A stretch of DNA of 64,000 nucleotides from a virus. Below are positions 1 through 64,000 of the stretch, piece after piece. Under the pieces are notes generated by a model. It did no database searches. It had not been told where the DNA came from and saw only the letters and a program-made list of their open reading frames with translations. Every line of letters begins with the position of its first letter. Position 1 is the stretch's first letter. Position numbers and translations under genes: made by a program. The DNA lies in IMG/VR virus record IMGVR_UViG_3300017977_000066, positions 32,001 to 96,000 of that record; one strand, written 5' to 3'.

Positions 1-3000
1 TAAGTTTCTTTTTGTCTGGCATAACGAACTTAGTTTCGTATGCATTCTGAGGTGCTAGTTTATTTAGTCCTTTGTTATCTGTACTATAGCTAAAGTTCCT
101 GAGTTTCTTATCAGTAACCAGGTCTTTAACACCTTTAGATACATCCTCCATCTTCTCTGTTAAGTTATATTTATTATCTAGCTCTTTAGCTTTCTCAGTA
201 ACAGTATCTATACCTGTAGTAAGTTTGTTCTCTATCTTATTTAGTATTTCTTTACCAGTATCGGTATTTTCTTTAAAATCTTTAAGGTAAGTAGATTCAC
301 CCTTGTAGTCTATATTTTTAATCCTATTAAAGTATTCATCTTTATAATCTTCTATATTACCTACTGCGAAGTCTATTTTACCATGTTTCTTAACCATATC
401 TATATATGCATTAGCATTATCAGGTTCCTCTATGGCAGCCCTTTCCATCATAGTCATAAATGTCTGTGGGTCTCTATTAAAGAACATACTGGCACCATTA
501 GCGGCTAATACTTCTTTAAATTTAGGATCACTATAGTTATCATTATAGATTTTAAATACCTTAGGAGCAACTCTACTATTTATTTCTTGTTCTTCTTTAA
601 AATAGCCATTCGCTAGTCCTTTTTCCGAGTCTAACATAGATGGGGGTGGGTTTAAAGGTATACCTCTTTTAAGGTGTGCAGCTTCATGTCTGATGGTCTG
701 GTCATCCATGGTGTTTTTAGCTATGCCATTTTTAGCTACTTTTCTGAACATATCTGTCCTCAGCATGACAGGATTTACCCCTTCTTCATTACCCTGTAAT
801 AAAGCAGCTGCTCCCATAGTTTTTGGCATGGCACTAGCTTCATAAAATCTCACTGGTAGACCATCTACTATTTTATCTACATAGTTGTCTTCTTTACCGC
901 CAAGCCCTCCTATTAGTTGGGCTATAGGGGTCTTACCACCTGCAGATATTTTTACATTAGATAAAAGGTTTTCTAATTTCTTTAAAACATCAGTTCTGAT
1001 GGTATTAGAATCTTTATCTTCTTTGTTTTTCTTATCCGCGATTTTAGTTTTTATTATGGGTCCAGTACTCTCACTAGCTAAAGCAACAGGATCTTCTGGA
1101 AGTAACGTTGAAGTAGATGTCCTAGGTTTTAAGTTAGCTAATCCGGCAACTATACCTCGTTTCGCACTAGTTTTCTTTTGTCTTACTTGACCTTTTTTCC
1201 TATTAGCACTGGTAACTCTCTTCCTAGGTTTAGACTGTTCAGGTTTTTCTTCGGCTTCTTCTACTTTCTTATTAAATTTCTCTTCGATATGCTTTAAAGC
1301 AACATTTTTATTAGTCTTAAGAACAGTCGTACCATTAGTTCTAGATAGATCACCTTTATCAAAGACACCAGAGTCTTCTAGCATACTAGGCCCACCAGCT
1401 AGTGATGATTCTTGTATGATGTCTCCGTAGCTAGCTAACTCTCTATCTTCTATACTATTAACTACCCTAAAGAACTCATTTATCTTATCTATATTTTCAG
1501 CACTATTATTTTTATTTAATTTATTAAGATGCTTCTCTATCTTCTCTTTAAGCTCTTTATCTTGTATGGTTTTTAAGAAGCCATTCTTAACTAAATAAGC
1601 TGGTACTAAAGACTTACCTGTTCCTATATAAGCTAATAGGGCCTGCATGATAACAGATTTAACTTCAGGCTTAGGATTCTTCTTACCTATGATGATCTCA
1701 AAGATGATATCGTTATCTAAAGCATCTGCTAATCGTTTACCTTTCTCTTCTACTTTCTTTTTAAACTCTTTTTTAAGTTTAGTTTCACTAGTAAAAGTAT
1801 TCTTCCTAAAATCAAAGACTTGCTTATCTTCACCACTTACAGTCTTAGAGCCTTTTCTTATAGTAGATAGTTCTCCAAGCATCTTGCTTAGTAGACCTGG
1901 TATGATTACTTCTACAGTCTTAACGAATTTATTATCTATAAAAGCTGCTTCATTAAGCTCTGAGGTCTTAGATACATCTATAGTATTTTTAGACTTATCA
2001 TTCTCTAATAAGTCATAAGCTACTTTTAAAGATTTTAGTTTAACTTTATCTACCCTAGTTGTATCTTTATCATCTTTAGCTTCTATCTCATCTATCTCAC
2101 GTTTGATAGCTTCTCTAGGATCTAATGTTAAGTTATTAAGCTCTCCTAATCTCTTACCAGATTCTCCTTTACCAGCAATACCGCTTACTATCTTATCAGA
2201 AGCTTTCTTAGTTATAGATTCTATAAGACCATCTACACCTATACTCATAAGCATAGCATTTCTAGAAGTACCGAACTCCTCGCCCATAGCCAGCATGTTG
2301 TCCATATCTTCCATACCAGCCATACTAGATACGAATGAAGATACTTTATCATTAACAAGGCGATTCATGTTTTTAGTTACTTTATCGAAAGTACTAGTAG
2401 ACTTTATGAGATTACCAACACCATCAGCAGCTTTCTTCATCATCTGTTGTTTTACGAAATCTGAAGACCTAGTCTTAACAAAATCAGGTAAGCCAGTATT
2501 CTTAACGATAGCTTCCATCTGAGTAGTTCTTATCTCACTATCTCTATGTAATAGATTATAAAGTTTTACTAGTGTGTAAGTCTGCTTCATTTGGAGTTCT
2601 AGATTTTTCTTGTAATAAGTATTATCAAGATCCATTTTTAACTCTACTTGTTTCTGAGAGTTACTAGCTATGATACCTAATATTTCATTACTTTCTTTAG
2701 CAGCTATTTCAGTAGCTTGTGCAGCTACATTTTGTTGTGCAGCTATCTTATCACCAGCTATGCCTAATAGCCCCGATACTTCAGAGTGTATCTTCTCGTC
2801 CTCAGTAGGTTCTCTTTCACTACCACTAGATTCATTCTCTTCGCTTAACCAATCTCTAACACTGTTGATACCACCAGTCATGCTGTCTGGTAAATAGTTA
2901 GATAAAACCCCTAATCCTGCAGAAGCAGCTTTTTTAACACTACCTACTTTTTCAGAAGCATTGTCTAGGATATTATCTACAGCATATTCAGCATCACCTA

Positions 3001-3220
3001 GCCTATCACCTATATCCCCTGGTAAAGCATTGAACATACTTTTCTTAAAAGATTTAGCTATATTTTCACTAGTTACAGCATCATCGAGAGCAGCTTTAAC
3101 ATCGCCAACAACACCAGTACTGGGTTTACCATCGTTAGCCATGGGATCTTCCATACCGATGTCTCCACCCCCTTCTAACATCTTGTCTATGTCATCCATA
3201 TCATCGAACTCATCGGCCAT
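1..3220 (-). CDS. Giant tail protein, phiKZ gp181-like (N-terminal part; runs off window)
   Basis: Not in ORF track. ATG at 3220 after AAGGAG RBS. Parts translated by hand: MADEFDDMDD...MEAIVKNTGLPDFVK..., a motif I associate with gp181-like proteins. Divergent from the gp180-like RNAP gene, and adjacent to it as in phiKZ. Internal HEAAH at 674-688. Confidence 0.75.
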   Translation of the reverse strand, partial: MADEFDDMDDIDKMLEGGGDIGMEDPMANDGKPSTGVVGDVKAALDDAVTSENIAKSFKKSMFNALPGDIGDRLGDAEYAVDNILDNASEKVGSVKKAASAGLGVLSNYLPDSMTGGINSVRDWLSEENESSGSEREPTEDEKIHSEVSGLLGIAGDKIAAQQNVAAQATEIAAKESNEILGIIASNSQKQVELKMDLDNTYYKKNLELQMKQTYTLVKLYNLLHRDSEIRTTQMEAIVKNTGLPDFVKTRSSDFVKQQMMKKAADGVGNLIKSTSTFDKVTKNMNRLVNDKVSSFVSSMAGMEDMDNMLAMGEEFGTSRNAMLMSIGVDGLIESITKKASDKIVSGIAGKGESGKRLGELNNLTLDPREAIKREIDEIEAKDDKDTTRVDKVKLKSLKVAYDLLENDKSKNTIDVSKTSELNEAAFIDNKFVKTVEVIIPGLLSKMLGELSTIRKGSKTVSGEDKQVFDFRKNTFTSETKLKKEFKKKVEEKGKRLADALDNDIIFEIIIGKKNPKPEVKSVIMQALLAYIGTGKSLVPAYLVKNGFLKTIQDKELKEKIEKHLNKLNKNNSAENIDKINEFFRVVNSIEDRELASYGDIIQESSLAGGPSMLEDSGVFDKGDLSRTNGTTVLKTNKNVALKHIEEKFNKKVEEAEEKPEQSKPRKRVTSANRKKGQVRQKKTSAKRGIVAGLANLKPRTSTSTLLPEDPVALASESTGPIIKTKIADKKNKEDKDSNTIRTDVLKKLENLLSNVKISAGGKTPIAQLIGGLGGKEDNYVDKIVDGLPVRFYEASAMPKTMGAAALLQGNEEGVNPVMLRTDMFRKVAKNGIAKNTMDDQTIRHEAAHLKRGIPLNPPPSMLDSEKGLANGYFKEEQEINSRVAPKVFKIYNDNYSDPKFKEVLAANGASMFFNRDPQTFMTMMERAAIEEPDNANAYIDMVKKHGKIDFAVGNIEDYKDEYFNRIKNIDYKGESTYLKDFKENTDTGKEILNKIENKLTTGIDTVTEKAKELDNKYNLTEKMEDVSKGVKDLVTDKKLRNFSYSTDNKGLNKLAPQNAYETKFVMPDKKKL

Positions 3221-3300
3221 AGCATACTCCTTGTTTTTATATACGAACAATAAATCGTTCAACCCATCTTTTACTTGAAATCAAGCATGAGGAACACATA

Positions 3301-4911
3301 ATGAATAAACCTATAGACCCATTAGACATATCACTTCTAGTTATAACAAATAAGATCCTATCAGCTTTATCAGAGATAAGTAGTGCTGATATATATGAGA
3401 TAAATACTACAGAGTTCAAGAAAGACGGTCTTTTTTCTAATGATATATTCGGCATGCCTGGGAGTAAAGAGCGTATTAAGAACTTTGCTTATATAGATCT
3501 TTATGTAAAAGTATTGCACCCTAGGATATATAAAGAGCTTGTTAAACTATCTAGTTTCTATGGTAAGATACTGCAAGGTAAAGCTTATGCAGTTTTCGAT
3601 GAAAAAGAGAAAGATTTTGTATTATCTACAGAAGCTGAAGGTAAAACAGGTTTTAATTTCTTTATTAGACATCTTCCAGATATTAAGTTTAAACAAACAA
3701 ACTCTGAATCTAGGAAATTTAAGATAGAGTTCATCAAGAAGTATCCTATTAATGAGATACTCATAGATAAATACTTAGTACTACCAGCTGGATTAAGAGA
3801 CTACTCTATAACTGAATCTGGTAAACCTCTAGAGCATGAAATAAATGCCTTATACAGGACTGTACTAAGAGTAGCCACATCTGCTAAACAGTTCAGAGAT
3901 GATACTTCTAGTAACGATTATATTAACTCTGTTAGACTAAGAGTTCAGAAAGCTATCAATGAGGTCTATGAGTACATAGAAGAGCTACTTAATGGTAAAG
4001 GTGGTTATATACAAGATAAGTGGACTAAACGTACTGTTACATATGGTACTAGGAATGTTATCACCGCTAGCCCTAAAGTAGTCACGGATCTTAAAGATAA
4101 GAATAAGCCTAGAGCTACTAATATAGAAGTTGGTGTATTGCAGACCGCTAAAGGCATATTGCCAGCAACTATATTCTTATTAAGAACTAACTTCCTATTC
4201 GATATCTTCGATCCTGAGTCTACTAAAGCTAGGTTAATAAATCCTAAGACTCTTAAGAGAGAACTAGTAGATATAAGTGAGAAAGCTAGAAGTAGTTGGG
4301 TTAGCGATGATGGGTTAGAGAATACTATCACTAAGCTTAAGCAACCAGAGATAGCACTTAGTGAGATAAAAATAGATAACAAATATCTATTACTTATAGA
4401 AGAGAAAGGTGATGCTATAAGAGTCATAGATGATATATATAAATACCCTGGTATAGATAAAGATAACTTAAGACCTATAACATATATAGAGTTAGTATAC
4501 CTAGCATTGTTTAACCATATGAAAGAACATCCTGCTTATGTAACTCGTTATCCTATCACAGGGTTAGGTTCTATTAATATCGTAGAGCCTTATCTAAAGT
4601 CTACCATAGATAGTACTCGTAAAGAAGTATATCTAAGAGGAGCTTCTGAACCTATAATAGCTGAAGAGTATCCAGACTTAACATCTCAGGTATATACTGG
4701 GTTAGGGTTAGGAACTATATTTCTAGCACCTATGGGAGCTGACTTCGATGGCGATAAGGTTTCATTAAGTTTTCTTTTAGAGAAAGAATCTGTAGATGAA
4801 CTACAAGATTATATTAATACTAAGAAATACTTTTTAAGTCCTGAAGGAGAATTGATATTCAGTGTTAGTACTAATGTTAATGAAATAGTTATGAAAGATT
4901 TCACAGAGTAA
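3301..4911 (+). CDS. Virion RNA polymerase beta' subunit, catalytic part (phiKZ gp180-like)
   Basis: GLFSNDIFG, TRYP and GADFDGD catalytic motif. Confidence 0.92.
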   Translation: MNKPIDPLDISLLVITNKILSALSEISSADIYEINTTEFKKDGLFSNDIFGMPGSKERIKNFAYIDLYVKVLHPRIYKELVKLSSFYGKILQGKAYAVFDEKEKDFVLSTEAEGKTGFNFFIRHLPDIKFKQTNSESRKFKIEFIKKYPINEILIDKYLVLPAGLRDYSITESGKPLEHEINALYRTVLRVATSAKQFRDDTSSNDYINSVRLRVQKAINEVYEYIEELLNGKGGYIQDKWTKRTVTYGTRNVITASPKVVTDLKDKNKPRATNIEVGVLQTAKGILPATIFLLRTNFLFDIFDPESTKARLINPKTLKRELVDISEKARSSWVSDDGLENTITKLKQPEIALSEIKIDNKYLLLIEEKGDAIRVIDDIYKYPGIDKDNLRPITYIELVYLALFNHMKEHPAYVTRYPITGLGSINIVEPYLKSTIDSTRKEVYLRGASEPIIAEEYPDLTSQVYTGLGLGTIFLAPMGADFDGDKVSLSFLLEKESVDELQDYINTKKYFLSPEGELIFSVSTNVNEIVMKDFTE

Positions 4912-4958
4912 CATGAGTTCGGTATATCCGAGCTTGTGTCTCCATATTTTTTCAGTCA

Positions 4959-4985
4959 TATATTACTTACATGAACTTAGAACTT
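4959..4985 (+). promoter_or_regulatory. Early promoter TATATTAC
   Basis: phiKZ early consensus plus TTACATG. Confidence 0.75.
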
Positions 4986-5010
4986 AAATATTAAATAAAA
5001 GGAGTCAGTT

Positions 5011-5136
5011 ATGACTAAATTACAATTCAAAGTTTTTACTACGTACCTACGTGGTAACGGATACGATTTAAGTAAAATGAGTGTGGGGCAGTATGGTGTC
5101 CTATATAACAGTTACAGAAAAACAAGGAGGATATAA
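5011..5136 (+). CDS. Small early protein (41 aa, MTKLQFKVFTTYLRGNGYDL...)
   Basis: AAAGGAG RBS, follows TATATTAC promoter, TAATG overlap with next ORF. Confidence 0.7.
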   Translation: MTKLQFKVFTTYLRGNGYDLSKMSVGQYGVLYNSYRKTRRI

Positions 5137-5441
5137 TGTTAAGTGTTGGAATAAGGGAGTTAGACATACATAATGTCGGTATGCCTGCAATTACAGACGA
5201 CACACTTTTAGTAGGCTTAACTGAAGCCACTATTCGTAGTCACTTAGAAAGAATAGAGGCTGACTGTATAATGGAGTCTAGACTAGACATAGAGAACCAC
5301 GTTAATTTCGAAGTTTTTGAAGAAGCATTTAAAAGTGCCCCTTCATTAGGTGCGACTAAAGAAGAGTGGGATGAGTATGTGGCTTATCCTACATTAAAAA
5401 ACTTTAGACGGATTAGGAAACTATATTGGATAGGGTTTTAA
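5136..5441 (+). CDS. Hypothetical early protein
   Basis: AAGGAGG RBS, followed by hairpin plus T-tract. Confidence 0.75.
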   Translation: MLSVGIRELDIHNVGMPAITDDTLLVGLTEATIRSHLERIEADCIMESRLDIENHVNFEVFEEAFKSAPSLGATKEEWDEYVAYPTLKNFRRIRKLYWIGF

Positions 5442-5505
5442 TCCCTATTCTTTTTTTATTTGCCCACATCTTTTTTTCTTTGAAAATACCCATAAGGAAT
5501 ACGAT

Positions 5506-8500
5506 ATGTCATTAACACAAGAAAAGTTTTACTATAAATTTGGAATAAGAAAACCTATACAGTTGTTAGAGCCACAAGTTTTAAGTTTAGATACTATACT
5601 ACTACCTATGTATAGTGTCATACATATGCTTAATGTGGATGATGGCTATTACCCATCTAGGAAACAGCCCATCTTAAAAAATGTGTCTGATGCTATCATA
5701 TATAACAGACTTAACTATGAGCCAGTACTTCATAAAGCTACTGAGCTAGCTATGAAAGAGAGAAATCTTGTTAGTGGCATTAATAAGTCACATCTTGATT
5801 TCACTACCTACACTAGATCTAGATTTAACCATATCCTGTCTACTAAGAGAGCCAAGTTAAAAAATACAGTTCCTTTATTCACTTATAAATACATACATAA
5901 ATATTATAGATATCCAGAGTCTCTATTATCTAAGATTTATAAATTTGAAAATAAATACTCTACCATAGTTAACGATATTATTAACATGGAGAATACATTT
6001 AAAGCCATGGAAATAAAAGACGATAGCTTCAAGCAGTACCTTATAGTAGAGACTCCTAAGATACTATATGACTATAATATCATAACCAGATATCTAGATA
6101 AGGATAAGGATGCTGCTTACTTAAAGCTTTTCCATAACGAAACTTATATGCTTATGTTAGAGCTCTTTAAGCTACTAAATAGTGAGACTTCTGAAGATTC
6201 AATATTATCAGGATTAGCTAAACTCTCACATGTAGATATCATGTTTAAACAAGGTTCAGCTGGTGTTATAGTTAACCTTAAAACTCTACTAAGCTTTAAT
6301 AAAGATATGGGTGAGACTGGTATGTTCACTAATAGTACACTATGTAGGAGTATCATCAAGCTCTTTAATATACTACAGACTTCAGTTGGTATGCTAGAAG
6401 AGGAAGTAGTGCCTCTTAGTAAAGAAGAACTACTTAAGAACTTTAAGAACCCAGATGAAATAGTTGATACTACTGATGTTATCTCCGATGTTAATGTAGC
6501 TATGAAGATAGCTGAAACTGATAACATGCCTATAGAGGATACGGTATTAGTAGAGAGCTTAGAATTTAAAAATAAATATGATAAACAAGCAACGCTAGAA
6601 GATATCTCTGAAGCTAAGTCTATAGAAGATGTTGCATTAGCTAACCTTAACGAGCTTAATGAGAATAATAAGCTAGATAAGAAGAAACTTGAGAAGCTTT
6701 CTTCTATAGTAAAAGATACTCTTAATAAACCGTCTCCTTTTAAAGATGGTACTAAGATAAAAGATAACCTTACTGTAGATAAAGCTGATATAGATATAAC
6801 AGAACAAGAGACTAGATTACCAGATGTAAATGTTGTCTTTAATAAAGAGGAGCTTCATGATCCTATAACTATTAAGACTAAGAAGTATATGAAGGAAGCT
6901 TTTAAGAAAGATATGGTATCTAGCATCATGGGCATACAAGGTACAGGCATGATAGTAGAAGATATAGAGATCATACCGCATGATGATACCCTAGGTGACT
7001 ATGATGAATATGCTATAAAAGTAAATGACTTAGGTAAGACAGCAGGTAGTACTGTTAAACTTATGATACCTAGAGTTAATGATAAGGGCGTATTCACTAT
7101 CTCTAATAATGAGTATTTACTAAGGAATCAAAAAGCTGATGCTATCTTAAAGAAGATCAAGTTCAACCGTGTATCATTAAGTACAGCTTATGGTAAACTC
7201 TTTGTAGATAAGGCTCCGTTTAAAAAACTAGATAGAGGGTATAGTCTTAGGAAAGAACTGTTAAAGTTAAATGAAGATGAAATCATCTCTAATCTATCAG
7301 CTGGTTCTATAAGTGTATATGGAGAAGAGTTACCTAAAGATTATACTTTATTTGGTAGATATGTAAAAGCTTTTAAACATAAGAGTTACTACTTTAACTT
7401 TAACTTCGATAAGAGGAAAGAGCTTATAACTACTAAAGATCTTAAACTAGAGACTATAGAGCATAATAAGAAATACATATTATGCGGGCATGCTTCTAAA
7501 GATCTGTTAGTTATGGATGAGGATAATATAATCTATAGCTATAATGGTAAGTATACTAAGCTAGGTACCATATTTGATTTAGTTCCTATAAACACAACTT
7601 CTCTTAAGAAAGAGTATAGCATGGTTAAGATATTTAAAAGCTATGTTCCAGTAGCTTATCTTTTAACTTACTATATGGGACTTAAGAATGTGCTTAAAAC
7701 TCTTAAAATAAAGTATGAAGTATTAGATGGTAATAAGAGAGTAGAAGTAGATGATAAGACTATAGTAGTTAAATTAGATGGTTCTACTTTAATTTTATAT
7801 CCTAATAACGAAACTGACTCTATGATACTTAATGGATTTAATAATGATATTAAGATCATGAAGCAGATGACTTTCGATATGCTTAACCATAAAGACCAAG
7901 CTATGTTCATCTTTAAAGAGATGAAACTTAATCTCGTATCGGTAACAGAGATAAAAGCCTTAGAGACTCTCTTCATAGATCCTGTATCTAGATCTACATT
8001 AGAGCTTACTGATGAACCTACTACTTTTGTTGGTCTGTTAGTTAGGGCTGCTGAGATGTTAGTGGATGATAACTATAAACATCCTAATAGCTTCAAAGGG
8101 TTTGTTATTAAAGGCTATGATAGGATACCTCAGTTAGTTTATAAAACATTAGTATCAGCAGTTAAGAAGAAGATAAGTGGTGATAGTTTTGGTAGGGGTA
8201 AGATGGTAGTAGATCCATATGATGTATGGAGGAGTCTTAATGAAGATAGCTCTGGAGTATTAGTAGATGACTTAAACCCTATAGCGGATCTAAAACAGAG
8301 TGAAGATACTACACTATTAGGTGCTGGTGGTAGAAGTAAAGAATCTTTAGTTGGTAAAGATAGAGCCATGCATGAAGATGATGTTGGTATCATGAGTGAA
8401 TCTTCTAAAGATAGTAGTGATGTAGGTATAACAGCTTATCTTTCTGCTAACCCTAAATTTGCTAATGCTAGAGGTACTAAGAATGAAGATGGTAAACTTA

Positions 8501-9651
8501 ACTGGAGTAATGTTTTAAGTACATCAGCTATGCTAGTGCCATTCGCAACTGCAGATGATCCTAAGAGGGTTCTGTATATGAATATACAAAATAGTCATCT
8601 TGTTCCCATAGATAACGCTGAAGTATATCCAGTAAGAACTGGTTATGAAGCTGTAGTTCCTTATAAAGTAGGTTCTAAATATGTAGTAGCTGCTGAAGAT
8701 GATGGAGTTGTAACTAGAGTAACTAAAAACTCTGTAACTATACAATATAAAAAACTAGGTAAGAAGACTTATACTTTTAAAGACTGGACTTCTAAAGAGG
8801 AGTCTAATAGCTCGTTCATGCATAGGATGGCCACTAGTCTTAAAGAGAAAGATAAGTTAGTTAAAGATGATATCGTCTATTATGATATTTCATTCTTCGA
8901 TACAGATATGTTTAATAGAAGAAGAATTGTATATAGGGCTAGTACTAATGCCATGGTAGGCTTAATGGAAACTAGTGAAACTGATGAAGATTCGCTTATG
9001 GTAAGTGAGAAACTTGCTGAAGCTAGTTCTATAACACACGTTAAGATAAGAGACCTTACATTAGATAACACTGAATCTATTAAAGGTGTTCTAGATATGG
9101 GCATTAAAGTTACTCCTACTGATCCTCTATTTATGATAACGACTGGACTTAATGAAGATGGTGTTATGAGTGAAGAGACTCTAGATCTTTTACAAGGATT
9201 CGTTAAGAGTACTCCTAAAGCTAAGTATAAAGGTAAACTCATTAAGCTTAAAGTCTATTATAATTGCGAACCTAAAGAGCTTAGTAGAAGTCTTAAGAAA
9301 CTAGTAGCTACTAGTGAACCTTATATGGAAGGTAAGTCAGGAAGAGTTAGTAGTGGATATAGTATAAACGGTAAACCTCTTGGCGAGGGTAAAGTACATA
9401 TAAAATTCTACATAGAGATCAACTCTGGGTTACATGTAGCAGATAAGGGTATCATATCAGCACAGCTAAAGTCTACCGTAGCTAGTATATATAAAGATCC
9501 TATACTATCTGACGATGGTACTGAAATAGATGCTTTATTTAGTCTTAAAGGTATATATGCTCGTATCGTCAATAGTGCTTATAACATGGGTACTACTGCA
9601 TCCGTACTTAAGAAGATAACTGATAATGCTGTAGATATTTATTTTAAATAG
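5506..9651 (+). CDS. Virion RNA polymerase beta subunit, N-terminal part (phiKZ gp178-like)
   Basis: 1381 aa; beta motifs GAGGRS, SESSKDSSDVG, DDPKR..NIQNSH, EDSLMVS, ADK...QLKS. Confidence 0.92.
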   Translation: MSLTQEKFYYKFGIRKPIQLLEPQVLSLDTILLPMYSVIHMLNVDDGYYPSRKQPILKNVSDAIIYNRLNYEPVLHKATELAMKERNLVSGINKSHLDFTTYTRSRFNHILSTKRAKLKNTVPLFTYKYIHKYYRYPESLLSKIYKFENKYSTIVNDIINMENTFKAMEIKDDSFKQYLIVETPKILYDYNIITRYLDKDKDAAYLKLFHNETYMLMLELFKLLNSETSEDSILSGLAKLSHVDIMFKQGSAGVIVNLKTLLSFNKDMGETGMFTNSTLCRSIIKLFNILQTSVGMLEEEVVPLSKEELLKNFKNPDEIVDTTDVISDVNVAMKIAETDNMPIEDTVLVESLEFKNKYDKQATLEDISEAKSIEDVALANLNELNENNKLDKKKLEKLSSIVKDTLNKPSPFKDGTKIKDNLTVDKADIDITEQETRLPDVNVVFNKEELHDPITIKTKKYMKEAFKKDMVSSIMGIQGTGMIVEDIEIIPHDDTLGDYDEYAIKVNDLGKTAGSTVKLMIPRVNDKGVFTISNNEYLLRNQKADAILKKIKFNRVSLSTAYGKLFVDKAPFKKLDRGYSLRKELLKLNEDEIISNLSAGSISVYGEELPKDYTLFGRYVKAFKHKSYYFNFNFDKRKELITTKDLKLETIEHNKKYILCGHASKDLLVMDEDNIIYSYNGKYTKLGTIFDLVPINTTSLKKEYSMVKIFKSYVPVAYLLTYYMGLKNVLKTLKIKYEVLDGNKRVEVDDKTIVVKLDGSTLILYPNNETDSMILNGFNNDIKIMKQMTFDMLNHKDQAMFIFKEMKLNLVSVTEIKALETLFIDPVSRSTLELTDEPTTFVGLLVRAAEMLVDDNYKHPNSFKGFVIKGYDRIPQLVYKTLVSAVKKKISGDSFGRGKMVVDPYDVWRSLNEDSSGVLVDDLNPIADLKQSEDTTLLGAGGRSKESLVGKDRAMHEDDVGIMSESSKDSSDVGITAYLSANPKFANARGTKNEDGKLNWSNVLSTSAMLVPFATADDPKRVLYMNIQNSHLVPIDNAEVYPVRTGYEAVVPYKVGSKYVVAAEDDGVVTRVTKNSVTIQYKKLGKKTYTFKDWTSKEESNSSFMHRMATSLKEKDKLVKDDIVYYDISFFDTDMFNRRRIVYRASTNAMVGLMETSETDEDSLMVSEKLAEASSITHVKIRDLTLDNTESIKGVLDMGIKVTPTDPLFMITTGLNEDGVMSEETLDLLQGFVKSTPKAKYKGKLIKLKVYYNCEPKELSRSLKKLVATSEPYMEGKSGRVSSGYSINGKPLGEGKVHIKFYIEINSGLHVADKGIISAQLKSTVASIYKDPILSDDGTEIDALFSLKGIYARIVNSAYNMGTTASVLKKITDNAVDIYFK

Positions 9652-9697
9652 AACTTAGAATCTAGACTCAGGCTTAGTTTCTAAATAATCTCACATA

Positions 9698-9712
9698 TAT
9701 ATTACTAATATG
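9698..9712 (+). promoter_or_regulatory. Early promoter TATATTAC
   Basis: TATATTACTAATATG. Confidence 0.75.
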
Positions 9713-9744
9713 CCATAACAGGTAAATAAATATAACAGGAGTTC

Positions 9745-10038
9745 ATGATGAACGAAAAAACACTAGATGCGTTAGCAACAATAGCTAAAGAAATTTTAAG
9801 TATTAACGAGATGCTTAAGAAAGCTAGTATAGATGTGAGTAATATAGGTGACTATGATATCTTAGATGATGTTAATCGGTTAGCAGAGGATGTAGATGTA
9901 GTTAAAACATTGCTAGGCTATTTTAAAGAGGAAGATATCAGACTAGCATTAGCTAATAGCGAGCTCTCTTTCGACGCTATGACTGATATCGATGATGTTT
10001 TAGATCTTCTAAAAACAGAACCGTTTAAAAGCTTATAG
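9745..10038 (+). CDS. Hypothetical early protein
   Basis: AGGAG RBS, upstream TATATTAC. Confidence 0.75.
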   Translation: MMNEKTLDALATIAKEILSINEMLKKASIDVSNIGDYDILDDVNRLAEDVDVVKTLLGYFKEEDIRLALANSELSFDAMTDIDDVLDLLKTEPFKSL

Positions 10039-10132
10039 GGTTATATCCCCTATAGGCATATTTATTTTTTTCTTTATATGCCGTGTATGTGACATATTTT
10101 GAAAATTAAAAAACAAACATAAAGGATAGGTA

Positions 10133-11587
10133 ATGATTCTCAGAAAAGAAAATGATGTCATGGCTACTAAACTAATAAACATAGCTAATGCTATCATACG
10201 TAAGGTTAGTAATGACAATATAGACAAGTCATACGCGGCTAACCGTATACAGATCGTTGGAGAGGCTATCTTAAGTAATAGATATAAGCTTATGTACCAA
10301 GAAGCCCTTGCCGCTCATAAAGATGTAAAAGGTTTTATCAGGCCTTTAAACAACAGTTGGGTTAACTTAATCTCTAACTCTAGTAATGAGTCTTTCGATA
10401 AATTTGGTATCTCACAGTTTAATAATGAAGTTCTTGAGAACATCTCTAAGAGAATTTCTTTAGAGATAGATACTTATAAAAATAACTACTCGTTCATGGC
10501 TAAGAATTATAACACTTATCTAGAAGATATGCTCAAGACTCTAGAGAAAGAACCTATCGTAGAGAATAGCTTTGCTGTACAGCTTATTAAAGAAGTTGAC
10601 CTTGCAGACATCTTAGATGAAAAAAGCTGGTTGAATAAATCTCTTAATGAAACAGATACTGGTATCTTACCTACTAATATGTCTAACAGCATCTATGAAG
10701 TTAAGAATGACTTAGAAGTAAAACTCTTAGCTGATGAAGCGTTTAAAGCTCTTGGCGATGATACTATAGCTACTATGAATAATTTACTTGCTAGTACTAG
10801 TGTTGGTAGCTTTAAATCTAGACTTTCTGATCTCAGAATCAAAGACATCAATGCTGCAGTTGGTTTAGTTATTATATTTAGAGATAAACTATTATCTGCT
10901 AATAAAGGTGAGGCTGAATACAGTAACATAGATGCTGCTCTTAACTATGTGATAGATACATATAAGAGAATCAAGAACCAGTATACGGTAAGCCTTAGAA
11001 ACAAGTTAGTAGTATCTGCTATAGAAGTTAAAGAAGATAAGTATATCGTATATGCTATAGAAGATAACTTCAGTGAGTATATGAGTAGTTCTAATGGTAG
11101 CATGAAGACTATCTTAGGTGCTATCTTTACAGAGTTCAATGTTTATGAAAATAATATTCCTAATATGTTCAAACCCCTTTATATTAAGAATGATGACTTA
11201 ATAGTTAACAAGCCCTCTTATGACTCATTAAGAAACTCTATACAAAATGCTTATATCCTTAAGAACAGAAACGAAGCCGCTAGCTCTTTAAGAGCGTATT
11301 ACCTTATAGCTTTAGATAGAGTCATGAGTTATAAAGATGATACTATCAGAGCAGAAGCTGAAGCTTATATCAACGGCTGTAAGATATCTGACCTATATGA
11401 TACTTATAACACAACTATGTATATCGTAGAGAACTTCATCTCTAGTAATACTAACTTCAAGATCTTCGCTGAAGGGGTTAGAGAAGCTAAAGAGTTATTA
11501 GATACAGATGATGTTAAACCATTAGCTGGTTATGCTACATTAAGACTTATCTTATTATACTTAATAGGACAAACTGAAATAGCTTAA
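10133..11587 (+). CDS. Hypothetical protein, probably conserved core or virion
   Basis: 484 aa ORF with RBS, in the gp175-gp181-like block. Confidence 0.6.
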   Translation: MILRKENDVMATKLINIANAIIRKVSNDNIDKSYAANRIQIVGEAILSNRYKLMYQEALAAHKDVKGFIRPLNNSWVNLISNSSNESFDKFGISQFNNEVLENISKRISLEIDTYKNNYSFMAKNYNTYLEDMLKTLEKEPIVENSFAVQLIKEVDLADILDEKSWLNKSLNETDTGILPTNMSNSIYEVKNDLEVKLLADEAFKALGDDTIATMNNLLASTSVGSFKSRLSDLRIKDINAAVGLVIIFRDKLLSANKGEAEYSNIDAALNYVIDTYKRIKNQYTVSLRNKLVVSAIEVKEDKYIVYAIEDNFSEYMSSSNGSMKTILGAIFTEFNVYENNIPNMFKPLYIKNDDLIVNKPSYDSLRNSIQNAYILKNRNEAASSLRAYYLIALDRVMSYKDDTIRAEAEAYINGCKISDLYDTYNTTMYIVENFISSNTNFKIFAEGVREAKELLDTDDVKPLAGYATLRLILLYLIGQTEIA

Positions 11588-11594
11588 AAGCAAA

Positions 11595-11631
11595 CATATA
11601 CTACTAGGAATATTATTCCTAGTAGTATATG
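11595..11631. terminator. Long palindromic hairpin, likely bidirectional terminator
   Basis: CATATACTACTAGGAAT/ATTCCTAGTAGTATATG. Confidence 0.7.
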
Positions 11632-11792
11632 AAATTTGTTCAACCATGAGTTATGATGTAGTTATAAAAGGATGTCATAGTTTTTTATAGATACAGTTTA
11701 AGGAGTGAGAAAATATAAACTAAAATCAGGTATAGATGATTTTAAAGAGGTTTTTTAACTACATGGTCATTATAAGTATATATAGATAAAAA

Positions 11793-12527
11793 TTAACTCC
11801 TTATGATCTTCTCTAAGTCAGTGGCTTCTTTACCAGGACCATTTACTATAGAACTTACTATACCATCTTTCATATAACTTCCAGCTATCTTAGATAGTGT
11901 AGATTTAAATGTATACCAAATATCCATAAGACCTATATATCTAGCTTTAGTATTAATCTTATCAGCTTCAGTATTGATAGCATTCCTATAAGAGATCTTG
12001 ATATCTTTTTGAGTTCTAGTTATGATAGAAGTTAATATCTCGAATACCAATGGATCCTTACCAACAGAAGTAGCCGTATACTCAGGTATGTTGTTAAACA
12101 ACTCGAATACATCTTCATACTCTAGATACCAAGGGATCTTACCTTGTATAACGAAGTATTCAAATACATGATAAACCATGTTACCATTCTTAACGTACTT
12201 TAAGTCATCTATAATAAGATCACCTTCATCCATGACTACCTTCTGATAAAGCACATCCCCTATCATAACCTCTTCTGTACTAGAAGGGCTAACCTTGATC
12301 TTACAAGGTAGATTTAATACGGCATACTCATCTTTATTATTACATATAGCCATACATGCTAAAAGTGTAGAGGTAACATCTATAACAGCTAGGTTCTTAT
12401 CTAGGAACTTATCTGGGAATAAATAATACAACTCTTCTTTAGCTGTAACATTATTACCTTTAGTAATTGTATACTTATCCATAAATTTAGGATTTCTTTT
12501 AAACTTAGTTATGTCTAAACTTTCCAT
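11793..12527 (-). CDS. Conserved phiKZ-like protein (gp176-like position)
   Basis: GKIPWYLEYED and STLSKIAGSYMKDG motifs; synteny. Confidence 0.55.
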   Translation of the reverse strand: MESLDITKFKRNPKFMDKYTITKGNNVTAKEELYYLFPDKFLDKNLAVIDVTSTLLACMAICNNKDEYAVLNLPCKIKVSPSSTEEVMIGDVLYQKVVMDEGDLIIDDLKYVKNGNMVYHVFEYFVIQGKIPWYLEYEDVFELFNNIPEYTATSVGKDPLVFEILTSIITRTQKDIKISYRNAINTEADKINTKARYIGLMDIWYTFKSTLSKIAGSYMKDGIVSSIVNGPGKEATDLEKIIRS

Positions 12528-12603
12528 TATGATTCCTTATTGATTTATTCAAAACAACTAGGCATTAAGATATCATATATGAGTCTCCATATAAATATAG
12601 CCT

Positions 12604-12618
12604 TATATTACTTATATG
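12604..12618 (+). promoter_or_regulatory. Early promoter TATATTAC
   Basis: TATATTACTTATATG. Confidence 0.75.
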
Positions 12619-12656
12619 CCTTAACAAGGTAAATAAAAAAACATAGGAGGGCTTGT

Positions 12657-13262
12657 ATGGCTTTTGGAGATTTAATTTTAAATAGGGTTTTATTGCCTAA
12701 TGAAATAAATGGGAGAGTGTTGGTTTCAGATATAAAGAAACTAGTAGATGACTATTTTGGAGATTCTGAGTATGCCTTACGGACACCATTGGATCCTGAT
12801 GACCCATATAGTAAAAAGGCGTTCGTGCCTATAGTAAATGTTATGAAGTTAGCATGGGTACATGCTGAACAGAGATTCTTACCCATAGATGTTGCTAATG
12901 TATGTGATAGAGAGTTATATATTTTAGATGGTATATGCTACCGTGGTACTACTGCGATAACTACTGACGAGTATAACGATTACATTATTAAATATAATAA
13001 CCAACCAGCTAAACAAGAAGATGTTGAAAAAACGGTTGATGAAGTCATGGGTACTGATGAAGAAACTTTAGAACCAGTAACTAAGATAGAAGCTGGTTGG
13101 GTACATGCTGAACAAGAGTTCCAATCTGTAGATATTAACGACCTAGATGGAAATGAACTCTATATCCTTAATAGCGGATATTATCATGGTAGTAAGAAAA
13201 TACCCATGAATGAATATATAGAGCTATCTAAGGATAAAAAACATCCTATAAAAACAAAGTAA
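12657..13262 (+). CDS. Early protein with internal duplicated domain
   Basis: Two copies of WVHAEQxF...ELYIL...Y.G; upstream TATATTAC. Confidence 0.8.
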   Translation: MAFGDLILNRVLLPNEINGRVLVSDIKKLVDDYFGDSEYALRTPLDPDDPYSKKAFVPIVNVMKLAWVHAEQRFLPIDVANVCDRELYILDGICYRGTTAITTDEYNDYIIKYNNQPAKQEDVEKTVDEVMGTDEETLEPVTKIEAGWVHAEQEFQSVDINDLDGNELYILNSGYYHGSKKIPMNEYIELSKDKKHPIKTK

Positions 13263-13268
13263 GTTAAC

Positions 13269-13535
13269 ATGCTAACTAGAGCAGAACTACTATCTAGTAG
13301 TTCCAATATAGATGAGTATGAGAATATATTTGTTTATAAACAAAAGGTATGGAAATATAGACCTGTACCTACAGAACATCTGAGACAGAAGTTTAAGAAG
13401 TCTGCTAAGGTAAATAAGAAGCTTATTAATATTAAGTTCTTAACATATACAGATTTCATTTATGCTTTAAACACTAAGCTAACAGATGATGCTAAATATG
13501 TCATCAAACATAGCAATCTAGCTATGTATTTTTAG
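13269..13535 (+). CDS. Hypothetical protein (paralog of 14969-15229)
   Basis: Shared DFI..LNT..TD.AK.VI.H motif. Confidence 0.7.
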   Translation: MLTRAELLSSSSNIDEYENIFVYKQKVWKYRPVPTEHLRQKFKKSAKVNKKLINIKFLTYTDFIYALNTKLTDDAKYVIKHSNLAMYF

Positions 13536-13550
13536 ATATGGGATTATGAT

Positions 13551-13757
13551 ATGCTTAAACAAAGATTCGCTTGGTTACCAACTAAAGTTTGGAACATGCG
13601 TAATAAGGATTACCGATACAATTACATATGGCTAGCTTGGTATTACGAAGATACTTATGTACACACATGTACGTTTTATAAACTAACTGATACATGCGAC
13701 CCAGAGGTGCCTTTGCAGGCTAGTAAAAGATTCACTACTAGAAACAACATCTGGTAA
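13551..13757 (+). CDS. Small hypothetical protein
   Basis: RFAWLP...IWL motif common in small phage ORFs. Confidence 0.6.
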   Translation: MLKQRFAWLPTKVWNMRNKDYRYNYIWLAWYYEDTYVHTCTFYKLTDTCDPEVPLQASKRFTTRNNIW

Positions 13758-14309
13758 TACAATAACAGCAGAGTGTTATGGGGATAGAAGCAAAAGGAAC
13801 ATATGATGGTCTAGTGAATACGATGCTAGTTGAATAGTGTATAGACCAGACTTTTAACTTAGATAGAGTAAGACAACATCTAGATAAGTAGTTGTAACAC
13901 ATATGGATAATAAGCTGGTATTTTTAATATCAGACACAAATAAGGAAAACAATATGAAGATTAACAATAGCGTATATAGAAGTATAAGATGCTAAAAAAA
14001 TAAATGAAAAGATCATAGCTATATCTGTAGAAGCTAATGGTATATGGTGACAACCTTTATAGGACAAGCAACTAAGCCTGTCCTATATACCTATTTTTTC
14101 TTTTCTCTCATATAAGCCTCAGAAGCTCTTATCTCCATCAACCCTAACATTCATACTCATATATCATATCTAGCTCTTCTACATACCTTATACACATCAT
14201 AACACATATGTATCACCATAACACGAATCGCACAGTCATATACTGTCAAGAGCAACACCATCATATCTTGGTTAAGATATCTGCCATTAAGATACTGTAA
14301 GAGCTACTA

Positions 14310-14730
14310 TCTACTTAAGCTTTATCAGCTTAAGTTACTGTTATAGTATCTCTATAATATCTCTATATGGTAATATTATTACTACTATTATATCTCTATC
14401 TTCTACTAGAGATACTAGCTAAAATTGCTAATATATAAGCTATAAAGGCTTCTTAAGCTTTATCAGCTTAAGATTTTAATTTTTATTAAAATCAGGTAAT
14501 TAGAAGACTAGGATAAAATTATCCTAGTATCCTATTAAATTGAAAATAAATAAATAAATAAATATAAGAGGCTTCGCCTCTTATATAATTATATTTTAGC
14601 TAGTGCTGCTCCTATCCTTCCTCCACCTTTGGGGTTCCGGTCGGGGTTCACGAGTCTCACTTCGTTCGGGTCCTCTGGCTCATACCTATGTCCCCCCATC
14701 AGCTGTCTGACTAACTATCTGATGGTATAG
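14310..14730. other. Hairpin/palindrome cluster; candidate replication origin or ncRNA
   Basis: Twin 21-bp palindromes, further inverted repeats, TAAA repeats and a GC-rich island in an ORF-free region. Confidence 0.5.
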
Positions 14731-14824
14731 TCACATTAATAATATTATTACTATAGTCATTATATACTAACATATAAAATAATATATCCTATATTAGTAA
14801 CTAGTATCATAACTAGTATAACCT

Positions 14825-14862
14825 TATATTACTTATATGAGACTAGAGCTATACTCTAACTC
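14825..14862 (+). promoter_or_regulatory. Early promoter plus leader hairpin
   Basis: TATATTACTTATATG AGACTAGAG...CTCTAACTC. Confidence 0.75.
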
Positions 14863-14885
14863 TAATACAACAACAGGATAAGACA

Positions 14886-14966
14886 ATGGAAACACTAGTA
14901 CCAATAATAGCATCACTTACTATAATAAGCATAGCAGTCATGTTAGTAATAACGGCAAGGAATTAA
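14886..14966 (+). CDS. Small membrane peptide (METLVPIIASLTIISIAVMLVITARN)
   Basis: AGGA RBS, first ORF after the TATATTAC at 14825, single hydrophobic helix. Confidence 0.6.
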   Translation: METLVPIIASLTIISIAVMLVITARN

Positions 14967-14968
14967 AT

Positions 14969-15229
14969 ATGAAAGATAATGATTACTATTATATATACAG
15001 AGATCTACTAGGTAGATACAACACTGCTACTAGTCCTAGGTTCATAGCAGCACATAAATCTTGTGTGGCTATACCTAAAGATATGGTAAAGTATAAATAT
15101 GCTAAGATAATAGATTTCATACATGACCTTAATACTACCATAACAGATAATGCTAAAGATGTCATCATGCATACGGATCTAGTAGACCTAGTTCCATATA
15201 GTACATACAGGGATGATAACGATGTGTGA
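14969..15229 (+). CDS. Hypothetical protein (paralog of 13269-13535)
   Basis: AAGGA RBS; shared C-terminal motif. Confidence 0.7.
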   Translation: MKDNDYYYIYRDLLGRYNTATSPRFIAAHKSCVAIPKDMVKYKYAKIIDFIHDLNTTITDNAKDVIMHTDLVDLVPYSTYRDDNDV

Positions 15230-15767
15230 GAAGTACGATAAGGTTATGATGGATACGGCTATATTATGGTCTAAACAATCATACTGTAGGAGAAGACAAG
15301 TTGGTTCTGTTATAGCTAAAGATAACAGGATCGTATCCATAGGTTATAATGGAACTACAAAAGGTAGTAGTAATGACTGTGAAGAACATGTTATAGAGTG
15401 TGCTAGCTGTGGTAAGAAACATAATATAGATCATATGTTCGATGAGTATGAAGATGTACATCAGGTAACATGTGAATGTGGTACTACACATAACTACAGT
15501 GATGTTTATCTGCATGAATATGAAGAAGAGTTCTTAGCTACTAAAGATGAGACTTTACATGCTGAACAGAATGCCATAGTATATGCTGCTAAGTATGGTA
15601 TACCCATAACTGGTACAATACTCTATGTTACAACATCACCATGTATCACTTGTGCTAAGCTCATAGTACAGTCTGGTATAAGTAGAGTAGTGTATAAAGA
15701 AGCTTATAAAAATGAAGATGGTATAGCCTTACTACTCAGACATGATATAGAAGTAAGTAAGGTTTGA
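15213..15767 (+). CDS. dCMP deaminase with zinc-ribbon insertion
   Basis: GYNG, HAEQNA, PCITC; inserted CxxC...CxC segment. Confidence 0.9.
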   Translation: MITMCEKYDKVMMDTAILWSKQSYCRRRQVGSVIAKDNRIVSIGYNGTTKGSSNDCEEHVIECASCGKKHNIDHMFDEYEDVHQVTCECGTTHNYSDVYLHEYEEEFLATKDETLHAEQNAIVYAAKYGIPITGTILYVTTSPCITCAKLIVQSGISRVVYKEAYKNEDGIALLLRHDIEVSKV

Positions 15768-15783
15768 TATAATAGGAGTAGAC

Positions 15784-16356
15784 ATGAAGAAGATGATATG
15801 GATGATAGGTATCTTAGCTATGGTGGTAACAACATCATACGCTAAGAGTAACAATAAAAGTTTAGTAAAATATGATAAGGCTCTTGTTAGTAAGTATCTT
15901 AATGAACTGGAGCATTATAGTGCTAATCAGTTAGATATCATGGAGTTTGTGTATCAGGCAAGTAGATCAGACGATCTTAGCTATACGATGGCTGCTGTAT
16001 GTATGGAGGAGTCTACTGCTGGTAAGTATATTTTTAACTTAACTGGAGATTATGGTATAGTAGGTATTAATATAAAATCTTATATGAGGAATAATCGTAT
16101 AAAAGTTAACTTGTATTCTAAAGTAGCATTAGCTACTAAACTAATGCGTAATGACGCATACGCGTTACATATAGGTTTAACACTTATGAAATACTGGGTA
16201 AAAAGATATAAGGGTGACTATGTTAAAGCATGGGGCTCTTATAATGGCGGTACTATACCTAATTACTACTATGCTAATAGGATATATAATCGTATAAAAG
16301 CTATCAAGATTTTTAATCTTAAGCATCCTTATATGTTTGATAGTATTTTAGACTAG
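15784..16356 (+). CDS. Lytic transglycosylase (SLT-like) with signal peptide
   Basis: Hydrophobic N-terminus ending SYA, catalytic EES, YGIVGIN, SYNGG, YANRI. Confidence 0.75.
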   Translation: MKKMIWMIGILAMVVTTSYAKSNNKSLVKYDKALVSKYLNELEHYSANQLDIMEFVYQASRSDDLSYTMAAVCMEESTAGKYIFNLTGDYGIVGINIKSYMRNNRIKVNLYSKVALATKLMRNDAYALHIGLTLMKYWVKRYKGDYVKAWGSYNGGTIPNYYYANRIYNRIKAIKIFNLKHPYMFDSILD

Positions 16357-16409
16357 GCTATGGTAACCCATAGCTTTTTTTCTTTTGAATTAAATATAAA
16401 GGAAAACTT

Positions 16410-16739
16410 ATGAGCTATTCTAAGAGTAAGCAACATTGGCGACATAGTAAAGAGTATCGTATCTGGAGAACTACTGTTATAAGAAGAGACAAAGTTTGTC
16501 AGATATGCGGCAGTAGACAAGGGAGAGAAGCACACCATATGAACTCAGCTTCATATTTCCCAGATGAGCATTTTGATATTAAAAATGGTGTTACATTATG
16601 TAGCGATTGTCATACTCAGTTCCATTGTAACTTTAAGAGAAGTTTTAGACAGAAGTGTACCAAGTATGATTTTGAAAACTTTAGAACATTAGTTTACTAT
16701 CTTAAGGATAAGTTTTCTAACCATGAGATGAATAAATAA
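16410..16739 (+). CDS. HNH endonuclease
   Basis: CQICG...HH...NGVTLCSDCH..FH. Confidence 0.88.
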   Translation: MSYSKSKQHWRHSKEYRIWRTTVIRRDKVCQICGSRQGREAHHMNSASYFPDEHFDIKNGVTLCSDCHTQFHCNFKRSFRQKCTKYDFENFRTLVYYLKDKFSNHEMNK

Positions 16740-16755
16740 AATAAAGGATGATAAA

Positions 16756-17514
16756 GTGGCAGATGTAATTTTAGAAAGTAAAAAAGCTAACTCTGGTAAG
16801 AGTGGTATAGTAGTAGATGAGAATGGTTACCACAAGATGGTATTTGGAGCTTTAAATGCGTATAACTCTAATGGTGTATTCTATAGAGTAGATGATATTA
16901 ACAGACTAACTGGTCCTAAGAGTATAGTTGGTGAGAGAATATCTAATGGTGTATTAAAAGCAGAAGTTAACCATCCAGACTTCACAGGGCTATCTGGTAA
17001 TGCATTATTAAGCAAGATCCTTACTATAGATCTTAATAACGTATGTGGGCATATTAAAGGTATCGAGTTCATAGATACTAAAACATATGAGCCAGGTTGG
17101 TCTGGATATCCTATTTATAGAGTAGAAGGTTGGGTTAAACCATCTGGTGCTAAAGCAGAGGTCTTGAAGTCAGCTTTAGAGAACCCTGATGAGAATGTTC
17201 CTTTCAGTATCAGAAGTGCCGTTATAGAGAAACGCATAGGTGCTACTATGGTTCGTAATGTACTAGAGATATCTACTTGGGACTTCGTTTTTGAGAACGG
17301 TGTTAAAGGTGCTACGTCATGGGCGGCTAGTGGTATAGAGAATAGTAATCATGTACAAGATGACTCTGGAGTACTATGTTTAAATGGTTCTTGTATCCCT
17401 AAACTAAAAGAGTTAGTGTCTAGTGGTACTGAACATCAAGAAGATGTAGAGAAAATACTACAAGGTCTAGAAGAGAAAGAGAAAGCTGAGAAGCCTATCT
17501 TATATAACTGGTAA
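16756..17514 (+). CDS. Prohead (maturation) protease, phiKZ gp175-like
   Basis: EVNHP, FSIRS, TWDFV catalytic-triad motifs; GTG start with RBS. Confidence 0.85.
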   Translation: MADVILESKKANSGKSGIVVDENGYHKMVFGALNAYNSNGVFYRVDDINRLTGPKSIVGERISNGVLKAEVNHPDFTGLSGNALLSKILTIDLNNVCGHIKGIEFIDTKTYEPGWSGYPIYRVEGWVKPSGAKAEVLKSALENPDENVPFSIRSAVIEKRIGATMVRNVLEISTWDFVFENGVKGATSWAASGIENSNHVQDDSGVLCLNGSCIPKLKELVSSGTEHQEDVEKILQGLEEKEKAEKPILYNW

Positions 17515-17597
17515 TATCTAAAAGCATGTGGATGTATCTCCATATGTTTTTATTACATATTATTTTTTAATGAAAAAAAAACAACAAGGAAGGTAAA

Positions 17598-17876
17598 GTG
17601 GGTAAAGAAAAACAAGAAACATATGAAGTTAAGTATGCTATAGGTAACTATCTCATAACTTGTAAGTACACTATGAAGGTTAGAACTCTTATAGTAATCA
17701 AAGCTGAAATAAATAAGATAAGTAGTGAACATGGTAAAAAGATATTTTCAGAAATATTCAACTTTGAAGATGTTAAACATACACTACTTAAGCATGCTGT
17801 TGCTAATGGTATGGAACCAATGAAGTTAAGAGTATCACCTATAGCTAAAGCTGCTATAGAAACTTATAAAAGATAA
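17598..17876 (+). CDS. Hypothetical protein
   Basis: GTG start with AAGG RBS; terminator follows. Confidence 0.65.
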   Translation: MGKEKQETYEVKYAIGNYLITCKYTMKVRTLIVIKAEINKISSEHGKKIFSEIFNFEDVKHTLLKHAVANGMEPMKLRVSPIAKAAIETYKR

Positions 17877-17878
17877 CC

Positions 17879-17908
17879 ATACATAGGATACAAAAGTATC
17901 CTATGTAT
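17879..17908. terminator. Bidirectional terminator
   Basis: 13-bp stem between convergent genes. Confidence 0.75.
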
Positions 17909-17917
17909 ATATTCTAT

Positions 17918-20056
17918 TTATTTATTATGTAACTTTTTTATTTTAGTTACTATCTTAATATTATCCAATAAGGCATCTATGGAGAAGTTCTTGATGATAC
18001 TAGGATCTATCTTCTCTTTCAGCGCTTGTATCCTATTAAACAGCTGTGAGCCTACCATGACATTAGTAGTTATCTTAAGTCTATTGCTAAGGGATTCTAT
18101 AGAGCTCTTTATCCTCTTCTGTTCCTCTACTTTCTTCTTATCTATCTTATCATCATTCTCATTAAGCAGTTCATTATCAACAACCATACTTAATACATTC
18201 TCAGTCTTGATACCATAGAGTTTCTTATTCTTACTATAAGATAGGAACCACATACTTAACAATGATGCTATGACCATATCATCATGCCCATTAGCAGCGT
18301 GATCTATCCTGTTGTTAACTATCCTTAACCCAGATAGCTGATTGATAAGCTCTGGATCATTAGTCTTATCAGCAGTATATCTTATCATAGATCTGAATAC
18401 ATTACCATATAGTAAACTCCTACTAGTCTCACCAGCACCTGAAGTAGCAAAACCAAATAGTTTCTTATATTTATTTAGTATCTCTATGGTTATAGATTTA
18501 GTCTTAACTGTATATGGTAATACTTCTTTATATTTTATAGTATCTTGTATAACCCAGTTAAATATCCTCTTAAATGGGTTCATACCTTTTATTAGCATGA
18601 TCCTGAACATATTATCCATGATAGCCATAGCAGATGATCTTCTCTCTGGTACTAGTATGCTATTAGGGAACTCCTCTAATAACTCTACTAGAAAATCTGC
18701 ATAAGTGGCTAGGTTGGTTTCATTAACATTAGCAGCCCCTACTATAGCACCTGTAGTAACATCTCTTATAGTAAGACCTATACCATCATTCTCACCTCCC
18801 AGCGCATCAGAAGTATCAAGTCCTATGATAATGAAGCCATGTTTCTTTAACTGGTTTAATTCTTTATTGTTAACATACCATTTTAAGACATATCCATATT
18901 TACTTATAAATGGATTAAATTCTGTTTTCTTAGAAGCTACTATAACTTCTAATAGTTTCTTAGGTATCGGACTAGAAGTATTACCAACCATCCATTTTAA
19001 TAAGAACTCATTCTCAGCACTCTCACCATCTACCATAGCGACTTCCATACGCTTCCTGATCCACTCATCTGGGAAACCTAGCTGTCTATGACTGAACTCC
19101 AATAACATAACTTTGAACTTACCACTATTCTTCCTAACTATCTCCATGATGGTATCTTCATCTTTTACATCATAATACTTCTCATTGAACCTTAGCGCTG
19201 AGTTATATACCTCATATGCAAAAGCTCCTTCTTCAGAGTTAAGTTTACCAGGAGTAGTAGCGAATGATGTGAAGTAAGCTTGGTTCTCTTCTTTAGCTTG
19301 TTCTCTAGCAGCTGTAGTAGAAGATAATAAAACAGGTAGTGTTATCTTTAGGTTGTATAGATAAGCTAACTCGTCTATGACCCATACAGGTTTAGTATCA
19401 CCTCTTCCTAGGTTATCAGCAGCCTTTTTATCTTTCTGTGCTACTACTAGTGTTATAGCATTATTAAGATTCTTAACTGTTATCCTTTCAGAGTTCTTAA
19501 GATCTTTTTTACCTAGTAATCTTAGAAAGCCTGGCAATGTTTCAAGTTGGTCTTTTATATCTAAAGAAGTCTTGATCCTTAGTTTATCATCTTTTGTTAA
19601 TACACCAGCATTGATATGGCTTGCTTTTATACCAGTAGTATAAGTTAGCATAGAAGTTAAGTTCAAACTTTTACCTGTCTGACGAGGTTGTATGAGATAA
19701 GATGTTATGTGATTTAGTGTTAGCCATATGTAAGCTATATTGGCTCTATTAGCTCTAAGCATGATAGGTGTGCTACCAGATGTTGGTGGTATCCTAAATA
19801 CCTCTCTAAAAAAATACCAAGGATTAAGGTAACACTCGACAGCTATAGCTTCCTGCTGTTCAGAAGTTAAGCCCTCACTATAGGGGTCTACACCTTGTAA
19901 CTCAGGATTTAGTAAAGATAACATAAATGCATGGTTCTCTACATTCATAGACTTTAGTAATCCAGCTACTCTTAGGAAGCTCTTGTTATTTGTTTTAGTG
20001 TCTATGATGGCACCAAAGTTCTCTTCCTTAACCCAGTCAGTTTTAAATAATATCAT
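17918..20056 (-). CDS. terL: Terminase large subunit
   Basis: NPWYFFRE, Walker A PRQTGKS, Walker B WVIDE, nuclease IGLDTS and HDDMVIA. Confidence 0.93.
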   Translation of the reverse strand: MILFKTDWVKEENFGAIIDTKTNNKSFLRVAGLLKSMNVENHAFMLSLLNPELQGVDPYSEGLTSEQQEAIAVECYLNPWYFFREVFRIPPTSGSTPIMLRANRANIAYIWLTLNHITSYLIQPRQTGKSLNLTSMLTYTTGIKASHINAGVLTKDDKLRIKTSLDIKDQLETLPGFLRLLGKKDLKNSERITVKNLNNAITLVVAQKDKKAADNLGRGDTKPVWVIDELAYLYNLKITLPVLLSSTTAAREQAKEENQAYFTSFATTPGKLNSEEGAFAYEVYNSALRFNEKYYDVKDEDTIMEIVRKNSGKFKVMLLEFSHRQLGFPDEWIRKRMEVAMVDGESAENEFLLKWMVGNTSSPIPKKLLEVIVASKKTEFNPFISKYGYVLKWYVNNKELNQLKKHGFIIIGLDTSDALGGENDGIGLTIRDVTTGAIVGAANVNETNLATYADFLVELLEEFPNSILVPERRSSAMAIMDNMFRIMLIKGMNPFKRIFNWVIQDTIKYKEVLPYTVKTKSITIEILNKYKKLFGFATSGAGETSRSLLYGNVFRSMIRYTADKTNDPELINQLSGLRIVNNRIDHAANGHDDMVIASLLSMWFLSYSKNKKLYGIKTENVLSMVVDNELLNENDDKIDKKKVEEQKRIKSSIESLSNRLKITTNVMVGSQLFNRIQALKEKIDPSIIKNFSIDALLDNIKIVTKIKKLHNK

Positions 20057-20172
20057 TAATATTCCTTATAACCTTCTTATCTCTAAGATGGCTTTTTATC
20101 ATGTTATATAAGGCTGCCATATACTTTATAAGCTACATAGGTTTAAATGAATATATTATTAAGGATGTAAGA

Positions 20173-21132
20173 ATGAATATTAATAAGAATAATGTGGAGT
20201 TAATATACATAACACCATTATGGGTAGCTGATATGGCTATAGGTGTTTGTTGGGATAAACAAAAGCCAGTATGTGATATTAAGAGGATGGATAGAATAGC
20301 TAATAAATTTAAACATAGAAGTACTATAGAACACATACACATTATATTTACTACGCACGACTACGCGATAGCTTCAGTATTTAGGGATAATAATTTCTCT
20401 ATAGCAACACCTACCAATGGCACATGGGTTATAACTACTAACATGAGAGCTTTGGGAGATATGAGATTTACGGATATAGATTATGAGGCATTACTACCAG
20501 AAGAGTATCTTTTTCTAGTAACTAACAAGCCATATGAAGTTATGGGACTTAACACCCCATCCCCTAGTATACATATCAAAGATAATTATGGTACTACTAT
20601 AAATTTACTTTCTGATAGTCACCATACCTATACAACAGCTTCTAAAGAAAATGCTTCTTTTAACTTCCATATAAAAGGATGTAGTAGGGCTGTTCTTCAA
20701 GAACTAGCTAGACATAGATCAGCTAACCTTAGTGTTAAGAGTAGTAGATACACACTTAATGAACTTAAGCACGAGAAGCAGTTTAAATTTCTATTCTTAA
20801 TAACTAAAGAACAGAAAGCTAGGGCTAACGAGTATTTAGTCTTTACTGGTCATGATGATGTTGATAGAGCAGCTATATTAGCATTAGAGAACCTAAGGCG
20901 ACTTGTTAATTCTGGTAAGAGCATAGATAAGATTAAGACAGCCATGCCTGAGGCTTATAGGACAGAATTAGTACTCTCTTTTACATACAGTGGGTTAGCT
21001 AACTTTTTACAGCTTAGATTAAACGATTCGGCTTGGTATCAGATACGATCATTAGCTAGACATATTACTACTATACTACCATTGCCTATATTAGAAGATA
21101 TGGGTAGAGATATAAAAATACCATTAGTATAA
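20173..21132 (+). CDS. thyX: FAD-dependent thymidylate synthase
   Basis: HRSTIEH, SRAVLQELARHR..LSVKSSRY, NFLQLR; start moved to 20173 because of AAGGA RBS. Confidence 0.9.
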   Translation: MNINKNNVELIYITPLWVADMAIGVCWDKQKPVCDIKRMDRIANKFKHRSTIEHIHIIFTTHDYAIASVFRDNNFSIATPTNGTWVITTNMRALGDMRFTDIDYEALLPEEYLFLVTNKPYEVMGLNTPSPSIHIKDNYGTTINLLSDSHHTYTTASKENASFNFHIKGCSRAVLQELARHRSANLSVKSSRYTLNELKHEKQFKFLFLITKEQKARANEYLVFTGHDDVDRAAILALENLRRLVNSGKSIDKIKTAMPEAYRTELVLSFTYSGLANFLQLRLNDSAWYQIRSLARHITTILPLPILEDMGRDIKIPLV

Positions 21133-21153
21133 TAGTAGATAAAAAACAGTGTA

Positions 21154-21290
21154 GTTAATTTTTATATAAAAGGGCGTAGCAGAGTAATACTACAAGAGTT
21201 GGCTAGACACATGTCTGGTAATTTTAGTGTTAAGAGTAGCAGGTATACATTAAAAAGAGCTTAAAGGAGAGTGGTCATTTAACATTAGAT
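21154..21290 (+). pseudogene. Degenerate second thyX fragment
   Basis: Translates NFYIKGRSRVILQELARHMSGNFSVKSSRYTLK, then a frameshift; no start codon. Confidence 0.8.
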
Positions 21291-21513
21291 TCAGTAGAGT
21301 CTAAGGGACTTTCTGATGTCCAGTTAGATAACATATCGCTAGTTATAAAAGCATGGTCTGAAAAAGCCATTAGATCTATATTTGTAGATGAAGTACTTAT
21401 AGGTAAGACTAGTTATGGTATTACTAAGGAATTAAGAAAACGTTTGCAGCTAGATAAGGTCGATCACACATATAGTCCTATCGACTATATAGGCTACATG
21501 GATGGTCATAGTC

Positions 21514-21551
21514 AGAGAAAGGATAGCTTAATACTATCCTTTCTCTTTTTT
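21514..21551. terminator. Terminator hairpin
   Basis: AGAGAAAGGATAG/CTATCCTTTCTCT plus T-tract. Confidence 0.7.
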
Positions 21552-22201
21552 TACTTAAAAATATTAGTTATATCATCAGCAGTAAAAGTATCTGGTAATG
21601 CTTTAAATGCATATATGGCTTTTCTAGCATCTAGAAAATCATTATTTACTATATAGTACTTAGTCTTAACTCTAAAAGCTTCTATCAATGAGTTAGATGC
21701 CCTTGTCTTGGTGTTAGATGCATCAGAAAGTTGTATGATAAGACTAGCCAAGTCATCCACACTAAGTCCTACTAATGTTGCTTCTGTAGATAGCTCATCT
21801 TTATAAGAAACATTATCAGCTTTATAAGCTTTTGCCATAGCTGCTTTTTGGCTATATCTATCTATCTGTAAAGTAGTAACATTCTGACCAGCTAGAAAGT
21901 TAAGTACTTCTTGTGTTTTAAAATCACACACATTCTGTAACTCTGTAAATAAAGCTAGTTTCTCCTCTGCCACATCTTCTTCATATTTAGCATTAGTTCT
22001 ATATTCATCAACAACTATAACATTATTAGCATCATACTTATAAAAAACTTCACTAGCATTTATACTAGTAGTAGGTAGATCTTCTTCAGCTACTATAATA
22101 AAACTATTATAATCATTATTGTTAACACCTATGAATAAATCCTCATTAGCTATGTTTATCTTAACTCTATAAAGAAGAGTATCTTTTACCCTAAAAACCA
22201 T
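21551..22201 (-). CDS. Probable tail fibre assembly/chaperone-like protein
   Basis: Y..K..MAKAY...EA..G.SVDDLA..I pattern; downstream of LamG-like gene. Confidence 0.5.
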   Translation of the reverse strand: MVFRVKDTLLYRVKINIANEDLFIGVNNNDYNSFIIVAEEDLPTTSINASEVFYKYDANNVIVVDEYRTNAKYEEDVAEEKLALFTELQNVCDFKTQEVLNFLAGQNVTTLQIDRYSQKAAMAKAYKADNVSYKDELSTEATLVGLSVDDLASLIIQLSDASNTKTRASNSLIEAFRVKTKYYIVNNDFLDARKAIYAFKALPDTFTADDITNIFK

Positions 22202-22211
22202 ATCATAATCC

Positions 22212-23015
22212 TTATTCGTTAGCTAATTGCCGAGCCTCGGCATCAGTTAAAGCTCTGTTAAATATATGTAGTACATCTATAGAACCAAACTTCCTATAAC
22301 CACTATCGGCACCCCACCCAAATATATTAAGGTCAGTATTTTTTATTATAGCATTACCAGGAGTCTGACTAGAATCTCTCTGGCTAAGAGTTTGTGGTTG
22401 ACCATCTACCCATATCTTATTGTTAGTATAATCTCCCTCATGCATCTCCATAACTAAGTGTATGAAATTATTTTGTGTTATGGGGTTATCTATACCATAA
22501 AGATCGCCATTAGCAGTATTAAAACCTAACTTACCACCAGTTAAGTATATGTCATATAGATCGAACCCAAGAGGCATAACCGATGATGTACCTGACCATT
22601 TAGCAAAAAAAGAGAATGTTATAACATCTTTATCGTAGTTAAGAGGTATAGATATATGTGAACTATTATTCCTAGACTTAACAGCTTGACCATGCACCCC
22701 ATTAACCCATCTTACTGCATCTGTTATAGTACCATCATAAATACCACCAACATCATTAGCATCTCCATCAAATAGGAATGTGGCTACACCACTACCATCC
22801 CCAAATGGATCTAGTGAGTCTGGTACTGGCATAATTCTGGTACCCAATTGACCTTGCCAAACATTCTTATCAGTAGTACCATCTATAGATAGAAATAACT
22901 CACCTGTAGTTATATTCTCCCATATAGTGCCTTCTGATAGGTTAGTTGTGGTAGTGGGATTATCGTCACTCTTAATAACACCTTTTATGTTTCTTAAGCT
23001 AAACTTATCCATCAC
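22212..23015 (-). CDS. LamG/concanavalin-like domain protein (fibre or adhesin)
   Basis: FDGDAND..G, KIWVDG, FGSIDVLHIFNRALTDAE. Confidence 0.8.
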   Translation of the reverse strand: MMDKFSLRNIKGVIKSDDNPTTTTNLSEGTIWENITTGELFLSIDGTTDKNVWQGQLGTRIMPVPDSLDPFGDGSGVATFLFDGDANDVGGIYDGTITDAVRWVNGVHGQAVKSRNNSSHISIPLNYDKDVITFSFFAKWSGTSSVMPLGFDLYDIYLTGGKLGFNTANGDLYGIDNPITQNNFIHLVMEMHEGDYTNNKIWVDGQPQTLSQRDSSQTPGNAIIKNTDLNIFGWGADSGYRKFGSIDVLHIFNRALTDAEARQLANE

Positions 23016-24223
23016 TTCAGACTCCTTATAAATACATATACTATATATGCTAATATATAGCTAGATACCAACCACTTAGTTTTTATCTTTGTATGTTTTA
23101 ATACTAATTTCTTAATTTCTTTTTTAACCTCTACTATATCCTCATTATTAACCTTACTACTGGAGAAGTAATACCTAACAGCAGTTATAGCTTTAGGTAT
23201 ATTCTCTCTCTTCTCTATATTCAGATTGATTTTAGATAGGTAGGTATAGCTTATCAGTAATACCTTCTCTACTATAGCTTCTACTTCTTTAACTTCTACC
23301 TTGTCTACATCAGATACATTCTTTAATATACTATGGAACTCATCGAACTTTATCTTGTTATAGAGACTTATAACTATGAGTATGGTATCCCTATCTATGA
23401 AGTCATTACTATTAGTAGCTATAGACTTCATGTTACCTATGATCTTATAGATGTTAATATCACTATCTTTGAGCTGTACTGTATTATTTTCGCCACCTAT
23501 AAAAGTAGCTTTATCTTGCTGTATGATATCATCATTTTCTATGACGTCTATTAGCATGCCGTAGATAACTTTTATCTGCTCTCTTATATTAGTCTGTATA
23601 TTAGACAATGCATCTAAACTATCTTTAGTGTTATAGCTCTTGATCCTACTATTAATAGGTACTGATTTATCTAAACACATATTAGTTCTATGTAAGAATA
23701 CATCTTGCCAGCTACCTAGTCGTTTTATTAAGAATTTATTACTTAGCTTATTATATACACTACTAGCTATGTGTTCAGGAACATAGTAGCTAAAATACCT
23801 AGTATGTAAAGAAGTGAACATCCTATACTGTATTATAAGACATACTTCAATCATACCAGCTTCTCTTTCATCTCTATTCAAAGATTTAGATATGCTATAG
23901 CTATGTGCTATATAAAGTAATGTCTGGTATATGATGTTACTACCTATGTTAAAGTTTTTCTCTACTCCTTTAACCCTATAGATCTCTTTCTGTAGATCTT
24001 CATAGTCGCTCATACCCAATGTCTCATTCATCAGCATGCCATCATCTCGCTTAGAGAACTTGATAGGATATACACCTAGTAGGTGCGAACCTAAGAAGTC
24101 TAGATAGTTATCATCTTTAGTACTCCAAGAGAGTCTGAAATTTTTTAATTTCTTAGTTAGTTTAATACTTGGTTCTATGCCATTTACATTCTTATTAAAA
24201 AACTTTTTAATATCGTTATACAT
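23012..24223 (-). CDS. Conserved phiKZ-like protein, probably virion
   Basis: FLGSHLLGVYPIKF and LSNKFLIKRLGSW motifs. Confidence 0.55.
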   Translation of the reverse strand: MYNDIKKFFNKNVNGIEPSIKLTKKLKNFRLSWSTKDDNYLDFLGSHLLGVYPIKFSKRDDGMLMNETLGMSDYEDLQKEIYRVKGVEKNFNIGSNIIYQTLLYIAHSYSISKSLNRDEREAGMIEVCLIIQYRMFTSLHTRYFSYYVPEHIASSVYNKLSNKFLIKRLGSWQDVFLHRTNMCLDKSVPINSRIKSYNTKDSLDALSNIQTNIREQIKVIYGMLIDVIENDDIIQQDKATFIGGENNTVQLKDSDINIYKIIGNMKSIATNSNDFIDRDTILIVISLYNKIKFDEFHSILKNVSDVDKVEVKEVEAIVEKVLLISYTYLSKINLNIEKRENIPKAITAVRYYFSSSKVNNEDIVEVKKEIKKLVLKHTKIKTKWLVSSYILAYIVYVFIRSLK

Positions 24224-24277
24224 GCTATTTCCTTATGTATCTTTATTCAATTTAGTTATTCATTTGTTTTATGACTT

Positions 24278-24318
24278 TATATTACTAATATGAGTCTAAG
24301 TCGTTAATGTCTTAGCTT
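24278..24318 (+). promoter_or_regulatory. Early promoter plus leader hairpin
   Basis: TATATTACTAATATG AGTCTAAG...CTTAGCTT. Confidence 0.75.
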
Positions 24319-24341
24319 AAATAATAATATAGGAGACAGGT

Positions 24342-24677
24342 ATGCAAGAGCATAAGATAGTCATAAACGACACAGAAGTAGTAGTACGTAATTTACAAAA
24401 CATAACAGGTGAGTTAGTATCGTCTCTATTATTTAGCATCAGTAATGAGCTAATATCTGATGTTGTTTATACTAGAAGTAAGAACGTCTTGAAGTTTAAA
24501 TTCGATATGAGTCTGGATGATAAGACTAAAGCAATTATTAAAAACATAGTTAGTGAAAAATTAAATGATTTCGCTACAAGCAAGGTAATGGTTCAAGTTG
24601 CATGTACTAAAACTACTAATGCATATACATTATCAGATGAGGAACGGAAGCAGTACAAGTTATTGATGAAGTCGTAA
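24342..24677 (+). CDS. Hypothetical early protein
   Basis: AGGAG RBS; TATATTAC at 24278. Confidence 0.75.
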   Translation: MQEHKIVINDTEVVVRNLQNITGELVSSLLFSISNELISDVVYTRSKNVLKFKFDMSLDDKTKAIIKNIVSEKLNDFATSKVMVQVACTKTTNAYTLSDEERKQYKLLMKS

Positions 24678-24693
24678 TATAAGGAAAGAAAAA

Positions 24694-26529
24694 ATGATAG
24701 AAACTAAAAATGGGAGTAGACTGACTTTTGATGACATAAAAAAAGATCTTTTAAAAGATAACATACGTATCATGGAGCCTAGTAAAGAGTTGTTAGGCAT
24801 GGCTAAAACTACCTATAAGTCCAGGATGCAACAAAGTATCCTAGCTAACAGATATAAAGATACTGAAGAGTTAGATAAGAACTTAAAATATACACTAGAT
24901 GATATACTAAGTAAAGAGTTTATAGAGCAACATCTTCCTATCATCAAGACCAGTACTGAGTTATTGGTAAATGCTATAAATGCTAATGAGCATATAGTAG
25001 TAGTAAGTGATTATGATGTAGATGGTGTCACAAGTGGTGCTATATTGTACTATTTATTCCATGATCTTTTCAAGTATGAGAATGTAGAATATATTATCAA
25101 CAAGAGAGATTTTGGTAACGGTATCAATAAGACCATCACTAAGAGACTTATCGAGTACAATAAAGTTAAGAAGATAGGGTTGTTCATAACTAGTGATGCT
25201 GGTAGTCATGATGAAGAGTCTTATAAGGTACTTAAAGAAGAGACAGACATGAAGATCATCGTTACAGATCACCACCTCTTCTCTGAAGATGAGTTCCCTA
25301 ATAGTGCAGATGCATTAGTTAACCCACAAAGATATGATAATGATTTTAAATATCTAACTGGTACACATATAGCATACTACACACTACTACATGCATACTT
25401 GACTATGCATGATGTTATAACAGAGGAAGCTAAAAAAGTTATCTACTATAAACTCTTATATGTAGGTATGACAGTCATATCTGATTGTATGGATCTTAAA
25501 CACTATATAAACAGAAAAGTTGTTAAATATATGCTAGTAGAACTTAATCGTAAAGATATAGAACATGATCCTTTCTGGGCTTATATTATTAAAGAGATAA
25601 GTAATGGATATCTTATAACAGAAACCACATTAAGCTATAATGTTATCTCTATGCTTAACTCTCCAGGTAGGATATCTAATCCTAGGATATCATTCGAGTT
25701 ATTAACATCTGGTAATGCTGATGTAGCTGAACAGTACCATAAAGATATCTCTGTTATCAATAATACTAGAAAAGATAAACAGAAGAAAGCTTTTAAATCT
25801 ACTAAGAAAGAAGAGTTCTCTGATGGTGCTATAAAGGTAATGGTTATTGATGACATAAATGGCATACAAGGCATCGTTGCTAATAATGTTATGTATGAAG
25901 ATAACTTTAAAGCTGTTATAGTTTTCAGTAAAGTAAGTTTACCTACTGGGGAAGTATATATAGGTTCTGGTAGATCTCAGGATGAAAACATTAATCTAAA
26001 AGAAATACTAGATGGTGTTAATGATGCTACTGATATCATGATCTCTTATGGTGGGCATGAGAAAGCAGTAGGAGTGAAGATACTTCCTGATCTTAAGAAG
26101 TTTTATACTACCTTTAAAGCAGAGGTAGATAAGCATGAGGTTAAGAAAATAGAATACACTGATGTAGAAGATTATATATTCAGTGTTAAGAAGATCATAA
26201 CTAATATGGCTGATATTGATAGCATGTCACCTTACGGCATAGGCTTCCCTTTACCAACGTTCGCAGGAGACTTCAGTATCGTATCGTATAGGATATACCA
26301 AAACAATGGTTATTACCTTAGCCTTAAAGTTAATGTTGGTACTAACGATACTGCTATCATGTCAGCATTCTACCATGTGAAGTCTAGTGAGATAGAAGAG
26401 TTCTCTGATGACTTAAAGTACCAAAAGAATATTAGGATGGTATTTACATTAGATGTAAATACTTTTAGAATGTATAATCGTATACAAATAAATGTTAAAG
26501 AGTTAATATTTAAAAAGGACAATAAATGA
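24694..26529 (+). CDS. recJ: RecJ-like DHH ssDNA exonuclease
   Basis: DYDVDG, TDHH, VNP, GSGRS, GGHEKAVG. Confidence 0.9.
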   Translation: MIETKNGSRLTFDDIKKDLLKDNIRIMEPSKELLGMAKTTYKSRMQQSILANRYKDTEELDKNLKYTLDDILSKEFIEQHLPIIKTSTELLVNAINANEHIVVVSDYDVDGVTSGAILYYLFHDLFKYENVEYIINKRDFGNGINKTITKRLIEYNKVKKIGLFITSDAGSHDEESYKVLKEETDMKIIVTDHHLFSEDEFPNSADALVNPQRYDNDFKYLTGTHIAYYTLLHAYLTMHDVITEEAKKVIYYKLLYVGMTVISDCMDLKHYINRKVVKYMLVELNRKDIEHDPFWAYIIKEISNGYLITETTLSYNVISMLNSPGRISNPRISFELLTSGNADVAEQYHKDISVINNTRKDKQKKAFKSTKKEEFSDGAIKVMVIDDINGIQGIVANNVMYEDNFKAVIVFSKVSLPTGEVYIGSGRSQDENINLKEILDGVNDATDIMISYGGHEKAVGVKILPDLKKFYTTFKAEVDKHEVKKIEYTDVEDYIFSVKKIITNMADIDSMSPYGIGFPLPTFAGDFSIVSYRIYQNNGYYLSLKVNVGTNDTAIMSAFYHVKSSEIEEFSDDLKYQKNIRMVFTLDVNTFRMYNRIQINVKELIFKKDNK

Positions 26530-26900
26530 AATTATCGGATATAGAAAATATTAGAGAGGTATTATTTAAAATAGATACTGAGCATGATTTTGCAGCTTAT
26601 GAGGAGCATAGTAGTGCCTCATTAGCCAACCACCTGTTATCATATGCTAACAAGGATACCATGGATGACATGTTTGATGAATTCGATGTGGAATATAAAG
26701 ATATGGTGCTACTATCCTTATTTACAGAAAGTGAGGTTATTTCAATATCGTTAGATGGTAAGATGGGTACCCTTAAGCTTTTTAATGGTAGCATCGTACT
26801 TAACATGGATGGTAAGACTACATTTATAGCTCTAACTAACAAAGATAGAACTAACTCTTTAATGGACGTTATTAATGATGTAGTAATTAAACTACATTAA
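26526..26900 (+). CDS. Hypothetical protein
   Basis: Overlapping, co-transcribed ORF with RBS. Confidence 0.7.
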   Translation: MKLSDIENIREVLFKIDTEHDFAAYEEHSSASLANHLLSYANKDTMDDMFDEFDVEYKDMVLLSLFTESEVISISLDGKMGTLKLFNGSIVLNMDGKTTFIALTNKDRTNSLMDVINDVVIKLH

Positions 26901-26927
26901 AAAAAAAGACAATAGGATTTTATATTC

Positions 26928-27179
26928 ATGTGTGATAATATTATTACAAAAGAAGATAGAAAAGAGTTCAAAAACCATATACGAAAGTTCGTTAGTTACC
27001 TTATAAACTATGAGGGGTTTAGAGCTGGTTCTATAGCTAGAGCCATAGGACAAAATAAAGCTTTTAATATAGCTAGTTTAGACTTTGGTTATAAGAAAGC
27101 CGTAGAGATTAAAAAAGCATATATAAACAATTATAATGCTTGGATAGATAAAGAGGAAAATAAATGTGGTATTTCGTAA
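26928..27179 (+). CDS. Hypothetical protein
   Basis: ORF in operon. Confidence 0.6.
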   Translation: MCDNIITKEDRKEFKNHIRKFVSYLINYEGFRAGSIARAIGQNKAFNIASLDFGYKKAVEIKKAYINNYNAWIDKEENKCGIS

Positions 27180-27430
27180 TAGGCGTGATAATAGCAGCTA
27201 TCTTGGTCTCTAAAGGTGTTAGAGATTTCAATGATGATACTAGGATGGGCTGGGTTAAGAGTGAGTTAACACTAGGATCGTTATTAACATTTCTAATGGA
27301 AACCAATATTATGTTATTAGTAGCTATTTTTATGTCCATAGCGATATGGCCTATAATAGTAGTACTTTACTTATTATATTGTTTAGCATTATTAGTTAAC
27401 AAGATTAAGCTTAAATATAAAAACAGATAG
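27164..27430 (+). CDS. Small multi-pass membrane protein
   Basis: Two to three hydrophobic segments, basic C-terminus. Confidence 0.65.
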   Translation: MWYFVIGVIIAAILVSKGVRDFNDDTRMGWVKSELTLGSLLTFLMETNIMLLVAIFMSIAIWPIIVVLYLLYCLALLVNKIKLKYKNR

Positions 27431-27488
27431 CGGGTATATACTCGTTGTCTCTTTTCTTTTTTTGAATATAAAAAAATAAGGACACATT

Positions 27489-29513
27489 ATGATAAAAGCA
27501 GGTATAGAAACATTAATAAGGCCACAACTTAATGATGAGGTCATAACTCATATAGAAACTTTCTTCGGTAAGCTACATAAACTCTGTACGCAATTCTATA
27601 TTAAAGACATTATAACACCTAGTGAGTTCAATACTTCTTTTACTAAACTACAAGAGGAGTTCGATACTATCATCTATAATAGATTTAATTTCCATATCAC
27701 TATGAAACCATACTCTACATTTGCTATATTACCTATCTTTAATCAAGACCTAAAAGTAACTAAACCTTTGTCAATTACTAAAGATATTAAGAAAGCTTTA
27801 AAACAGATAAAAGAGTTTTCCTACTATATAGAAGATAATGAAGTTCTTATAGATACTAAGAATGCTAAGTTCCATAACTTCAAAGATACGTGGGTCATGA
27901 CATATCTCATAGACCCTGAGATGATACCATTGCTAACGGCTAGAGACTTCACCGTTATAACACTACATGAGATAGGGCATGTATTCACTCTTATAGAGAT
28001 GTATAGTAATACTACTAGACAAACAGCTAGTTTATCAAAAGCTTTATTATCCATAGATCCATATGGCGAACTATGTAAGTACATAGGCATCAGTAAGAAA
28101 GATAAAGATAATACTAAAGATGTTAGCCTATTGTTATATGATAAAGTAGATGATGATATGGAAAAAGTATTCTTAGCCTATGGTAGAGATGATGTAGATA
28201 CTGATTCTGAATATGAAGCAGATGATTTCGTTTCTAAGTTCGGGTTAAGTGGTGACCTTACTACTACACTTGTTAAGCTAACAGATGCTGAAAAGTTAGG
28301 TCTATCTAGAGCCCCAATATTATTTTTAACCATGACTACATTAGACAACTTAGCCTTCTTAATCTTGGCTGTACTTTTAGTGGATCTGCCTTTAGCCATC
28401 TCTTTAGTGGTAATAAGTATGTTAGTAAAGATAACTGTTTTCATATTTGATATAACTAATGTAACTAAAAATAGGAATCCATCTGGTGATGAACATGGTG
28501 ATTTTGGTACTAGAGTAGAACATCTTAGAGCTGGTATCATATCTGTTATAAGAACTACATCTTTAGATACTAAAGAGAAGAAACGGCTATTAAAACAACT
28601 AGATGCTATAGATAATAAGATAGATATCATCAATAAGAGTATATACAACTCCATACTAGGCTCTCTAGTTAACGATCTACTTAAACCTAACCTTAATATA
28701 CGGGATGAGCTTTCAAGTCTCTTATCGTCTCTTATAGACAATGAGCTTTATGTAAGTCAGGCAAGATTCGGAGTTGGAGTTGAAAATAGATTAGCAGCTA
28801 TAAAACCAAATGTCTTCATAACTAAAGATTCTTTATTCTCTAACTGGTTAGTTAATATCTTTAATAACACTGAAGATAAAATATTCTCTACACTAAATGA
28901 GCTATTGGATAAGTATGGGTTATACGTGGAATATAAAGATGGTTCATTAACAGTAAGATCTTTCAATGACTTAACAATATCTACTGGTATATCTACTATA
29001 GCCTTTATCCCTGTAGAGACAAGTGAAACTATCATAACACTAACACTAGATGCCGTTAAGCTAAATTATCTTCTAGCTAATGATAAAATAACAGTATACG
29101 ATATACAGAAGATACAACTTACAGATACTAAGTTCCTATATCTGGTAGAAGTAGAGAGATGCAAACATATAAGCTATAAGAGTGAGCTTGGTGAACAACT
29201 AAATAAACTTGTAGATGATATGGATGCTGCTGTTACTAGACATAGAGAAGAGTATGGTAGTTCTACAGCTGCTGTGCAGTTAGACATCATGTTAGCATCA
29301 GATGTCCCTAACCTAGACTTATTAAAAACAGACCTTATGTTAGCTAGATCTACTATAGATGGGTTACCTAATACAGCAGCTATAAATCTAGATCTACATA
29401 TGGGTAACATCATGCTTAATAAAACAGGTAGAATTGTTATAACAGATCCTATATACTATAGTGCTGGTTTAGCTAGTAAAGTTTCTAATGATATAGATAT
29501 AGATAACTTATAA
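27489..29513 (+). CDS. Probable head protein: HExxH domain, TM segment, kinase-like C-terminal domain
   Basis: N-terminal AGIE, LHEIGH, hydrophobic stretch, internal GVE, DLHMGNIM...ITDP. Confidence 0.65.
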   Translation: MIKAGIETLIRPQLNDEVITHIETFFGKLHKLCTQFYIKDIITPSEFNTSFTKLQEEFDTIIYNRFNFHITMKPYSTFAILPIFNQDLKVTKPLSITKDIKKALKQIKEFSYYIEDNEVLIDTKNAKFHNFKDTWVMTYLIDPEMIPLLTARDFTVITLHEIGHVFTLIEMYSNTTRQTASLSKALLSIDPYGELCKYIGISKKDKDNTKDVSLLLYDKVDDDMEKVFLAYGRDDVDTDSEYEADDFVSKFGLSGDLTTTLVKLTDAEKLGLSRAPILFLTMTTLDNLAFLILAVLLVDLPLAISLVVISMLVKITVFIFDITNVTKNRNPSGDEHGDFGTRVEHLRAGIISVIRTTSLDTKEKKRLLKQLDAIDNKIDIINKSIYNSILGSLVNDLLKPNLNIRDELSSLLSSLIDNELYVSQARFGVGVENRLAAIKPNVFITKDSLFSNWLVNIFNNTEDKIFSTLNELLDKYGLYVEYKDGSLTVRSFNDLTISTGISTIAFIPVETSETIITLTLDAVKLNYLLANDKITVYDIQKIQLTDTKFLYLVEVERCKHISYKSELGEQLNKLVDDMDAAVTRHREEYGSSTAAVQLDIMLASDVPNLDLLKTDLMLARSTIDGLPNTAAINLDLHMGNIMLNKTGRIVITDPIYYSAGLASKVSNDIDIDNL

Positions 29514-29517
29514 CACA

Positions 29518-29553
29518 TACTAGCAGGTAGTTTTGCCTGCTAGTAATTTTTTT
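29518..29553 (+). terminator. Terminator hairpin
   Basis: TACTAGCAGG/CCTGCTAGTA plus T-tract. Confidence 0.7.
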
Positions 29554-29602
29554 ATTAATTATGCTGATATAAAAAACATAACGATGAGAAGGATTTATCA
29601 AT

Positions 29603-30073
29603 ATGAAAAATATAACTATAGCTTTTAAAAAGATCAGAGAAGACTCTGATTTAATAAGTAAAATCATAGGTTGGAAACAAGGCACTAAGTATAGCCATGT
29701 TGAGATAGGATTTGAAGTTAAACCTAGTGTATATAACTCACTAGTGGCGTTACCAGTAGATTCAGGTATATATTTAGAAGAGAAGATGTATTTCCATGAT
29801 AAATGGGATACCATGCAACTAGAAGTTACAGATAAACAATATGCATTAGCTATGCATATAGTGGATGGTTATGTTGGTAAGAGATACGATAAACTTGGCA
29901 TAGCAGGATTTGTATTACCAGTAAGAGACGAAGAGGGTGCGTGGTTCTGTAGTGAAGCTGTAGCTAATGTATTAAAATGCTTAGGCCATAAAGACATGTT
30001 CTATGTAGAACCTTCTAGAGTAGGTATTAAAAGACTATTAGAGATATTGGATTTTGAAAATAATAAAAAGTAG
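29603..30073 (+). CDS. Permuted papain-like NlpC/P60 (YiiX-like) protein
   Basis: YSHVEI...G.RYD..G...WFCSEAVA (His before Cys). Confidence 0.8.
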   Translation: MKNITIAFKKIREDSDLISKIIGWKQGTKYSHVEIGFEVKPSVYNSLVALPVDSGIYLEEKMYFHDKWDTMQLEVTDKQYALAMHIVDGYVGKRYDKLGIAGFVLPVRDEEGAWFCSEAVANVLKCLGHKDMFYVEPSRVGIKRLLEILDFENNKK

Positions 30074-30095
30074 ATAACCATAGAGATTATGACTT

Positions 30096-30122
30096 TATAT
30101 TACTAATATGAGCCTAGAGCTT
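30096..30122 (+). promoter_or_regulatory. Early promoter of phuZ
   Basis: TATATTACTAATATGAGCCTAGAGCTT. Confidence 0.8.
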
Positions 30123-30154
30123 AAAATAAATTAAATAAACATAAGGAGCTACAC

Positions 30155-31198
30155 ATGACAGGTGTACTACATTTAATAGCTACTGGAGGTTGCGGTATCA
30201 ATCTCTTAGCCGATATAAAACCAGAGCTAGAGAAATTAGGAGGATCTTTCGCTAAGATCAAATATAGTTACATAGATACTACAGATAAGACCATACAAGC
30301 TCACGCTGATCTAGCTGAAGATTTTACTCTTATCAAAAGCAAAAGAGCTAGTGTTGACTCTATAGATGGTATGGGCGGAGAGAGAGCTTCCAAAGAAGCT
30401 ACTATGGATATTAATGCCAACATCAAAGAGTATGTAGATAAACTAACTAATGATGCTCATGTATACTATGTAGTCATATCTTCTGGTTCAGGTGCAAGTG
30501 GTAGTCTTATATCACCACTGCTAACTAAAGAGCTTTTAGCTAAAGGTTGTAATACAGTAGTAACACTTGTTGGTGATAGTAGTAACCTATTAGGTTTACA
30601 TAATACTATTAACACTATCTCTACATTCCAATCTATAGTTAGTGTAAAGAAAGGTAGAAAGAATCCAAGTGCTGCTTCTTTACCTATGATATATTATAGC
30701 AATACTGTAGATGGTAATACAACCCCATCTACTGAAAAAGCTGTTAACGATAGAGTATTTAAGATGTTATCTATCTTAGCTATGTATACTTCTGGTTCTA
30801 TACAAAATATAGATAATACAGATATGGGATTGTTCTTTAGAGCATCTAACTATAAATCTGTGGATGTTGATCCAGGTTTATATACACTAGGTGTGGCTAT
30901 AGGTAGTCTTGATGATAAATTAACAGTTATGGCCAGAACAGTTATAAGTGAAGATGAGTCTGTAGATGTTAAGATACCATTAGTACATAACAAGATAGGT
31001 ATAGCTGCTGATGACTTTAAAGAGTATTTTAAAGAGCTTCCTCTATACCTACTTTTAAGAACTGGTATCATGAATGTTGAAGTTAGAAAGCTTAAAGAGA
31101 CATTAGATAGTATGGAAGAGAAGCGCCATACTAACTATGAAGACATCGAGTCTTTAGATAGATCTGAACTAGATGATGATCTAGGAGTAGTAGTTTAA
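30155..31198 (+). CDS. phuZ: Phage tubulin PhuZ
   Basis: GGCGINL, YIDT, GMGG, SGSGASGS loop, acidic DDDLGVVV tail; early promoter. Confidence 0.92.
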   Translation: MTGVLHLIATGGCGINLLADIKPELEKLGGSFAKIKYSYIDTTDKTIQAHADLAEDFTLIKSKRASVDSIDGMGGERASKEATMDINANIKEYVDKLTNDAHVYYVVISSGSGASGSLISPLLTKELLAKGCNTVVTLVGDSSNLLGLHNTINTISTFQSIVSVKKGRKNPSAASLPMIYYSNTVDGNTTPSTEKAVNDRVFKMLSILAMYTSGSIQNIDNTDMGLFFRASNYKSVDVDPGLYTLGVAIGSLDDKLTVMARTVISEDESVDVKIPLVHNKIGIAADDFKEYFKELPLYLLLRTGIMNVEVRKLKETLDSMEEKRHTNYEDIESLDRSELDDDLGVVV

Positions 31199-31256
31199 TA
31201 TATAGGTAGGTGAAGCATAGGCTTCATCTGCTTAGTTTTCATTTCTTTTTTAGCTA

Positions 31257-31295
31257 TATATTACTTATACGAGACTAAGATTATTTAATTAGCTC
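31257..31295 (+). promoter_or_regulatory. Early promoter plus leader hairpin
   Basis: TATATTACTTATACG AGACTAAG...TTAGCTC. Confidence 0.75.
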
Positions 31296-31371
31296 TAATT
31301 TAAAAAACAGGAGGCTAGGATGCCGTTATATACCATTTATTACATGGTTTTAATAAAATGAAAGGATCAGT

Positions 31372-31656
31372 ATGGTTAAGAAGTATAGAGCATATGCTAT
31401 ACTCGTTAGATGTGATAAGCCACCTACTAAAGTAGATGTAGTTAGAAGCATGTACAAGTTACAGCTAGCTATTGATTTCGATAGATACAAACACATGCTT
31501 TATGGTCACTATCAGAGAGAGTCTACTGATATAAAGGTTTACGATCTCCTACTTAAGATATTCCAACTAGAGGAGCAGGTAGTACTTACTAATATAAGTA
31601 TTATTAATAAGGTAGTGAGGGTTGAGTTTATTTCACATAAGGAAGAAGTAATATGA
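31372..31656 (+). CDS. Hypothetical protein
   Basis: ORF with RBS in early operon. Confidence 0.65.
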   Translation: MVKKYRAYAILVRCDKPPTKVDVVRSMYKLQLAIDFDRYKHMLYGHYQRESTDIKVYDLLLKIFQLEEQVVLTNISIINKVVRVEFISHKEEVI

Positions 31657-32369
31657 ATGTAAAGTTATTAGAAGATGGTATGATTTTGAACACTAATAAG
31701 TTTAAGATAACCTCTGTTATGGTATTAGATATACATAAATACCCGTATCTAAAAGAGTTTAATGATTCACTTAGAGAGCTAAAGTATGGTAGTGAAGCTA
31801 TATATAGTAGGGATAGTGTATTACCACTAGTTAAGTTCGGAGAGTATATAGAGGTAAATGGCTACCAAAGGTATATCCATAGCTTAGATGATTTTATTGA
31901 GTCTATTAAAGATAGTAAAACAACAATAACTCTTAATGGCATAAAATTTAATAAATCTATGGTAAGGTATATGGGTAATCTTTTAAGTACTACACCTCCA
32001 TATGATATAGGGTTCAGTTTGTTATCTGAGCATATAGAATCTTATATAATGCTATATGAGCATATGGATAGTAGTCTAGTACTTGAAGATACATTAGGTA
32101 TAACTAGTACTACTGTATTAGTGAATAGATCAGCTGTTAACTATGAAGAGTTCTCTGACTACTTACAAGCACATATACATAACATTAGTAAAGAACTTCT
32201 AGATATGGGAGAGAGACTTTACCATAACATATTGACAGATATCATAAATAGTATAAGTGGTCTTCATAACCACTCTGTAGCTATAGATATCAGTGAAAAT
32301 AGAGTTTCGGTTACACTATATGCCTCTCCAGTAGAACGGAGATATCATCTAGCAGTAGCAGAGGATTAA
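31653..32369 (+). CDS. Hypothetical protein
   Basis: ORF in operon. Confidence 0.7.
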   Translation: MNVKLLEDGMILNTNKFKITSVMVLDIHKYPYLKEFNDSLRELKYGSEAIYSRDSVLPLVKFGEYIEVNGYQRYIHSLDDFIESIKDSKTTITLNGIKFNKSMVRYMGNLLSTTPPYDIGFSLLSEHIESYIMLYEHMDSSLVLEDTLGITSTTVLVNRSAVNYEEFSDYLQAHIHNISKELLDMGERLYHNILTDIINSISGLHNHSVAIDISENRVSVTLYASPVERRYHLAVAED

Positions 32370-32375
32370 AAAAAG

Positions 32376-32936
32376 GTGAGTGGGATGACATATAAGGAAT
32401 TAGGATTTGGCTTACCTAACAAGGATATAGCCATACATAAAAGCACTAAGTCCATAGCTACTGTAGACATAGCGTCTAACATACAGTTCAGATTAGCTAT
32501 GTTATATGTAGACTTAGATAAGATAGCCGCTGTTCATAAGGATGTCTTCAAGCAGCATGAAGTCATAGATGATTTTGTTAGACTAGTATCTAAACTTCTA
32601 ACTGATGCAGTATCGCATAGTGGTATAGGGTTAGACTCCATAGATTATACATGTCGTCTATTTACAGCAAGTATAGATGCCTATATAGCTAAAGATGCTA
32701 TACAATGTTATGTGCGAGCAGAAGACATAAACTATAACCAACTATATGCCCTCATTCATGAGTTAACGTCTAACATCATGGTTATGTTGCATAAGTTCGG
32801 TATAAGCAGAGAGGAAGCTATTTGTCTACCATGTAGTTTAGATGTAGAAACTGAGCCAGGTGGCTTCGAGTATTTTAGTGGTTGGATGACACATAAGACC
32901 ATAGGCATAAATGTTTTAGTATTATTAGAATTTTAG
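32376..32936 (+). CDS. Hypothetical protein
   Basis: ORF in operon. Confidence 0.65.
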   Translation: MSGMTYKELGFGLPNKDIAIHKSTKSIATVDIASNIQFRLAMLYVDLDKIAAVHKDVFKQHEVIDDFVRLVSKLLTDAVSHSGIGLDSIDYTCRLFTASIDAYIAKDAIQCYVRAEDINYNQLYALIHELTSNIMVMLHKFGISREEAICLPCSLDVETEPGGFEYFSGWMTHKTIGINVLVLLEF

Positions 32937-32948
32937 GAGTAGAATATT

Positions 32949-33290
32949 ATGGTTGTAGAGAAAGAATTTAACATAGGACCTTTTAAAGCCTTCTTAGGTA
33001 AAGTTATCCTAAGGGAACCTACCGAATGGTTCTTTATAGAGAATTATTCGTTAAAAGATTTATCATTAGTACTGGATAAGTATTTTTATATAATAGGTAA
33101 AGAATATGCTGATACTCCTAACTTAGAGCATCTGTTTCATGTTCTATGTATATTTCACACAGCTTTAATAAGAAGAGCTCCTGAAGCTAGAGCAGTACTA
33201 AACAACATAGTAGTTATGGATAGGTATGTTAATGAAAATGGTAAGGATGTCATAAAGGTAAAATACTTTTATGATAAGGATGTAGAATAA
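32949..33290 (+). CDS. Hypothetical protein
   Basis: AGGAG RBS. Confidence 0.7.
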   Translation: MVVEKEFNIGPFKAFLGKVILREPTEWFFIENYSLKDLSLVLDKYFYIIGKEYADTPNLEHLFHVLCIFHTALIRRAPEARAVLNNIVVMDRYVNENGKDVIKVKYFYDKDVE

Positions 33291-33300
33291 GGAGAATGTT

Positions 33301-33834
33301 ATGGAATTAGGTGACATCGTATATGATAAACTAGAAGTTAATCATATAACTACAGTCATGCTAGCAGATGTTCTAGATACAGTTATAACCCATAAGAAAG
33401 ACTTCAGTGGGTTCACTAAGACAATATTAGACATAAGCTACTTATTACCTAATATTAAAGAACTCATATCCATGCTTAAGATACCTGGAGAGTATGGGGC
33501 TGATGATATCATAAGTACTAGTATCATCATAGAGATACTATTTAATGTAGCTAGTGGTTTGGATGATGAAGTTGATGATGAAGCTATCATGTACGAGATA
33601 GAGAGTATGTTCATAGATAGTCTTATGACATATGGTAACTTCGATACTAATAGGTTAGATAGTAACCCTGCTGTATATGAGGCTTATACTTTATTAATAA
33701 GAGATATGGTTAATAGTCTTAAAGTTATCATAGATAGCTTAGCTTTTAACGAGCATACTGAGTATATCTTTATAGGTAAAAAAGTCATAAATTATGACAA
33801 GATGAGATTTATAGTTAATATAAACATAATTTAA
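33301..33834 (+). CDS. Hypothetical acidic protein
   Basis: AAGGAG RBS; terminator follows. Confidence 0.7.
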   Translation: MELGDIVYDKLEVNHITTVMLADVLDTVITHKKDFSGFTKTILDISYLLPNIKELISMLKIPGEYGADDIISTSIIIEILFNVASGLDDEVDDEAIMYEIESMFIDSLMTYGNFDTNRLDSNPAVYEAYTLLIRDMVNSLKVIIDSLAFNEHTEYIFIGKKVINYDKMRFIVNINII

Positions 33835-33917
33835 TAAAAGATAGGGTATTTAACTCTATCTTTTATATTTGTTTTTTTCTTTTAAATTAGCTGAATATCC
33901 ATAATCAAGGAGTGTAA

Positions 33918-34319
33918 ATGTTATTTGAATTAAAGAAGACGTATAACTTTAATACAGTTAGTATGTCAGTATTAGATTTTAGTTATAAGAATTTAACAGT
34001 TTTAAGTTATTTAGGTTTTGACCAAGCTATAAAGTATTCAGGTGTCTACAATGATGTTGTTACTATAAGAGAACAATTAATAGTAGAGACATCTAAGTCC
34101 TTCATAGAGTCTAAGGATGCTATATATGTACTCTTCAAAAGCAGTGATGGTACTGAAGTACTTCTAGCAGAAGATTGGGTAGATGCTGACTCTATAGAAC
34201 TTGTACAGGACATAAGTCTTGCTCTAACTATAAAAGACATTACAACTAGCGATACAGCTATCATAATGGATACCTTAAGAGCTTTAGGATATAACGATAT
34301 AGATTCGCACATAATATAG
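33918..34319 (+). CDS. Conserved phiKZ-like hypothetical protein
   Basis: AAGGAG RBS; W..DSIE and I...L..LGY pattern. Confidence 0.6.
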   Translation: MLFELKKTYNFNTVSMSVLDFSYKNLTVLSYLGFDQAIKYSGVYNDVVTIREQLIVETSKSFIESKDAIYVLFKSSDGTEVLLAEDWVDADSIELVQDISLALTIKDITTSDTAIIMDTLRALGYNDIDSHII

Positions 34320-34327
34320 GATAGGTC

Positions 34328-36427
34328 ATGTTACAGGATTTTATAAAAGAGAAAAGAAATAAGGATACTGTTATACAAGATGAAGTCCCTATTTTAGATG
34401 GTGATTGGGTTAGTACCGGCTTCTTAGTAAAAGCTGAAGACCTAGATGGCCTCTATAAGACTCTTAGGTTCAGTAGTCCTGCAGATAGGAAATTTGTAGA
34501 TACATCTATGGGAGGTAACATAAGCATCAACTGTTTTCCTCAGTTCACTAGGTATTGTGACATCCGTAGTAAGGGTATCCTAAATGGTCGTAATGATGTT
34601 AAAGTTAATGATTTAAATGGTAATGTAGGTATGGGTGAGTATTATGCTACAACTATAGATGATAACTCTACAGATGTGTTCTTTGAGTTTGGAGTACCAG
34701 AGTTTAACAATATAGCATTCTTTCTTCTTTCTTCTATAGACTATAAACAAGCAGTAGTTGCTAATAGCGGTAGAAGTCCTCTCTTCTATGATGCTGGTTA
34801 TGTATTTGGATTAGGTGCTTTATTCATGGCTTTCCCTTTAATAACTATAGGACTATTAGTAGCTAAAGCTGTATTCAGTGTTGCTACCAGTATATTAGGC
34901 GGTGGCGGTAAATTCGATCACTATTATTTAAAGCCTACTATGTTCACATATTGGTCTACTGTTAACAGTTTAGTAACTATGATGTCTACTGAACTAGGCA
35001 TATTATCCCCATCTATGATGAAAGATAAAGCTAGCCCTGATAATGTAGGTGTTCCTCTAAAAATAGATGAGGATCAGCTAGCTGGTATAAGAAAACTATT
35101 ACCAGGATTAGTAACAGCAGACAACAGTATAAATGTACATGCTATGGTAGCTAGAACACAAGTTACCTATAGTAAGTATCTTATAAAGCAAGCTGGTACT
35201 ATAAAGAATCTAAATGCTAGTATAACTGGTAGTGATGCTTTACCACATGTAGATCCGTTTAAAATGGATATGGTTACATCTGACGAGCTAAGTGGTGATA
35301 ATAGCCTTTGGGCTAAACTAAAAACAGATCTTAAGAAAGATAAGAGATATGAAAATGGTGTTAAGCCTAAAGACCTTAAAGGCATCACTGAGAAGATAAC
35401 TACTGTAGTTGGTAAAGATCAGAAAGTCACTACTACATTAAACGATGACGGCTCTGTTGTCAGAGGTACTCGTAATGAAGATGATAGTGCTTGGTTATCA
35501 GCTGCTACTGATACAGCAAAATCTGTTTTCAATGAGGGTGCTAGATATGCTGTATTCAGAGTTAACCATCTAGATAGTATATCCGAGACATTCTCTAACT
35601 CAACAACTGATACTGGCGTAGGTGATACTTTAAATGGTGTTAGTAAGAAATGGAAAGAACTCTCTTTTACAGCAGGTGGTATCGCAGGCGAAACTTTAAA
35701 GGGTGCTGCTAGTGCTGTTTTAGATGCCGTTGTAGGAGCTACAGATGGCCTTACATTAGGTCTTAGTAATGTTGTAGCAGGTTTCTTAGCAGGAGCTAAT
35801 ATAGAGGTACCTAAGAGATGGGAGTCTAGTAGTGCTTCATTCCCATCATTAAACTTTAGTATGCAACTAGTATCTCCTAGTGCCCACCCTATAGCACAAC
35901 TAAGGAATATCTATATACCACTAGCTTCTATCTTAGCAGGAGCTCTTCCGTTAGCTACAGGTCCTAAGTCCCATACATCTCCATTCATATGTAATATGTT
36001 CGTAAGAGGTAGACAGAGAGTTAATTTAGGTATGATAACATCCTTAACTATCACTAGAGGAGTTTCTAACCTACCTTATAACAAACAGAAGAGACCTTTA
36101 GCCATAGATGTTAGTTTTACAGTAACAGATTTCTATAGTGTAGTATCAGCACCAGTAGCACAAGATCTATTATCTGCTGGTAACACTATGTTCGATGATG
36201 AGGCCGGTATAAATCGTTATATACAATCATTATGTGCCAGAGATCTTTATTCTACTACACATGTTTTTGATAGAGCTAGGATTAAAACATCTAGACTATT
36301 ACAATCTGCGCATCTTGCAGTATCACCTGAAACAGTAGGAGCATGGGCTAGTGATAGTTTTTCATCTGGTACATTATTCTCTTTATTCGGTGATAATAAG
36401 AAAATTAACTACAGTGAATTATATTAG
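34328..36427 (+). CDS. Baseplate/tail structural protein (phiKZ gp27-like)
   Basis: FVDTSMGGNISIN..PQFTRY.D, FGVPEFN, LGMITSL.ITRG; near sheath and tube genes. Confidence 0.65.
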   Translation: MLQDFIKEKRNKDTVIQDEVPILDGDWVSTGFLVKAEDLDGLYKTLRFSSPADRKFVDTSMGGNISINCFPQFTRYCDIRSKGILNGRNDVKVNDLNGNVGMGEYYATTIDDNSTDVFFEFGVPEFNNIAFFLLSSIDYKQAVVANSGRSPLFYDAGYVFGLGALFMAFPLITIGLLVAKAVFSVATSILGGGGKFDHYYLKPTMFTYWSTVNSLVTMMSTELGILSPSMMKDKASPDNVGVPLKIDEDQLAGIRKLLPGLVTADNSINVHAMVARTQVTYSKYLIKQAGTIKNLNASITGSDALPHVDPFKMDMVTSDELSGDNSLWAKLKTDLKKDKRYENGVKPKDLKGITEKITTVVGKDQKVTTTLNDDGSVVRGTRNEDDSAWLSAATDTAKSVFNEGARYAVFRVNHLDSISETFSNSTTDTGVGDTLNGVSKKWKELSFTAGGIAGETLKGAASAVLDAVVGATDGLTLGLSNVVAGFLAGANIEVPKRWESSSASFPSLNFSMQLVSPSAHPIAQLRNIYIPLASILAGALPLATGPKSHTSPFICNMFVRGRQRVNLGMITSLTITRGVSNLPYNKQKRPLAIDVSFTVTDFYSVVSAPVAQDLLSAGNTMFDDEAGINRYIQSLCARDLYSTTHVFDRARIKTSRLLQSAHLAVSPETVGAWASDSFSSGTLFSLFGDNKKINYSELY

Positions 36428-36431
36428 CACA

Positions 36432-36458
36432 CTATAAGGATACCATGTATCCTTATAG
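36432..36458. terminator. Bidirectional terminator
   Basis: 12-bp stem between convergent genes. Confidence 0.7.
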
Positions 36459-37454
36459 CTATGCTATCATACCTAATTTAAAACCGCTTGTATTCGCTAG
36501 TACTGATGACTTTAGCTTATCTATAACACTAAGCTTCTGTGAGTTATTAACAGCTGATAACAAGCTACTATTTTCATAGTTACTTATAGTAGAATCTAGC
36601 GTAGCATTATCAGCTAGCTTAGTTATGTCATTATTACCAGCTAGATCCGTTATAGAGCTATAGCCCATAGCTTCATCTACTACAGAGTTCTTCTCTATAA
36701 CACCACTCTTTTTCATAACATCAGATACATTCATATGCTTACCAGGATTACTCATACCACTAAAAGATGCCTTATAGAGGTTCTTAGTATCACCAGTAGT
36801 TATGGCATCCTTAGCAGCATCTATAGAGAACTTACCCTGTACATTACCTTTAACCACAGCTCCTAATAGATTAGTCTTAGCAGTAGCATCTAAACTATCA
36901 TCAGCCATGATAGACTCTATATCTGCGCTGGCTACCTTAGTAGCATCTTTACTACTCTTATCACAATTAGCAGCATACATAATTGACGACATCAGAGATC
37001 TAGATGCTGAATTATTATACGAGAAGTTAATAGAGTTACATCTAGCATCATTTAAGTCATATAAGCCTTTCTTAAAATCTAATCCTTTACCATGTGGATT
37101 TAAACTATCTATACCAAGACATTTGAAACTATCAAACATCCCACTAGTATGTAGATAGGATAACTTAAGCTTAGGTAGGTTAGACATATTAATACCGTTA
37201 AACATGCCTCCTAGTTTGTTAAGAGCATTAAGATTACCAAGTTTCCAATCTGGTACATCAAAGCCAAAATCTAAACCTTTTAGATGTGGTAGGCTAAAAT
37301 CTAGATCTGGTGTTGATCCAGAACATGATATAGCCGATTTAGCATTAGAAGACTTGATGCTGTTTAAAGCACTTGAAGCTGAAGACGATGTTGTTGTAGA
37401 AGATATTTTATTATTAGTACTAGCAACACTAGTATTAGGTATATTTAAACTCAT
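36459..37454 (-). CDS. Probable virion structural protein
   Basis: Ser-rich N-terminus, tail gene block, TTGAA motif upstream. Confidence 0.5.
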   Translation of the reverse strand: MSLNIPNTSVASTNNKISSTTTSSSASSALNSIKSSNAKSAISCSGSTPDLDFSLPHLKGLDFGFDVPDWKLGNLNALNKLGGMFNGINMSNLPKLKLSYLHTSGMFDSFKCLGIDSLNPHGKGLDFKKGLYDLNDARCNSINFSYNNSASRSLMSSIMYAANCDKSSKDATKVASADIESIMADDSLDATAKTNLLGAVVKGNVQGKFSIDAAKDAITTGDTKNLYKASFSGMSNPGKHMNVSDVMKKSGVIEKNSVVDEAMGYSSITDLAGNNDITKLADNATLDSTISNYENSSLLSAVNNSQKLSVIDKLKSSVLANTSGFKLGMIA

Positions 37455-37541
37455 AGCTTATCCTTTATAATTTCAATCAAAAAAAGCAGTTATGCTTAGT
37501 AGTATATATAAACTAATGCTAGTTCAAAAAAATTTTAACCT

Positions 37542-37570
37542 TATATTACTTATATGAACCTAGTAGTAGG
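37542..37570 (+). promoter_or_regulatory. Early promoter
   Basis: TATATTACTTATATGAACCTAG. Confidence 0.75.
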
Positions 37571-37605
37571 TATTAAAAAACACACAATGTTAAAAGGAGT
37601 CTCAT

Positions 37606-38055
37606 ATGAGCAAAGTAGAAGTTAGCCTTAAAGGCACGGAAGTAGAAGTTGAAAAGAACGGTAAGGCTGCTAAAGTAAAGATAGGTGATGAGAAGCTTTA
37701 TTTAAATAAAGCTAGTGAAGCTGGTATTGAAAAGAAAACATTAGAAACAGTCGCTCACTTCGATGAGGCATATATCAATGCTGCTGTAGACAATGCGGTT
37801 GCCGAAGCTGAAGTAGTTCTTGTTGGTGACAAAGAGATAGATGAGGTAAATGTTGTAACGCCATTCGGTATTAATAAGTCATCTGTAGCTACTACAAATG
37901 TAAAGCGTGCTATGACTAGTCCTATCCCAGGCACTGATAAAAAAGTTACTAAGTCTCGTATTAAAAACATAGTAACTACAACTCGTTATAATGTGTCTAA
38001 AGCTCATATCAAAAAGCTTGCTGATGCACTATCTGAAAAAGTTGTTAATGCTTAA
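37606..38055 (+). CDS. Hypothetical early protein (Lys/Val-rich)
   Basis: Own TATATTAC promoter, AAGGAG RBS and terminator. Confidence 0.8.
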   Translation: MSKVEVSLKGTEVEVEKNGKAAKVKIGDEKLYLNKASEAGIEKKTLETVAHFDEAYINAAVDNAVAEAEVVLVGDKEIDEVNVVTPFGINKSSVATTNVKRAMTSPIPGTDKKVTKSRIKNIVTTTRYNVSKAHIKKLADALSEKVVNA

Positions 38056-38068
38056 GTGTTAACAAACA

Positions 38069-38104
38069 TATATACTACTAGGATATTATTCCTAGTAGTA
38101 TATA
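38069..38104. terminator. Bidirectional terminator, near copy of 11595-11631
   Basis: 15-bp stem between convergent genes. Confidence 0.75.
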
Positions 38105-38127
38105 GTTAGTTGCTCTCTTTTTTTATT

Positions 38128-39045
38128 TTATGCAGAAGGAGTTAGAGGAGCAGTTCTTGTACCTTCGTAGTTAACATCATCATCAGTAGGTGCATCTAAA
38201 GAAGCTTCTATCTTATCAGTAGGTAATAAAATATCTTCACTATCTACAGACCATAGTTTTAAGTTATTTAAAACAGTTACTGCTAGTTGTTTAACACGCT
38301 TGTTAGTAGAAGGGATAGCAAAACCACCAAGGTCTAAACTGATCTCTTTAACTTCTCTACCACTATTCTTATCTTTCTTACCAGTTATATCAGGGTTAGA
38401 TGTAGGGAATAGATTAGATACCAACCAAGCATGGATAGGAGTTCGGTATAATGGATCTGGTTCTATGAATAGAACAGTCATTGTATACCAATCTGCAGTC
38501 CAAGCTTTAGGAAGCACATCAGCAGCAGTTATACGAGTTATGAGAGGAGCTTTAAGATCTGGATCCATCATACCGTATCTGATCCAAGTATCTAATAGGA
38601 TCTCAAATGGTGTTCCATACTTCTCTGTTAATGTAATACTAACAGACGTAGTTTCTCTTTTAACATCAGCTATCTCTTTAAAAGAAGCACCTGATAGACC
38701 TAACTCATGTTCACTAGTCTCTACATTTAATGAAGCATTAAGCCCATCTATAGTTTTAGCATGTACTTCTACCATAGCTTTAACAGCAGTCTTCCAATCT
38801 TTAGGGTTAGCCAATAGATCGAACATTCTAGGTACTTGCATAACGATAGGTATAAGGTCTCGTTTAGAATAAGCTTGCTCATTCATCCACTCATGGATAG
38901 CAGCGTCATTATTAACACCACCTATCCTAGGAAGTAAACCCCACTGACCACCTTTATTAATATCTATGGCAGGAACCTCTGGATATGTCATACCAGAGTT
39001 TATTTCATTTGCCAAGTCTATGATTTTTACATTTTCAACAGCCAT
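38128..39045 (-). CDS. Tail tube protein (phiKZ gp30-like)
   Basis: EKYG.P...WIRYGMMDP, TVLFIEPDP; directly downstream of sheath. Confidence 0.8.
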   Translation of the reverse strand: MAVENVKIIDLANEINSGMTYPEVPAIDINKGGQWGLLPRIGGVNNDAAIHEWMNEQAYSKRDLIPIVMQVPRMFDLLANPKDWKTAVKAMVEVHAKTIDGLNASLNVETSEHELGLSGASFKEIADVKRETTSVSITLTEKYGTPFEILLDTWIRYGMMDPDLKAPLITRITAADVLPKAWTADWYTMTVLFIEPDPLYRTPIHAWLVSNLFPTSNPDITGKKDKNSGREVKEISLDLGGFAIPSTNKRVKQLAVTVLNNLKLWSVDSEDILLPTDKIEASLDAPTDDDVNYEGTRTAPLTPSA

Positions 39046-39095
39046 CTTAAAATCCTTAATTTTATTTTATTTTATTTTATTTATAAGGAGGATAC

Positions 39096-41222
39096 TTACA
39101 TATCCTCTTTATTCCACGCCTCGATATAGTGTGTCATTACAGTTTTCATAACATTACCATAAAGTTTACTTGCTACAGTCCAGCTATAACCTCTTTGTTC
39201 ATCAAAGTCAGTTATCATTGCTTTAACAGAAGTCTCTATGATATAAGCGAATTTACCATCCAACTCATTATTCATCCAAGTCTCTACTTCGTCAATGAAC
39301 TCACTAGGAGTAGAACTAACATCACCAGTAAATTTTCTAAATGCAGCAGCTGCTACTTTTTCTGTAGTAGTTAAAGCTAAGGCCATGAAGATATTGTTAA
39401 GAACAGATGTATCATTATCATATACAGATTGCATAGCAGGGAATGAATAAGCTCTTAAGTCATATGGTTGTGCCCATATAAGACCTACATTCCATAGATC
39501 AGGTTTGATACCAGCTGGAATAAAAGACGGTTGGATGTTAGAATAGTTAAGAATGATATTTCTATCACCTCTATCGAACATAAGTTCTTTCTTCCATTTT
39601 TGTCCACCCATCATTCTAGCAGTCTTATAAGCTATATCCATGATTAAACCATAGCGTCTATTCTCAGGATCTAAGTTATCATTACCACTACCATTAACAA
39701 CCATACCTCTAGCAACAGGAGTACCAAAATATGTAGACTCAGGAGCTAAACTTAACGCAGCTTTAAGGTTAAGACCTATAGCTCTATCGGTTACTAGATC
39801 AACATACTTCTCATTCATATTGTCTTCTCTAGTACTAAGACCTACAAAAGTATCTTTTCTTACAGCGATAAAATCAACAAGAGATTTCTTAGTAGGTAAT
39901 GTAAAACCAGAATCATATGTAGCATTCTCTAAGTTAACAGCAGGATCCATAACTTCACTATTTTTATCTAGGAATTTCTCCATGATTCTATTAACACCAG
40001 CTTCTAATGTTGTCTCGTTAAGAGTACCATCTTTACCAGCACCAAGATATAGTGGAGTAGATTTACTCATATAAGTTTCACTTTGGCCAGCTGCTAATGT
40101 AACAGCAGTATCGTCCATCTTATATGTAAATGCAGGAACTCTTTTCGTAGACATAGCTGTGAATACATTAACGATACCAAATTGGTCATCTATATTAGAA
40201 GTAGATACGAAGTCTAACCATGTAGAAGTATTCATTACAGTACCGTCTAAAGTAGTTACATCGGCATTGATGAAGTCTTTTTCAACTTCTAAGATCTCTT
40301 TAGTTAATAGATCGAAGTTAGTTTGGTATACATAAGGATCTTCTATATTAGGATATACTAAGTCTCTTAATGGATTCTCAAGGTTGTACCAGTTATCAGT
40401 AACATCTTTTAAAGAGATAGGCATGTTAGTAACTGGATCTTTAGCACTCTTTTTAAATACGAATTGTTGTGATTCAGAACCGAAAAGGCTTTTGATAGGA
40501 ACACCAGTAGCAGTTTCATCAGCTCTCTTAAACATATAGAACTCGTATGGTAAAGATAGTGTACCTTCTATGTAAGAAGTATTAACATTATCAGCAGTAG
40601 GTAAGTTAAACGTAAAACCTATATTGTTATATGGTTTACCTTTATATTTAGCTCTTACTTCTACTAGTGGATACATAACAGATGTGTTACCATTAGCATC
40701 TTGCATATAACCTGGTTTACTCATCTTAGTCCCCATGTCGATATCTACATCTTCTTGGTTAACTTCAGTGATAACTTTTAATCTATAACCTTGTACTGTA
40801 GAAGCTACTATAGGGTCACCATTACCATCAATAGCGATGCTACCATCTAGGTTACGAGTATATACGTCAACATCGTCTTTAATGATATCTAAGTATGTAG
40901 TAACATTAGCGATAGTATCATTGTCATCAGGAACGATACGCCAGTACATCATGGCATTGCCAGCAGCTGACATCAATTCAGCAAGTCTTGTTGTGTGTGT
41001 GTAATATGGTTGATTTCTATCGAAAGTCTCTTTACCATATAGGCCTATTAACCTAGCACCATCTACTAGTTCCTTAGTTAAGTAAGGTCCTTTAGAAGCA
41101 AAACCCATTACCATAGGTAAGTGTGTAGGAATTTCTATAGGTCTGGGCGGGGTTGGTTTTAAACTCTTGTCATCAGTACCTAATTGTACTATTTGCGGTG
41201 AAGCATTAACTATCAAGTTCAT
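39096..41222 (-). CDS. Tail sheath protein (phiKZ gp29-like)
   Basis: 708 aa; YDSGF, PESTYFGTP..R, RGYSW. Confidence 0.85.
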   Translation of the reverse strand: MNLIVNASPQIVQLGTDDKSLKPTPPRPIEIPTHLPMVMGFASKGPYLTKELVDGARLIGLYGKETFDRNQPYYTHTTRLAELMSAAGNAMMYWRIVPDDNDTIANVTTYLDIIKDDVDVYTRNLDGSIAIDGNGDPIVASTVQGYRLKVITEVNQEDVDIDMGTKMSKPGYMQDANGNTSVMYPLVEVRAKYKGKPYNNIGFTFNLPTADNVNTSYIEGTLSLPYEFYMFKRADETATGVPIKSLFGSESQQFVFKKSAKDPVTNMPISLKDVTDNWYNLENPLRDLVYPNIEDPYVYQTNFDLLTKEILEVEKDFINADVTTLDGTVMNTSTWLDFVSTSNIDDQFGIVNVFTAMSTKRVPAFTYKMDDTAVTLAAGQSETYMSKSTPLYLGAGKDGTLNETTLEAGVNRIMEKFLDKNSEVMDPAVNLENATYDSGFTLPTKKSLVDFIAVRKDTFVGLSTREDNMNEKYVDLVTDRAIGLNLKAALSLAPESTYFGTPVARGMVVNGSGNDNLDPENRRYGLIMDIAYKTARMMGGQKWKKELMFDRGDRNIILNYSNIQPSFIPAGIKPDLWNVGLIWAQPYDLRAYSFPAMQSVYDNDTSVLNNIFMALALTTTEKVAAAAFRKFTGDVSSTPSEFIDEVETWMNNELDGKFAYIIETSVKAMITDFDEQRGYSWTVASKLYGNVMKTVMTHYIEAWNKEDM

Positions 41223-41291
41223 CTTTAATCCTTTATATGTTTAGTTGTGCGATCATTACGATCATCATAGGATAAATAAAAAAGCATATGT

Positions 41292-41323
41292 ATAACATAG
41301 GGATTTTTAAATCCCTATGTTAT
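41292..41323. terminator. Terminator hairpin
   Basis: ATAACATAGGGATTT/AAATCCCTATGTTAT. Confidence 0.7.
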
Positions 41324-43125
41324 TATTGAAATTTAAAGAACTCTCTTTGATTGTTAACCATATCGTTAAGTAATAGGTATATCCTACCGTTCCTAGCCGA
41401 TATGAATTGTTGTAGTATAGCATCGCCATTATACCTTACTACTTTATTAGTTATCTTATAACCTTTCCTATCATAGATGAAGTAGTTAAGTCTATCAGTA
41501 GTATCTCCTAGCTTAAATACTACTACCTTATCATTTTTTAATCTAAAGCTTACTAAGTCTTTATTCTTAAAGTTAGTATGTATAGATAGTGCAGCCATTT
41601 TATAACCATCTAGTACATTAAAGAGCACACTCTTAAATGCATTAGTACCTTTAGGTAATATCACTACTTCAGTATCATTAACCTCAGATACAGAAACATC
41701 GGTTAGATCAGTATCACTAACATAAGTATTAACTAATGTAACTACCATAGCATCTAGGTCTAGTGTATAGAAGTTAACATTCTTACTATTAACTTTACTA
41801 ACACCTACTACATATAGGTTATCAGGCATCTCCATAACTTTCCTAATAACAGGAGTATCTATAACTATATCAGTAGTTAAGACAGTACCTAATGTTATAA
41901 TGTCTTTAAAAGGATCATAATCAAAACCAGTTAAAACTAATAAGCCATTACTATCTTTAGTTTGTATATAACCTTTAGTCTTAGTTACAAGTCTTAGAGT
42001 ATAATCTCCCGCGATACTTATGTTACTACCTTTTAATATAGTCATATGGTTATTCTGCTTATCGATGATATCGAATTCTAACTTATCGTCAGCCTGCTTG
42101 ATAGCTACTACGTTATTAAAGAACTCTTCTACATTAGCATTACCATCATAAATGTCGTTTTGATTATCACTTACTATAGATACAGGAGTTAGATTATTTT
42201 CATATACATAACCAAGATCAGGTATAAATTTCTCTTCTCTACCAGCTGTAGATATGAATATAAGATCAGTAGTAGTTTGTGTATTACCATTAGCATCAGT
42301 ATAGCTTAGATATAACTTAACTCTATATGACGAGTTTATAGATATGGTAACTGGTATAGTTAATGTATTACCAGCAGTATCTATATTAGCTAACTTAGTA
42401 CCATCTAAGGATAATAGTTCAGCACTATCTAAAGTAACAGCATATTCGGAAGTACTTAGTACTTTTAAAGTATTACTACCAGTGTAATCTAGGTCTAAAG
42501 TATTACCTTCTATGTTATAGAAAACTTTCTTAAGATAGTAAGCATCAAAAACAACTTTAGATAATGTAGAGTGTGAAGCTATGTTAACTGCCACTATGTT
42601 AAGTTTATAAATAGAAGCTAGGTCTACAGCATCAGAAGTTATAGTTATGATACCATCGTTATCATAGTAGTTAACTATCTCACCATACACTAATGTATTA
42701 CTATCATCATAGAGAGATATAGATGTACCTTCATATGCAACATTAGTCTTAGGCTCTGGTATAACTATAGTTATTTTCTCACCTGGTAAATATTCTACAT
42801 CTCTTATATACGGCTCCGAGATATTAAGCTCAGGTGTTAAGTAATCTTTAGTGTTAGACTCTTCGTTAAATATAGGTTTAGGTCCTATCCATACATCATT
42901 ACTTATACTAGCACCATCAGAGTCCTTAAGTCTCCTTAAAGATGATATATACCATATCTCACCTGTAGGGATTATTTTATCAACTTCCCAAAAGTCTAAA
43001 TAATCTGTACTTTCATCTATATTATCTTCTACTTCATTACCCTCTAGATCCCTAGTAAGTTTCCATGAGGTAGCATCATGTGTTAACTCACTATCATCTG
43101 GCCATTTAGGTATGTTAAATATCAT
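41323..43125 (-). CDS. Beta-rich probable virion protein
   Basis: N-terminal H.ATSW domain shared with 63507-63884; late motif upstream. Confidence 0.55.
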   Translation of the reverse strand: MIFNIPKWPDDSELTHDATSWKLTRDLEGNEVEDNIDESTDYLDFWEVDKIIPTGEIWYISSLRRLKDSDGASISNDVWIGPKPIFNEESNTKDYLTPELNISEPYIRDVEYLPGEKITIVIPEPKTNVAYEGTSISLYDDSNTLVYGEIVNYYDNDGIITITSDAVDLASIYKLNIVAVNIASHSTLSKVVFDAYYLKKVFYNIEGNTLDLDYTGSNTLKVLSTSEYAVTLDSAELLSLDGTKLANIDTAGNTLTIPVTISINSSYRVKLYLSYTDANGNTQTTTDLIFISTAGREEKFIPDLGYVYENNLTPVSIVSDNQNDIYDGNANVEEFFNNVVAIKQADDKLEFDIIDKQNNHMTILKGSNISIAGDYTLRLVTKTKGYIQTKDSNGLLVLTGFDYDPFKDIITLGTVLTTDIVIDTPVIRKVMEMPDNLYVVGVSKVNSKNVNFYTLDLDAMVVTLVNTYVSDTDLTDVSVSEVNDTEVVILPKGTNAFKSVLFNVLDGYKMAALSIHTNFKNKDLVSFRLKNDKVVVFKLGDTTDRLNYFIYDRKGYKITNKVVRYNGDAILQQFISARNGRIYLLLNDMVNNQREFFKFQ

Positions 43126-43224
43126 AGCTAATCCTTATAAACTAATTTTTTCAAAAGATACTCATGACCACACATATCCTTTATGGTTACTACTTCTTAT
43201 AATGAAAATATAAAAGGAGAAAAT

Positions 43225-44634
43225 ATGAATATTAAAGCACCTAACTTAATGTTCTCTAGACCACTTATAAATATAGGGATGCTGTCTGACATACCAACTG
43301 GTTCATTTATAACGGGTCCTAAGGGAGAAAGTATCTTGAATGGAGGTCTTTCAGGAGTTACTGGTATGGTTGGTACTGGTAATAGATTTAAGTCTACACT
43401 AGTTAACTATATGATGTTATCAGCTTCAGATAGGATGTCTGCATCTGGATTAGCAGCACCTATGCATACCTATGACACAGAAGACAACATGAGTCTTAAT
43501 GTGGATAGAATCAATAGTCTAGCAGAGAGATTCGTTAATATACCGGATGACCCACTCTATGACCAAGATGTATGGTCTTATATCTCTAAATCATCTATGA
43601 CAGCTGAAGAGTGGCTTAAACTACTTTATGAAGCTATAAGTAAGAAGATGGAAGATAAGAAACTACTTGTAACATATGACTCTTTTTACGATAGAGTTAT
43701 AAGAGCTAAGACTAAACTAATCAAACCTAGTTTTGTAGCTATAGATAGTTTAACAGAGTTAGAGTCAGCTACTACAGCTAATGTAGTTGTAGATGGTAAT
43801 ATAGAGTCTAGTAATACAGTATTCATGCAACAAGGATTATTTAAGACTAAACTTCTTAAAGATATGCCACGTATGTCTAATAAAGCTAATATCTATTTCT
43901 TCTTAACCGCACACGTTGGTAAAGAGATAGATATGGCTTCTGGTCCTTATGCTCCTAAACCTACAAGATCTCTACAGTTCATTAAGCAAGGAGATAAGAT
44001 AAAAGGTGTTAGTGACAAACTCTATTTCTTAACATCTCATTTGTGGCAATCTGCAGCTTCTAAACCTCTACTGAACCCATCTACTAAAGAACCTGAGTAT
44101 CCTCTTAATGAGAAAGACAATAAAACCGATCTTAACATAGTAAGTCTTATCATGCTTAGATCTAAATCAGGTCCTAGTGGTATAAGTATAGATGTTATAG
44201 TTAGTCAGAAAGAAGGACTATTACCATCGTTATCTGAGTTCCACTACATTAAAACTATGAAGTATGGCTTAGAGGGTAATCTTAGAAGTTATGCATTAGA
44301 GCTATATCCAGAATGTAAGCTTTCTAGAACTACAGTTAGGAAGAAGATAGATGCTGACATTAAGTTAAGAAGAGCTCTTAACATCACAGCAGAGTTATTA
44401 CAGATGACTGTCTATATGAAGCAGTATAGTAAATACTTCTGTACTCCTAAAGAGCTCTATGAGGGTATAAAAAGCAAAGGTTATGATTGGGATGATATCT
44501 TAGAGCATACAAGAGGCTGGTGGACTATCAAGAACTATGATACTGAAACTAAGTTCCTATCCACATTAGACTTATTAAAAATGAATGCTGATGAGTATAA
44601 ACCATTTTGGTTAAAAAATAAGAAAGGAAAATAA
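43225..44634 (+). CDS. uvsX: RecA/UvsX-like recombinase (phiKZ gp152-like)
   Basis: P-loop GTGNRFKST, YDTE, IDSLT, RSKSGPSG; start moved to 43225 (AAGGAG RBS). Confidence 0.8.
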   Translation: MNIKAPNLMFSRPLINIGMLSDIPTGSFITGPKGESILNGGLSGVTGMVGTGNRFKSTLVNYMMLSASDRMSASGLAAPMHTYDTEDNMSLNVDRINSLAERFVNIPDDPLYDQDVWSYISKSSMTAEEWLKLLYEAISKKMEDKKLLVTYDSFYDRVIRAKTKLIKPSFVAIDSLTELESATTANVVVDGNIESSNTVFMQQGLFKTKLLKDMPRMSNKANIYFFLTAHVGKEIDMASGPYAPKPTRSLQFIKQGDKIKGVSDKLYFLTSHLWQSAASKPLLNPSTKEPEYPLNEKDNKTDLNIVSLIMLRSKSGPSGISIDVIVSQKEGLLPSLSEFHYIKTMKYGLEGNLRSYALELYPECKLSRTTVRKKIDADIKLRRALNITAELLQMTVYMKQYSKYFCTPKELYEGIKSKGYDWDDILEHTRGWWTIKNYDTETKFLSTLDLLKMNADEYKPFWLKNKKGK

Positions 44635-45035
44635 TGAGTAAAGAAACAACAGAAGCAGAGTACATGAGACTTAATGATGAGTTATATGATAAGGTAGAGA
44701 AGATCTATTTGGATAATGATGCTAATGGGGAACTTATGTTCAAGTTCCTATCTGCATTAAGAAATAGTAGTGGAGATCTCTTTAATGAACTTATGAAAGA
44801 GCTCTATACTTTAGATAAAGATATAGATAGGCGTAACTCCTCCATGCAGAAGATAACTATAAATAGAGTACTTATTAAATACCTTATGGTTATATCTGTA
44901 TACTCTGGCTTAGATGTTAATGCCGTATTAGTTAACTGTGCTAACGACATCGAAGATGACACCTGGCTTAATGGTGTACTGACTACGGTAGTACCAGTTC
45001 TTTTGAATAATTTAGATTTTAACAAGGAAAAGTGA
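44634..45035 (+). CDS. Hypothetical protein
   Basis: Translationally coupled ORF. Confidence 0.7.
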   Translation: MSKETTEAEYMRLNDELYDKVEKIYLDNDANGELMFKFLSALRNSSGDLFNELMKELYTLDKDIDRRNSSMQKITINRVLIKYLMVISVYSGLDVNAVLVNCANDIEDDTWLNGVLTTVVPVLLNNLDFNKEK

Positions 45036-45763
45036 TGGATTTAACATATAAAATAAAGAAGAGTGGCGATAGCAATGCTACTACTGATGCATTAGTAAAT
45101 ATGTCTATAGGTGTTCATTTACCTATATTAACATTAACATCTACGTTTATAGACAGATGTATAGTTCATGAAGATAACGCGCCAAGTAACTCTAGTGATA
45201 ATGTATTATATAACAATGAAACTGGTAATGAACTAGATGTTATCTTAAATGCTTCATTAGGCTATACTACTAACGAAAGTGTATTGACTCTAGATAAAGA
45301 TACTAAGAGATTATATCTAGTACCTGGTATTAATGATATCAAACCCTCTCAGTTCTCTAATAGATCAGTAGTTTTACAATCTATGGCTGTAGGTGCTACT
45401 ACACAACATTATAACTCGGGTGAGAAGATATCTCTAGGTACTGATAGTAGACTTAATGATGTAGTATTTGACTCTAATGTACTAATGCCACTAACTGGTG
45501 CTAAAATAATAACACTAGCTATAAGAGGCATGGATGTTGGTAATGAGACTTTTAACTTAAGACAAGACCTTGCTGGACATAACCATAAAGTAGCATTAGA
45601 TGCTAGATTAGTTTCATTATTAGAACTAGATGTAGTTAACTCTGGTTTAGATATCAGCGAGATGGTTTTATATACTATCTTATCAGATGCTTTTTCTCAT
45701 CAGAGATTAAGATATGTAGGTAAAGATACTACTGTAGATAAAATCTATATCCCTCTCTATTAA
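45032..45763 (+). CDS. Hypothetical protein
   Basis: Translationally coupled ORF. Confidence 0.7.
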   Translation: MMDLTYKIKKSGDSNATTDALVNMSIGVHLPILTLTSTFIDRCIVHEDNAPSNSSDNVLYNNETGNELDVILNASLGYTTNESVLTLDKDTKRLYLVPGINDIKPSQFSNRSVVLQSMAVGATTQHYNSGEKISLGTDSRLNDVVFDSNVLMPLTGAKIITLAIRGMDVGNETFNLRQDLAGHNHKVALDARLVSLLELDVVNSGLDISEMVLYTILSDAFSHQRLRYVGKDTTVDKIYIPLY

Positions 45764-45773
45764 GGTTTAGATA

Positions 45774-46439
45774 ATGGCTAAAAGAAAAGCAGCAGAGAAA
45801 TACATCATAGATATGATAACAGAGTTAACCGGTACAGATTTCAATAAGAATCTATATCTTAACTTGTTTAAATCTATGAATGATAAAGAGTTCCATGAGT
45901 TCATGGTTAAGCTTAGAGATGGTGACATATTGAATGTTATAGTACCACATGATAGAGGTGCTACTAAGATATCAGTAGAGCATAACTTCTCTATGTATAA
46001 GAAGCTAGGTAAAGAGTTCTTCCAACACCTTACTTATACCTCTAAAGATAAAGAGACTCCTGATATTAAAAGTAAGTATAAATACTATATGCTTTTATTA
46101 CCATTTAGAAGAACTAAACAAACCCATGAGAAAGGTTTAGCTGTAGCTGAAAATGATAAACAAACTGATGCTTTAACTGGGCAAGCTATTAATGGTAGTA
46201 AAACTACTAAGCTTAACTTTCAAGAGCTTCAGGTATTAAGTGGTATGGGTTTATCTAAATCTGCTTCTGAGCTATTTTCAGATAGAGGTGGTAGTACCTC
46301 AGGTAGAGTACTTAAACAGTCACTTATGAAACATGGTGTAGCCTCTAAAGCTACATTAGATAACTATGATAAAGATGTGCTTTCTACGTCTACACTTAAG
46401 TCATATTTTAATGGCATGCATTTAAAAATTAATCCTTAG
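45774..46439 (+). CDS. Virion RNA polymerase beta subunit, C-terminal part (phiKZ gp149-like)
   Basis: LP.RR..Q, D.LTGQ...SK...LNFQELQVL, DRGG. Confidence 0.8.
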   Translation: MAKRKAAEKYIIDMITELTGTDFNKNLYLNLFKSMNDKEFHEFMVKLRDGDILNVIVPHDRGATKISVEHNFSMYKKLGKEFFQHLTYTSKDKETPDIKSKYKYYMLLLPFRRTKQTHEKGLAVAENDKQTDALTGQAINGSKTTKLNFQELQVLSGMGLSKSASELFSDRGGSTSGRVLKQSLMKHGVASKATLDNYDKDVLSTSTLKSYFNGMHLKINP

Positions 46440-46464
46440 TACATAGAGACTTCTCTATGTACTA
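46437..46464. terminator. Bidirectional terminator
   Basis: TAGTACATAGAGA/TCTCTATGTACTA between convergent genes. Confidence 0.7.
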
Positions 46465-46472
46465 GGTGTTAG

Positions 46473-48866
46473 TTATTTTGTTGTCGCTATTATCTCTATT
46501 ATACCACTAACATCTTCAGAGTTATCTCCTACTGTAGCGGTGTTGCTAGTTTGTCTTATATCCAAGCTTACTTGGTCTTCAGTACTACTAACAGTAGATT
46601 CATTTATACCAGCACTTGTAAGTTGGGCACTATATTTTCTCTGTATGATATCTGTCCTACCTGTAACATCATAGCCATTATTGATACCATCATTATTACC
46701 TACTGTATATATAAGACCCTCATTCTTAACATCAGTATGTAATGGATTAGTCATAGTCTTAAGTTCTAAGTCAGTAAAGTTACTATGCTCTAGACCAGGA
46801 CTATATAAAGGATAGTTCCTAGATAATGAGCCGAATACATCATAGCTAGTATTAATGGTCTCCTCTCTAGCAAATAAAGGCATGGGACCAAAAGGTTTAG
46901 TAGTGAGTATATTAAGACTAGTGTTTATGCTAAGTCTATCATCTATAGTATAAGTCTTGTTTAGGACATCGTAGTCGGCTTCTTCGTATATTTTATACTC
47001 TGCATCCTTTATTTCTAGATAAGCCTTATAACCTAGGTTAATGTTATTCTTACAGGCATTTATAACTTTTGTATCTGAGAAATCAATATCCATAAGTAAT
47101 TGTACAGTATAAGAAGTATCTTTATTAAATATGTTTATGATTTTATTATATCTTTCTAATAATTCTTTTAAGCTATCTGTCTCTATATCTACTATGCTAT
47201 TAAGTAAAGGTTCTAATATTACACTATATGTAAATTTATTTAAGAACGAAGTGAGACCATAATCATCTAAGGCCTGCTCTATCTCTGTTATGTTATACTC
47301 CTCTATGTTACTAGAGAATAGATAGTTAGTCATGAGTATAGTATCTTTCTTAGCAGTGTTATCCACTAGGTTACTTATAAGGTACCATACTTTCTTCTCT
47401 ATATATATACACCCATCTATATATTTAGTTAAAGCTTCTTTACTATTTATACCATCGCGGCTACCTACATCAGCTACTAAATAATCAAATATATCACCAT
47501 TATCTAGTTTATACCAAGTAGACAATAGAGTTTCATTCCTATCTATGTTATTGTTAAATACAGCACCATACTTAATAGAGAAGTCATCTCCAGTTAGCTT
47601 GTTTATCTTATATAGTAAATATACTAATAACAATTTAACCTGCTGACCAGATAGATTATATAACATACTATCTACAGGGTTATAGAAATCTATACCATAT
47701 GATATCTTACCATCCGATATAAGACTTATGACATTAGAGATCAAGATGTTAAATAAAGACTCATCTGTTAGCTTTATCTTATTAGGTTTATCTATAATAA
47801 ACATCTTAGTCAGAGTGTTACTTAAGTAGTTATCATTAAGCAAACTCTTATAATATTCATAACTTATAGTCTTATACTCTGGTACGAGACTGTTTAGTTT
47901 AAACAAACTATTAATATCAGCTAGATCATAGTTACTACCTAAGATGTTATAAGCAGATGGGTTAGCTGACTCTATAGTAAGATCTGTAGCCTGGCTAACA
48001 TAAGGTAGGTCTATCTTATCATAGTTCCTGTCTATAGGCTCTAAAGCATTCCTCTTAAACACACCTTTACCTATCCCTATATACTCTTTATTAAATACAT
48101 CAAAAAGTACATTATGAAGGATATGGTTACCACCTACATTATGTTTCATCCTGTTTATATTACCATATAACCAGATATTAGTGCTTAGCTTAAGTATATC
48201 GGTATCATTAGCTAGATACTTATAAGATACCAGATGTAGATCTCTCTGGAATGAATCAGCTTTATTAGTTAGAACATTCTTTAATTTTAAAGATAATACA
48301 TAGTTAAATAAGCTAGTATATAGGATACCTAATAACCCTGGTAAATAAAGCTCATCACTCATATAACCTCTATTACTATAGTTAACCATAACCTTACTTA
48401 TATAAGCTTCTAGCTCTGGTATAAGATATGTTTCATTACTCTCTAATAGTGACATATCATAAGCTAGTATGGTATAGTTCTTACTAACAACAGCTCTATC
48501 TAGTTTTATGTTATAAAGTAAACCTTTTATATAATCAGACATACCAGGATTAAGTCTGATAGTATCCGTATAGTACTTATCGAACTTAAGTAGCTCATCT
48601 CTGATATTACTATTATTATTAAGTAGCTCATCAGTCAGCTCTATTAGATCAGAACCTTGTAACTGGTTTATATAAACTTTAGGATCTAAAATATTTTTCA
48701 TACCAGCGATGTTTTGATAATATTTACTATGTGGCTGTGTTGGCGGTGTTTTATCATACTTAACATAAAATTGATAATCCTGTTGTACTGATATTTCATT
48801 TATCTTAATTACTAAACTATTTATAAATCTTTTTACTGAATTATAATAAACTTGTAATGTTACCAT
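46473..48866 (-). CDS. Virion structural protein (phiKZ gp128-like position)
   Basis: KYYQNIAG and WLYGNI motifs; divergent from portal. Confidence 0.55.
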   Translation of the reverse strand: MVTLQVYYNSVKRFINSLVIKINEISVQQDYQFYVKYDKTPPTQPHSKYYQNIAGMKNILDPKVYINQLQGSDLIELTDELLNNNSNIRDELLKFDKYYTDTIRLNPGMSDYIKGLLYNIKLDRAVVSKNYTILAYDMSLLESNETYLIPELEAYISKVMVNYSNRGYMSDELYLPGLLGILYTSLFNYVLSLKLKNVLTNKADSFQRDLHLVSYKYLANDTDILKLSTNIWLYGNINRMKHNVGGNHILHNVLFDVFNKEYIGIGKGVFKRNALEPIDRNYDKIDLPYVSQATDLTIESANPSAYNILGSNYDLADINSLFKLNSLVPEYKTISYEYYKSLLNDNYLSNTLTKMFIIDKPNKIKLTDESLFNILISNVISLISDGKISYGIDFYNPVDSMLYNLSGQQVKLLLVYLLYKINKLTGDDFSIKYGAVFNNNIDRNETLLSTWYKLDNGDIFDYLVADVGSRDGINSKEALTKYIDGCIYIEKKVWYLISNLVDNTAKKDTILMTNYLFSSNIEEYNITEIEQALDDYGLTSFLNKFTYSVILEPLLNSIVDIETDSLKELLERYNKIINIFNKDTSYTVQLLMDIDFSDTKVINACKNNINLGYKAYLEIKDAEYKIYEEADYDVLNKTYTIDDRLSINTSLNILTTKPFGPMPLFAREETINTSYDVFGSLSRNYPLYSPGLEHSNFTDLELKTMTNPLHTDVKNEGLIYTVGNNDGINNGYDVTGRTDIIQRKYSAQLTSAGINESTVSSTEDQVSLDIRQTSNTATVGDNSEDVSGIIEIIATTK

Positions 48867-48910
48867 AATGAACTCCCTAAAGTATTAATTTTTCAAAAAA
48901 AGGAAGAAGC

Positions 48911-51292
48911 ATGCAAAAATCAATAAGTGAACCTAATATGTTCAAGTCTGTTAAGAGAGATCTAGTTACTAAAGCTATAAAATCTGCTAAGAGTAGAGAT
49001 AATAATTTAGACAATAATGTAATAAATAAATATACTGGTTATGCTAATGGTATGGATGAACTCATAGAGAATGTATTAGAGCTATTCCCAGATATAAGTT
49101 TAGCTATAGAGACTATGACTTCATTAGTAGCATCTCCTAATGATATGGATGACCCTAGCTTAACATATAGGCTAGACAACTCTTATCTACCTAGCGATGT
49201 TAAGAATGTTATACTTAACACTATAAGCAAGTATGTAGAGACTGAATATGATATCGTTAGCAAACTAGATGACATCATAACTGAAACAATGTATACTAAA
49301 GGCTCGTATATAGAACTCAACATCCCTCCTAAAAATATAGTAGATATACTAAGCATGATCGACAAGAACCCTAAAGCCGGTGTTGAATCGGCATTTAAGT
49401 CAAGTGCATTCTTAGACTTAGGTATATCTAAAGATGTTGTGGATACAAGATTTAACTTAGAAGTAACTGATAACCATAGCTGCTTATTTACTAGCATGAT
49501 GAATGAGACTAAAGTAAGCTCCATGGTATCATCTGGCCTATATAAAAAAGATGCCAATTTATCAGCTGGTATAGAGAGTTTAAAACTAACTGGACTTAAT
49601 ACAGCAGTTATGGATGCTGGTAACATAGACGGAGATAAGCCTATAGTTAAGAAGATACCTTCTAGTTCTGTTATCCCTATCTCTAGTAAAGATGATAACA
49701 CTAGACACTATGGTTATTTCATAGCTCTAGATGGCGATGGTAAAAGTATCAGTAACTCTAATACTAAATACAGTTTTGATGGTGCTAATGCCTTATTAGA
49801 AGACATCAAGAAGAATGTTAAAGGTGCTAAAGAGAAAGTTCCTGAGCTTAAGAATATGGAAGACATAAAAGAACTTATGTTAGTTCAGAATCTTAAAAAA
49901 TATCTTAATGATTCTATCTATAAAGACTTAGTTTCACTAGACATAGACATAGATGATGATGTTATGTATAACATAGCTACATATGCTCTTAATAAAACAC
50001 CTATTAAGATTATATTTGTACCTAGGGAACTAGTTAGCTACTATGCCATCAACTTCAGAAGTAATGGTACTGGAGAAGCTCTTCTAGAGCGTATCACCAA
50101 CCTAGCTTCTATAAGAGGGATCATACTCTACACTAACTTACTATCTTATATAAAAAGTTCTGTTACTAATACAGAAGTAAAAGTAGATCTAGATCCAGAA
50201 GATCCTAACTTCATCAAAACCTCAGAACAGATCATGGGACAGGTTATGAAAAACCGACAAGTAGAACTTCCTATAGGTATGATGAGAGCAGAAGACTTCG
50301 TAGACTGGACTAGAAAACTTGGTATCTCTTTTAATTTCAAACATCCAGGCTTACCAGATGTTAATATAGATATAAATGAAACTAATACTGAGATAACTCC
50401 TATAGAATCTGATCTTAAAGATACTATAGATAAACAGATAGTTACAGCACTCATGTTACCTCCTGAGATACTAGATGATAACTTCTCTCCTGAGTTCGCA
50501 ACTACCATCATAGCTAATAATAAGCTACTAGCTAAGAGGGTTAAGAAGACACAACGGAAGTTAAATGTTCTTATAACAGAAGATATCAAGAAGAAGCTAT
50601 TGTTAGATGGTAGGCTTAAGAGTGTTATAAGCGATATAATAGTATCTAATAAAGTTAAGATAAAACATAACCTTAAGAAGCTAGATCCTAACATAAATAA
50701 AAATATAGTATCTAAAGTAACTGATGATGTATTAGTAGAGTATGTTTTCACTAACCTATTCAAGAACTTTAGGGTATCATTACCTAAGCCAGAAGTAACT
50801 GATGATTCTAATGTTAATGATATGTTCTCTAATTATACCGATACACTAGATGATGTTATAGATAAGATATTTAGTTCAGACCTATTGAGTAGTGACCTTA
50901 TAGGTGACTTAAGTGATAACCTAGATGTAGCTAAAGATGCTATAAAAGTTACACTCATGAAACGATTCATAGATGAGAACAACATCTTACCAGACCTTAC
51001 TAAGATGCTTAGCCTTAATGAGGATAACGTACCTAACGAGGATCTCTTAACAGAATTCAATACTTATGTAGAAACCGTTAGTAAAACATTATTACCTTTC
51101 ATTAAGGAAAATAATAAGATACGAGATAAGACTGATGATAAGTTAGAGAAAATAGATGAAGAAGATAATAATGATGATAATGATGATAGTGACACAGGCG
51201 ATACTACTGATGACACTAATGACGATGGTACTACCGAGCCTAATGAGGATGAGGGTGAAGAAGAGCCAGATGAAAAAGAACCGACTGAATAG
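48911..51292 (+). CDS. Portal protein (phiKZ gp129-like)
   Basis: LFPDI.LA, H.GYFI.LD.DG, Y.A..F..NGTG..LL, PEFATT, acidic tail. Confidence 0.8.
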   Translation: MQKSISEPNMFKSVKRDLVTKAIKSAKSRDNNLDNNVINKYTGYANGMDELIENVLELFPDISLAIETMTSLVASPNDMDDPSLTYRLDNSYLPSDVKNVILNTISKYVETEYDIVSKLDDIITETMYTKGSYIELNIPPKNIVDILSMIDKNPKAGVESAFKSSAFLDLGISKDVVDTRFNLEVTDNHSCLFTSMMNETKVSSMVSSGLYKKDANLSAGIESLKLTGLNTAVMDAGNIDGDKPIVKKIPSSSVIPISSKDDNTRHYGYFIALDGDGKSISNSNTKYSFDGANALLEDIKKNVKGAKEKVPELKNMEDIKELMLVQNLKKYLNDSIYKDLVSLDIDIDDDVMYNIATYALNKTPIKIIFVPRELVSYYAINFRSNGTGEALLERITNLASIRGIILYTNLLSYIKSSVTNTEVKVDLDPEDPNFIKTSEQIMGQVMKNRQVELPIGMMRAEDFVDWTRKLGISFNFKHPGLPDVNIDINETNTEITPIESDLKDTIDKQIVTALMLPPEILDDNFSPEFATTIIANNKLLAKRVKKTQRKLNVLITEDIKKKLLLDGRLKSVISDIIVSNKVKIKHNLKKLDPNINKNIVSKVTDDVLVEYVFTNLFKNFRVSLPKPEVTDDSNVNDMFSNYTDTLDDVIDKIFSSDLLSSDLIGDLSDNLDVAKDAIKVTLMKRFIDENNILPDLTKMLSLNEDNVPNEDLLTEFNTYVETVSKTLLPFIKENNKIRDKTDDKLEKIDEEDNNDDNDDSDTGDTTDDTNDDGTTEPNEDEGEEEPDEKEPTE

Positions 51293-51297
51293 TGTAA

Positions 51298-51329
51298 ATA
51301 GATAAGATAGTTTATGCTATCTTATCTAT
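51298..51329 (+). terminator. Terminator hairpin after portal
   Basis: ATAGATAAGATAG/CTATCTTATCTAT. Confidence 0.65.
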
Positions 51330-51350
51330 CATCCATACTTTTTATAACCT

Positions 51351-51391
51351 TATATTACTTACATGAGCCTAGAGTTATCATACTTTAGCTT
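51351..51391 (+). promoter_or_regulatory. Early promoter plus leader hairpin
   Basis: TATATTACTTACATG AGCCTAGAGT...ACTTTAGCTT. Confidence 0.75.
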
Positions 51392-51415
51392 TAATAAAAA
51401 AAACAGGAGTAGTAA

Positions 51416-51952
51416 ATGTTACAACCTTTAAAATACGATCAGGTTACTGGACAACCAGTTGTCTTTAGAGATGACCAGACTGGCAGGCTCTATATGTTGG
51501 ATCAAATGGGTAACCCATATGAGATAGACCGTAATGGTAACCCAATGCAGCAGCAACAACAACAAATGCAGATTAACCAGGGATATGGTCATCTGCAACA
51601 AAGACAACAACCAAATATACCGCGTTATAACAATGGCGGCTACAACCAGAACCAAAGTGCTGGTATGGTAGGTTTAGGTAATAGTATACCGCGTACTGAC
51701 ACAAGTGATTTAGTAGGAACTAACTCTCCAGCTTCTTATAGAGGTAGAGAACAAGTTAAAGAACCGGAGACGGTTTTTAACCAACCAGCTAAAGAGCGAC
51801 CTAAGGTAGATGAAAGTAAGAGTCTCATCAACTATGAACCAGAGCCAGGTTCTGAATTAGAACCGCTCATAGATACCAGTGTTAAACACATAGATGTAAT
51901 CGTCAATGATGATGCTAGAACATATAAAATCTTAACAGTTAACAAAGGATAG
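51416..51952 (+). CDS. Gln/Asn/Gly-rich low-complexity early protein
   Basis: MQQQQQQMQ tract; early promoter at 51351. Confidence 0.75.
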   Translation: MLQPLKYDQVTGQPVVFRDDQTGRLYMLDQMGNPYEIDRNGNPMQQQQQQMQINQGYGHLQQRQQPNIPRYNNGGYNQNQSAGMVGLGNSIPRTDTSDLVGTNSPASYRGREQVKEPETVFNQPAKERPKVDESKSLINYEPEPGSELEPLIDTSVKHIDVIVNDDARTYKILTVNKG

Positions 51953-51954
51953 TC

Positions 51955-52761
51955 ATGGAAAATTTAGATATTAACGAGGAACCTTTTGAAGTTATAGAAT
52001 CGCCTTTAGAAGTTAACAGTCTTACGGATGCCCGTATTATAGCTAAGTCGTCTTATATCATAGACAACAGAAGTATTATACAGAATGTTATCGTCAAGAA
52101 TGTCAACATGGTAGAGAGAGGTGATCTTCATATAGACCGGATTAGAATTTCTGAGATATTAGTAGGAGATAGAAATCTTCGTAAGCTAAAGACATCTACT
52201 CGTATGGATGTATTCAAGTTCTTTAACATGGAGCTAACTAACTTCATTAATAGGAAGCTTAGGAATACTGTTAGTGATAAAGCTATCAAGCATGGTGTCT
52301 TAAAAAGTAACCCTCCAGGGTTCGATGACTATAGCGATCAGTATGACGATATAGCTAAGATGGCTGTATCTAAATCTAACTATATAGAAAAGAGTATAGC
52401 AAGTTTTGATACTCGTCTATTAACAGCTGGTGATGCTGTTGCTTATGATGAGATACCAGATGGTGTGTTAGCTTTAGAGTCTGGTACTGATATAGACTTC
52501 ATGTACACAGAGTTCATTAACCTGCCAGATCATAACAATGTTACTAAAACAAAGTCTGTGTTAGTAGGTAAAGAGTTAGCCATCAATAACGATGTCGTTA
52601 TCACTACTAGGCCTAATAGTAATAATACATATCATGTAGTAACTAAAGAGCTAGTTGTGGCTACTAATGACACATTCTACATCATAGATAGAACAGTTAA
52701 TGATAATCTAACATTAAGGGAGCTGGACATATTAGAGTTCAATCTCTTAATGATAAAATAA
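51955..52761 (+). CDS. Hypothetical protein
   Basis: RBS, co-transcribed. Confidence 0.75.
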   Translation: MENLDINEEPFEVIESPLEVNSLTDARIIAKSSYIIDNRSIIQNVIVKNVNMVERGDLHIDRIRISEILVGDRNLRKLKTSTRMDVFKFFNMELTNFINRKLRNTVSDKAIKHGVLKSNPPGFDDYSDQYDDIAKMAVSKSNYIEKSIASFDTRLLTAGDAVAYDEIPDGVLALESGTDIDFMYTEFINLPDHNNVTKTKSVLVGKELAINNDVVITTRPNSNNTYHVVTKELVVATNDTFYIIDRTVNDNLTLRELDILEFNLLMIK

Positions 52762-52763
52762 CA

Positions 52764-52795
52764 TATATACATATGGAATGTTCCATATGTATATA
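52764..52795. terminator. Bidirectional terminator
   Basis: 15-bp stem between convergent genes. Confidence 0.75.
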
Positions 52796-52807
52796 CATTT
52801 CTTTTTT

Positions 52808-53317
52808 TTAGTCTATGATAGGATAGTCTGGCAATGTTAATGGTGTGCCATCTTTCTTAGAAACCATCAATGCCTGCTTACAATCTATGACCCAGTTAAG
52901 TCTTATACCGCATTTAACCAGCTGGCCTACTTGTTCTCTAGTAGCTTCTGACTCATTAAGCATTATATCTGAATACTTAGTACCAGTATAAACAAAACTT
53001 TGTATATAACCTACTACAGTTTTATCAAGATCTACATAACCCTGAGCTTTTAAGATAGGCTCCCAAAAAGATTTATCAGTGTTATCACTATTTTGTTTTG
53101 CTAATGGATAGTTAGTTAATATCCACTCTTGGCAAGCTATATCTTTAAGATAGTTATCATATATAACTTTTATCTCATCATAGGCTGCTTGTATGTCACC
53201 ATCAGTAGGCATGCTTCTAGTATCGTTCCATACTATAGTATCTCCGTTTAGAACAGAGAAGTCAGCATCATACATGATATGTTTTATGGATTCTATTTTT
53301 TGATAAATTTCCATCAT
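52808..53317 (-). CDS. Probable tail fibre assembly/chaperone-like protein
   Basis: W.D....PT...I and YP..KQ motifs; downstream of lectin-like gene. Confidence 0.5.
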   Translation of the reverse strand: MMEIYQKIESIKHIMYDADFSVLNGDTIVWNDTRSMPTDGDIQAAYDEIKVIYDNYLKDIACQEWILTNYPLAKQNSDNTDKSFWEPILKAQGYVDLDKTVVGYIQSFVYTGTKYSDIMLNESEATREQVGQLVKCGIRLNWVIDCKQALMVSKKDGTPLTLPDYPIID

Positions 53318-53323
53318 AACTCC

Positions 53324-53941
53324 TTATTTAACACGTTTAACACAAAGGTATGTTGTATAGCTATATGCAGCACGACCATCATTGTACCATATAACATTAC
53401 CATCATTATCATAACTTATACCTAGATAGGCATTAGCTTTATAATCACCATTAGGTTCAGTTACGGTAGCTAGATCACTAGCCCACCAAACTTTATTACC
53501 ATCTTTAACCTTCCAACCTTTCTTACCCATATGTTTACTATTTAGAGGAGTACTACTACACCAACCATTAGCTATATAATTAGTAGGACCACCAGGACCG
53601 TCATCTGGGTAATAGATGCCCAACGGACCCATAGCCTTAGGTTTTTTATTAGCTATGAGATATTTTCTAGCATGGTCATACTCATTGCGATCATGTGGAC
53701 AGAATAACTCATAACCGTCATCTATCAGACTTTGATTTATATCATCAGTACTATATCTTAATCTACTACCATTCTCAACAAGTTTGAACTCTGTTATGGT
53801 ACCAGATGCTAATACAGCATTCTTCTCATCTATAGTAGTAGATACTACATTCGGTAATTTATTTAAAACATTATCATATTTCTCTAATAGAGCAGATGTT
53901 TTATTATTAAGATCACTTATGGTTTCAAAAATATCGGCCAT
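53324..53941 (-). CDS. Probable fibre protein with C-type-lectin-like domain
   Basis: Coiled N-terminus; EPNGDY, WYND and YLC at C-terminus. Confidence 0.55.
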   Translation of the reverse strand: MADIFETISDLNNKTSALLEKYDNVLNKLPNVVSTTIDEKNAVLASGTITEFKLVENGSRLRYSTDDINQSLIDDGYELFCPHDRNEYDHARKYLIANKKPKAMGPLGIYYPDDGPGGPTNYIANGWCSSTPLNSKHMGKKGWKVKDGNKVWWASDLATVTEPNGDYKANAYLGISYDNDGNVIWYNDGRAAYSYTTYLCVKRVK

Positions 53942-54431
53942 TATTTTTTCCTTTTATCTTTCTTTGTCTTTTCATGTAGTCAGTATCTTCCATGAACTGT
54001 ACCCTATCAGACATATCCATGATAACACTCTCTAATGTAGTAACCCTGTTCATTAAGCTAAGTATGGTAGATAATATAGGCGACTCATCACTATCCAATT
54101 TATAAACACTGAATGTATTATTACCTATATATGTAGCTATGTAAACATTATTTATATCTAAGAAGTAGTTAGCAAACACACACTCAAATACCTTATTACG
54201 AATATTTAAATAATACTTGTTATCACTGCTCTCTATATACTTGTCTACAGTGAACATAAACGTACCATTTATCTTAATGACATCATCTATGTTTTTATAT
54301 ATAATGGTACCAGCTTTAGCCATGATATTACTACCAGTAGTATTTACAAGGTCACTTATTACATTACCTTCATTTATACCTCTCTTAGTAACAGAACTCA
54401 TGCCTGCTAAGTTATAACTTATCTTACTCAT
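53925..54431 (-). CDS. Hypothetical protein, probably structural
   Basis: ORF in late operon. Confidence 0.6.
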   Translation of the reverse strand: MSKISYNLAGMSSVTKRGINEGNVISDLVNTTGSNIMAKAGTIIYKNIDDVIKINGTFMFTVDKYIESSDNKYYLNIRNKVFECVFANYFLDINNVYIATYIGNNTFSVYKLDSDESPILSTILSLMNRVTTLESVIMDMSDRVQFMEDTDYMKRQRKIKGKNNGRYF

Positions 54432-54440
54432 AGCATAGCC

Positions 54441-55241
54441 TTATACATTAGGATTAATCATAGCTTTTATAAATCTACTATAATTAACATTATCGTTCAT
54501 AAAACTTATTTTAGCCCATTTCTCTTTTAGATAGGTTTTATAATCGTTATACGCATCTGCATAATCAGATACTATGTCTCCTACCTTACTAATATCATGC
54601 CCATAATATAAAGCTCCTTTATCTAGCTCTATAACTAGCTCATTATAGATATAGGATTTAGTAGCTAATGTAACTAGTTCACTGAAACTAGGATATGATG
54701 GAGGTTGTATGTTACTAAGATTCTTATTATTCTCTACTATAACATTAAGATACCCATTAGTGAGTATTAATGCATTATCATGTAGTAGTATAGTATTGGG
54801 ACCTATAATCTCTAAGTTAGTATATACCTGAGACTCTGTATTCTTACCATCATTCTGATACTTGTTAAGAGCAAGCTTATTAAGCTCACCAGATGTACTA
54901 TTATACCTAGATTCTATACCAGTGTTACATACCACACTTAGAGCATTTATAATACGTTTATTATTAGTGATAGTATATGGAACATTGATAACTATATTAA
55001 TATTAGTATAGTTTAATTCATAGTGGGTGATACTACAGTTATTAAGAGGTACTGATAGTGACATACCTCCTATTAAATTAATATCGGTAAGTACTATAGG
55101 CTCTAAGACCTTGTTCTCTATTTGTTGGCTGATATTAGTGTTTACTTTAAACACATCAGCTTTCCTCATGAACGCTAAATTTAAAACATACATAGGGATC
55201 TCTAAGAGAACCCTATCTATGGCATATTTTATGGCAGACAT
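54441..55241 (-). CDS. Conserved phiKZ-like virion protein
   Basis: AIKYAI...IP, LA.K.YIYN...LD.G.L..G, W.K...MND. Confidence 0.6.
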   Translation of the reverse strand: MSAIKYAIDRVLLEIPMYVLNLAFMRKADVFKVNTNISQQIENKVLEPIVLTDINLIGGMSLSVPLNNCSITHYELNYTNINIVINVPYTITNNKRIINALSVVCNTGIESRYNSTSGELNKLALNKYQNDGKNTESQVYTNLEIIGPNTILLHDNALILTNGYLNVIVENNKNLSNIQPPSYPSFSELVTLATKSYIYNELVIELDKGALYYGHDISKVGDIVSDYADAYNDYKTYLKEKWAKISFMNDNVNYSRFIKAMINPNV

Positions 55242-55250
55242 ATCGTATCC

Positions 55251-55493
55251 TTAAGCAAGTGGTACCAAGACTTTTCTTTTTACGATAGCCTCTAGTATAC
55301 CTTCTCGTTCTATAACATCTCTGCTAAAACTCATATTCATAACATTAGTATTTAGACGCTCTGGTATAAATATACCTGATAAAAGAAATATCTCTTTTAA
55401 ACTGTTATTAAATCCAATAGAATCACCTAGTTTTCCTAGATTACCAGAAGAACTTAAACCGCCCATAAACACCTTTACTGGAGAATCACTCAT
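55251..55493 (-). CDS. Hypothetical protein
   Basis: ORF in operon. Confidence 0.6.
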   Translation of the reverse strand: MSDSPVKVFMGGLSSSGNLGKLGDSIGFNNSLKEIFLLSGIFIPERLNTNVMNMSFSRDVIEREGILEAIVKRKVLVPLA

Positions 55494-56533
55494 ATATCAT
55501 CCTTTAACTTTTTGGTTTTTTCATTAAGTATATATCTAACATTAAGATTAGGTACATCAAAATATCGTTTTCTTTTAGCTAACCCTAACCATATCTTAAG
55601 TTCGTTAATGAGATCATGGTTCATCCTAGCATCTCCTATCCCTAATAGAAAGCTAAAATAACTAACTCTAGATAATAGTAATAACCATGAGCCTTTAACA
55701 CCTGTATAAACATTAGGTATCTTATAAGTATCTAACATGTTACCATTAAGTAGATCTGGTAATATACTTAGTAGTTCTTGATAGTCTATCTTCTTATTCT
55801 TGTTGATTTCATCTATGTACCAAGATTGTATACTAGTCACTAACTTACTTATATCCTTAACAAAGAAAGGATTAAAGTTAACGAAGCTAGATAACTCCTT
55901 ACCCTCATAGATAGCATTATACCTATTAAACATACTATGCCTAAATATGTCTGGTATAAGGTTAGTGATAACCTCTTCATATATAAACTTAGCTGGATCT
56001 ATACTAAAGGTATCTGGATGCTCTTTCATATTCCTATTAGCCCATCTATGATAATCTCTTACTAGGTTAACTATATTTATAGCATAGGTATTAAAATCAT
56101 CAGCATCAAATTCTACATTGTATCTCTTAGGATGTGTTAAGAATAGCATGTCCATAGTACTATATATGCAAGTACAAGTAGTGTCTTTATCTTCTGTTAT
56201 AATAAAGAACTCATCCATATTATCAAATACTGTATCTCTAAAAGGCTTACTATTAAAATCTATACCAGTATTGAAGCCTAATGTATTAGCTAGCCTCATG
56301 TACTTCTCTTGTGCAGAGAACATGGCTGAGCTTTCAGTATCATGTATATTTATCTCTAACGACTCTAGTAATGTAACTAGTATATTAGGTCTTCTAACAT
56401 AGAAGCCACTCTGCTTATAATAGTTATCTAGAACACTGATAAGATTCTCTATGAGACTTGTAGCATAGTTTAACTTATAATGTTTTATCTTACCTACCCT
56501 AACTTCATAATCTTGTGTTAACATTCCTATCAT
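55490..56533 (-). CDS. Conserved phiKZ-like protein, probably virion
   Basis: 347 aa; late motif upstream. Confidence 0.55.
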   Translation of the reverse strand: MIGMLTQDYEVRVGKIKHYKLNYATSLIENLISVLDNYYKQSGFYVRRPNILVTLLESLEINIHDTESSAMFSAQEKYMRLANTLGFNTGIDFNSKPFRDTVFDNMDEFFIITEDKDTTCTCIYSTMDMLFLTHPKRYNVEFDADDFNTYAINIVNLVRDYHRWANRNMKEHPDTFSIDPAKFIYEEVITNLIPDIFRHSMFNRYNAIYEGKELSSFVNFNPFFVKDISKLVTSIQSWYIDEINKNKKIDYQELLSILPDLLNGNMLDTYKIPNVYTGVKGSWLLLLSRVSYFSFLLGIGDARMNHDLINELKIWLGLAKRKRYFDVPNLNVRYILNEKTKKLKDDI

Positions 56534-56733
56534 AGTTACTTCCTTATGTTATTTTTCAAAGAAATATTGGTATGTCTAAAAGATAGATAAAAATAAATAT
56601 TTTTATTTGTACATTATATATACTGAATAAAAACAAAAAAGAAGTTTTGCTTAGGCGAAGCTTTTAGTAATGTAGGGAAAACCTTATTTTACTAGATGGT
56701 GGTAATTTGTGTGTTTCATATATTTTTTACACC

Positions 56734-56760
56734 TATATTACTTACATGAGCCTAGAGCTT
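56734..56760 (+). promoter_or_regulatory. Early promoter of chmA
   Basis: TATATTACTTACATGAGCCTAGAGCTT. Confidence 0.8.
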
Positions 56761-56791
56761 AAATTAATTTAAACCCTATAAGGAGTCTGGA

Positions 56792-58600
56792 ATGAGACGA
56801 GGAATAACAATAGACGACAATGTTAATAACACGGGTCTTGATGACCTGCTAAACAATGAAGAAGTAGGTAACACAAGTACCGGTACTGCTGATGATGGCC
56901 AACTGCAAGTAGTAGGTCTATCTGGTATGGATTCGTTAATGCTTGAAGATAGTGACCAAGAGTCACTTGGTAAATATGCAGTAAAATCTGCAGAGATACT
57001 AAAAGAGGGATACTTAGATATCCGTGTTATGAAGATGGATAAAGAGAAGTTCGGTCTTGGATTTAGCTTCGTACTTTATAGTACTAAAGACAATGCTGGT
57101 AAAGTATACTACTTCTTAGCTCTTTTAGAGAAAACAGGTAGACAACCATTAGAAGTAAAACAAATCGTAAATGAGTTAAATGTTAAGAACAACACATCTA
57201 TCTTAGTTACAAGTGATGCTTTTGATGATACTGTTTATGCTATTGCTGAGACTATGCTTAAGAAAGCATATAAAGATATTACATCTCTTAGAAACCTAGA
57301 GGGTGTTGTTATCCCTAGTAGTTCAGATGTAGAAGCTACTGCTGAAGTTATGAGTAGATATGTTCATAACCGTATGGTAGTTGAAAGTGAGATCACTTCT
57401 GGTAAATCAGCAGACCTTAACTTTAAAGCATTGAGGGCTATTGGTAGAAATAGCAATACTAACTTAGACATTGCTTTCAATACTGGTTTAACTATTAATA
57501 CTGCAGGTAGATCTATTAGATCGGATTTCAATATCGAATCTAATATCGCATCTAATAGTTATGTTAGAAGTATGCATGATATCTCTGGTAAGAAGCGTAT
57601 CGCTACCGTATCTGGATACCTAGAGTATTTAGTATCTGATAAAGTTAATGAGTATACGATGCAGTCCACTAAAGTTGCAACACCTATCCTTATCTTAAAC
57701 GAGTTCATGGGTAAAGCTAGTTCACTTAATTATGTATTAACTTCTATTGTTAACTCTACTATCTTTAGTAGCAGACCTATCCTTAGAAACTTAATCGTAG
57801 AGAAAGATGCTGGCCCATTAAATGTACTATTTAACTATGGTGGTGATGCTTCTAAGCCTGGTGACAAACTAAGCTTCAAAGATGAAAAAGCTAAGCCTGA
57901 GATAGTTAATGATATCATCAGACAACATGTTACATCTACACCTATCGTTGCTATCGAGGTAGAGTTATTCGGTTCTGACTATTCACACATGGCTCCATTC
58001 GTAGCATTAGCAAGTGATGAAACTCGTATGGCTGCTACTGAAGACATCTTAAAAGGTGCTAGTGAGTTGGTTGGTTCTAAAATGGAAACATCAAGTGTTC
58101 TGGGTGATGAGTCTTCACTAGTTCCTATCGGAGAGTATCTAGATGCTGATGGTAATGTTAGAGATCTTCGTGAAATCGACTTAGCGTTCATCTGTACTTA
58201 TAGTAACGATCAAGCACTTATCTTTGATTGGATCTACTCTACTTTAACTCCTGCTATGTGTAGAAGTATAACTAGTAAAGATCCGTATCTACTTAAACTA
58301 GAAGTGATTAACAAACTTGCAAGTATGTTAAACTTCAAACCTGTTATCACTGGTAAAGCTGTTCGTATCCCGCTAAGTGGGATGTTCGTAGAAGAGTTAA
58401 CTCGTAAAGCTATGCAAGCAGGATATAACCCAGCTCCAACGAATGATGCTATCGGTTACAATGATTTCAATAATCTACAAATCGTAAGCCAAGCATACAA
58501 TGGTTCTACATTAGCTAATACTGGATTTGGTATGGGTAACTCATATTCAAATGGTAGAAGCCAAATGCCTGGTGTATATACTGGTTATCAACGCCGCTAA
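56792..58600 (+). CDS. chmA: Chimallin, phage nuclear shell protein
   Basis: 602 aa with motifs I recognise from ChmA in order: GRSIRSDF, TVSGYLE, VAIEVE..G, VPIGEY.D.DG..RDLREID, ITGKAVR, A.QAG; early promoter; PhuZ in same window. Confidence 0.88.
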   Translation: MRRGITIDDNVNNTGLDDLLNNEEVGNTSTGTADDGQLQVVGLSGMDSLMLEDSDQESLGKYAVKSAEILKEGYLDIRVMKMDKEKFGLGFSFVLYSTKDNAGKVYYFLALLEKTGRQPLEVKQIVNELNVKNNTSILVTSDAFDDTVYAIAETMLKKAYKDITSLRNLEGVVIPSSSDVEATAEVMSRYVHNRMVVESEITSGKSADLNFKALRAIGRNSNTNLDIAFNTGLTINTAGRSIRSDFNIESNIASNSYVRSMHDISGKKRIATVSGYLEYLVSDKVNEYTMQSTKVATPILILNEFMGKASSLNYVLTSIVNSTIFSSRPILRNLIVEKDAGPLNVLFNYGGDASKPGDKLSFKDEKAKPEIVNDIIRQHVTSTPIVAIEVELFGSDYSHMAPFVALASDETRMAATEDILKGASELVGSKMETSSVLGDESSLVPIGEYLDADGNVRDLREIDLAFICTYSNDQALIFDWIYSTLTPAMCRSITSKDPYLLKLEVINKLASMLNFKPVITGKAVRIPLSGMFVEELTRKAMQAGYNPAPTNDAIGYNDFNNLQIVSQAYNGSTLANTGFGMGNSYSNGRSQMPGVYTGYQRR

Positions 58601-58700
58601 CAAATACTTAAGAGGGATGGTCATAACGACCGCTCTCTTATTTTTTTATTGTTTTACTACTGTTAAGGATATTTTGAAAAATACATATAAAGGAATGGTT

Positions 58701-59651
58701 ATGTTAGATGATGTTTATACTGGTACATTAGGTACCTTTTTTAATAGAGAAGAACTTGTATTTAAGCTTAATGAGCTTATGACTAAAGTAGGAGGTAGCT
58801 TATCTTACGAAGTAGTAGAGCAGAGGACTAAAGTAGTTATATTAACTGGTGTTAATGATACGGAGCAAGATGTACCTAGTTTCCAACACCCCTTAATATT
58901 TAAAACTATCAGAGGTGAAGATGCGGTAGCTATAGATATGAGACCATTTATGAAGTCTAAACTAGTAGACATGATAACTGTTAGAGAGAAGCTACAAGAT
59001 AAGTATAATGGTATGCTCATGCTCTATAGGCTTATATTAACTAAGTTATTATTAGATGGTGAAACATTCTTGTTAGGGTCTCTACATAACCCTACCATGG
59101 AAGCTTTTAGTTCTATAGTTAAAACTACAACTTCTATGTTACTATATGACGAAAGTATTAAAGAGCCTGTAGAGTTAGTATCTGATCTACATTTTATATC
59201 TATGGATATGACTGAAGATGTTAAGGATAAAACTAAGATCATAGAGTTATTACCTAGAGATAAAGTAGCTAAGATACTAAAAGGTGATTATAGCTATATC
59301 TATAATAAAATACTAGATGATACTATAACACTACCTAGTACTACTATAGGTAGTTTAACCACTAATATACGAGAAGCTATAAATAATAAGAGAGCTAAGG
59401 GTTTAACAGCTGATATTCTTATGCAATCTTTATCTAGAGGGTTCTATAGTCTAGATAGTAGAGATCTTGCTATAGCTATGGTAGAAGATAAACCTACTTT
59501 AACTGCATTACTATATATGACTATAACTGAAAGCATTAATTCTAAAGGTGCATTTAATAAAGTTATACATGGTAATAGTAGATTTATTAAACCAAAAGAG
59601 TTCGCTAAATCTTTTTTAAATATTGTAAATTCACAATTAGTAGATGGGTAG
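58701..59651 (+). CDS. Conserved phiKZ-like protein found near chmA/DNA polymerase
   Basis: VPSFQHPL, IDMRPF, A.EDKPT; start moved to 58701 by RBS. Confidence 0.55.
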   Translation: MLDDVYTGTLGTFFNREELVFKLNELMTKVGGSLSYEVVEQRTKVVILTGVNDTEQDVPSFQHPLIFKTIRGEDAVAIDMRPFMKSKLVDMITVREKLQDKYNGMLMLYRLILTKLLLDGETFLLGSLHNPTMEAFSSIVKTTTSMLLYDESIKEPVELVSDLHFISMDMTEDVKDKTKIIELLPRDKVAKILKGDYSYIYNKILDDTITLPSTTIGSLTTNIREAINNKRAKGLTADILMQSLSRGFYSLDSRDLAIAMVEDKPTLTALLYMTITESINSKGAFNKVIHGNSRFIKPKEFAKSFLNIVNSQLVDG

Positions 59652-59690
59652 CTTATGCTACTTGTCTATAGTTCCATTTCTTTTCAGTTA

Positions 59691-59717
59691 CATATTACTT
59701 ACATGAGCCTAGAGTTC
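59691..59717 (+). promoter_or_regulatory. Early promoter variant
   Basis: CATATTACTTACATGAGCCTAGAGTTC. Confidence 0.7.
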
Positions 59718-59744
59718 TAATAAAAACAAAACAAGGAGTTGCAA

Positions 59745-60119
59745 ATGTTAGATTTTACATCACTGGTTGAAGAAGCTCTTTTTTCAAGAGCCTCTGATGT
59801 CAAGCAAGAGTTTTTTATTGATGTTGGTTATTCTAATCTTATAAAGGTTTCTTTTGCGACTGAAGGATATATCTTAACTTTAGTTAGAGATGATGAAAAC
59901 TTATCAACACTGATTAGATGTGTTCATAATGAGATAGAGTTAAACTATCTCTTAAAAGAGTTATTTGGAGTAGAGTTAGCAGATGATATCGCTCGTACAC
60001 TTGGTCTTATAAGCCAAGGTTTAAACGGGATGTATTTAGCTACCAGAGTGGTTAGCCGAAGGGCATTAAATTCAACTCTTAAAGAAAACTATATAAAGGC
60101 TTGGGAAAGAGTAGCTTAG
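59745..60119 (+). CDS. Hypothetical early protein
   Basis: CATATTAC promoter and AAGGAG RBS. Confidence 0.7.
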   Translation: MLDFTSLVEEALFSRASDVKQEFFIDVGYSNLIKVSFATEGYILTLVRDDENLSTLIRCVHNEIELNYLLKELFGVELADDIARTLGLISQGLNGMYLATRVVSRRALNSTLKENYIKAWERVA

Positions 60120-60184
60120 GCTATTATTTTTTTTATTTACTTTCCTATCTATCGTTCTTACCATGAGAATATTAGGAGGATGAT

Positions 60185-62365
60185 ATGGAATTAAAGGAAG
60201 ATGCCACAGAGTATTTTAAGTTTAAACCAGAGGAGTATAAGAGAGATGTTAGCCCTTTAAAACACTATATGGATATCTCTAGTTTTGTATTAGAGAAGAT
60301 GAACCATACTAGAGAACCTAAGGCTAGTATAAAAGAGTATATAAAAGAAAAACAGAGATTTAGTAACCCACTAGTATATTTCAAGCAGAGAGATATGGAT
60401 GGCAAGATAAGTAAACAAGCAGTTGGACTTAAGGATTATCTAGATGATGTTGTAAGAGATAAGAATATCATAGTGCCATCATTCACTGTCTACTTCCCAC
60501 CATCTAAGAAACCCTCACTTCACTCTGAGTTCATGGATGTGAATACTAAAGAGAGATCTGTACATAAGAAGCTAGCCTTTAAGTATAAGATGGGTAAGAT
60601 GTGGGATAAGTTTAATTACCACAATACCATACAGAAGACTAAGAAGATATTTAATAATAGTTTATCAGGAGCTTATGCTTCAGCAGGTACTATATTAAAT
60701 AACCCTAGTAGTCACTATACTCTAACTAGTATAACAAGAGCTATCTCTGGTATAGGTAACGCAGTATCGGAATCTCTTATCATAGGCAATAGACACTATA
60801 GGAACCCTGATGTCATGATAGCCCACCTAGCTACTATAGCTCAGAATGCAGATCTTACTAAGATAGAGTATGTTGTTAATAAATATCATTTAGCAACACC
60901 AGATGCTCCTGAGGTTATGAACTACTTATTAAGAAGTAGTGCTAAGTACTGGAAAGATACTGAAAAAGAACTTGTTATTTTTAATTTCTTAAAATCACTT
61001 AGTAAATATGAAAGAGCTGCTGTACTATACCATATAGATCTTAATGCGATTAGAGAGTTCAATGATACTTTCATGAGGAGAGTTATAGGTAAGTTCCTTA
61101 ACTATGAAGATAAGCATCATGACGAAGCTACTTCTAATAAGATCATAGATGCTGCTTCAGAGATGACTCGTAGTATATCTATCTATAGTTTATCAGATAG
61201 CCTTAAAGGTAAGGTTAAGGGTAAAGGTGATTATACTAAAGAAGATCTATCTAGTCTAGCTTCTCTTATAGAGCATACTGAACAACTTCTAAAATACCTA
61301 GGAGAGATCGTAAATGCATTCTTCATAACAGATGTAGTACCTGCTAATATATCTAGGATAAAAGATATGGTTAGAGAGGTTATCGTATTATCAGATACAG
61401 ATAGTACATGCGCTAGTTATGAAGACTGGCCTACTTGGTATTTTGGTAAGAGAACATTAGACTCTAAAGCTATCTCTATAAGTAGTCTTATACTATTCAT
61501 TAACTCTGAAGTTATGGATCACTTCATCAAACTCTTCGCTGTTAACCTTAATATCAGTTACGAGAAAGCCCAGATACTAGAGATGAAGTCAGAGTTCATG
61601 TTCAAACTTTTTGTTGCTACTAATGTAAGTAAACACTACTATGCAACTACTGATATACAAGAAGGTAATATCTTTGATCCTGAATCCCTACATGATATCT
61701 TAGAGAAGAAAGGTGTTAATCTTATCGTACCTAATGCATATGGTCCTATAAGGAAACTCATAGATGATGTTATGGTAGGTATCATGCATGATGTAGGTAC
61801 CTTAGGTACCATAGAGCTTACTAAGTATCTTAAGATAGTATTAGGGGCTGAACAACTTATCATCAGTAAGATTAAAGATGCCTCTCCAGATATATTTAAG
61901 ACAGAGAAGATCAAAGATGGGAGTGTTTATAAGAACGAACCAGCTAAGTCTCCTTTCTTACATTATCTATTTTGGAATGATATCTTCGGTAGTAAATATG
62001 GTAAAGCTCCTGACCCTACTTATATGGCTATTAAGGTACCACTTAAGATCAACACTAAGAAAGATATGTCTGACTTCATAGAGAACTTAACCGACCCTGT
62101 ATTAAGGGATAAGATAAAAGAGTTCTTAAAAAAATACAATAAAGACTATATAGGTGTTCTAAGGCTACCTCTTATAAAGGTATACGAGCATGGTATACCA
62201 CCTATCTTCAAAGACTGGATAGATATAAAACGAGTTGTTAAAGATAACTGTAATGCACTTTATATAGTACTAGAGACCATAGGGTATTTTATTAAGCCTG
62301 ATGAGATACTGAGTGACCGTGAGTTAAAATTAATAGAGCATAAGGAAATAATAGATGAAAGATAA
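60185..62365 (+). CDS. Family B DNA polymerase, polymerase portion (phiKZ gp50-like)
   Basis: Q...KIFNNSLSGAY, SDTDS, KHYY, KGVNL. Confidence 0.88.
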   Translation: MELKEDATEYFKFKPEEYKRDVSPLKHYMDISSFVLEKMNHTREPKASIKEYIKEKQRFSNPLVYFKQRDMDGKISKQAVGLKDYLDDVVRDKNIIVPSFTVYFPPSKKPSLHSEFMDVNTKERSVHKKLAFKYKMGKMWDKFNYHNTIQKTKKIFNNSLSGAYASAGTILNNPSSHYTLTSITRAISGIGNAVSESLIIGNRHYRNPDVMIAHLATIAQNADLTKIEYVVNKYHLATPDAPEVMNYLLRSSAKYWKDTEKELVIFNFLKSLSKYERAAVLYHIDLNAIREFNDTFMRRVIGKFLNYEDKHHDEATSNKIIDAASEMTRSISIYSLSDSLKGKVKGKGDYTKEDLSSLASLIEHTEQLLKYLGEIVNAFFITDVVPANISRIKDMVREVIVLSDTDSTCASYEDWPTWYFGKRTLDSKAISISSLILFINSEVMDHFIKLFAVNLNISYEKAQILEMKSEFMFKLFVATNVSKHYYATTDIQEGNIFDPESLHDILEKKGVNLIVPNAYGPIRKLIDDVMVGIMHDVGTLGTIELTKYLKIVLGAEQLIISKIKDASPDIFKTEKIKDGSVYKNEPAKSPFLHYLFWNDIFGSKYGKAPDPTYMAIKVPLKINTKKDMSDFIENLTDPVLRDKIKEFLKKYNKDYIGVLRLPLIKVYEHGIPPIFKDWIDIKRVVKDNCNALYIVLETIGYFIKPDEILSDRELKLIEHKEIIDER

Positions 62366-62903
62366 ACGAGTTATAGCATTAGCAGCATATGCTAGATGTG
62401 GTAAGAACTATGTAGCTTCTAAGTTAAAAGAAGTTTACGAACAACAAGGGTTAGTAGTAGAAGAAATAGCATTTGCGGATTCTTTAAAAACTATAACAGC
62501 TGGTATAGTTGATGAGGATGTTACCATATTGGACACTATGAAAAATAATGATGAAAAGATTTGCATACATTATGAACAAGTGCTAGTTAGAGACATGCTT
62601 ACAAGAGTAGCAGCTGGTATTAAGAAGGTAGATGAAAGTTTCTTTGCTAGAGAGACTTTAACCAGGGTTAACAATTCTACTGCAGATATTATTATCATAA
62701 CTGACCTTAGATTCCTAATAGAAGAGGACATGCTTAAGACTAGTTATCCAGCATCTAAGATCATAAAGATAACTAGAGATAGTAAAGCTTGTAAAAAGAG
62801 ATCTGGTGATGTAGAGGTAGATCTTTTAAAACACGATATGGTTTACATTAACGATAGTACTGTTAATATTGGTGAGCTTATAGCCAGTATAGAAAATAAT
62901 TAG
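62355..62903 (+). CDS. Deoxynucleoside monophosphate kinase-like protein
   Basis: A.ARCGKN P-loop, AFADSLK, ITDLRF..E. Confidence 0.75.
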   Translation: MKDKRVIALAAYARCGKNYVASKLKEVYEQQGLVVEEIAFADSLKTITAGIVDEDVTILDTMKNNDEKICIHYEQVLVRDMLTRVAAGIKKVDESFFARETLTRVNNSTADIIIITDLRFLIEEDMLKTSYPASKIIKITRDSKACKKRSGDVEVDLLKHDMVYINDSTVNIGELIASIENN

Positions 62904-62923
62904 ATTCACATATTTTATAATTT

Positions 62924-62962
62924 TATATCACTAATACGAGACTAAGGTTAAATACTTAGCTC
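62924..62962 (+). promoter_or_regulatory. Early promoter variant plus leader hairpin
   Basis: TATATCACTAATACG AGACTAAG...CTTAGCTC. Confidence 0.7.
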
Positions 62963-62985
62963 TAATATAAACAAAGGGATTACCT

Positions 62986-63468
62986 ATGAGACAATTTGAT
63001 GCTAAATTAGAAATAAACGGAAGTAGTTTTAAAGTGAGAACTTTAGATACAGTTTTACTAGCAAAGGCTACATGTGGAAACAAAGAAGAGCTGGAGGAGA
63101 AGATAAGTGAAGAGACTATCGAACATTGTACTGATGAACAGATAGTTATTAGGATAGCTTTTAACATAATACCATATATCCAGCTAGATGTATCTGAAGA
63201 AACTACTCTTAGAGTATTTAACCTCATGATCGATGTCATTAATATCCTTATGAAAGGCGATGGTGCTACTTTAGCTGAGACTAAAGAGTGTAATAATGTA
63301 CTAGACCTTATAGAATGCTTCGTATTGAGATTACAACACATAGAAGATTCTGATATCTATGATGATAAAGCTGAAGAAAGATACCTACCTAACTACTTAG
63401 AAGCAGCTAGAGCTTTTGATGAGAAGAGAGATCTTGAAAGCTACTATGAGGTAACTAAACATTTCTAA
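62986..63468 (+). CDS. Hypothetical early protein
   Basis: TATATCAC promoter variant at 62924. Confidence 0.7.
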   Translation: MRQFDAKLEINGSSFKVRTLDTVLLAKATCGNKEELEEKISEETIEHCTDEQIVIRIAFNIIPYIQLDVSEETTLRVFNLMIDVINILMKGDGATLAETKECNNVLDLIECFVLRLQHIEDSDIYDDKAEERYLPNYLEAARAFDEKRDLESYYEVTKHF

Positions 63469-63470
63469 CA

Positions 63471-63498
63471 TACATAGTAACCCATGGGTTACTATGTA
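63471..63498. terminator. Perfect 28-bp palindrome between convergent genes
   Basis: TACATAGTAACCCATGGGTTACTATGTA. Confidence 0.7.
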
Positions 63499-63506
63499 CA
63501 TCTTTT

Positions 63507-63884
63507 TTAGTATTCTATATGGTAACCATCTTCACTATCATCATATATTATCTTACATATCTTATTACCAGTGTTGTCTATAAGATAGTTCTCTTTGATA
63601 ACAGTATCGTTAAGCTTAGCTATATACCAATCACTATCGTAAACTTTACCCATGTTCTCACTATGTATCTTACACCTAACATATAGCTTAGTATTCTCAT
63701 CATACATACCAGGACCATCTATCCTATATAGGGAACTGAACCATACTTCTACATTATCTCTATATTCAGATACTTCATCTACCATGATAGTAAACTCTTC
63801 ATCTAGTGCTACTTGCCAACTAACAGCTACTACACCACTAACATCATTAGCCTTCACATAATCCTTCACATAGAACTTAGCCAT
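63507..63884 (-). CDS. Hypothetical protein (domain shared with N-terminus of 41323-43125)
   Basis: AVSWQVA.D motif; AAGGAG RBS. Confidence 0.65.
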   Translation of the reverse strand: MAKFYVKDYVKANDVSGVVAVSWQVALDEEFTIMVDEVSEYRDNVEVWFSSLYRIDGPGMYDENTKLYVRCKIHSENMGKVYDSDWYIAKLNDTVIKENYLIDNTGNKICKIIYDDSEDGYHIEY

Positions 63885-63951
63885 ATGATACTCCTTATTT
63901 TAAGTTCAAGTTAAAACTACTCATATATGTTTCCATTTCTTTTTTCAGTTA

Positions 63952-63979
63952 TATATTACTTATGTGAACTTAGAAATTT
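63952..63979 (+). promoter_or_regulatory. Early promoter for an ORF starting at 63993 (runs off window)
   Basis: TATATTACTTATGTGAACTTAG, then AAGGAG RBS and ATG. Confidence 0.7.
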
Positions 63980-64000
63980 AAAGGAGTATAAAATGCTAAA

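What the first reader, a model, noticed from the sequence alone, without database searches (positions are those of the whole stretch)
20173..58600. Nucleus-forming jumbo phage with signs of a Campylobacterota host
Seen: chimallin, PhuZ and split virion RNAP genes in an AT-rich genome. Known: the characterised nucleus-forming phages I know of infect Gamma- and Betaproteobacteria. Seen plus recall: ThyX reads TPL...CW...DRIANKFKHRSTIEH...SRAVLQELARHR..LSVKSSRYTL.EL, matching the Campylobacter-type ThyX pattern as I remember it. Inference: a divergent chimallivirus infecting Campylobacterota (Sulfurimonas, Sulfurovum or Arcobacter-like), which would extend the phage-nucleus strategy to another phylum.
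Basis: partly seen in the sequence, partly recalled or inferred. Interest (0 to 1): 0.8.

Follow-up and report, generated by a model that had tools for sequence, protein, structure and literature searches.

The report
Vent jumbo phage with nucleus-shell gene
This is part of an uncultured giant phage from hydrothermal-vent biofilms that carries the genes for a protein "nucleus"; two of its nucleotide-metabolism genes resemble those of Campylobacterota, so that phylum is its likely but unproven host.

Summary
The window lies in a 154,896-bp IMG/VR phage contig (33% GC, about 58% complete). It encodes a true chimallin at 56792-58600: a 16-sequence profile matches solved chimallins at 1.9e-30, and the nine best Foldseek hits are all chimallins (E 2e-25, TM 0.65-0.77). 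It also encodes PhuZ, phiKZ-type RNA polymerase beta pieces, capsid, sheath, terminase and a divergent PolB.

In a PolB tree the phage, four IMG/VR relatives and a 222-kb relative form a clade with 100/100 support. That clade is sister to seven cultured phiKZ-like isolate phages of Gamma- and Betaproteobacteria.

The host reading is supported only indirectly.
- ThyX: its 80 best cellular relatives are all Campylobacterota. Its only close relatives in isolate phages are in Campylobacter phages.
- Dimeric dUTPase: it matches C. jejuni dUTPase best among solved structures. Every organism-named top hit among 1.84 billion proteins is Campylobacterota.
- The 222-kb relative carries a separately derived ThyX of the same type.
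- Sequences 90-95% identical occur in vent and biofilm metagenomes.

RecJ, NrdA, dCMP deaminase and SLT give no host signal. No CRISPR spacer match and no tRNA were found.

Other first readers of this scan noted similar phages on other DNA; those notes are unchecked.

Verdict: a new, deep-branching member of a known kind. Odds of a Campylobacterota host are about 0.6.

The parts
56792..58600 (+). chmA, chimallin (phage-nucleus shell protein), 602 aa
   Evidence: phrog_4795 8.4e-24. Profile A1 against PDB: 8fne PhuN 1.9e-30, 7sqq and 8igg chimallin about 1e-21. AF2 model has pLDDT 73 and pTM 0.74, with low-confidence tails at 1-52 and 551-602. The nine best Foldseek hits are all chimallins, E 2e-25, TM 0.65-0.77.
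30155..31198 (+). PhuZ, phage tubulin
   Evidence: phrog_4733 'tubulin PhuZ' 4.7e-38. PDB hits: 9pm9 tubulin/FtsZ domain 2.2e-9, phiKZ039 5.5e-6, PhuZ201 5e-4.
20101..21132 (+). ThyX, flavin-dependent thymidylate synthase of the Campylobacterota type, with a roughly 105-aa insertion after the STIEH motif
   Evidence: PF02511 1.2e-27. PDB 3ah5 1.1e-32 against 2e-4 for the next organism. All named homologues are Helicobacter or Helicobacteraceae. The 80 best genome hits are all Campylobacterota. Campylobacter phages are the only close phage hits. The insertion is seen in alignment A2.
21148..21345 (+). Decayed fragment of a second ThyX motif region just after the thyX stop
   Evidence: PF02511 match 5.4e-8 with 6 stop codons. 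A roughly 40-aa readable stretch is 70% identical to the phage's own ThyX and up to 76% to cellular ThyX. It is 72-76% identical at the DNA level to Campylobacterota genomes over about 110 nt.
24694..26529 (+). RecJ-like DHH exonuclease of a viral lineage
   Evidence: DHH 8.2e-16 and RecJ_OB 1.2e-10. The nearest Atlas clusters are viral. Identity to Campylobacterota RecJ is only 27-30%.
3301..4911 (+). phiKZ-type multisubunit RNA polymerase, beta-like piece
   Evidence: phrog_2986 3.2e-157.
5506..9651 (+). phiKZ-type multisubunit RNA polymerase, beta-like piece, 1381 aa
   Evidence: phrog_3148 1.9e-264. tblastn finds 24-28% identity to annotated RNAP beta subunits in 306 jumbo-phage records.
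17918..20056 (-). Large terminase
   Evidence: phrog_2 1.1e-38 and phrog_32359 1.1e-34.
15213..15767 (+). dCMP deaminase
   Evidence: HAE...PCxxC motif and PF00383 1.1e-22 in the contig scan. It matches 2641 phage records, best the Lak megaphages at 40%. No host signal.
15784..16356 (+). Small SLT-domain lytic transglycosylase, probably the endolysin
   Evidence: PF01464 1.1e-7. It is 24-33% identical to proteins of phages whose listed hosts are all Gram-negative bacteria.
39096..41222 (-). Tail sheath, phiKZ gp29 type
   Evidence: PF20961 phiKZ_gp29PR 5.9e-16.
43183..44634 (+). UvsX-like recombinase
   Evidence: phrog_97 2.5e-37.
58527..59651 (+). Capsid vertex protein, phiKZ gp28 type. The true start is probably later than the TTG that overlaps chmA.
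   Evidence: PF25614 PhiKZ_VTX 8e-16, with the match beginning at residue 63.
60185..62365 (+). Divergent family B DNA polymerase
   Evidence: PF20286 divDNApol 3.1e-161. It is 28-31% identical to all isolate jumbo phages. Tree.
33918..34319 (+). SH3-fold protein associated with phage DNA polymerases
   Evidence: PF20287 8.6e-13.
46473..48866 (-). phiKZ-type virion structural protein (PhiPA3 gp147-like), not an RNAP subunit
   Evidence: phrog_3222 6.3e-47 and tblastn annotations.
48911..51292 (+). phiKZ-type virion structural protein
   Evidence: phrog_3004 1.1e-104.
27489..29513 (+). Large protein with a C-terminal stretch resembling T7 gp0.7-type kinases
   Evidence: phrog_2767 4.5e-19, phrog_15752 2.1e-6 and phrog_2828 3.2e-5.

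Best explanation
The window is about 40% of a fragment of an uncultured lytic jumbo phage. The phage belongs to a deep, AT-rich, vent-associated lineage of chimallin-encoding (phiKZ-like, nucleus-forming) phages. By analogy with phiKZ, 201phi2-1 and Goslar (inferred, not shown here), a packaged virion RNA polymerase transcribes early genes. ChmA then self-assembles through its flexible N- and C-terminal tails into a closed protein shell around the replicating phage DNA. PhuZ filaments position that shell. Replication, recombination and transcription proteins work inside it, and capsids dock on it for packaging. The phage also brings its own dNTP supply: ThyX, dimeric dUTPase, dCMP deaminase and class I ribonucleotide reductase. 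The host is most likely a member of Campylobacterota living in vent biofilms. ThyX and dUTPase are of the type found in that phylum and its phages. I infer they were picked up from such hosts or from phages sharing them.
For: Chimallin: profile hits to solved chimallins and an exclusive chimallin fold match.
Other hallmarks: PhuZ, RNAP beta pieces, TerL, sheath, vertex protein and PolB; MCP gp120 type, protease S80 and DnaB-like helicase elsewhere on the contig.
Lineage: PolB clade 100/100 with IMG/VR relatives, sister to seven Gamma/Beta isolate phages.
Host, ThyX: PDB ranking; named homologues are all Helicobacter or Helicobacteraceae; 80 of the 80 best genome loci are Campylobacterota at 42-55% identity; among 50,697 phage records only Campylobacter phages reach 39-44%, and the rest are 31% or lower except one 68-residue Streptomyces-phage fragment at 39.7% (E 9e-4).
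Host, dUTPase: best PDB match is C. jejuni 1w2y at 9.7e-42 (identity of 1W2Y from PMC10014863). It is present in 270 of 401 sampled Campylobacterota genomes at 36-49%. In a HMMER search of 1.84 billion proteins, the only organism names among 20 looked-up proteins from the top 28 are Hydrogenimonas, Thiovulaceae/Sulfurimonadaceae and Campylobacter.
Host, sister phage: G412 has ChmA (2.8e-121) and a ThyX that is 57-61% identical to Campylobacterales MAG genes but only 46% identical to this phage's.
Habitat: contigs mostly 90-95% identical cover the laid 10 kb in hydrothermal-vent and biofilm metagenomes of two studies.
Translation signals: AAGGA precedes 58% of starts, which argues against hosts that lack Shine-Dalgarno use.
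Against: No CRISPR spacer-like match was found for window 1-60000 against about 380-400 Campylobacterota genomes. That search scores only two candidates per genome. The contig has no tRNA. RecJ, NrdA, dCMP deaminase and SLT show no Campylobacterota affinity. ThyX and dUTPase identities of 40-55% indicate old transfers. The closest ThyX relatives are on other phage contigs. The AU test does not reject a phage ThyX clade outside the cellular Campylobacterota genes (p 0.65). The ThyX genome scan used patterns drawn from this ThyX type, so its candidate set is biased. Four closer IMG/VR relatives and one more distant chimallin contig, all fragments but one, show neither gene. All cultured chimalliviruses infect Pseudomonadota. 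Nucleus formation itself is inferred from homology.
Confidence: 0.6

Rival explanations
1. The phage is the same nucleus-forming phage, but its host is another low-GC Gram-negative of vent biofilms, for example sulfur-oxidising Gammaproteobacteria. On this reading ThyX and dUTPase arrived by phage-to-phage exchange or are relics of an older host association.
For: All cultured relatives infect Gamma- or Betaproteobacteria. The nearest ThyX relatives are on phage contigs of unknown host. No spacer was found in Campylobacterota. The SLT's weak best hits are in phages of marine Gammaproteobacteria. Four of six tested accessory genes carry no Campylobacterota signal.
Against: Two unrelated genes point to the same phylum. 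A sister phage acquired the same ThyX type separately, and at higher identity to cellular genes. No gene tested points specifically to Gammaproteobacteria. The lineage is sister to the Gamma/Beta-infecting isolates, not inside them.
Confidence: 0.3
2. The chimallin homologue no longer builds a closed nucleus in this lineage. It would have another structural or scaffold role, so the phage replicates without a compartment.
For: ChmA shares only 14-15% identity with solved chimallins in the structural alignment and 22% with the best isolate hit. Nothing here observes an infection.
Against: The fold matches over the full length, with flexible N and C tails as in chimallin. The gene is conserved at 41-75% across 12 relatives. 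PhuZ and the multisubunit RNAP set are also present.
Confidence: 0.05
3. The Campylobacterota-type genes are assembly artefacts: a chimeric contig joining a chimallivirus to DNA from a Campylobacterota phage or cell.
For: The contig is a linear metagenome assembly. Only 10 kb of it was checked against other runs.
Against: thyX lies between the terminase and phiKZ-type genes. Composition is uniform at 31-35% GC. The same phage-specific inserted ThyX form occurs on other contigs. G412 independently carries ChmA, ThyX and dUTPase on one 222-kb contig.
Confidence: 0.03

Closest known systems
Chimalliviridae (phiKZ, 201phi2-1, PhiPA3, Goslar, RAY; Prichard et al. 2023, PMC10299810)
   Same: It has a chimallin with the same fold, PhuZ, phiKZ-type multisubunit RNAP pieces, gp120-type capsid, gp29-type sheath, gp28-type vertex protein, S80 protease, divergent PolB, DnaB-like helicase and UvsX-like recombinase.
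   Different: Identities are very low: ChmA 14-22%, PolB 28-31%, RNAP beta 24-28%. In the PolB tree the lineage is sister to the sampled isolates, not among them. GC is 33%. It comes from vent and biofilm habitats. Its ThyX and dimeric dUTPase are of the Campylobacterota type. It is uncultured and only about 58% complete.
Metagenomic chimallin/PhuZ phage set of PMC12625630 (BMC Genomics 2025; 2,001 genomes from IMG/VR and other sources)
   Same: These are uncultured chimallin-encoding contigs from the same public collection, and this contig may already be counted there. Predicted hosts already go beyond Gamma- and Betaproteobacteria.
   Different: That paper names Enterobacterales, Alteromonadales, Pseudomonadales, Vibrionales, Bacillales, Corynebacteriales and Neisseria. 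Its text mentions neither Campylobacter nor hydrothermal samples. Its supplementary tables could not be read here.
Campylobacter phages of Eucampyvirinae (Fletchervirus, e.g. NCTC12673 and PC14; Firehammervirus, e.g. CP220 and CPt10)
   Same: They are the only isolate phages with a ThyX of this type, at 39-44% identity.
   Different: Their records are 124-183 kb and classed in Eucampyvirinae, outside the phiKZ-like phages; none of them appears among the 294 PolB or 306 RNAP-beta matches. Their ThyX lacks the 105-aa insertion.
AR9/PBS1-like Bacillus jumbo phages (here vB_BspM_AgentSmith)
   Same: They are AT-rich jumbo phages with phiKZ-type multisubunit RNAPs, and their PolB is about as similar (29.8%).
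   Different: They lack chimallin (PMC10299810, PMC13282480), whereas this phage has it. AgentSmith served as the outgroup in the PolB tree.

Membership tests
Chimalliviridae | Encodes a chimallin (ChmA) homologue | tested here: met
   Profile hits to PDB chimallins at 1.9e-30 to 1.6e-17. The nine best Foldseek hits are all chimallins, E 2e-25 and TM up to 0.77. phrog_4795.
Chimalliviridae | phiKZ-type multisubunit RNA polymerases (virion and non-virion sets) | tested here: met
   Two beta-like pieces at 3301-4911 and 5506-9651. An Rpb1 domain-2 hit lies elsewhere on the contig. I did not assign pieces to the virion or non-virion set.
Chimalliviridae | Shared structural and replication core (gp120-type capsid, TerL, sheath, protease, PolB, helicase) | tested here: met
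   PhiKZ_MCP 4.3e-98, divDNAB 6.5e-88 and Peptidase_S80 9e-46. gp29PR, PhiKZ_VTX and divDNApol. TerL.
Chimalliviridae | The published 72-gene core in seven blocks, including 21 genes unique to the family | tested here: inconclusive
   Many phiKZ-specific PHROGs of unknown function are present, but they were not mapped one by one to the published list. The contig is about 58% complete.
Chimalliviridae | Groups with family members in marker-gene trees | tested here: inconclusive
   In the PolB tree the lineage is sister (98/97) to a 100/100 clade of seven isolates, rooted on a phage taken, from published accounts of the AR9/PBS1 group, to lack chimallin. Whether that counts as inside the family depends on where the boundary is drawn. 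phiKZ itself and Vibrio phages were not sampled.
Chimalliviridae | Forms a proteinaceous nucleus during infection | not testable with these tools
   Needs microscopy of infected cells. No host culture is known.
Phages of Campylobacterota (host assignment) | CRISPR spacer match in a host genome | tested here: inconclusive
   No match of spacer length and at least 95% identity lay outside conserved or low-complexity stretches, for window 1-60000 against 381-401 sampled genomes. Only two candidates per genome were scored, and the rest of the contig was not searched.
Phages of Campylobacterota (host assignment) | Accessory genes whose closest cellular relatives are in the host phylum | tested here: met
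   ThyX and dimeric dUTPase meet it. RecJ, NrdA, dCMP deaminase and SLT do not.
Phages of Campylobacterota (host assignment) | Habitat shared with the proposed host | tested here: met
   Close relatives occur in hydrothermal-vent and biofilm metagenomes. Campylobacterota are described as dominating deep-sea vents (abstract of PMC12936845). Co-occurrence is not specific.
Phages of Campylobacterota (host assignment) | Infection of a cultured member | not testable with these tools
   No isolate exists.

The most novel reading that the evidence does not exclude
A whole deep-branching, AT-rich lineage of chimallin-encoding jumbo phages infects Campylobacterota of sulfidic and vent habitats. The lineage comprises this contig, at least four IMG/VR relatives and the 222-kb G412. 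It would be sister to all cultured nucleus-forming phages, so the phage nucleus would predate the split between phages of Pseudomonadota and phages of Campylobacterota.
Probability: 0.5. Interest if true: 0.7.

Novelty: new member of a known kind. Interest (0 to 1): 0.55.

Why it matters
Nucleus-forming phages resist DNA-targeting CRISPR and restriction systems. They have been studied only in hosts from Pseudomonadota.

A sister lineage in another phylum would show how old and how portable the compartment is. Its shell protein shares only about 15-20% identity with the solved ones, so it would show which residues really matter for lattice assembly. It would also identify a class of predators of the main primary producers at hydrothermal vents.

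The contig also gives a practical handle. ThyX and the dimeric dUTPase can serve as host-lineage markers for these phages, where spacer-based prediction usually fails.

Tried and rejected
- tRNA scan of the window and the contig: none found.
- Megablast of 22 kb against isolate phages: no match.
- Spacer search of window 1-60000 against about 400 Campylobacterota genomes: only thyX and recJ coding similarity plus short hits in AT-rich, terminator-like intergenic stretches.
- RecJ: viral lineage, 27-30% identity to Campylobacterota.
- NrdA (contig 2304-4460): nearest relatives sit on jumbo-phage contigs of about 240 kb.
- dCMP deaminase: ubiquitous in phages, best match the Lak megaphages.
- SLT: weak hits only.
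- ThyX and dUTPase in five IMG/VR chimallin relatives (four closer, one more distant): not found, but four of the five are fragments.
- AU test for ThyX nesting inside the cellular Campylobacterota genes: monophyly of the cellular genes is not rejected (p 0.65). The test on the full 111-row set did not finish.
- Name look-ups of unnamed ThyX hits: no names.
- Literature: no paper holds chimallin together with hydrothermal. In a two-of-six-term search none of the 15 listed papers held chimallin. The single jumbo-phage paper mentioning Campylobacterota does so only in a reference title. The IMG sample numbers occur in no held paper.
- Supplements of PMC12625630 are not held.
- One Pfam call went on the wrong ORFs while I was looking for the reductase.
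- Genome rows reached through loci carry no taxon names, so the best-matching genus could not be read.

Full report
WHAT THE WINDOW IS. The window is bases 32001-96000 of a single linear IMG/VR virus record of 154,896 bp, which CheckV rates about 58% complete. GC is 31-35% along the window and 33.0% over the contig. Genes are densely packed on both strands. ARAGORN finds no tRNA in the window or the contig. No isolate phage shares DNA-level similarity with it.

OBSERVATION.
- The 602-aa ORF at 56792-58600 matches PHROG 4795, 'nuclear shell protein', at 8.4e-24. Alone it matches the PhiPA3 shell protein only weakly (0.063).
- A profile of it and 15 metagenomic homologues hits every solved chimallin over nearly the full length: 8fne 1.9e-30, 7sqq 8.2e-22, 8igg 9.5e-22 and 7sqt 1.6e-17.
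- An AlphaFold2 model from that alignment has mean pLDDT 73 and pTM 0.74. Only residues 1-52, 257-264 and 551-602 are of low confidence.
- In a Foldseek search of the PDB, its nine significant hits are all chimallins (E 2e-25 to 1.6e-20, TM 0.65-0.77). The next hit is at E 0.016.
- PhuZ at 30155-31198 matches PHROG 4733 (4.7e-38) and the solved phiKZ and 201phi2-1 tubulins.
- The quoted ThyX motifs are in the gene at 20101-21132.
- One correction on coordinates. The RNA polymerase genes lie at 3301-4911 and 5506-9651. The dCMP deaminase is at 15213-15767 and SLT at 15784-16356. All are in the window but outside the stated span. The large ORF at 46473-48866 is a virion protein, not a polymerase piece.

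WHAT KIND OF PHAGE. Besides ChmA and PhuZ, the contig carries the phiKZ-type set.
- In the window: gp29-type sheath, gp28-type vertex protein, divergent PolB with its SH3 partner, TerL, UvsX-like recombinase and many phiKZ-specific PHROGs of unknown function.
- Elsewhere on the contig: gp120-type major capsid protein, S80 prohead protease and divergent DnaB-like helicase.
- Similarity to cultured phages is very low. ChmA is 22% identical to its single tblastn hit (Burkholderia phage FLC9). PolB is 28-31% identical to 294 records, and about as similar to a Bacillus AR9-like phage (29.8%) as to chimalliviruses. RNAP beta is 24-28% identical.
- A PolB maximum-likelihood tree puts this phage with four IMG/VR contigs (PolB 45-64%) and a 222-kb IMG/VR contig, G412 (38%), in a clade with 100/100 support. 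That clade is sister (98/97) to a 100/100 clade holding phiKZ-like isolate phages of Ralstonia, Erwinia, Xanthomonas, Klebsiella, Serratia, Salmonella and Cronobacter. The root is on Bacillus phage AgentSmith.
- G412 encodes a ChmA of the same profile (2.8e-121). It shares 66 of this contig's 151 ORFs at a median 32% identity and has 31% GC.
- So this is a deep, AT-rich, uncultured lineage of chimallin-encoding phages. Only seven isolates were sampled in the tree.

HOST: WHAT POINTS TO CAMPYLOBACTEROTA.
1. ThyX.
 - phmmer against all PDB chains ranks two 216-aa ThyX entries (3ah5, 3n3y) at about 1e-32. From memory these are Helicobacter pylori. ThyX of other organisms scores 2e-4 or worse.
 - In the 5.8-billion-protein search, three phage-type relatives come first. 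The next hits are 200-240-aa proteins at 45-54% identity, and every one that carries an organism name is Helicobacter or Helicobacteraceae.
 - A scan of one genome from each of 185,579 species found 508 confirmed relatives. The best 80 are all Campylobacterota: Campylobacterales MAGs, Sulfurospirillum, Sulfuricurvum, Sulfurimonas, Nitratifractor, Arcobacter, Wolinella, Helicobacter and Campylobacter. Identities are 42-55% on a flat plateau of E 2e-38 to 2e-34. The scan's patterns came from this ThyX type, so this result is not unbiased.
 - An unbiased tblastn of 50,697 phage records finds this type only in 54 Campylobacter phage records (39-44%). All other full-domain matches are at 31% or lower, with E about 1e-6; one 68-residue Streptomyces-phage fragment reaches 39.7% (E 9e-4).
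 - In a tree rooted on Firmicute-phage ThyX, the phage gene and its three inserted-type relatives sit in an 18-row clade of unnamed metagenomic proteins (SH-aLRT 98). Several of those lie on contigs of 43-45 kb. IMG/VR holds 169 viral contigs with this ThyX type, many from the same samples as the ChmA relatives.
 - That clade falls among the Campylobacterota genes in the free tree. The AU test does not reject placing it outside them (p 0.65). The safe statement is 'Campylobacterota-type ThyX, nearest cellular relatives only in that phylum'.
2. Dimeric dUTPase (contig 7527-8198, minus strand; PF08761 6.3e-26).
 - Its best solved relative is 1w2y, over the full length at 9.7e-42. The others are trypanosomatid enzymes. 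1W2Y is the C. jejuni enzyme (PMC10014863).
 - The nearest isolate-phage protein is only 34% identical.
 - 270 of 401 sampled Campylobacterota genomes have it, at 36-49% identity in the listed matches.
 - In a HMMER search of 1.84 billion representatives I looked up 20 proteins from the top 28 hits. The only organism names returned were Hydrogenimonas sp. (rank 6), a Thiovulaceae/Sulfurimonadaceae MAG (rank 18) and Campylobacter spp. (rank 28). Most top hits are unnamed.
3. Sister phage. G412 has its own ThyX without the insertion. It is 57-61% identical to Campylobacterales MAG genes and only 46% identical to this phage's ThyX. This indicates a separate acquisition of the same host-type gene within the lineage.
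4. Habitat. Contigs from four runs labelled hydrothermal-vent or biofilm metagenome, in two studies, cover nearly all of the laid 10 kb, mostly at 90-95% identity. Campylobacterota are described as dominating such systems (abstract of PMC12936845).
5. Translation signals. AAGGA lies upstream of 58% of starts and AGGA upstream of 78%, against 1-5% background. This fits a host that uses Shine-Dalgarno sequences. From general knowledge, it argues against Bacteroidota.

HOST: WHAT DOES NOT HELP OR ARGUES AGAINST.
- RecJ and NrdA belong to viral lineages, and RecJ is only 27-30% identical to Campylobacterota RecJ.
- dCMP deaminase is a common phage gene, with its best hit in the Lak megaphages.
- SLT has only weak hits, and the listed ones are to phages of Gram-negative bacteria.
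- No spacer-like match appeared for 60 kb of the contig against about 400 sampled genomes of the phylum. The tool scores only two candidates per genome. Spacers against chimalliviruses are rare in any case: 9% of phages in PMC12625630.
- Five other IMG/VR chimallin contigs (four closer relatives and one more distant) lack both genes in the parts held.
- Identities of 40-55% mean the transfers are old and could predate a host switch.

MECHANISM. Shown here: the genes, the fold, and the flexible-looking ChmA tails. Inferred by homology with phiKZ, 201phi2-1 and Goslar (PMC10299810, PMC13282480):
- early transcription by a packaged polymerase;
- assembly of ChmA into a shell that encloses phage DNA and excludes host nucleases;
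- positioning of the shell by PhuZ;
- replication and recombination inside the shell by PolB, the helicase, UvsX and RecJ;
- capsid docking for packaging.
ThyX, dUTPase, dCMP deaminase and class I reductase would supply dTTP-rich precursors for a 33% GC genome.

COMPARISON WITH WHAT IS KNOWN.
- Prichard et al. define Chimalliviridae by chimallin plus a 72-gene core, and they already report many metagenomic members (PMC10299810).
- A 2025 survey screened IMG/VR and found 2,001 chimallin genomes. [quoted passage not shown]
- A 2026 review lists the host groups of jumbo phages without Campylobacterota (PMC13282480).
- No held paper combines chimallin with hydrothermal, and none listed combines it with a Campylobacterota name.
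- The phage is therefore a new, deep-branching member of a known kind. The host phylum would be new for this kind if confirmed.
- Several other first-reader notes in this scan describe similar AT-rich chimallin phages with Campylobacter-like accessory genes on other DNA. They are unchecked and are not independent evidence.

VERDICT.
- Chimallin-encoding phiKZ-like phage: about 0.95.
- Campylobacterota host: about 0.6.
- Another Gram-negative vent host: about 0.3.
- Interest 0.55. A specialist would find a sister lineage in another phylum notable. Against that, the contig is public, the kind is known, wider host ranges have already been predicted, and the host evidence is indirect.

Noticed in passing
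window 20101-21132 (ThyX residues about 79-186): The ThyX carries an insertion of roughly 105 aa between the STIEH motif and the catalytic RHR/SxKSSRY region. Three 318-320-aa metagenomic relatives and one 285-aa protein share it. All cellular and Campylobacter-phage ThyX lack it, and it has no Pfam match.
   Followed up: partly
window 21148-21345: Directly after the thyX stop lies a decayed copy of the ThyX core motif region, about 40 readable residues followed by stops. It may be a scar of gene replacement or recombination.
   Followed up: partly
window 27489-29513: A 674-aa protein whose C-terminal 40 residues match PHROGs annotated as T7 gp0.7-like and Ser/Thr kinases (2e-6, 3e-5). Its N-terminal 430 aa match a phiKZ-type PHROG of unknown function, and a paralogue-like match lies at contig 96197-97663.
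   Followed up: no
window 22212-23015: A 267-aa protein with a concanavalin-A-like lectin/glucanase domain (Laminin_G_3, 5.6e-7). It may be a receptor-binding or glycan-binding virion protein.
   Followed up: no
contig 1179-4460 (outside the window; L094): A class I ribonucleotide reductase large subunit (718 aa), with the 371-aa ORF next to it probably the small subunit (a Ribonuc_red_sm hit on the contig was not mapped to an ORF). The large subunit's nearest relatives (43-51%) sit on contigs of about 240 kb, and some relatives carry intein or homing-endonuclease domains.
   Followed up: partly
contig, outside the window (ORFs not mapped): The contig-wide Pfam scan also found an nSTAND3 NTPase (3.3e-10), an AP2 domain (1.6e-13), an RNase H, a phosphomevalonate-kinase-like protein (9.9e-9) and a second DHH/DHHA1 protein.
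   Followed up: no
G412 (IMGVR_UViG_3300028549_000365) 133622-134656: The 222-kb sister phage has three clustered tRNA-like genes just downstream of its chmA: one tRNA-Met and two with odd anticodon loops.
   Followed up: no
window 58527-59651: The longest ORF for the gp28-type vertex protein starts at a TTG 74 nt inside chmA, while the family match begins at residue 63. The real start is probably downstream of chmA.
   Followed up: no
G005:C20:18160-26143 (Campylobacterales MAG): In one Campylobacterales MAG, the recJ, dimeric dUTPase and SLT-like matches to this phage's proteins all lie within 8 kb on one contig. In the phage the three genes are far apart.
   Followed up: no
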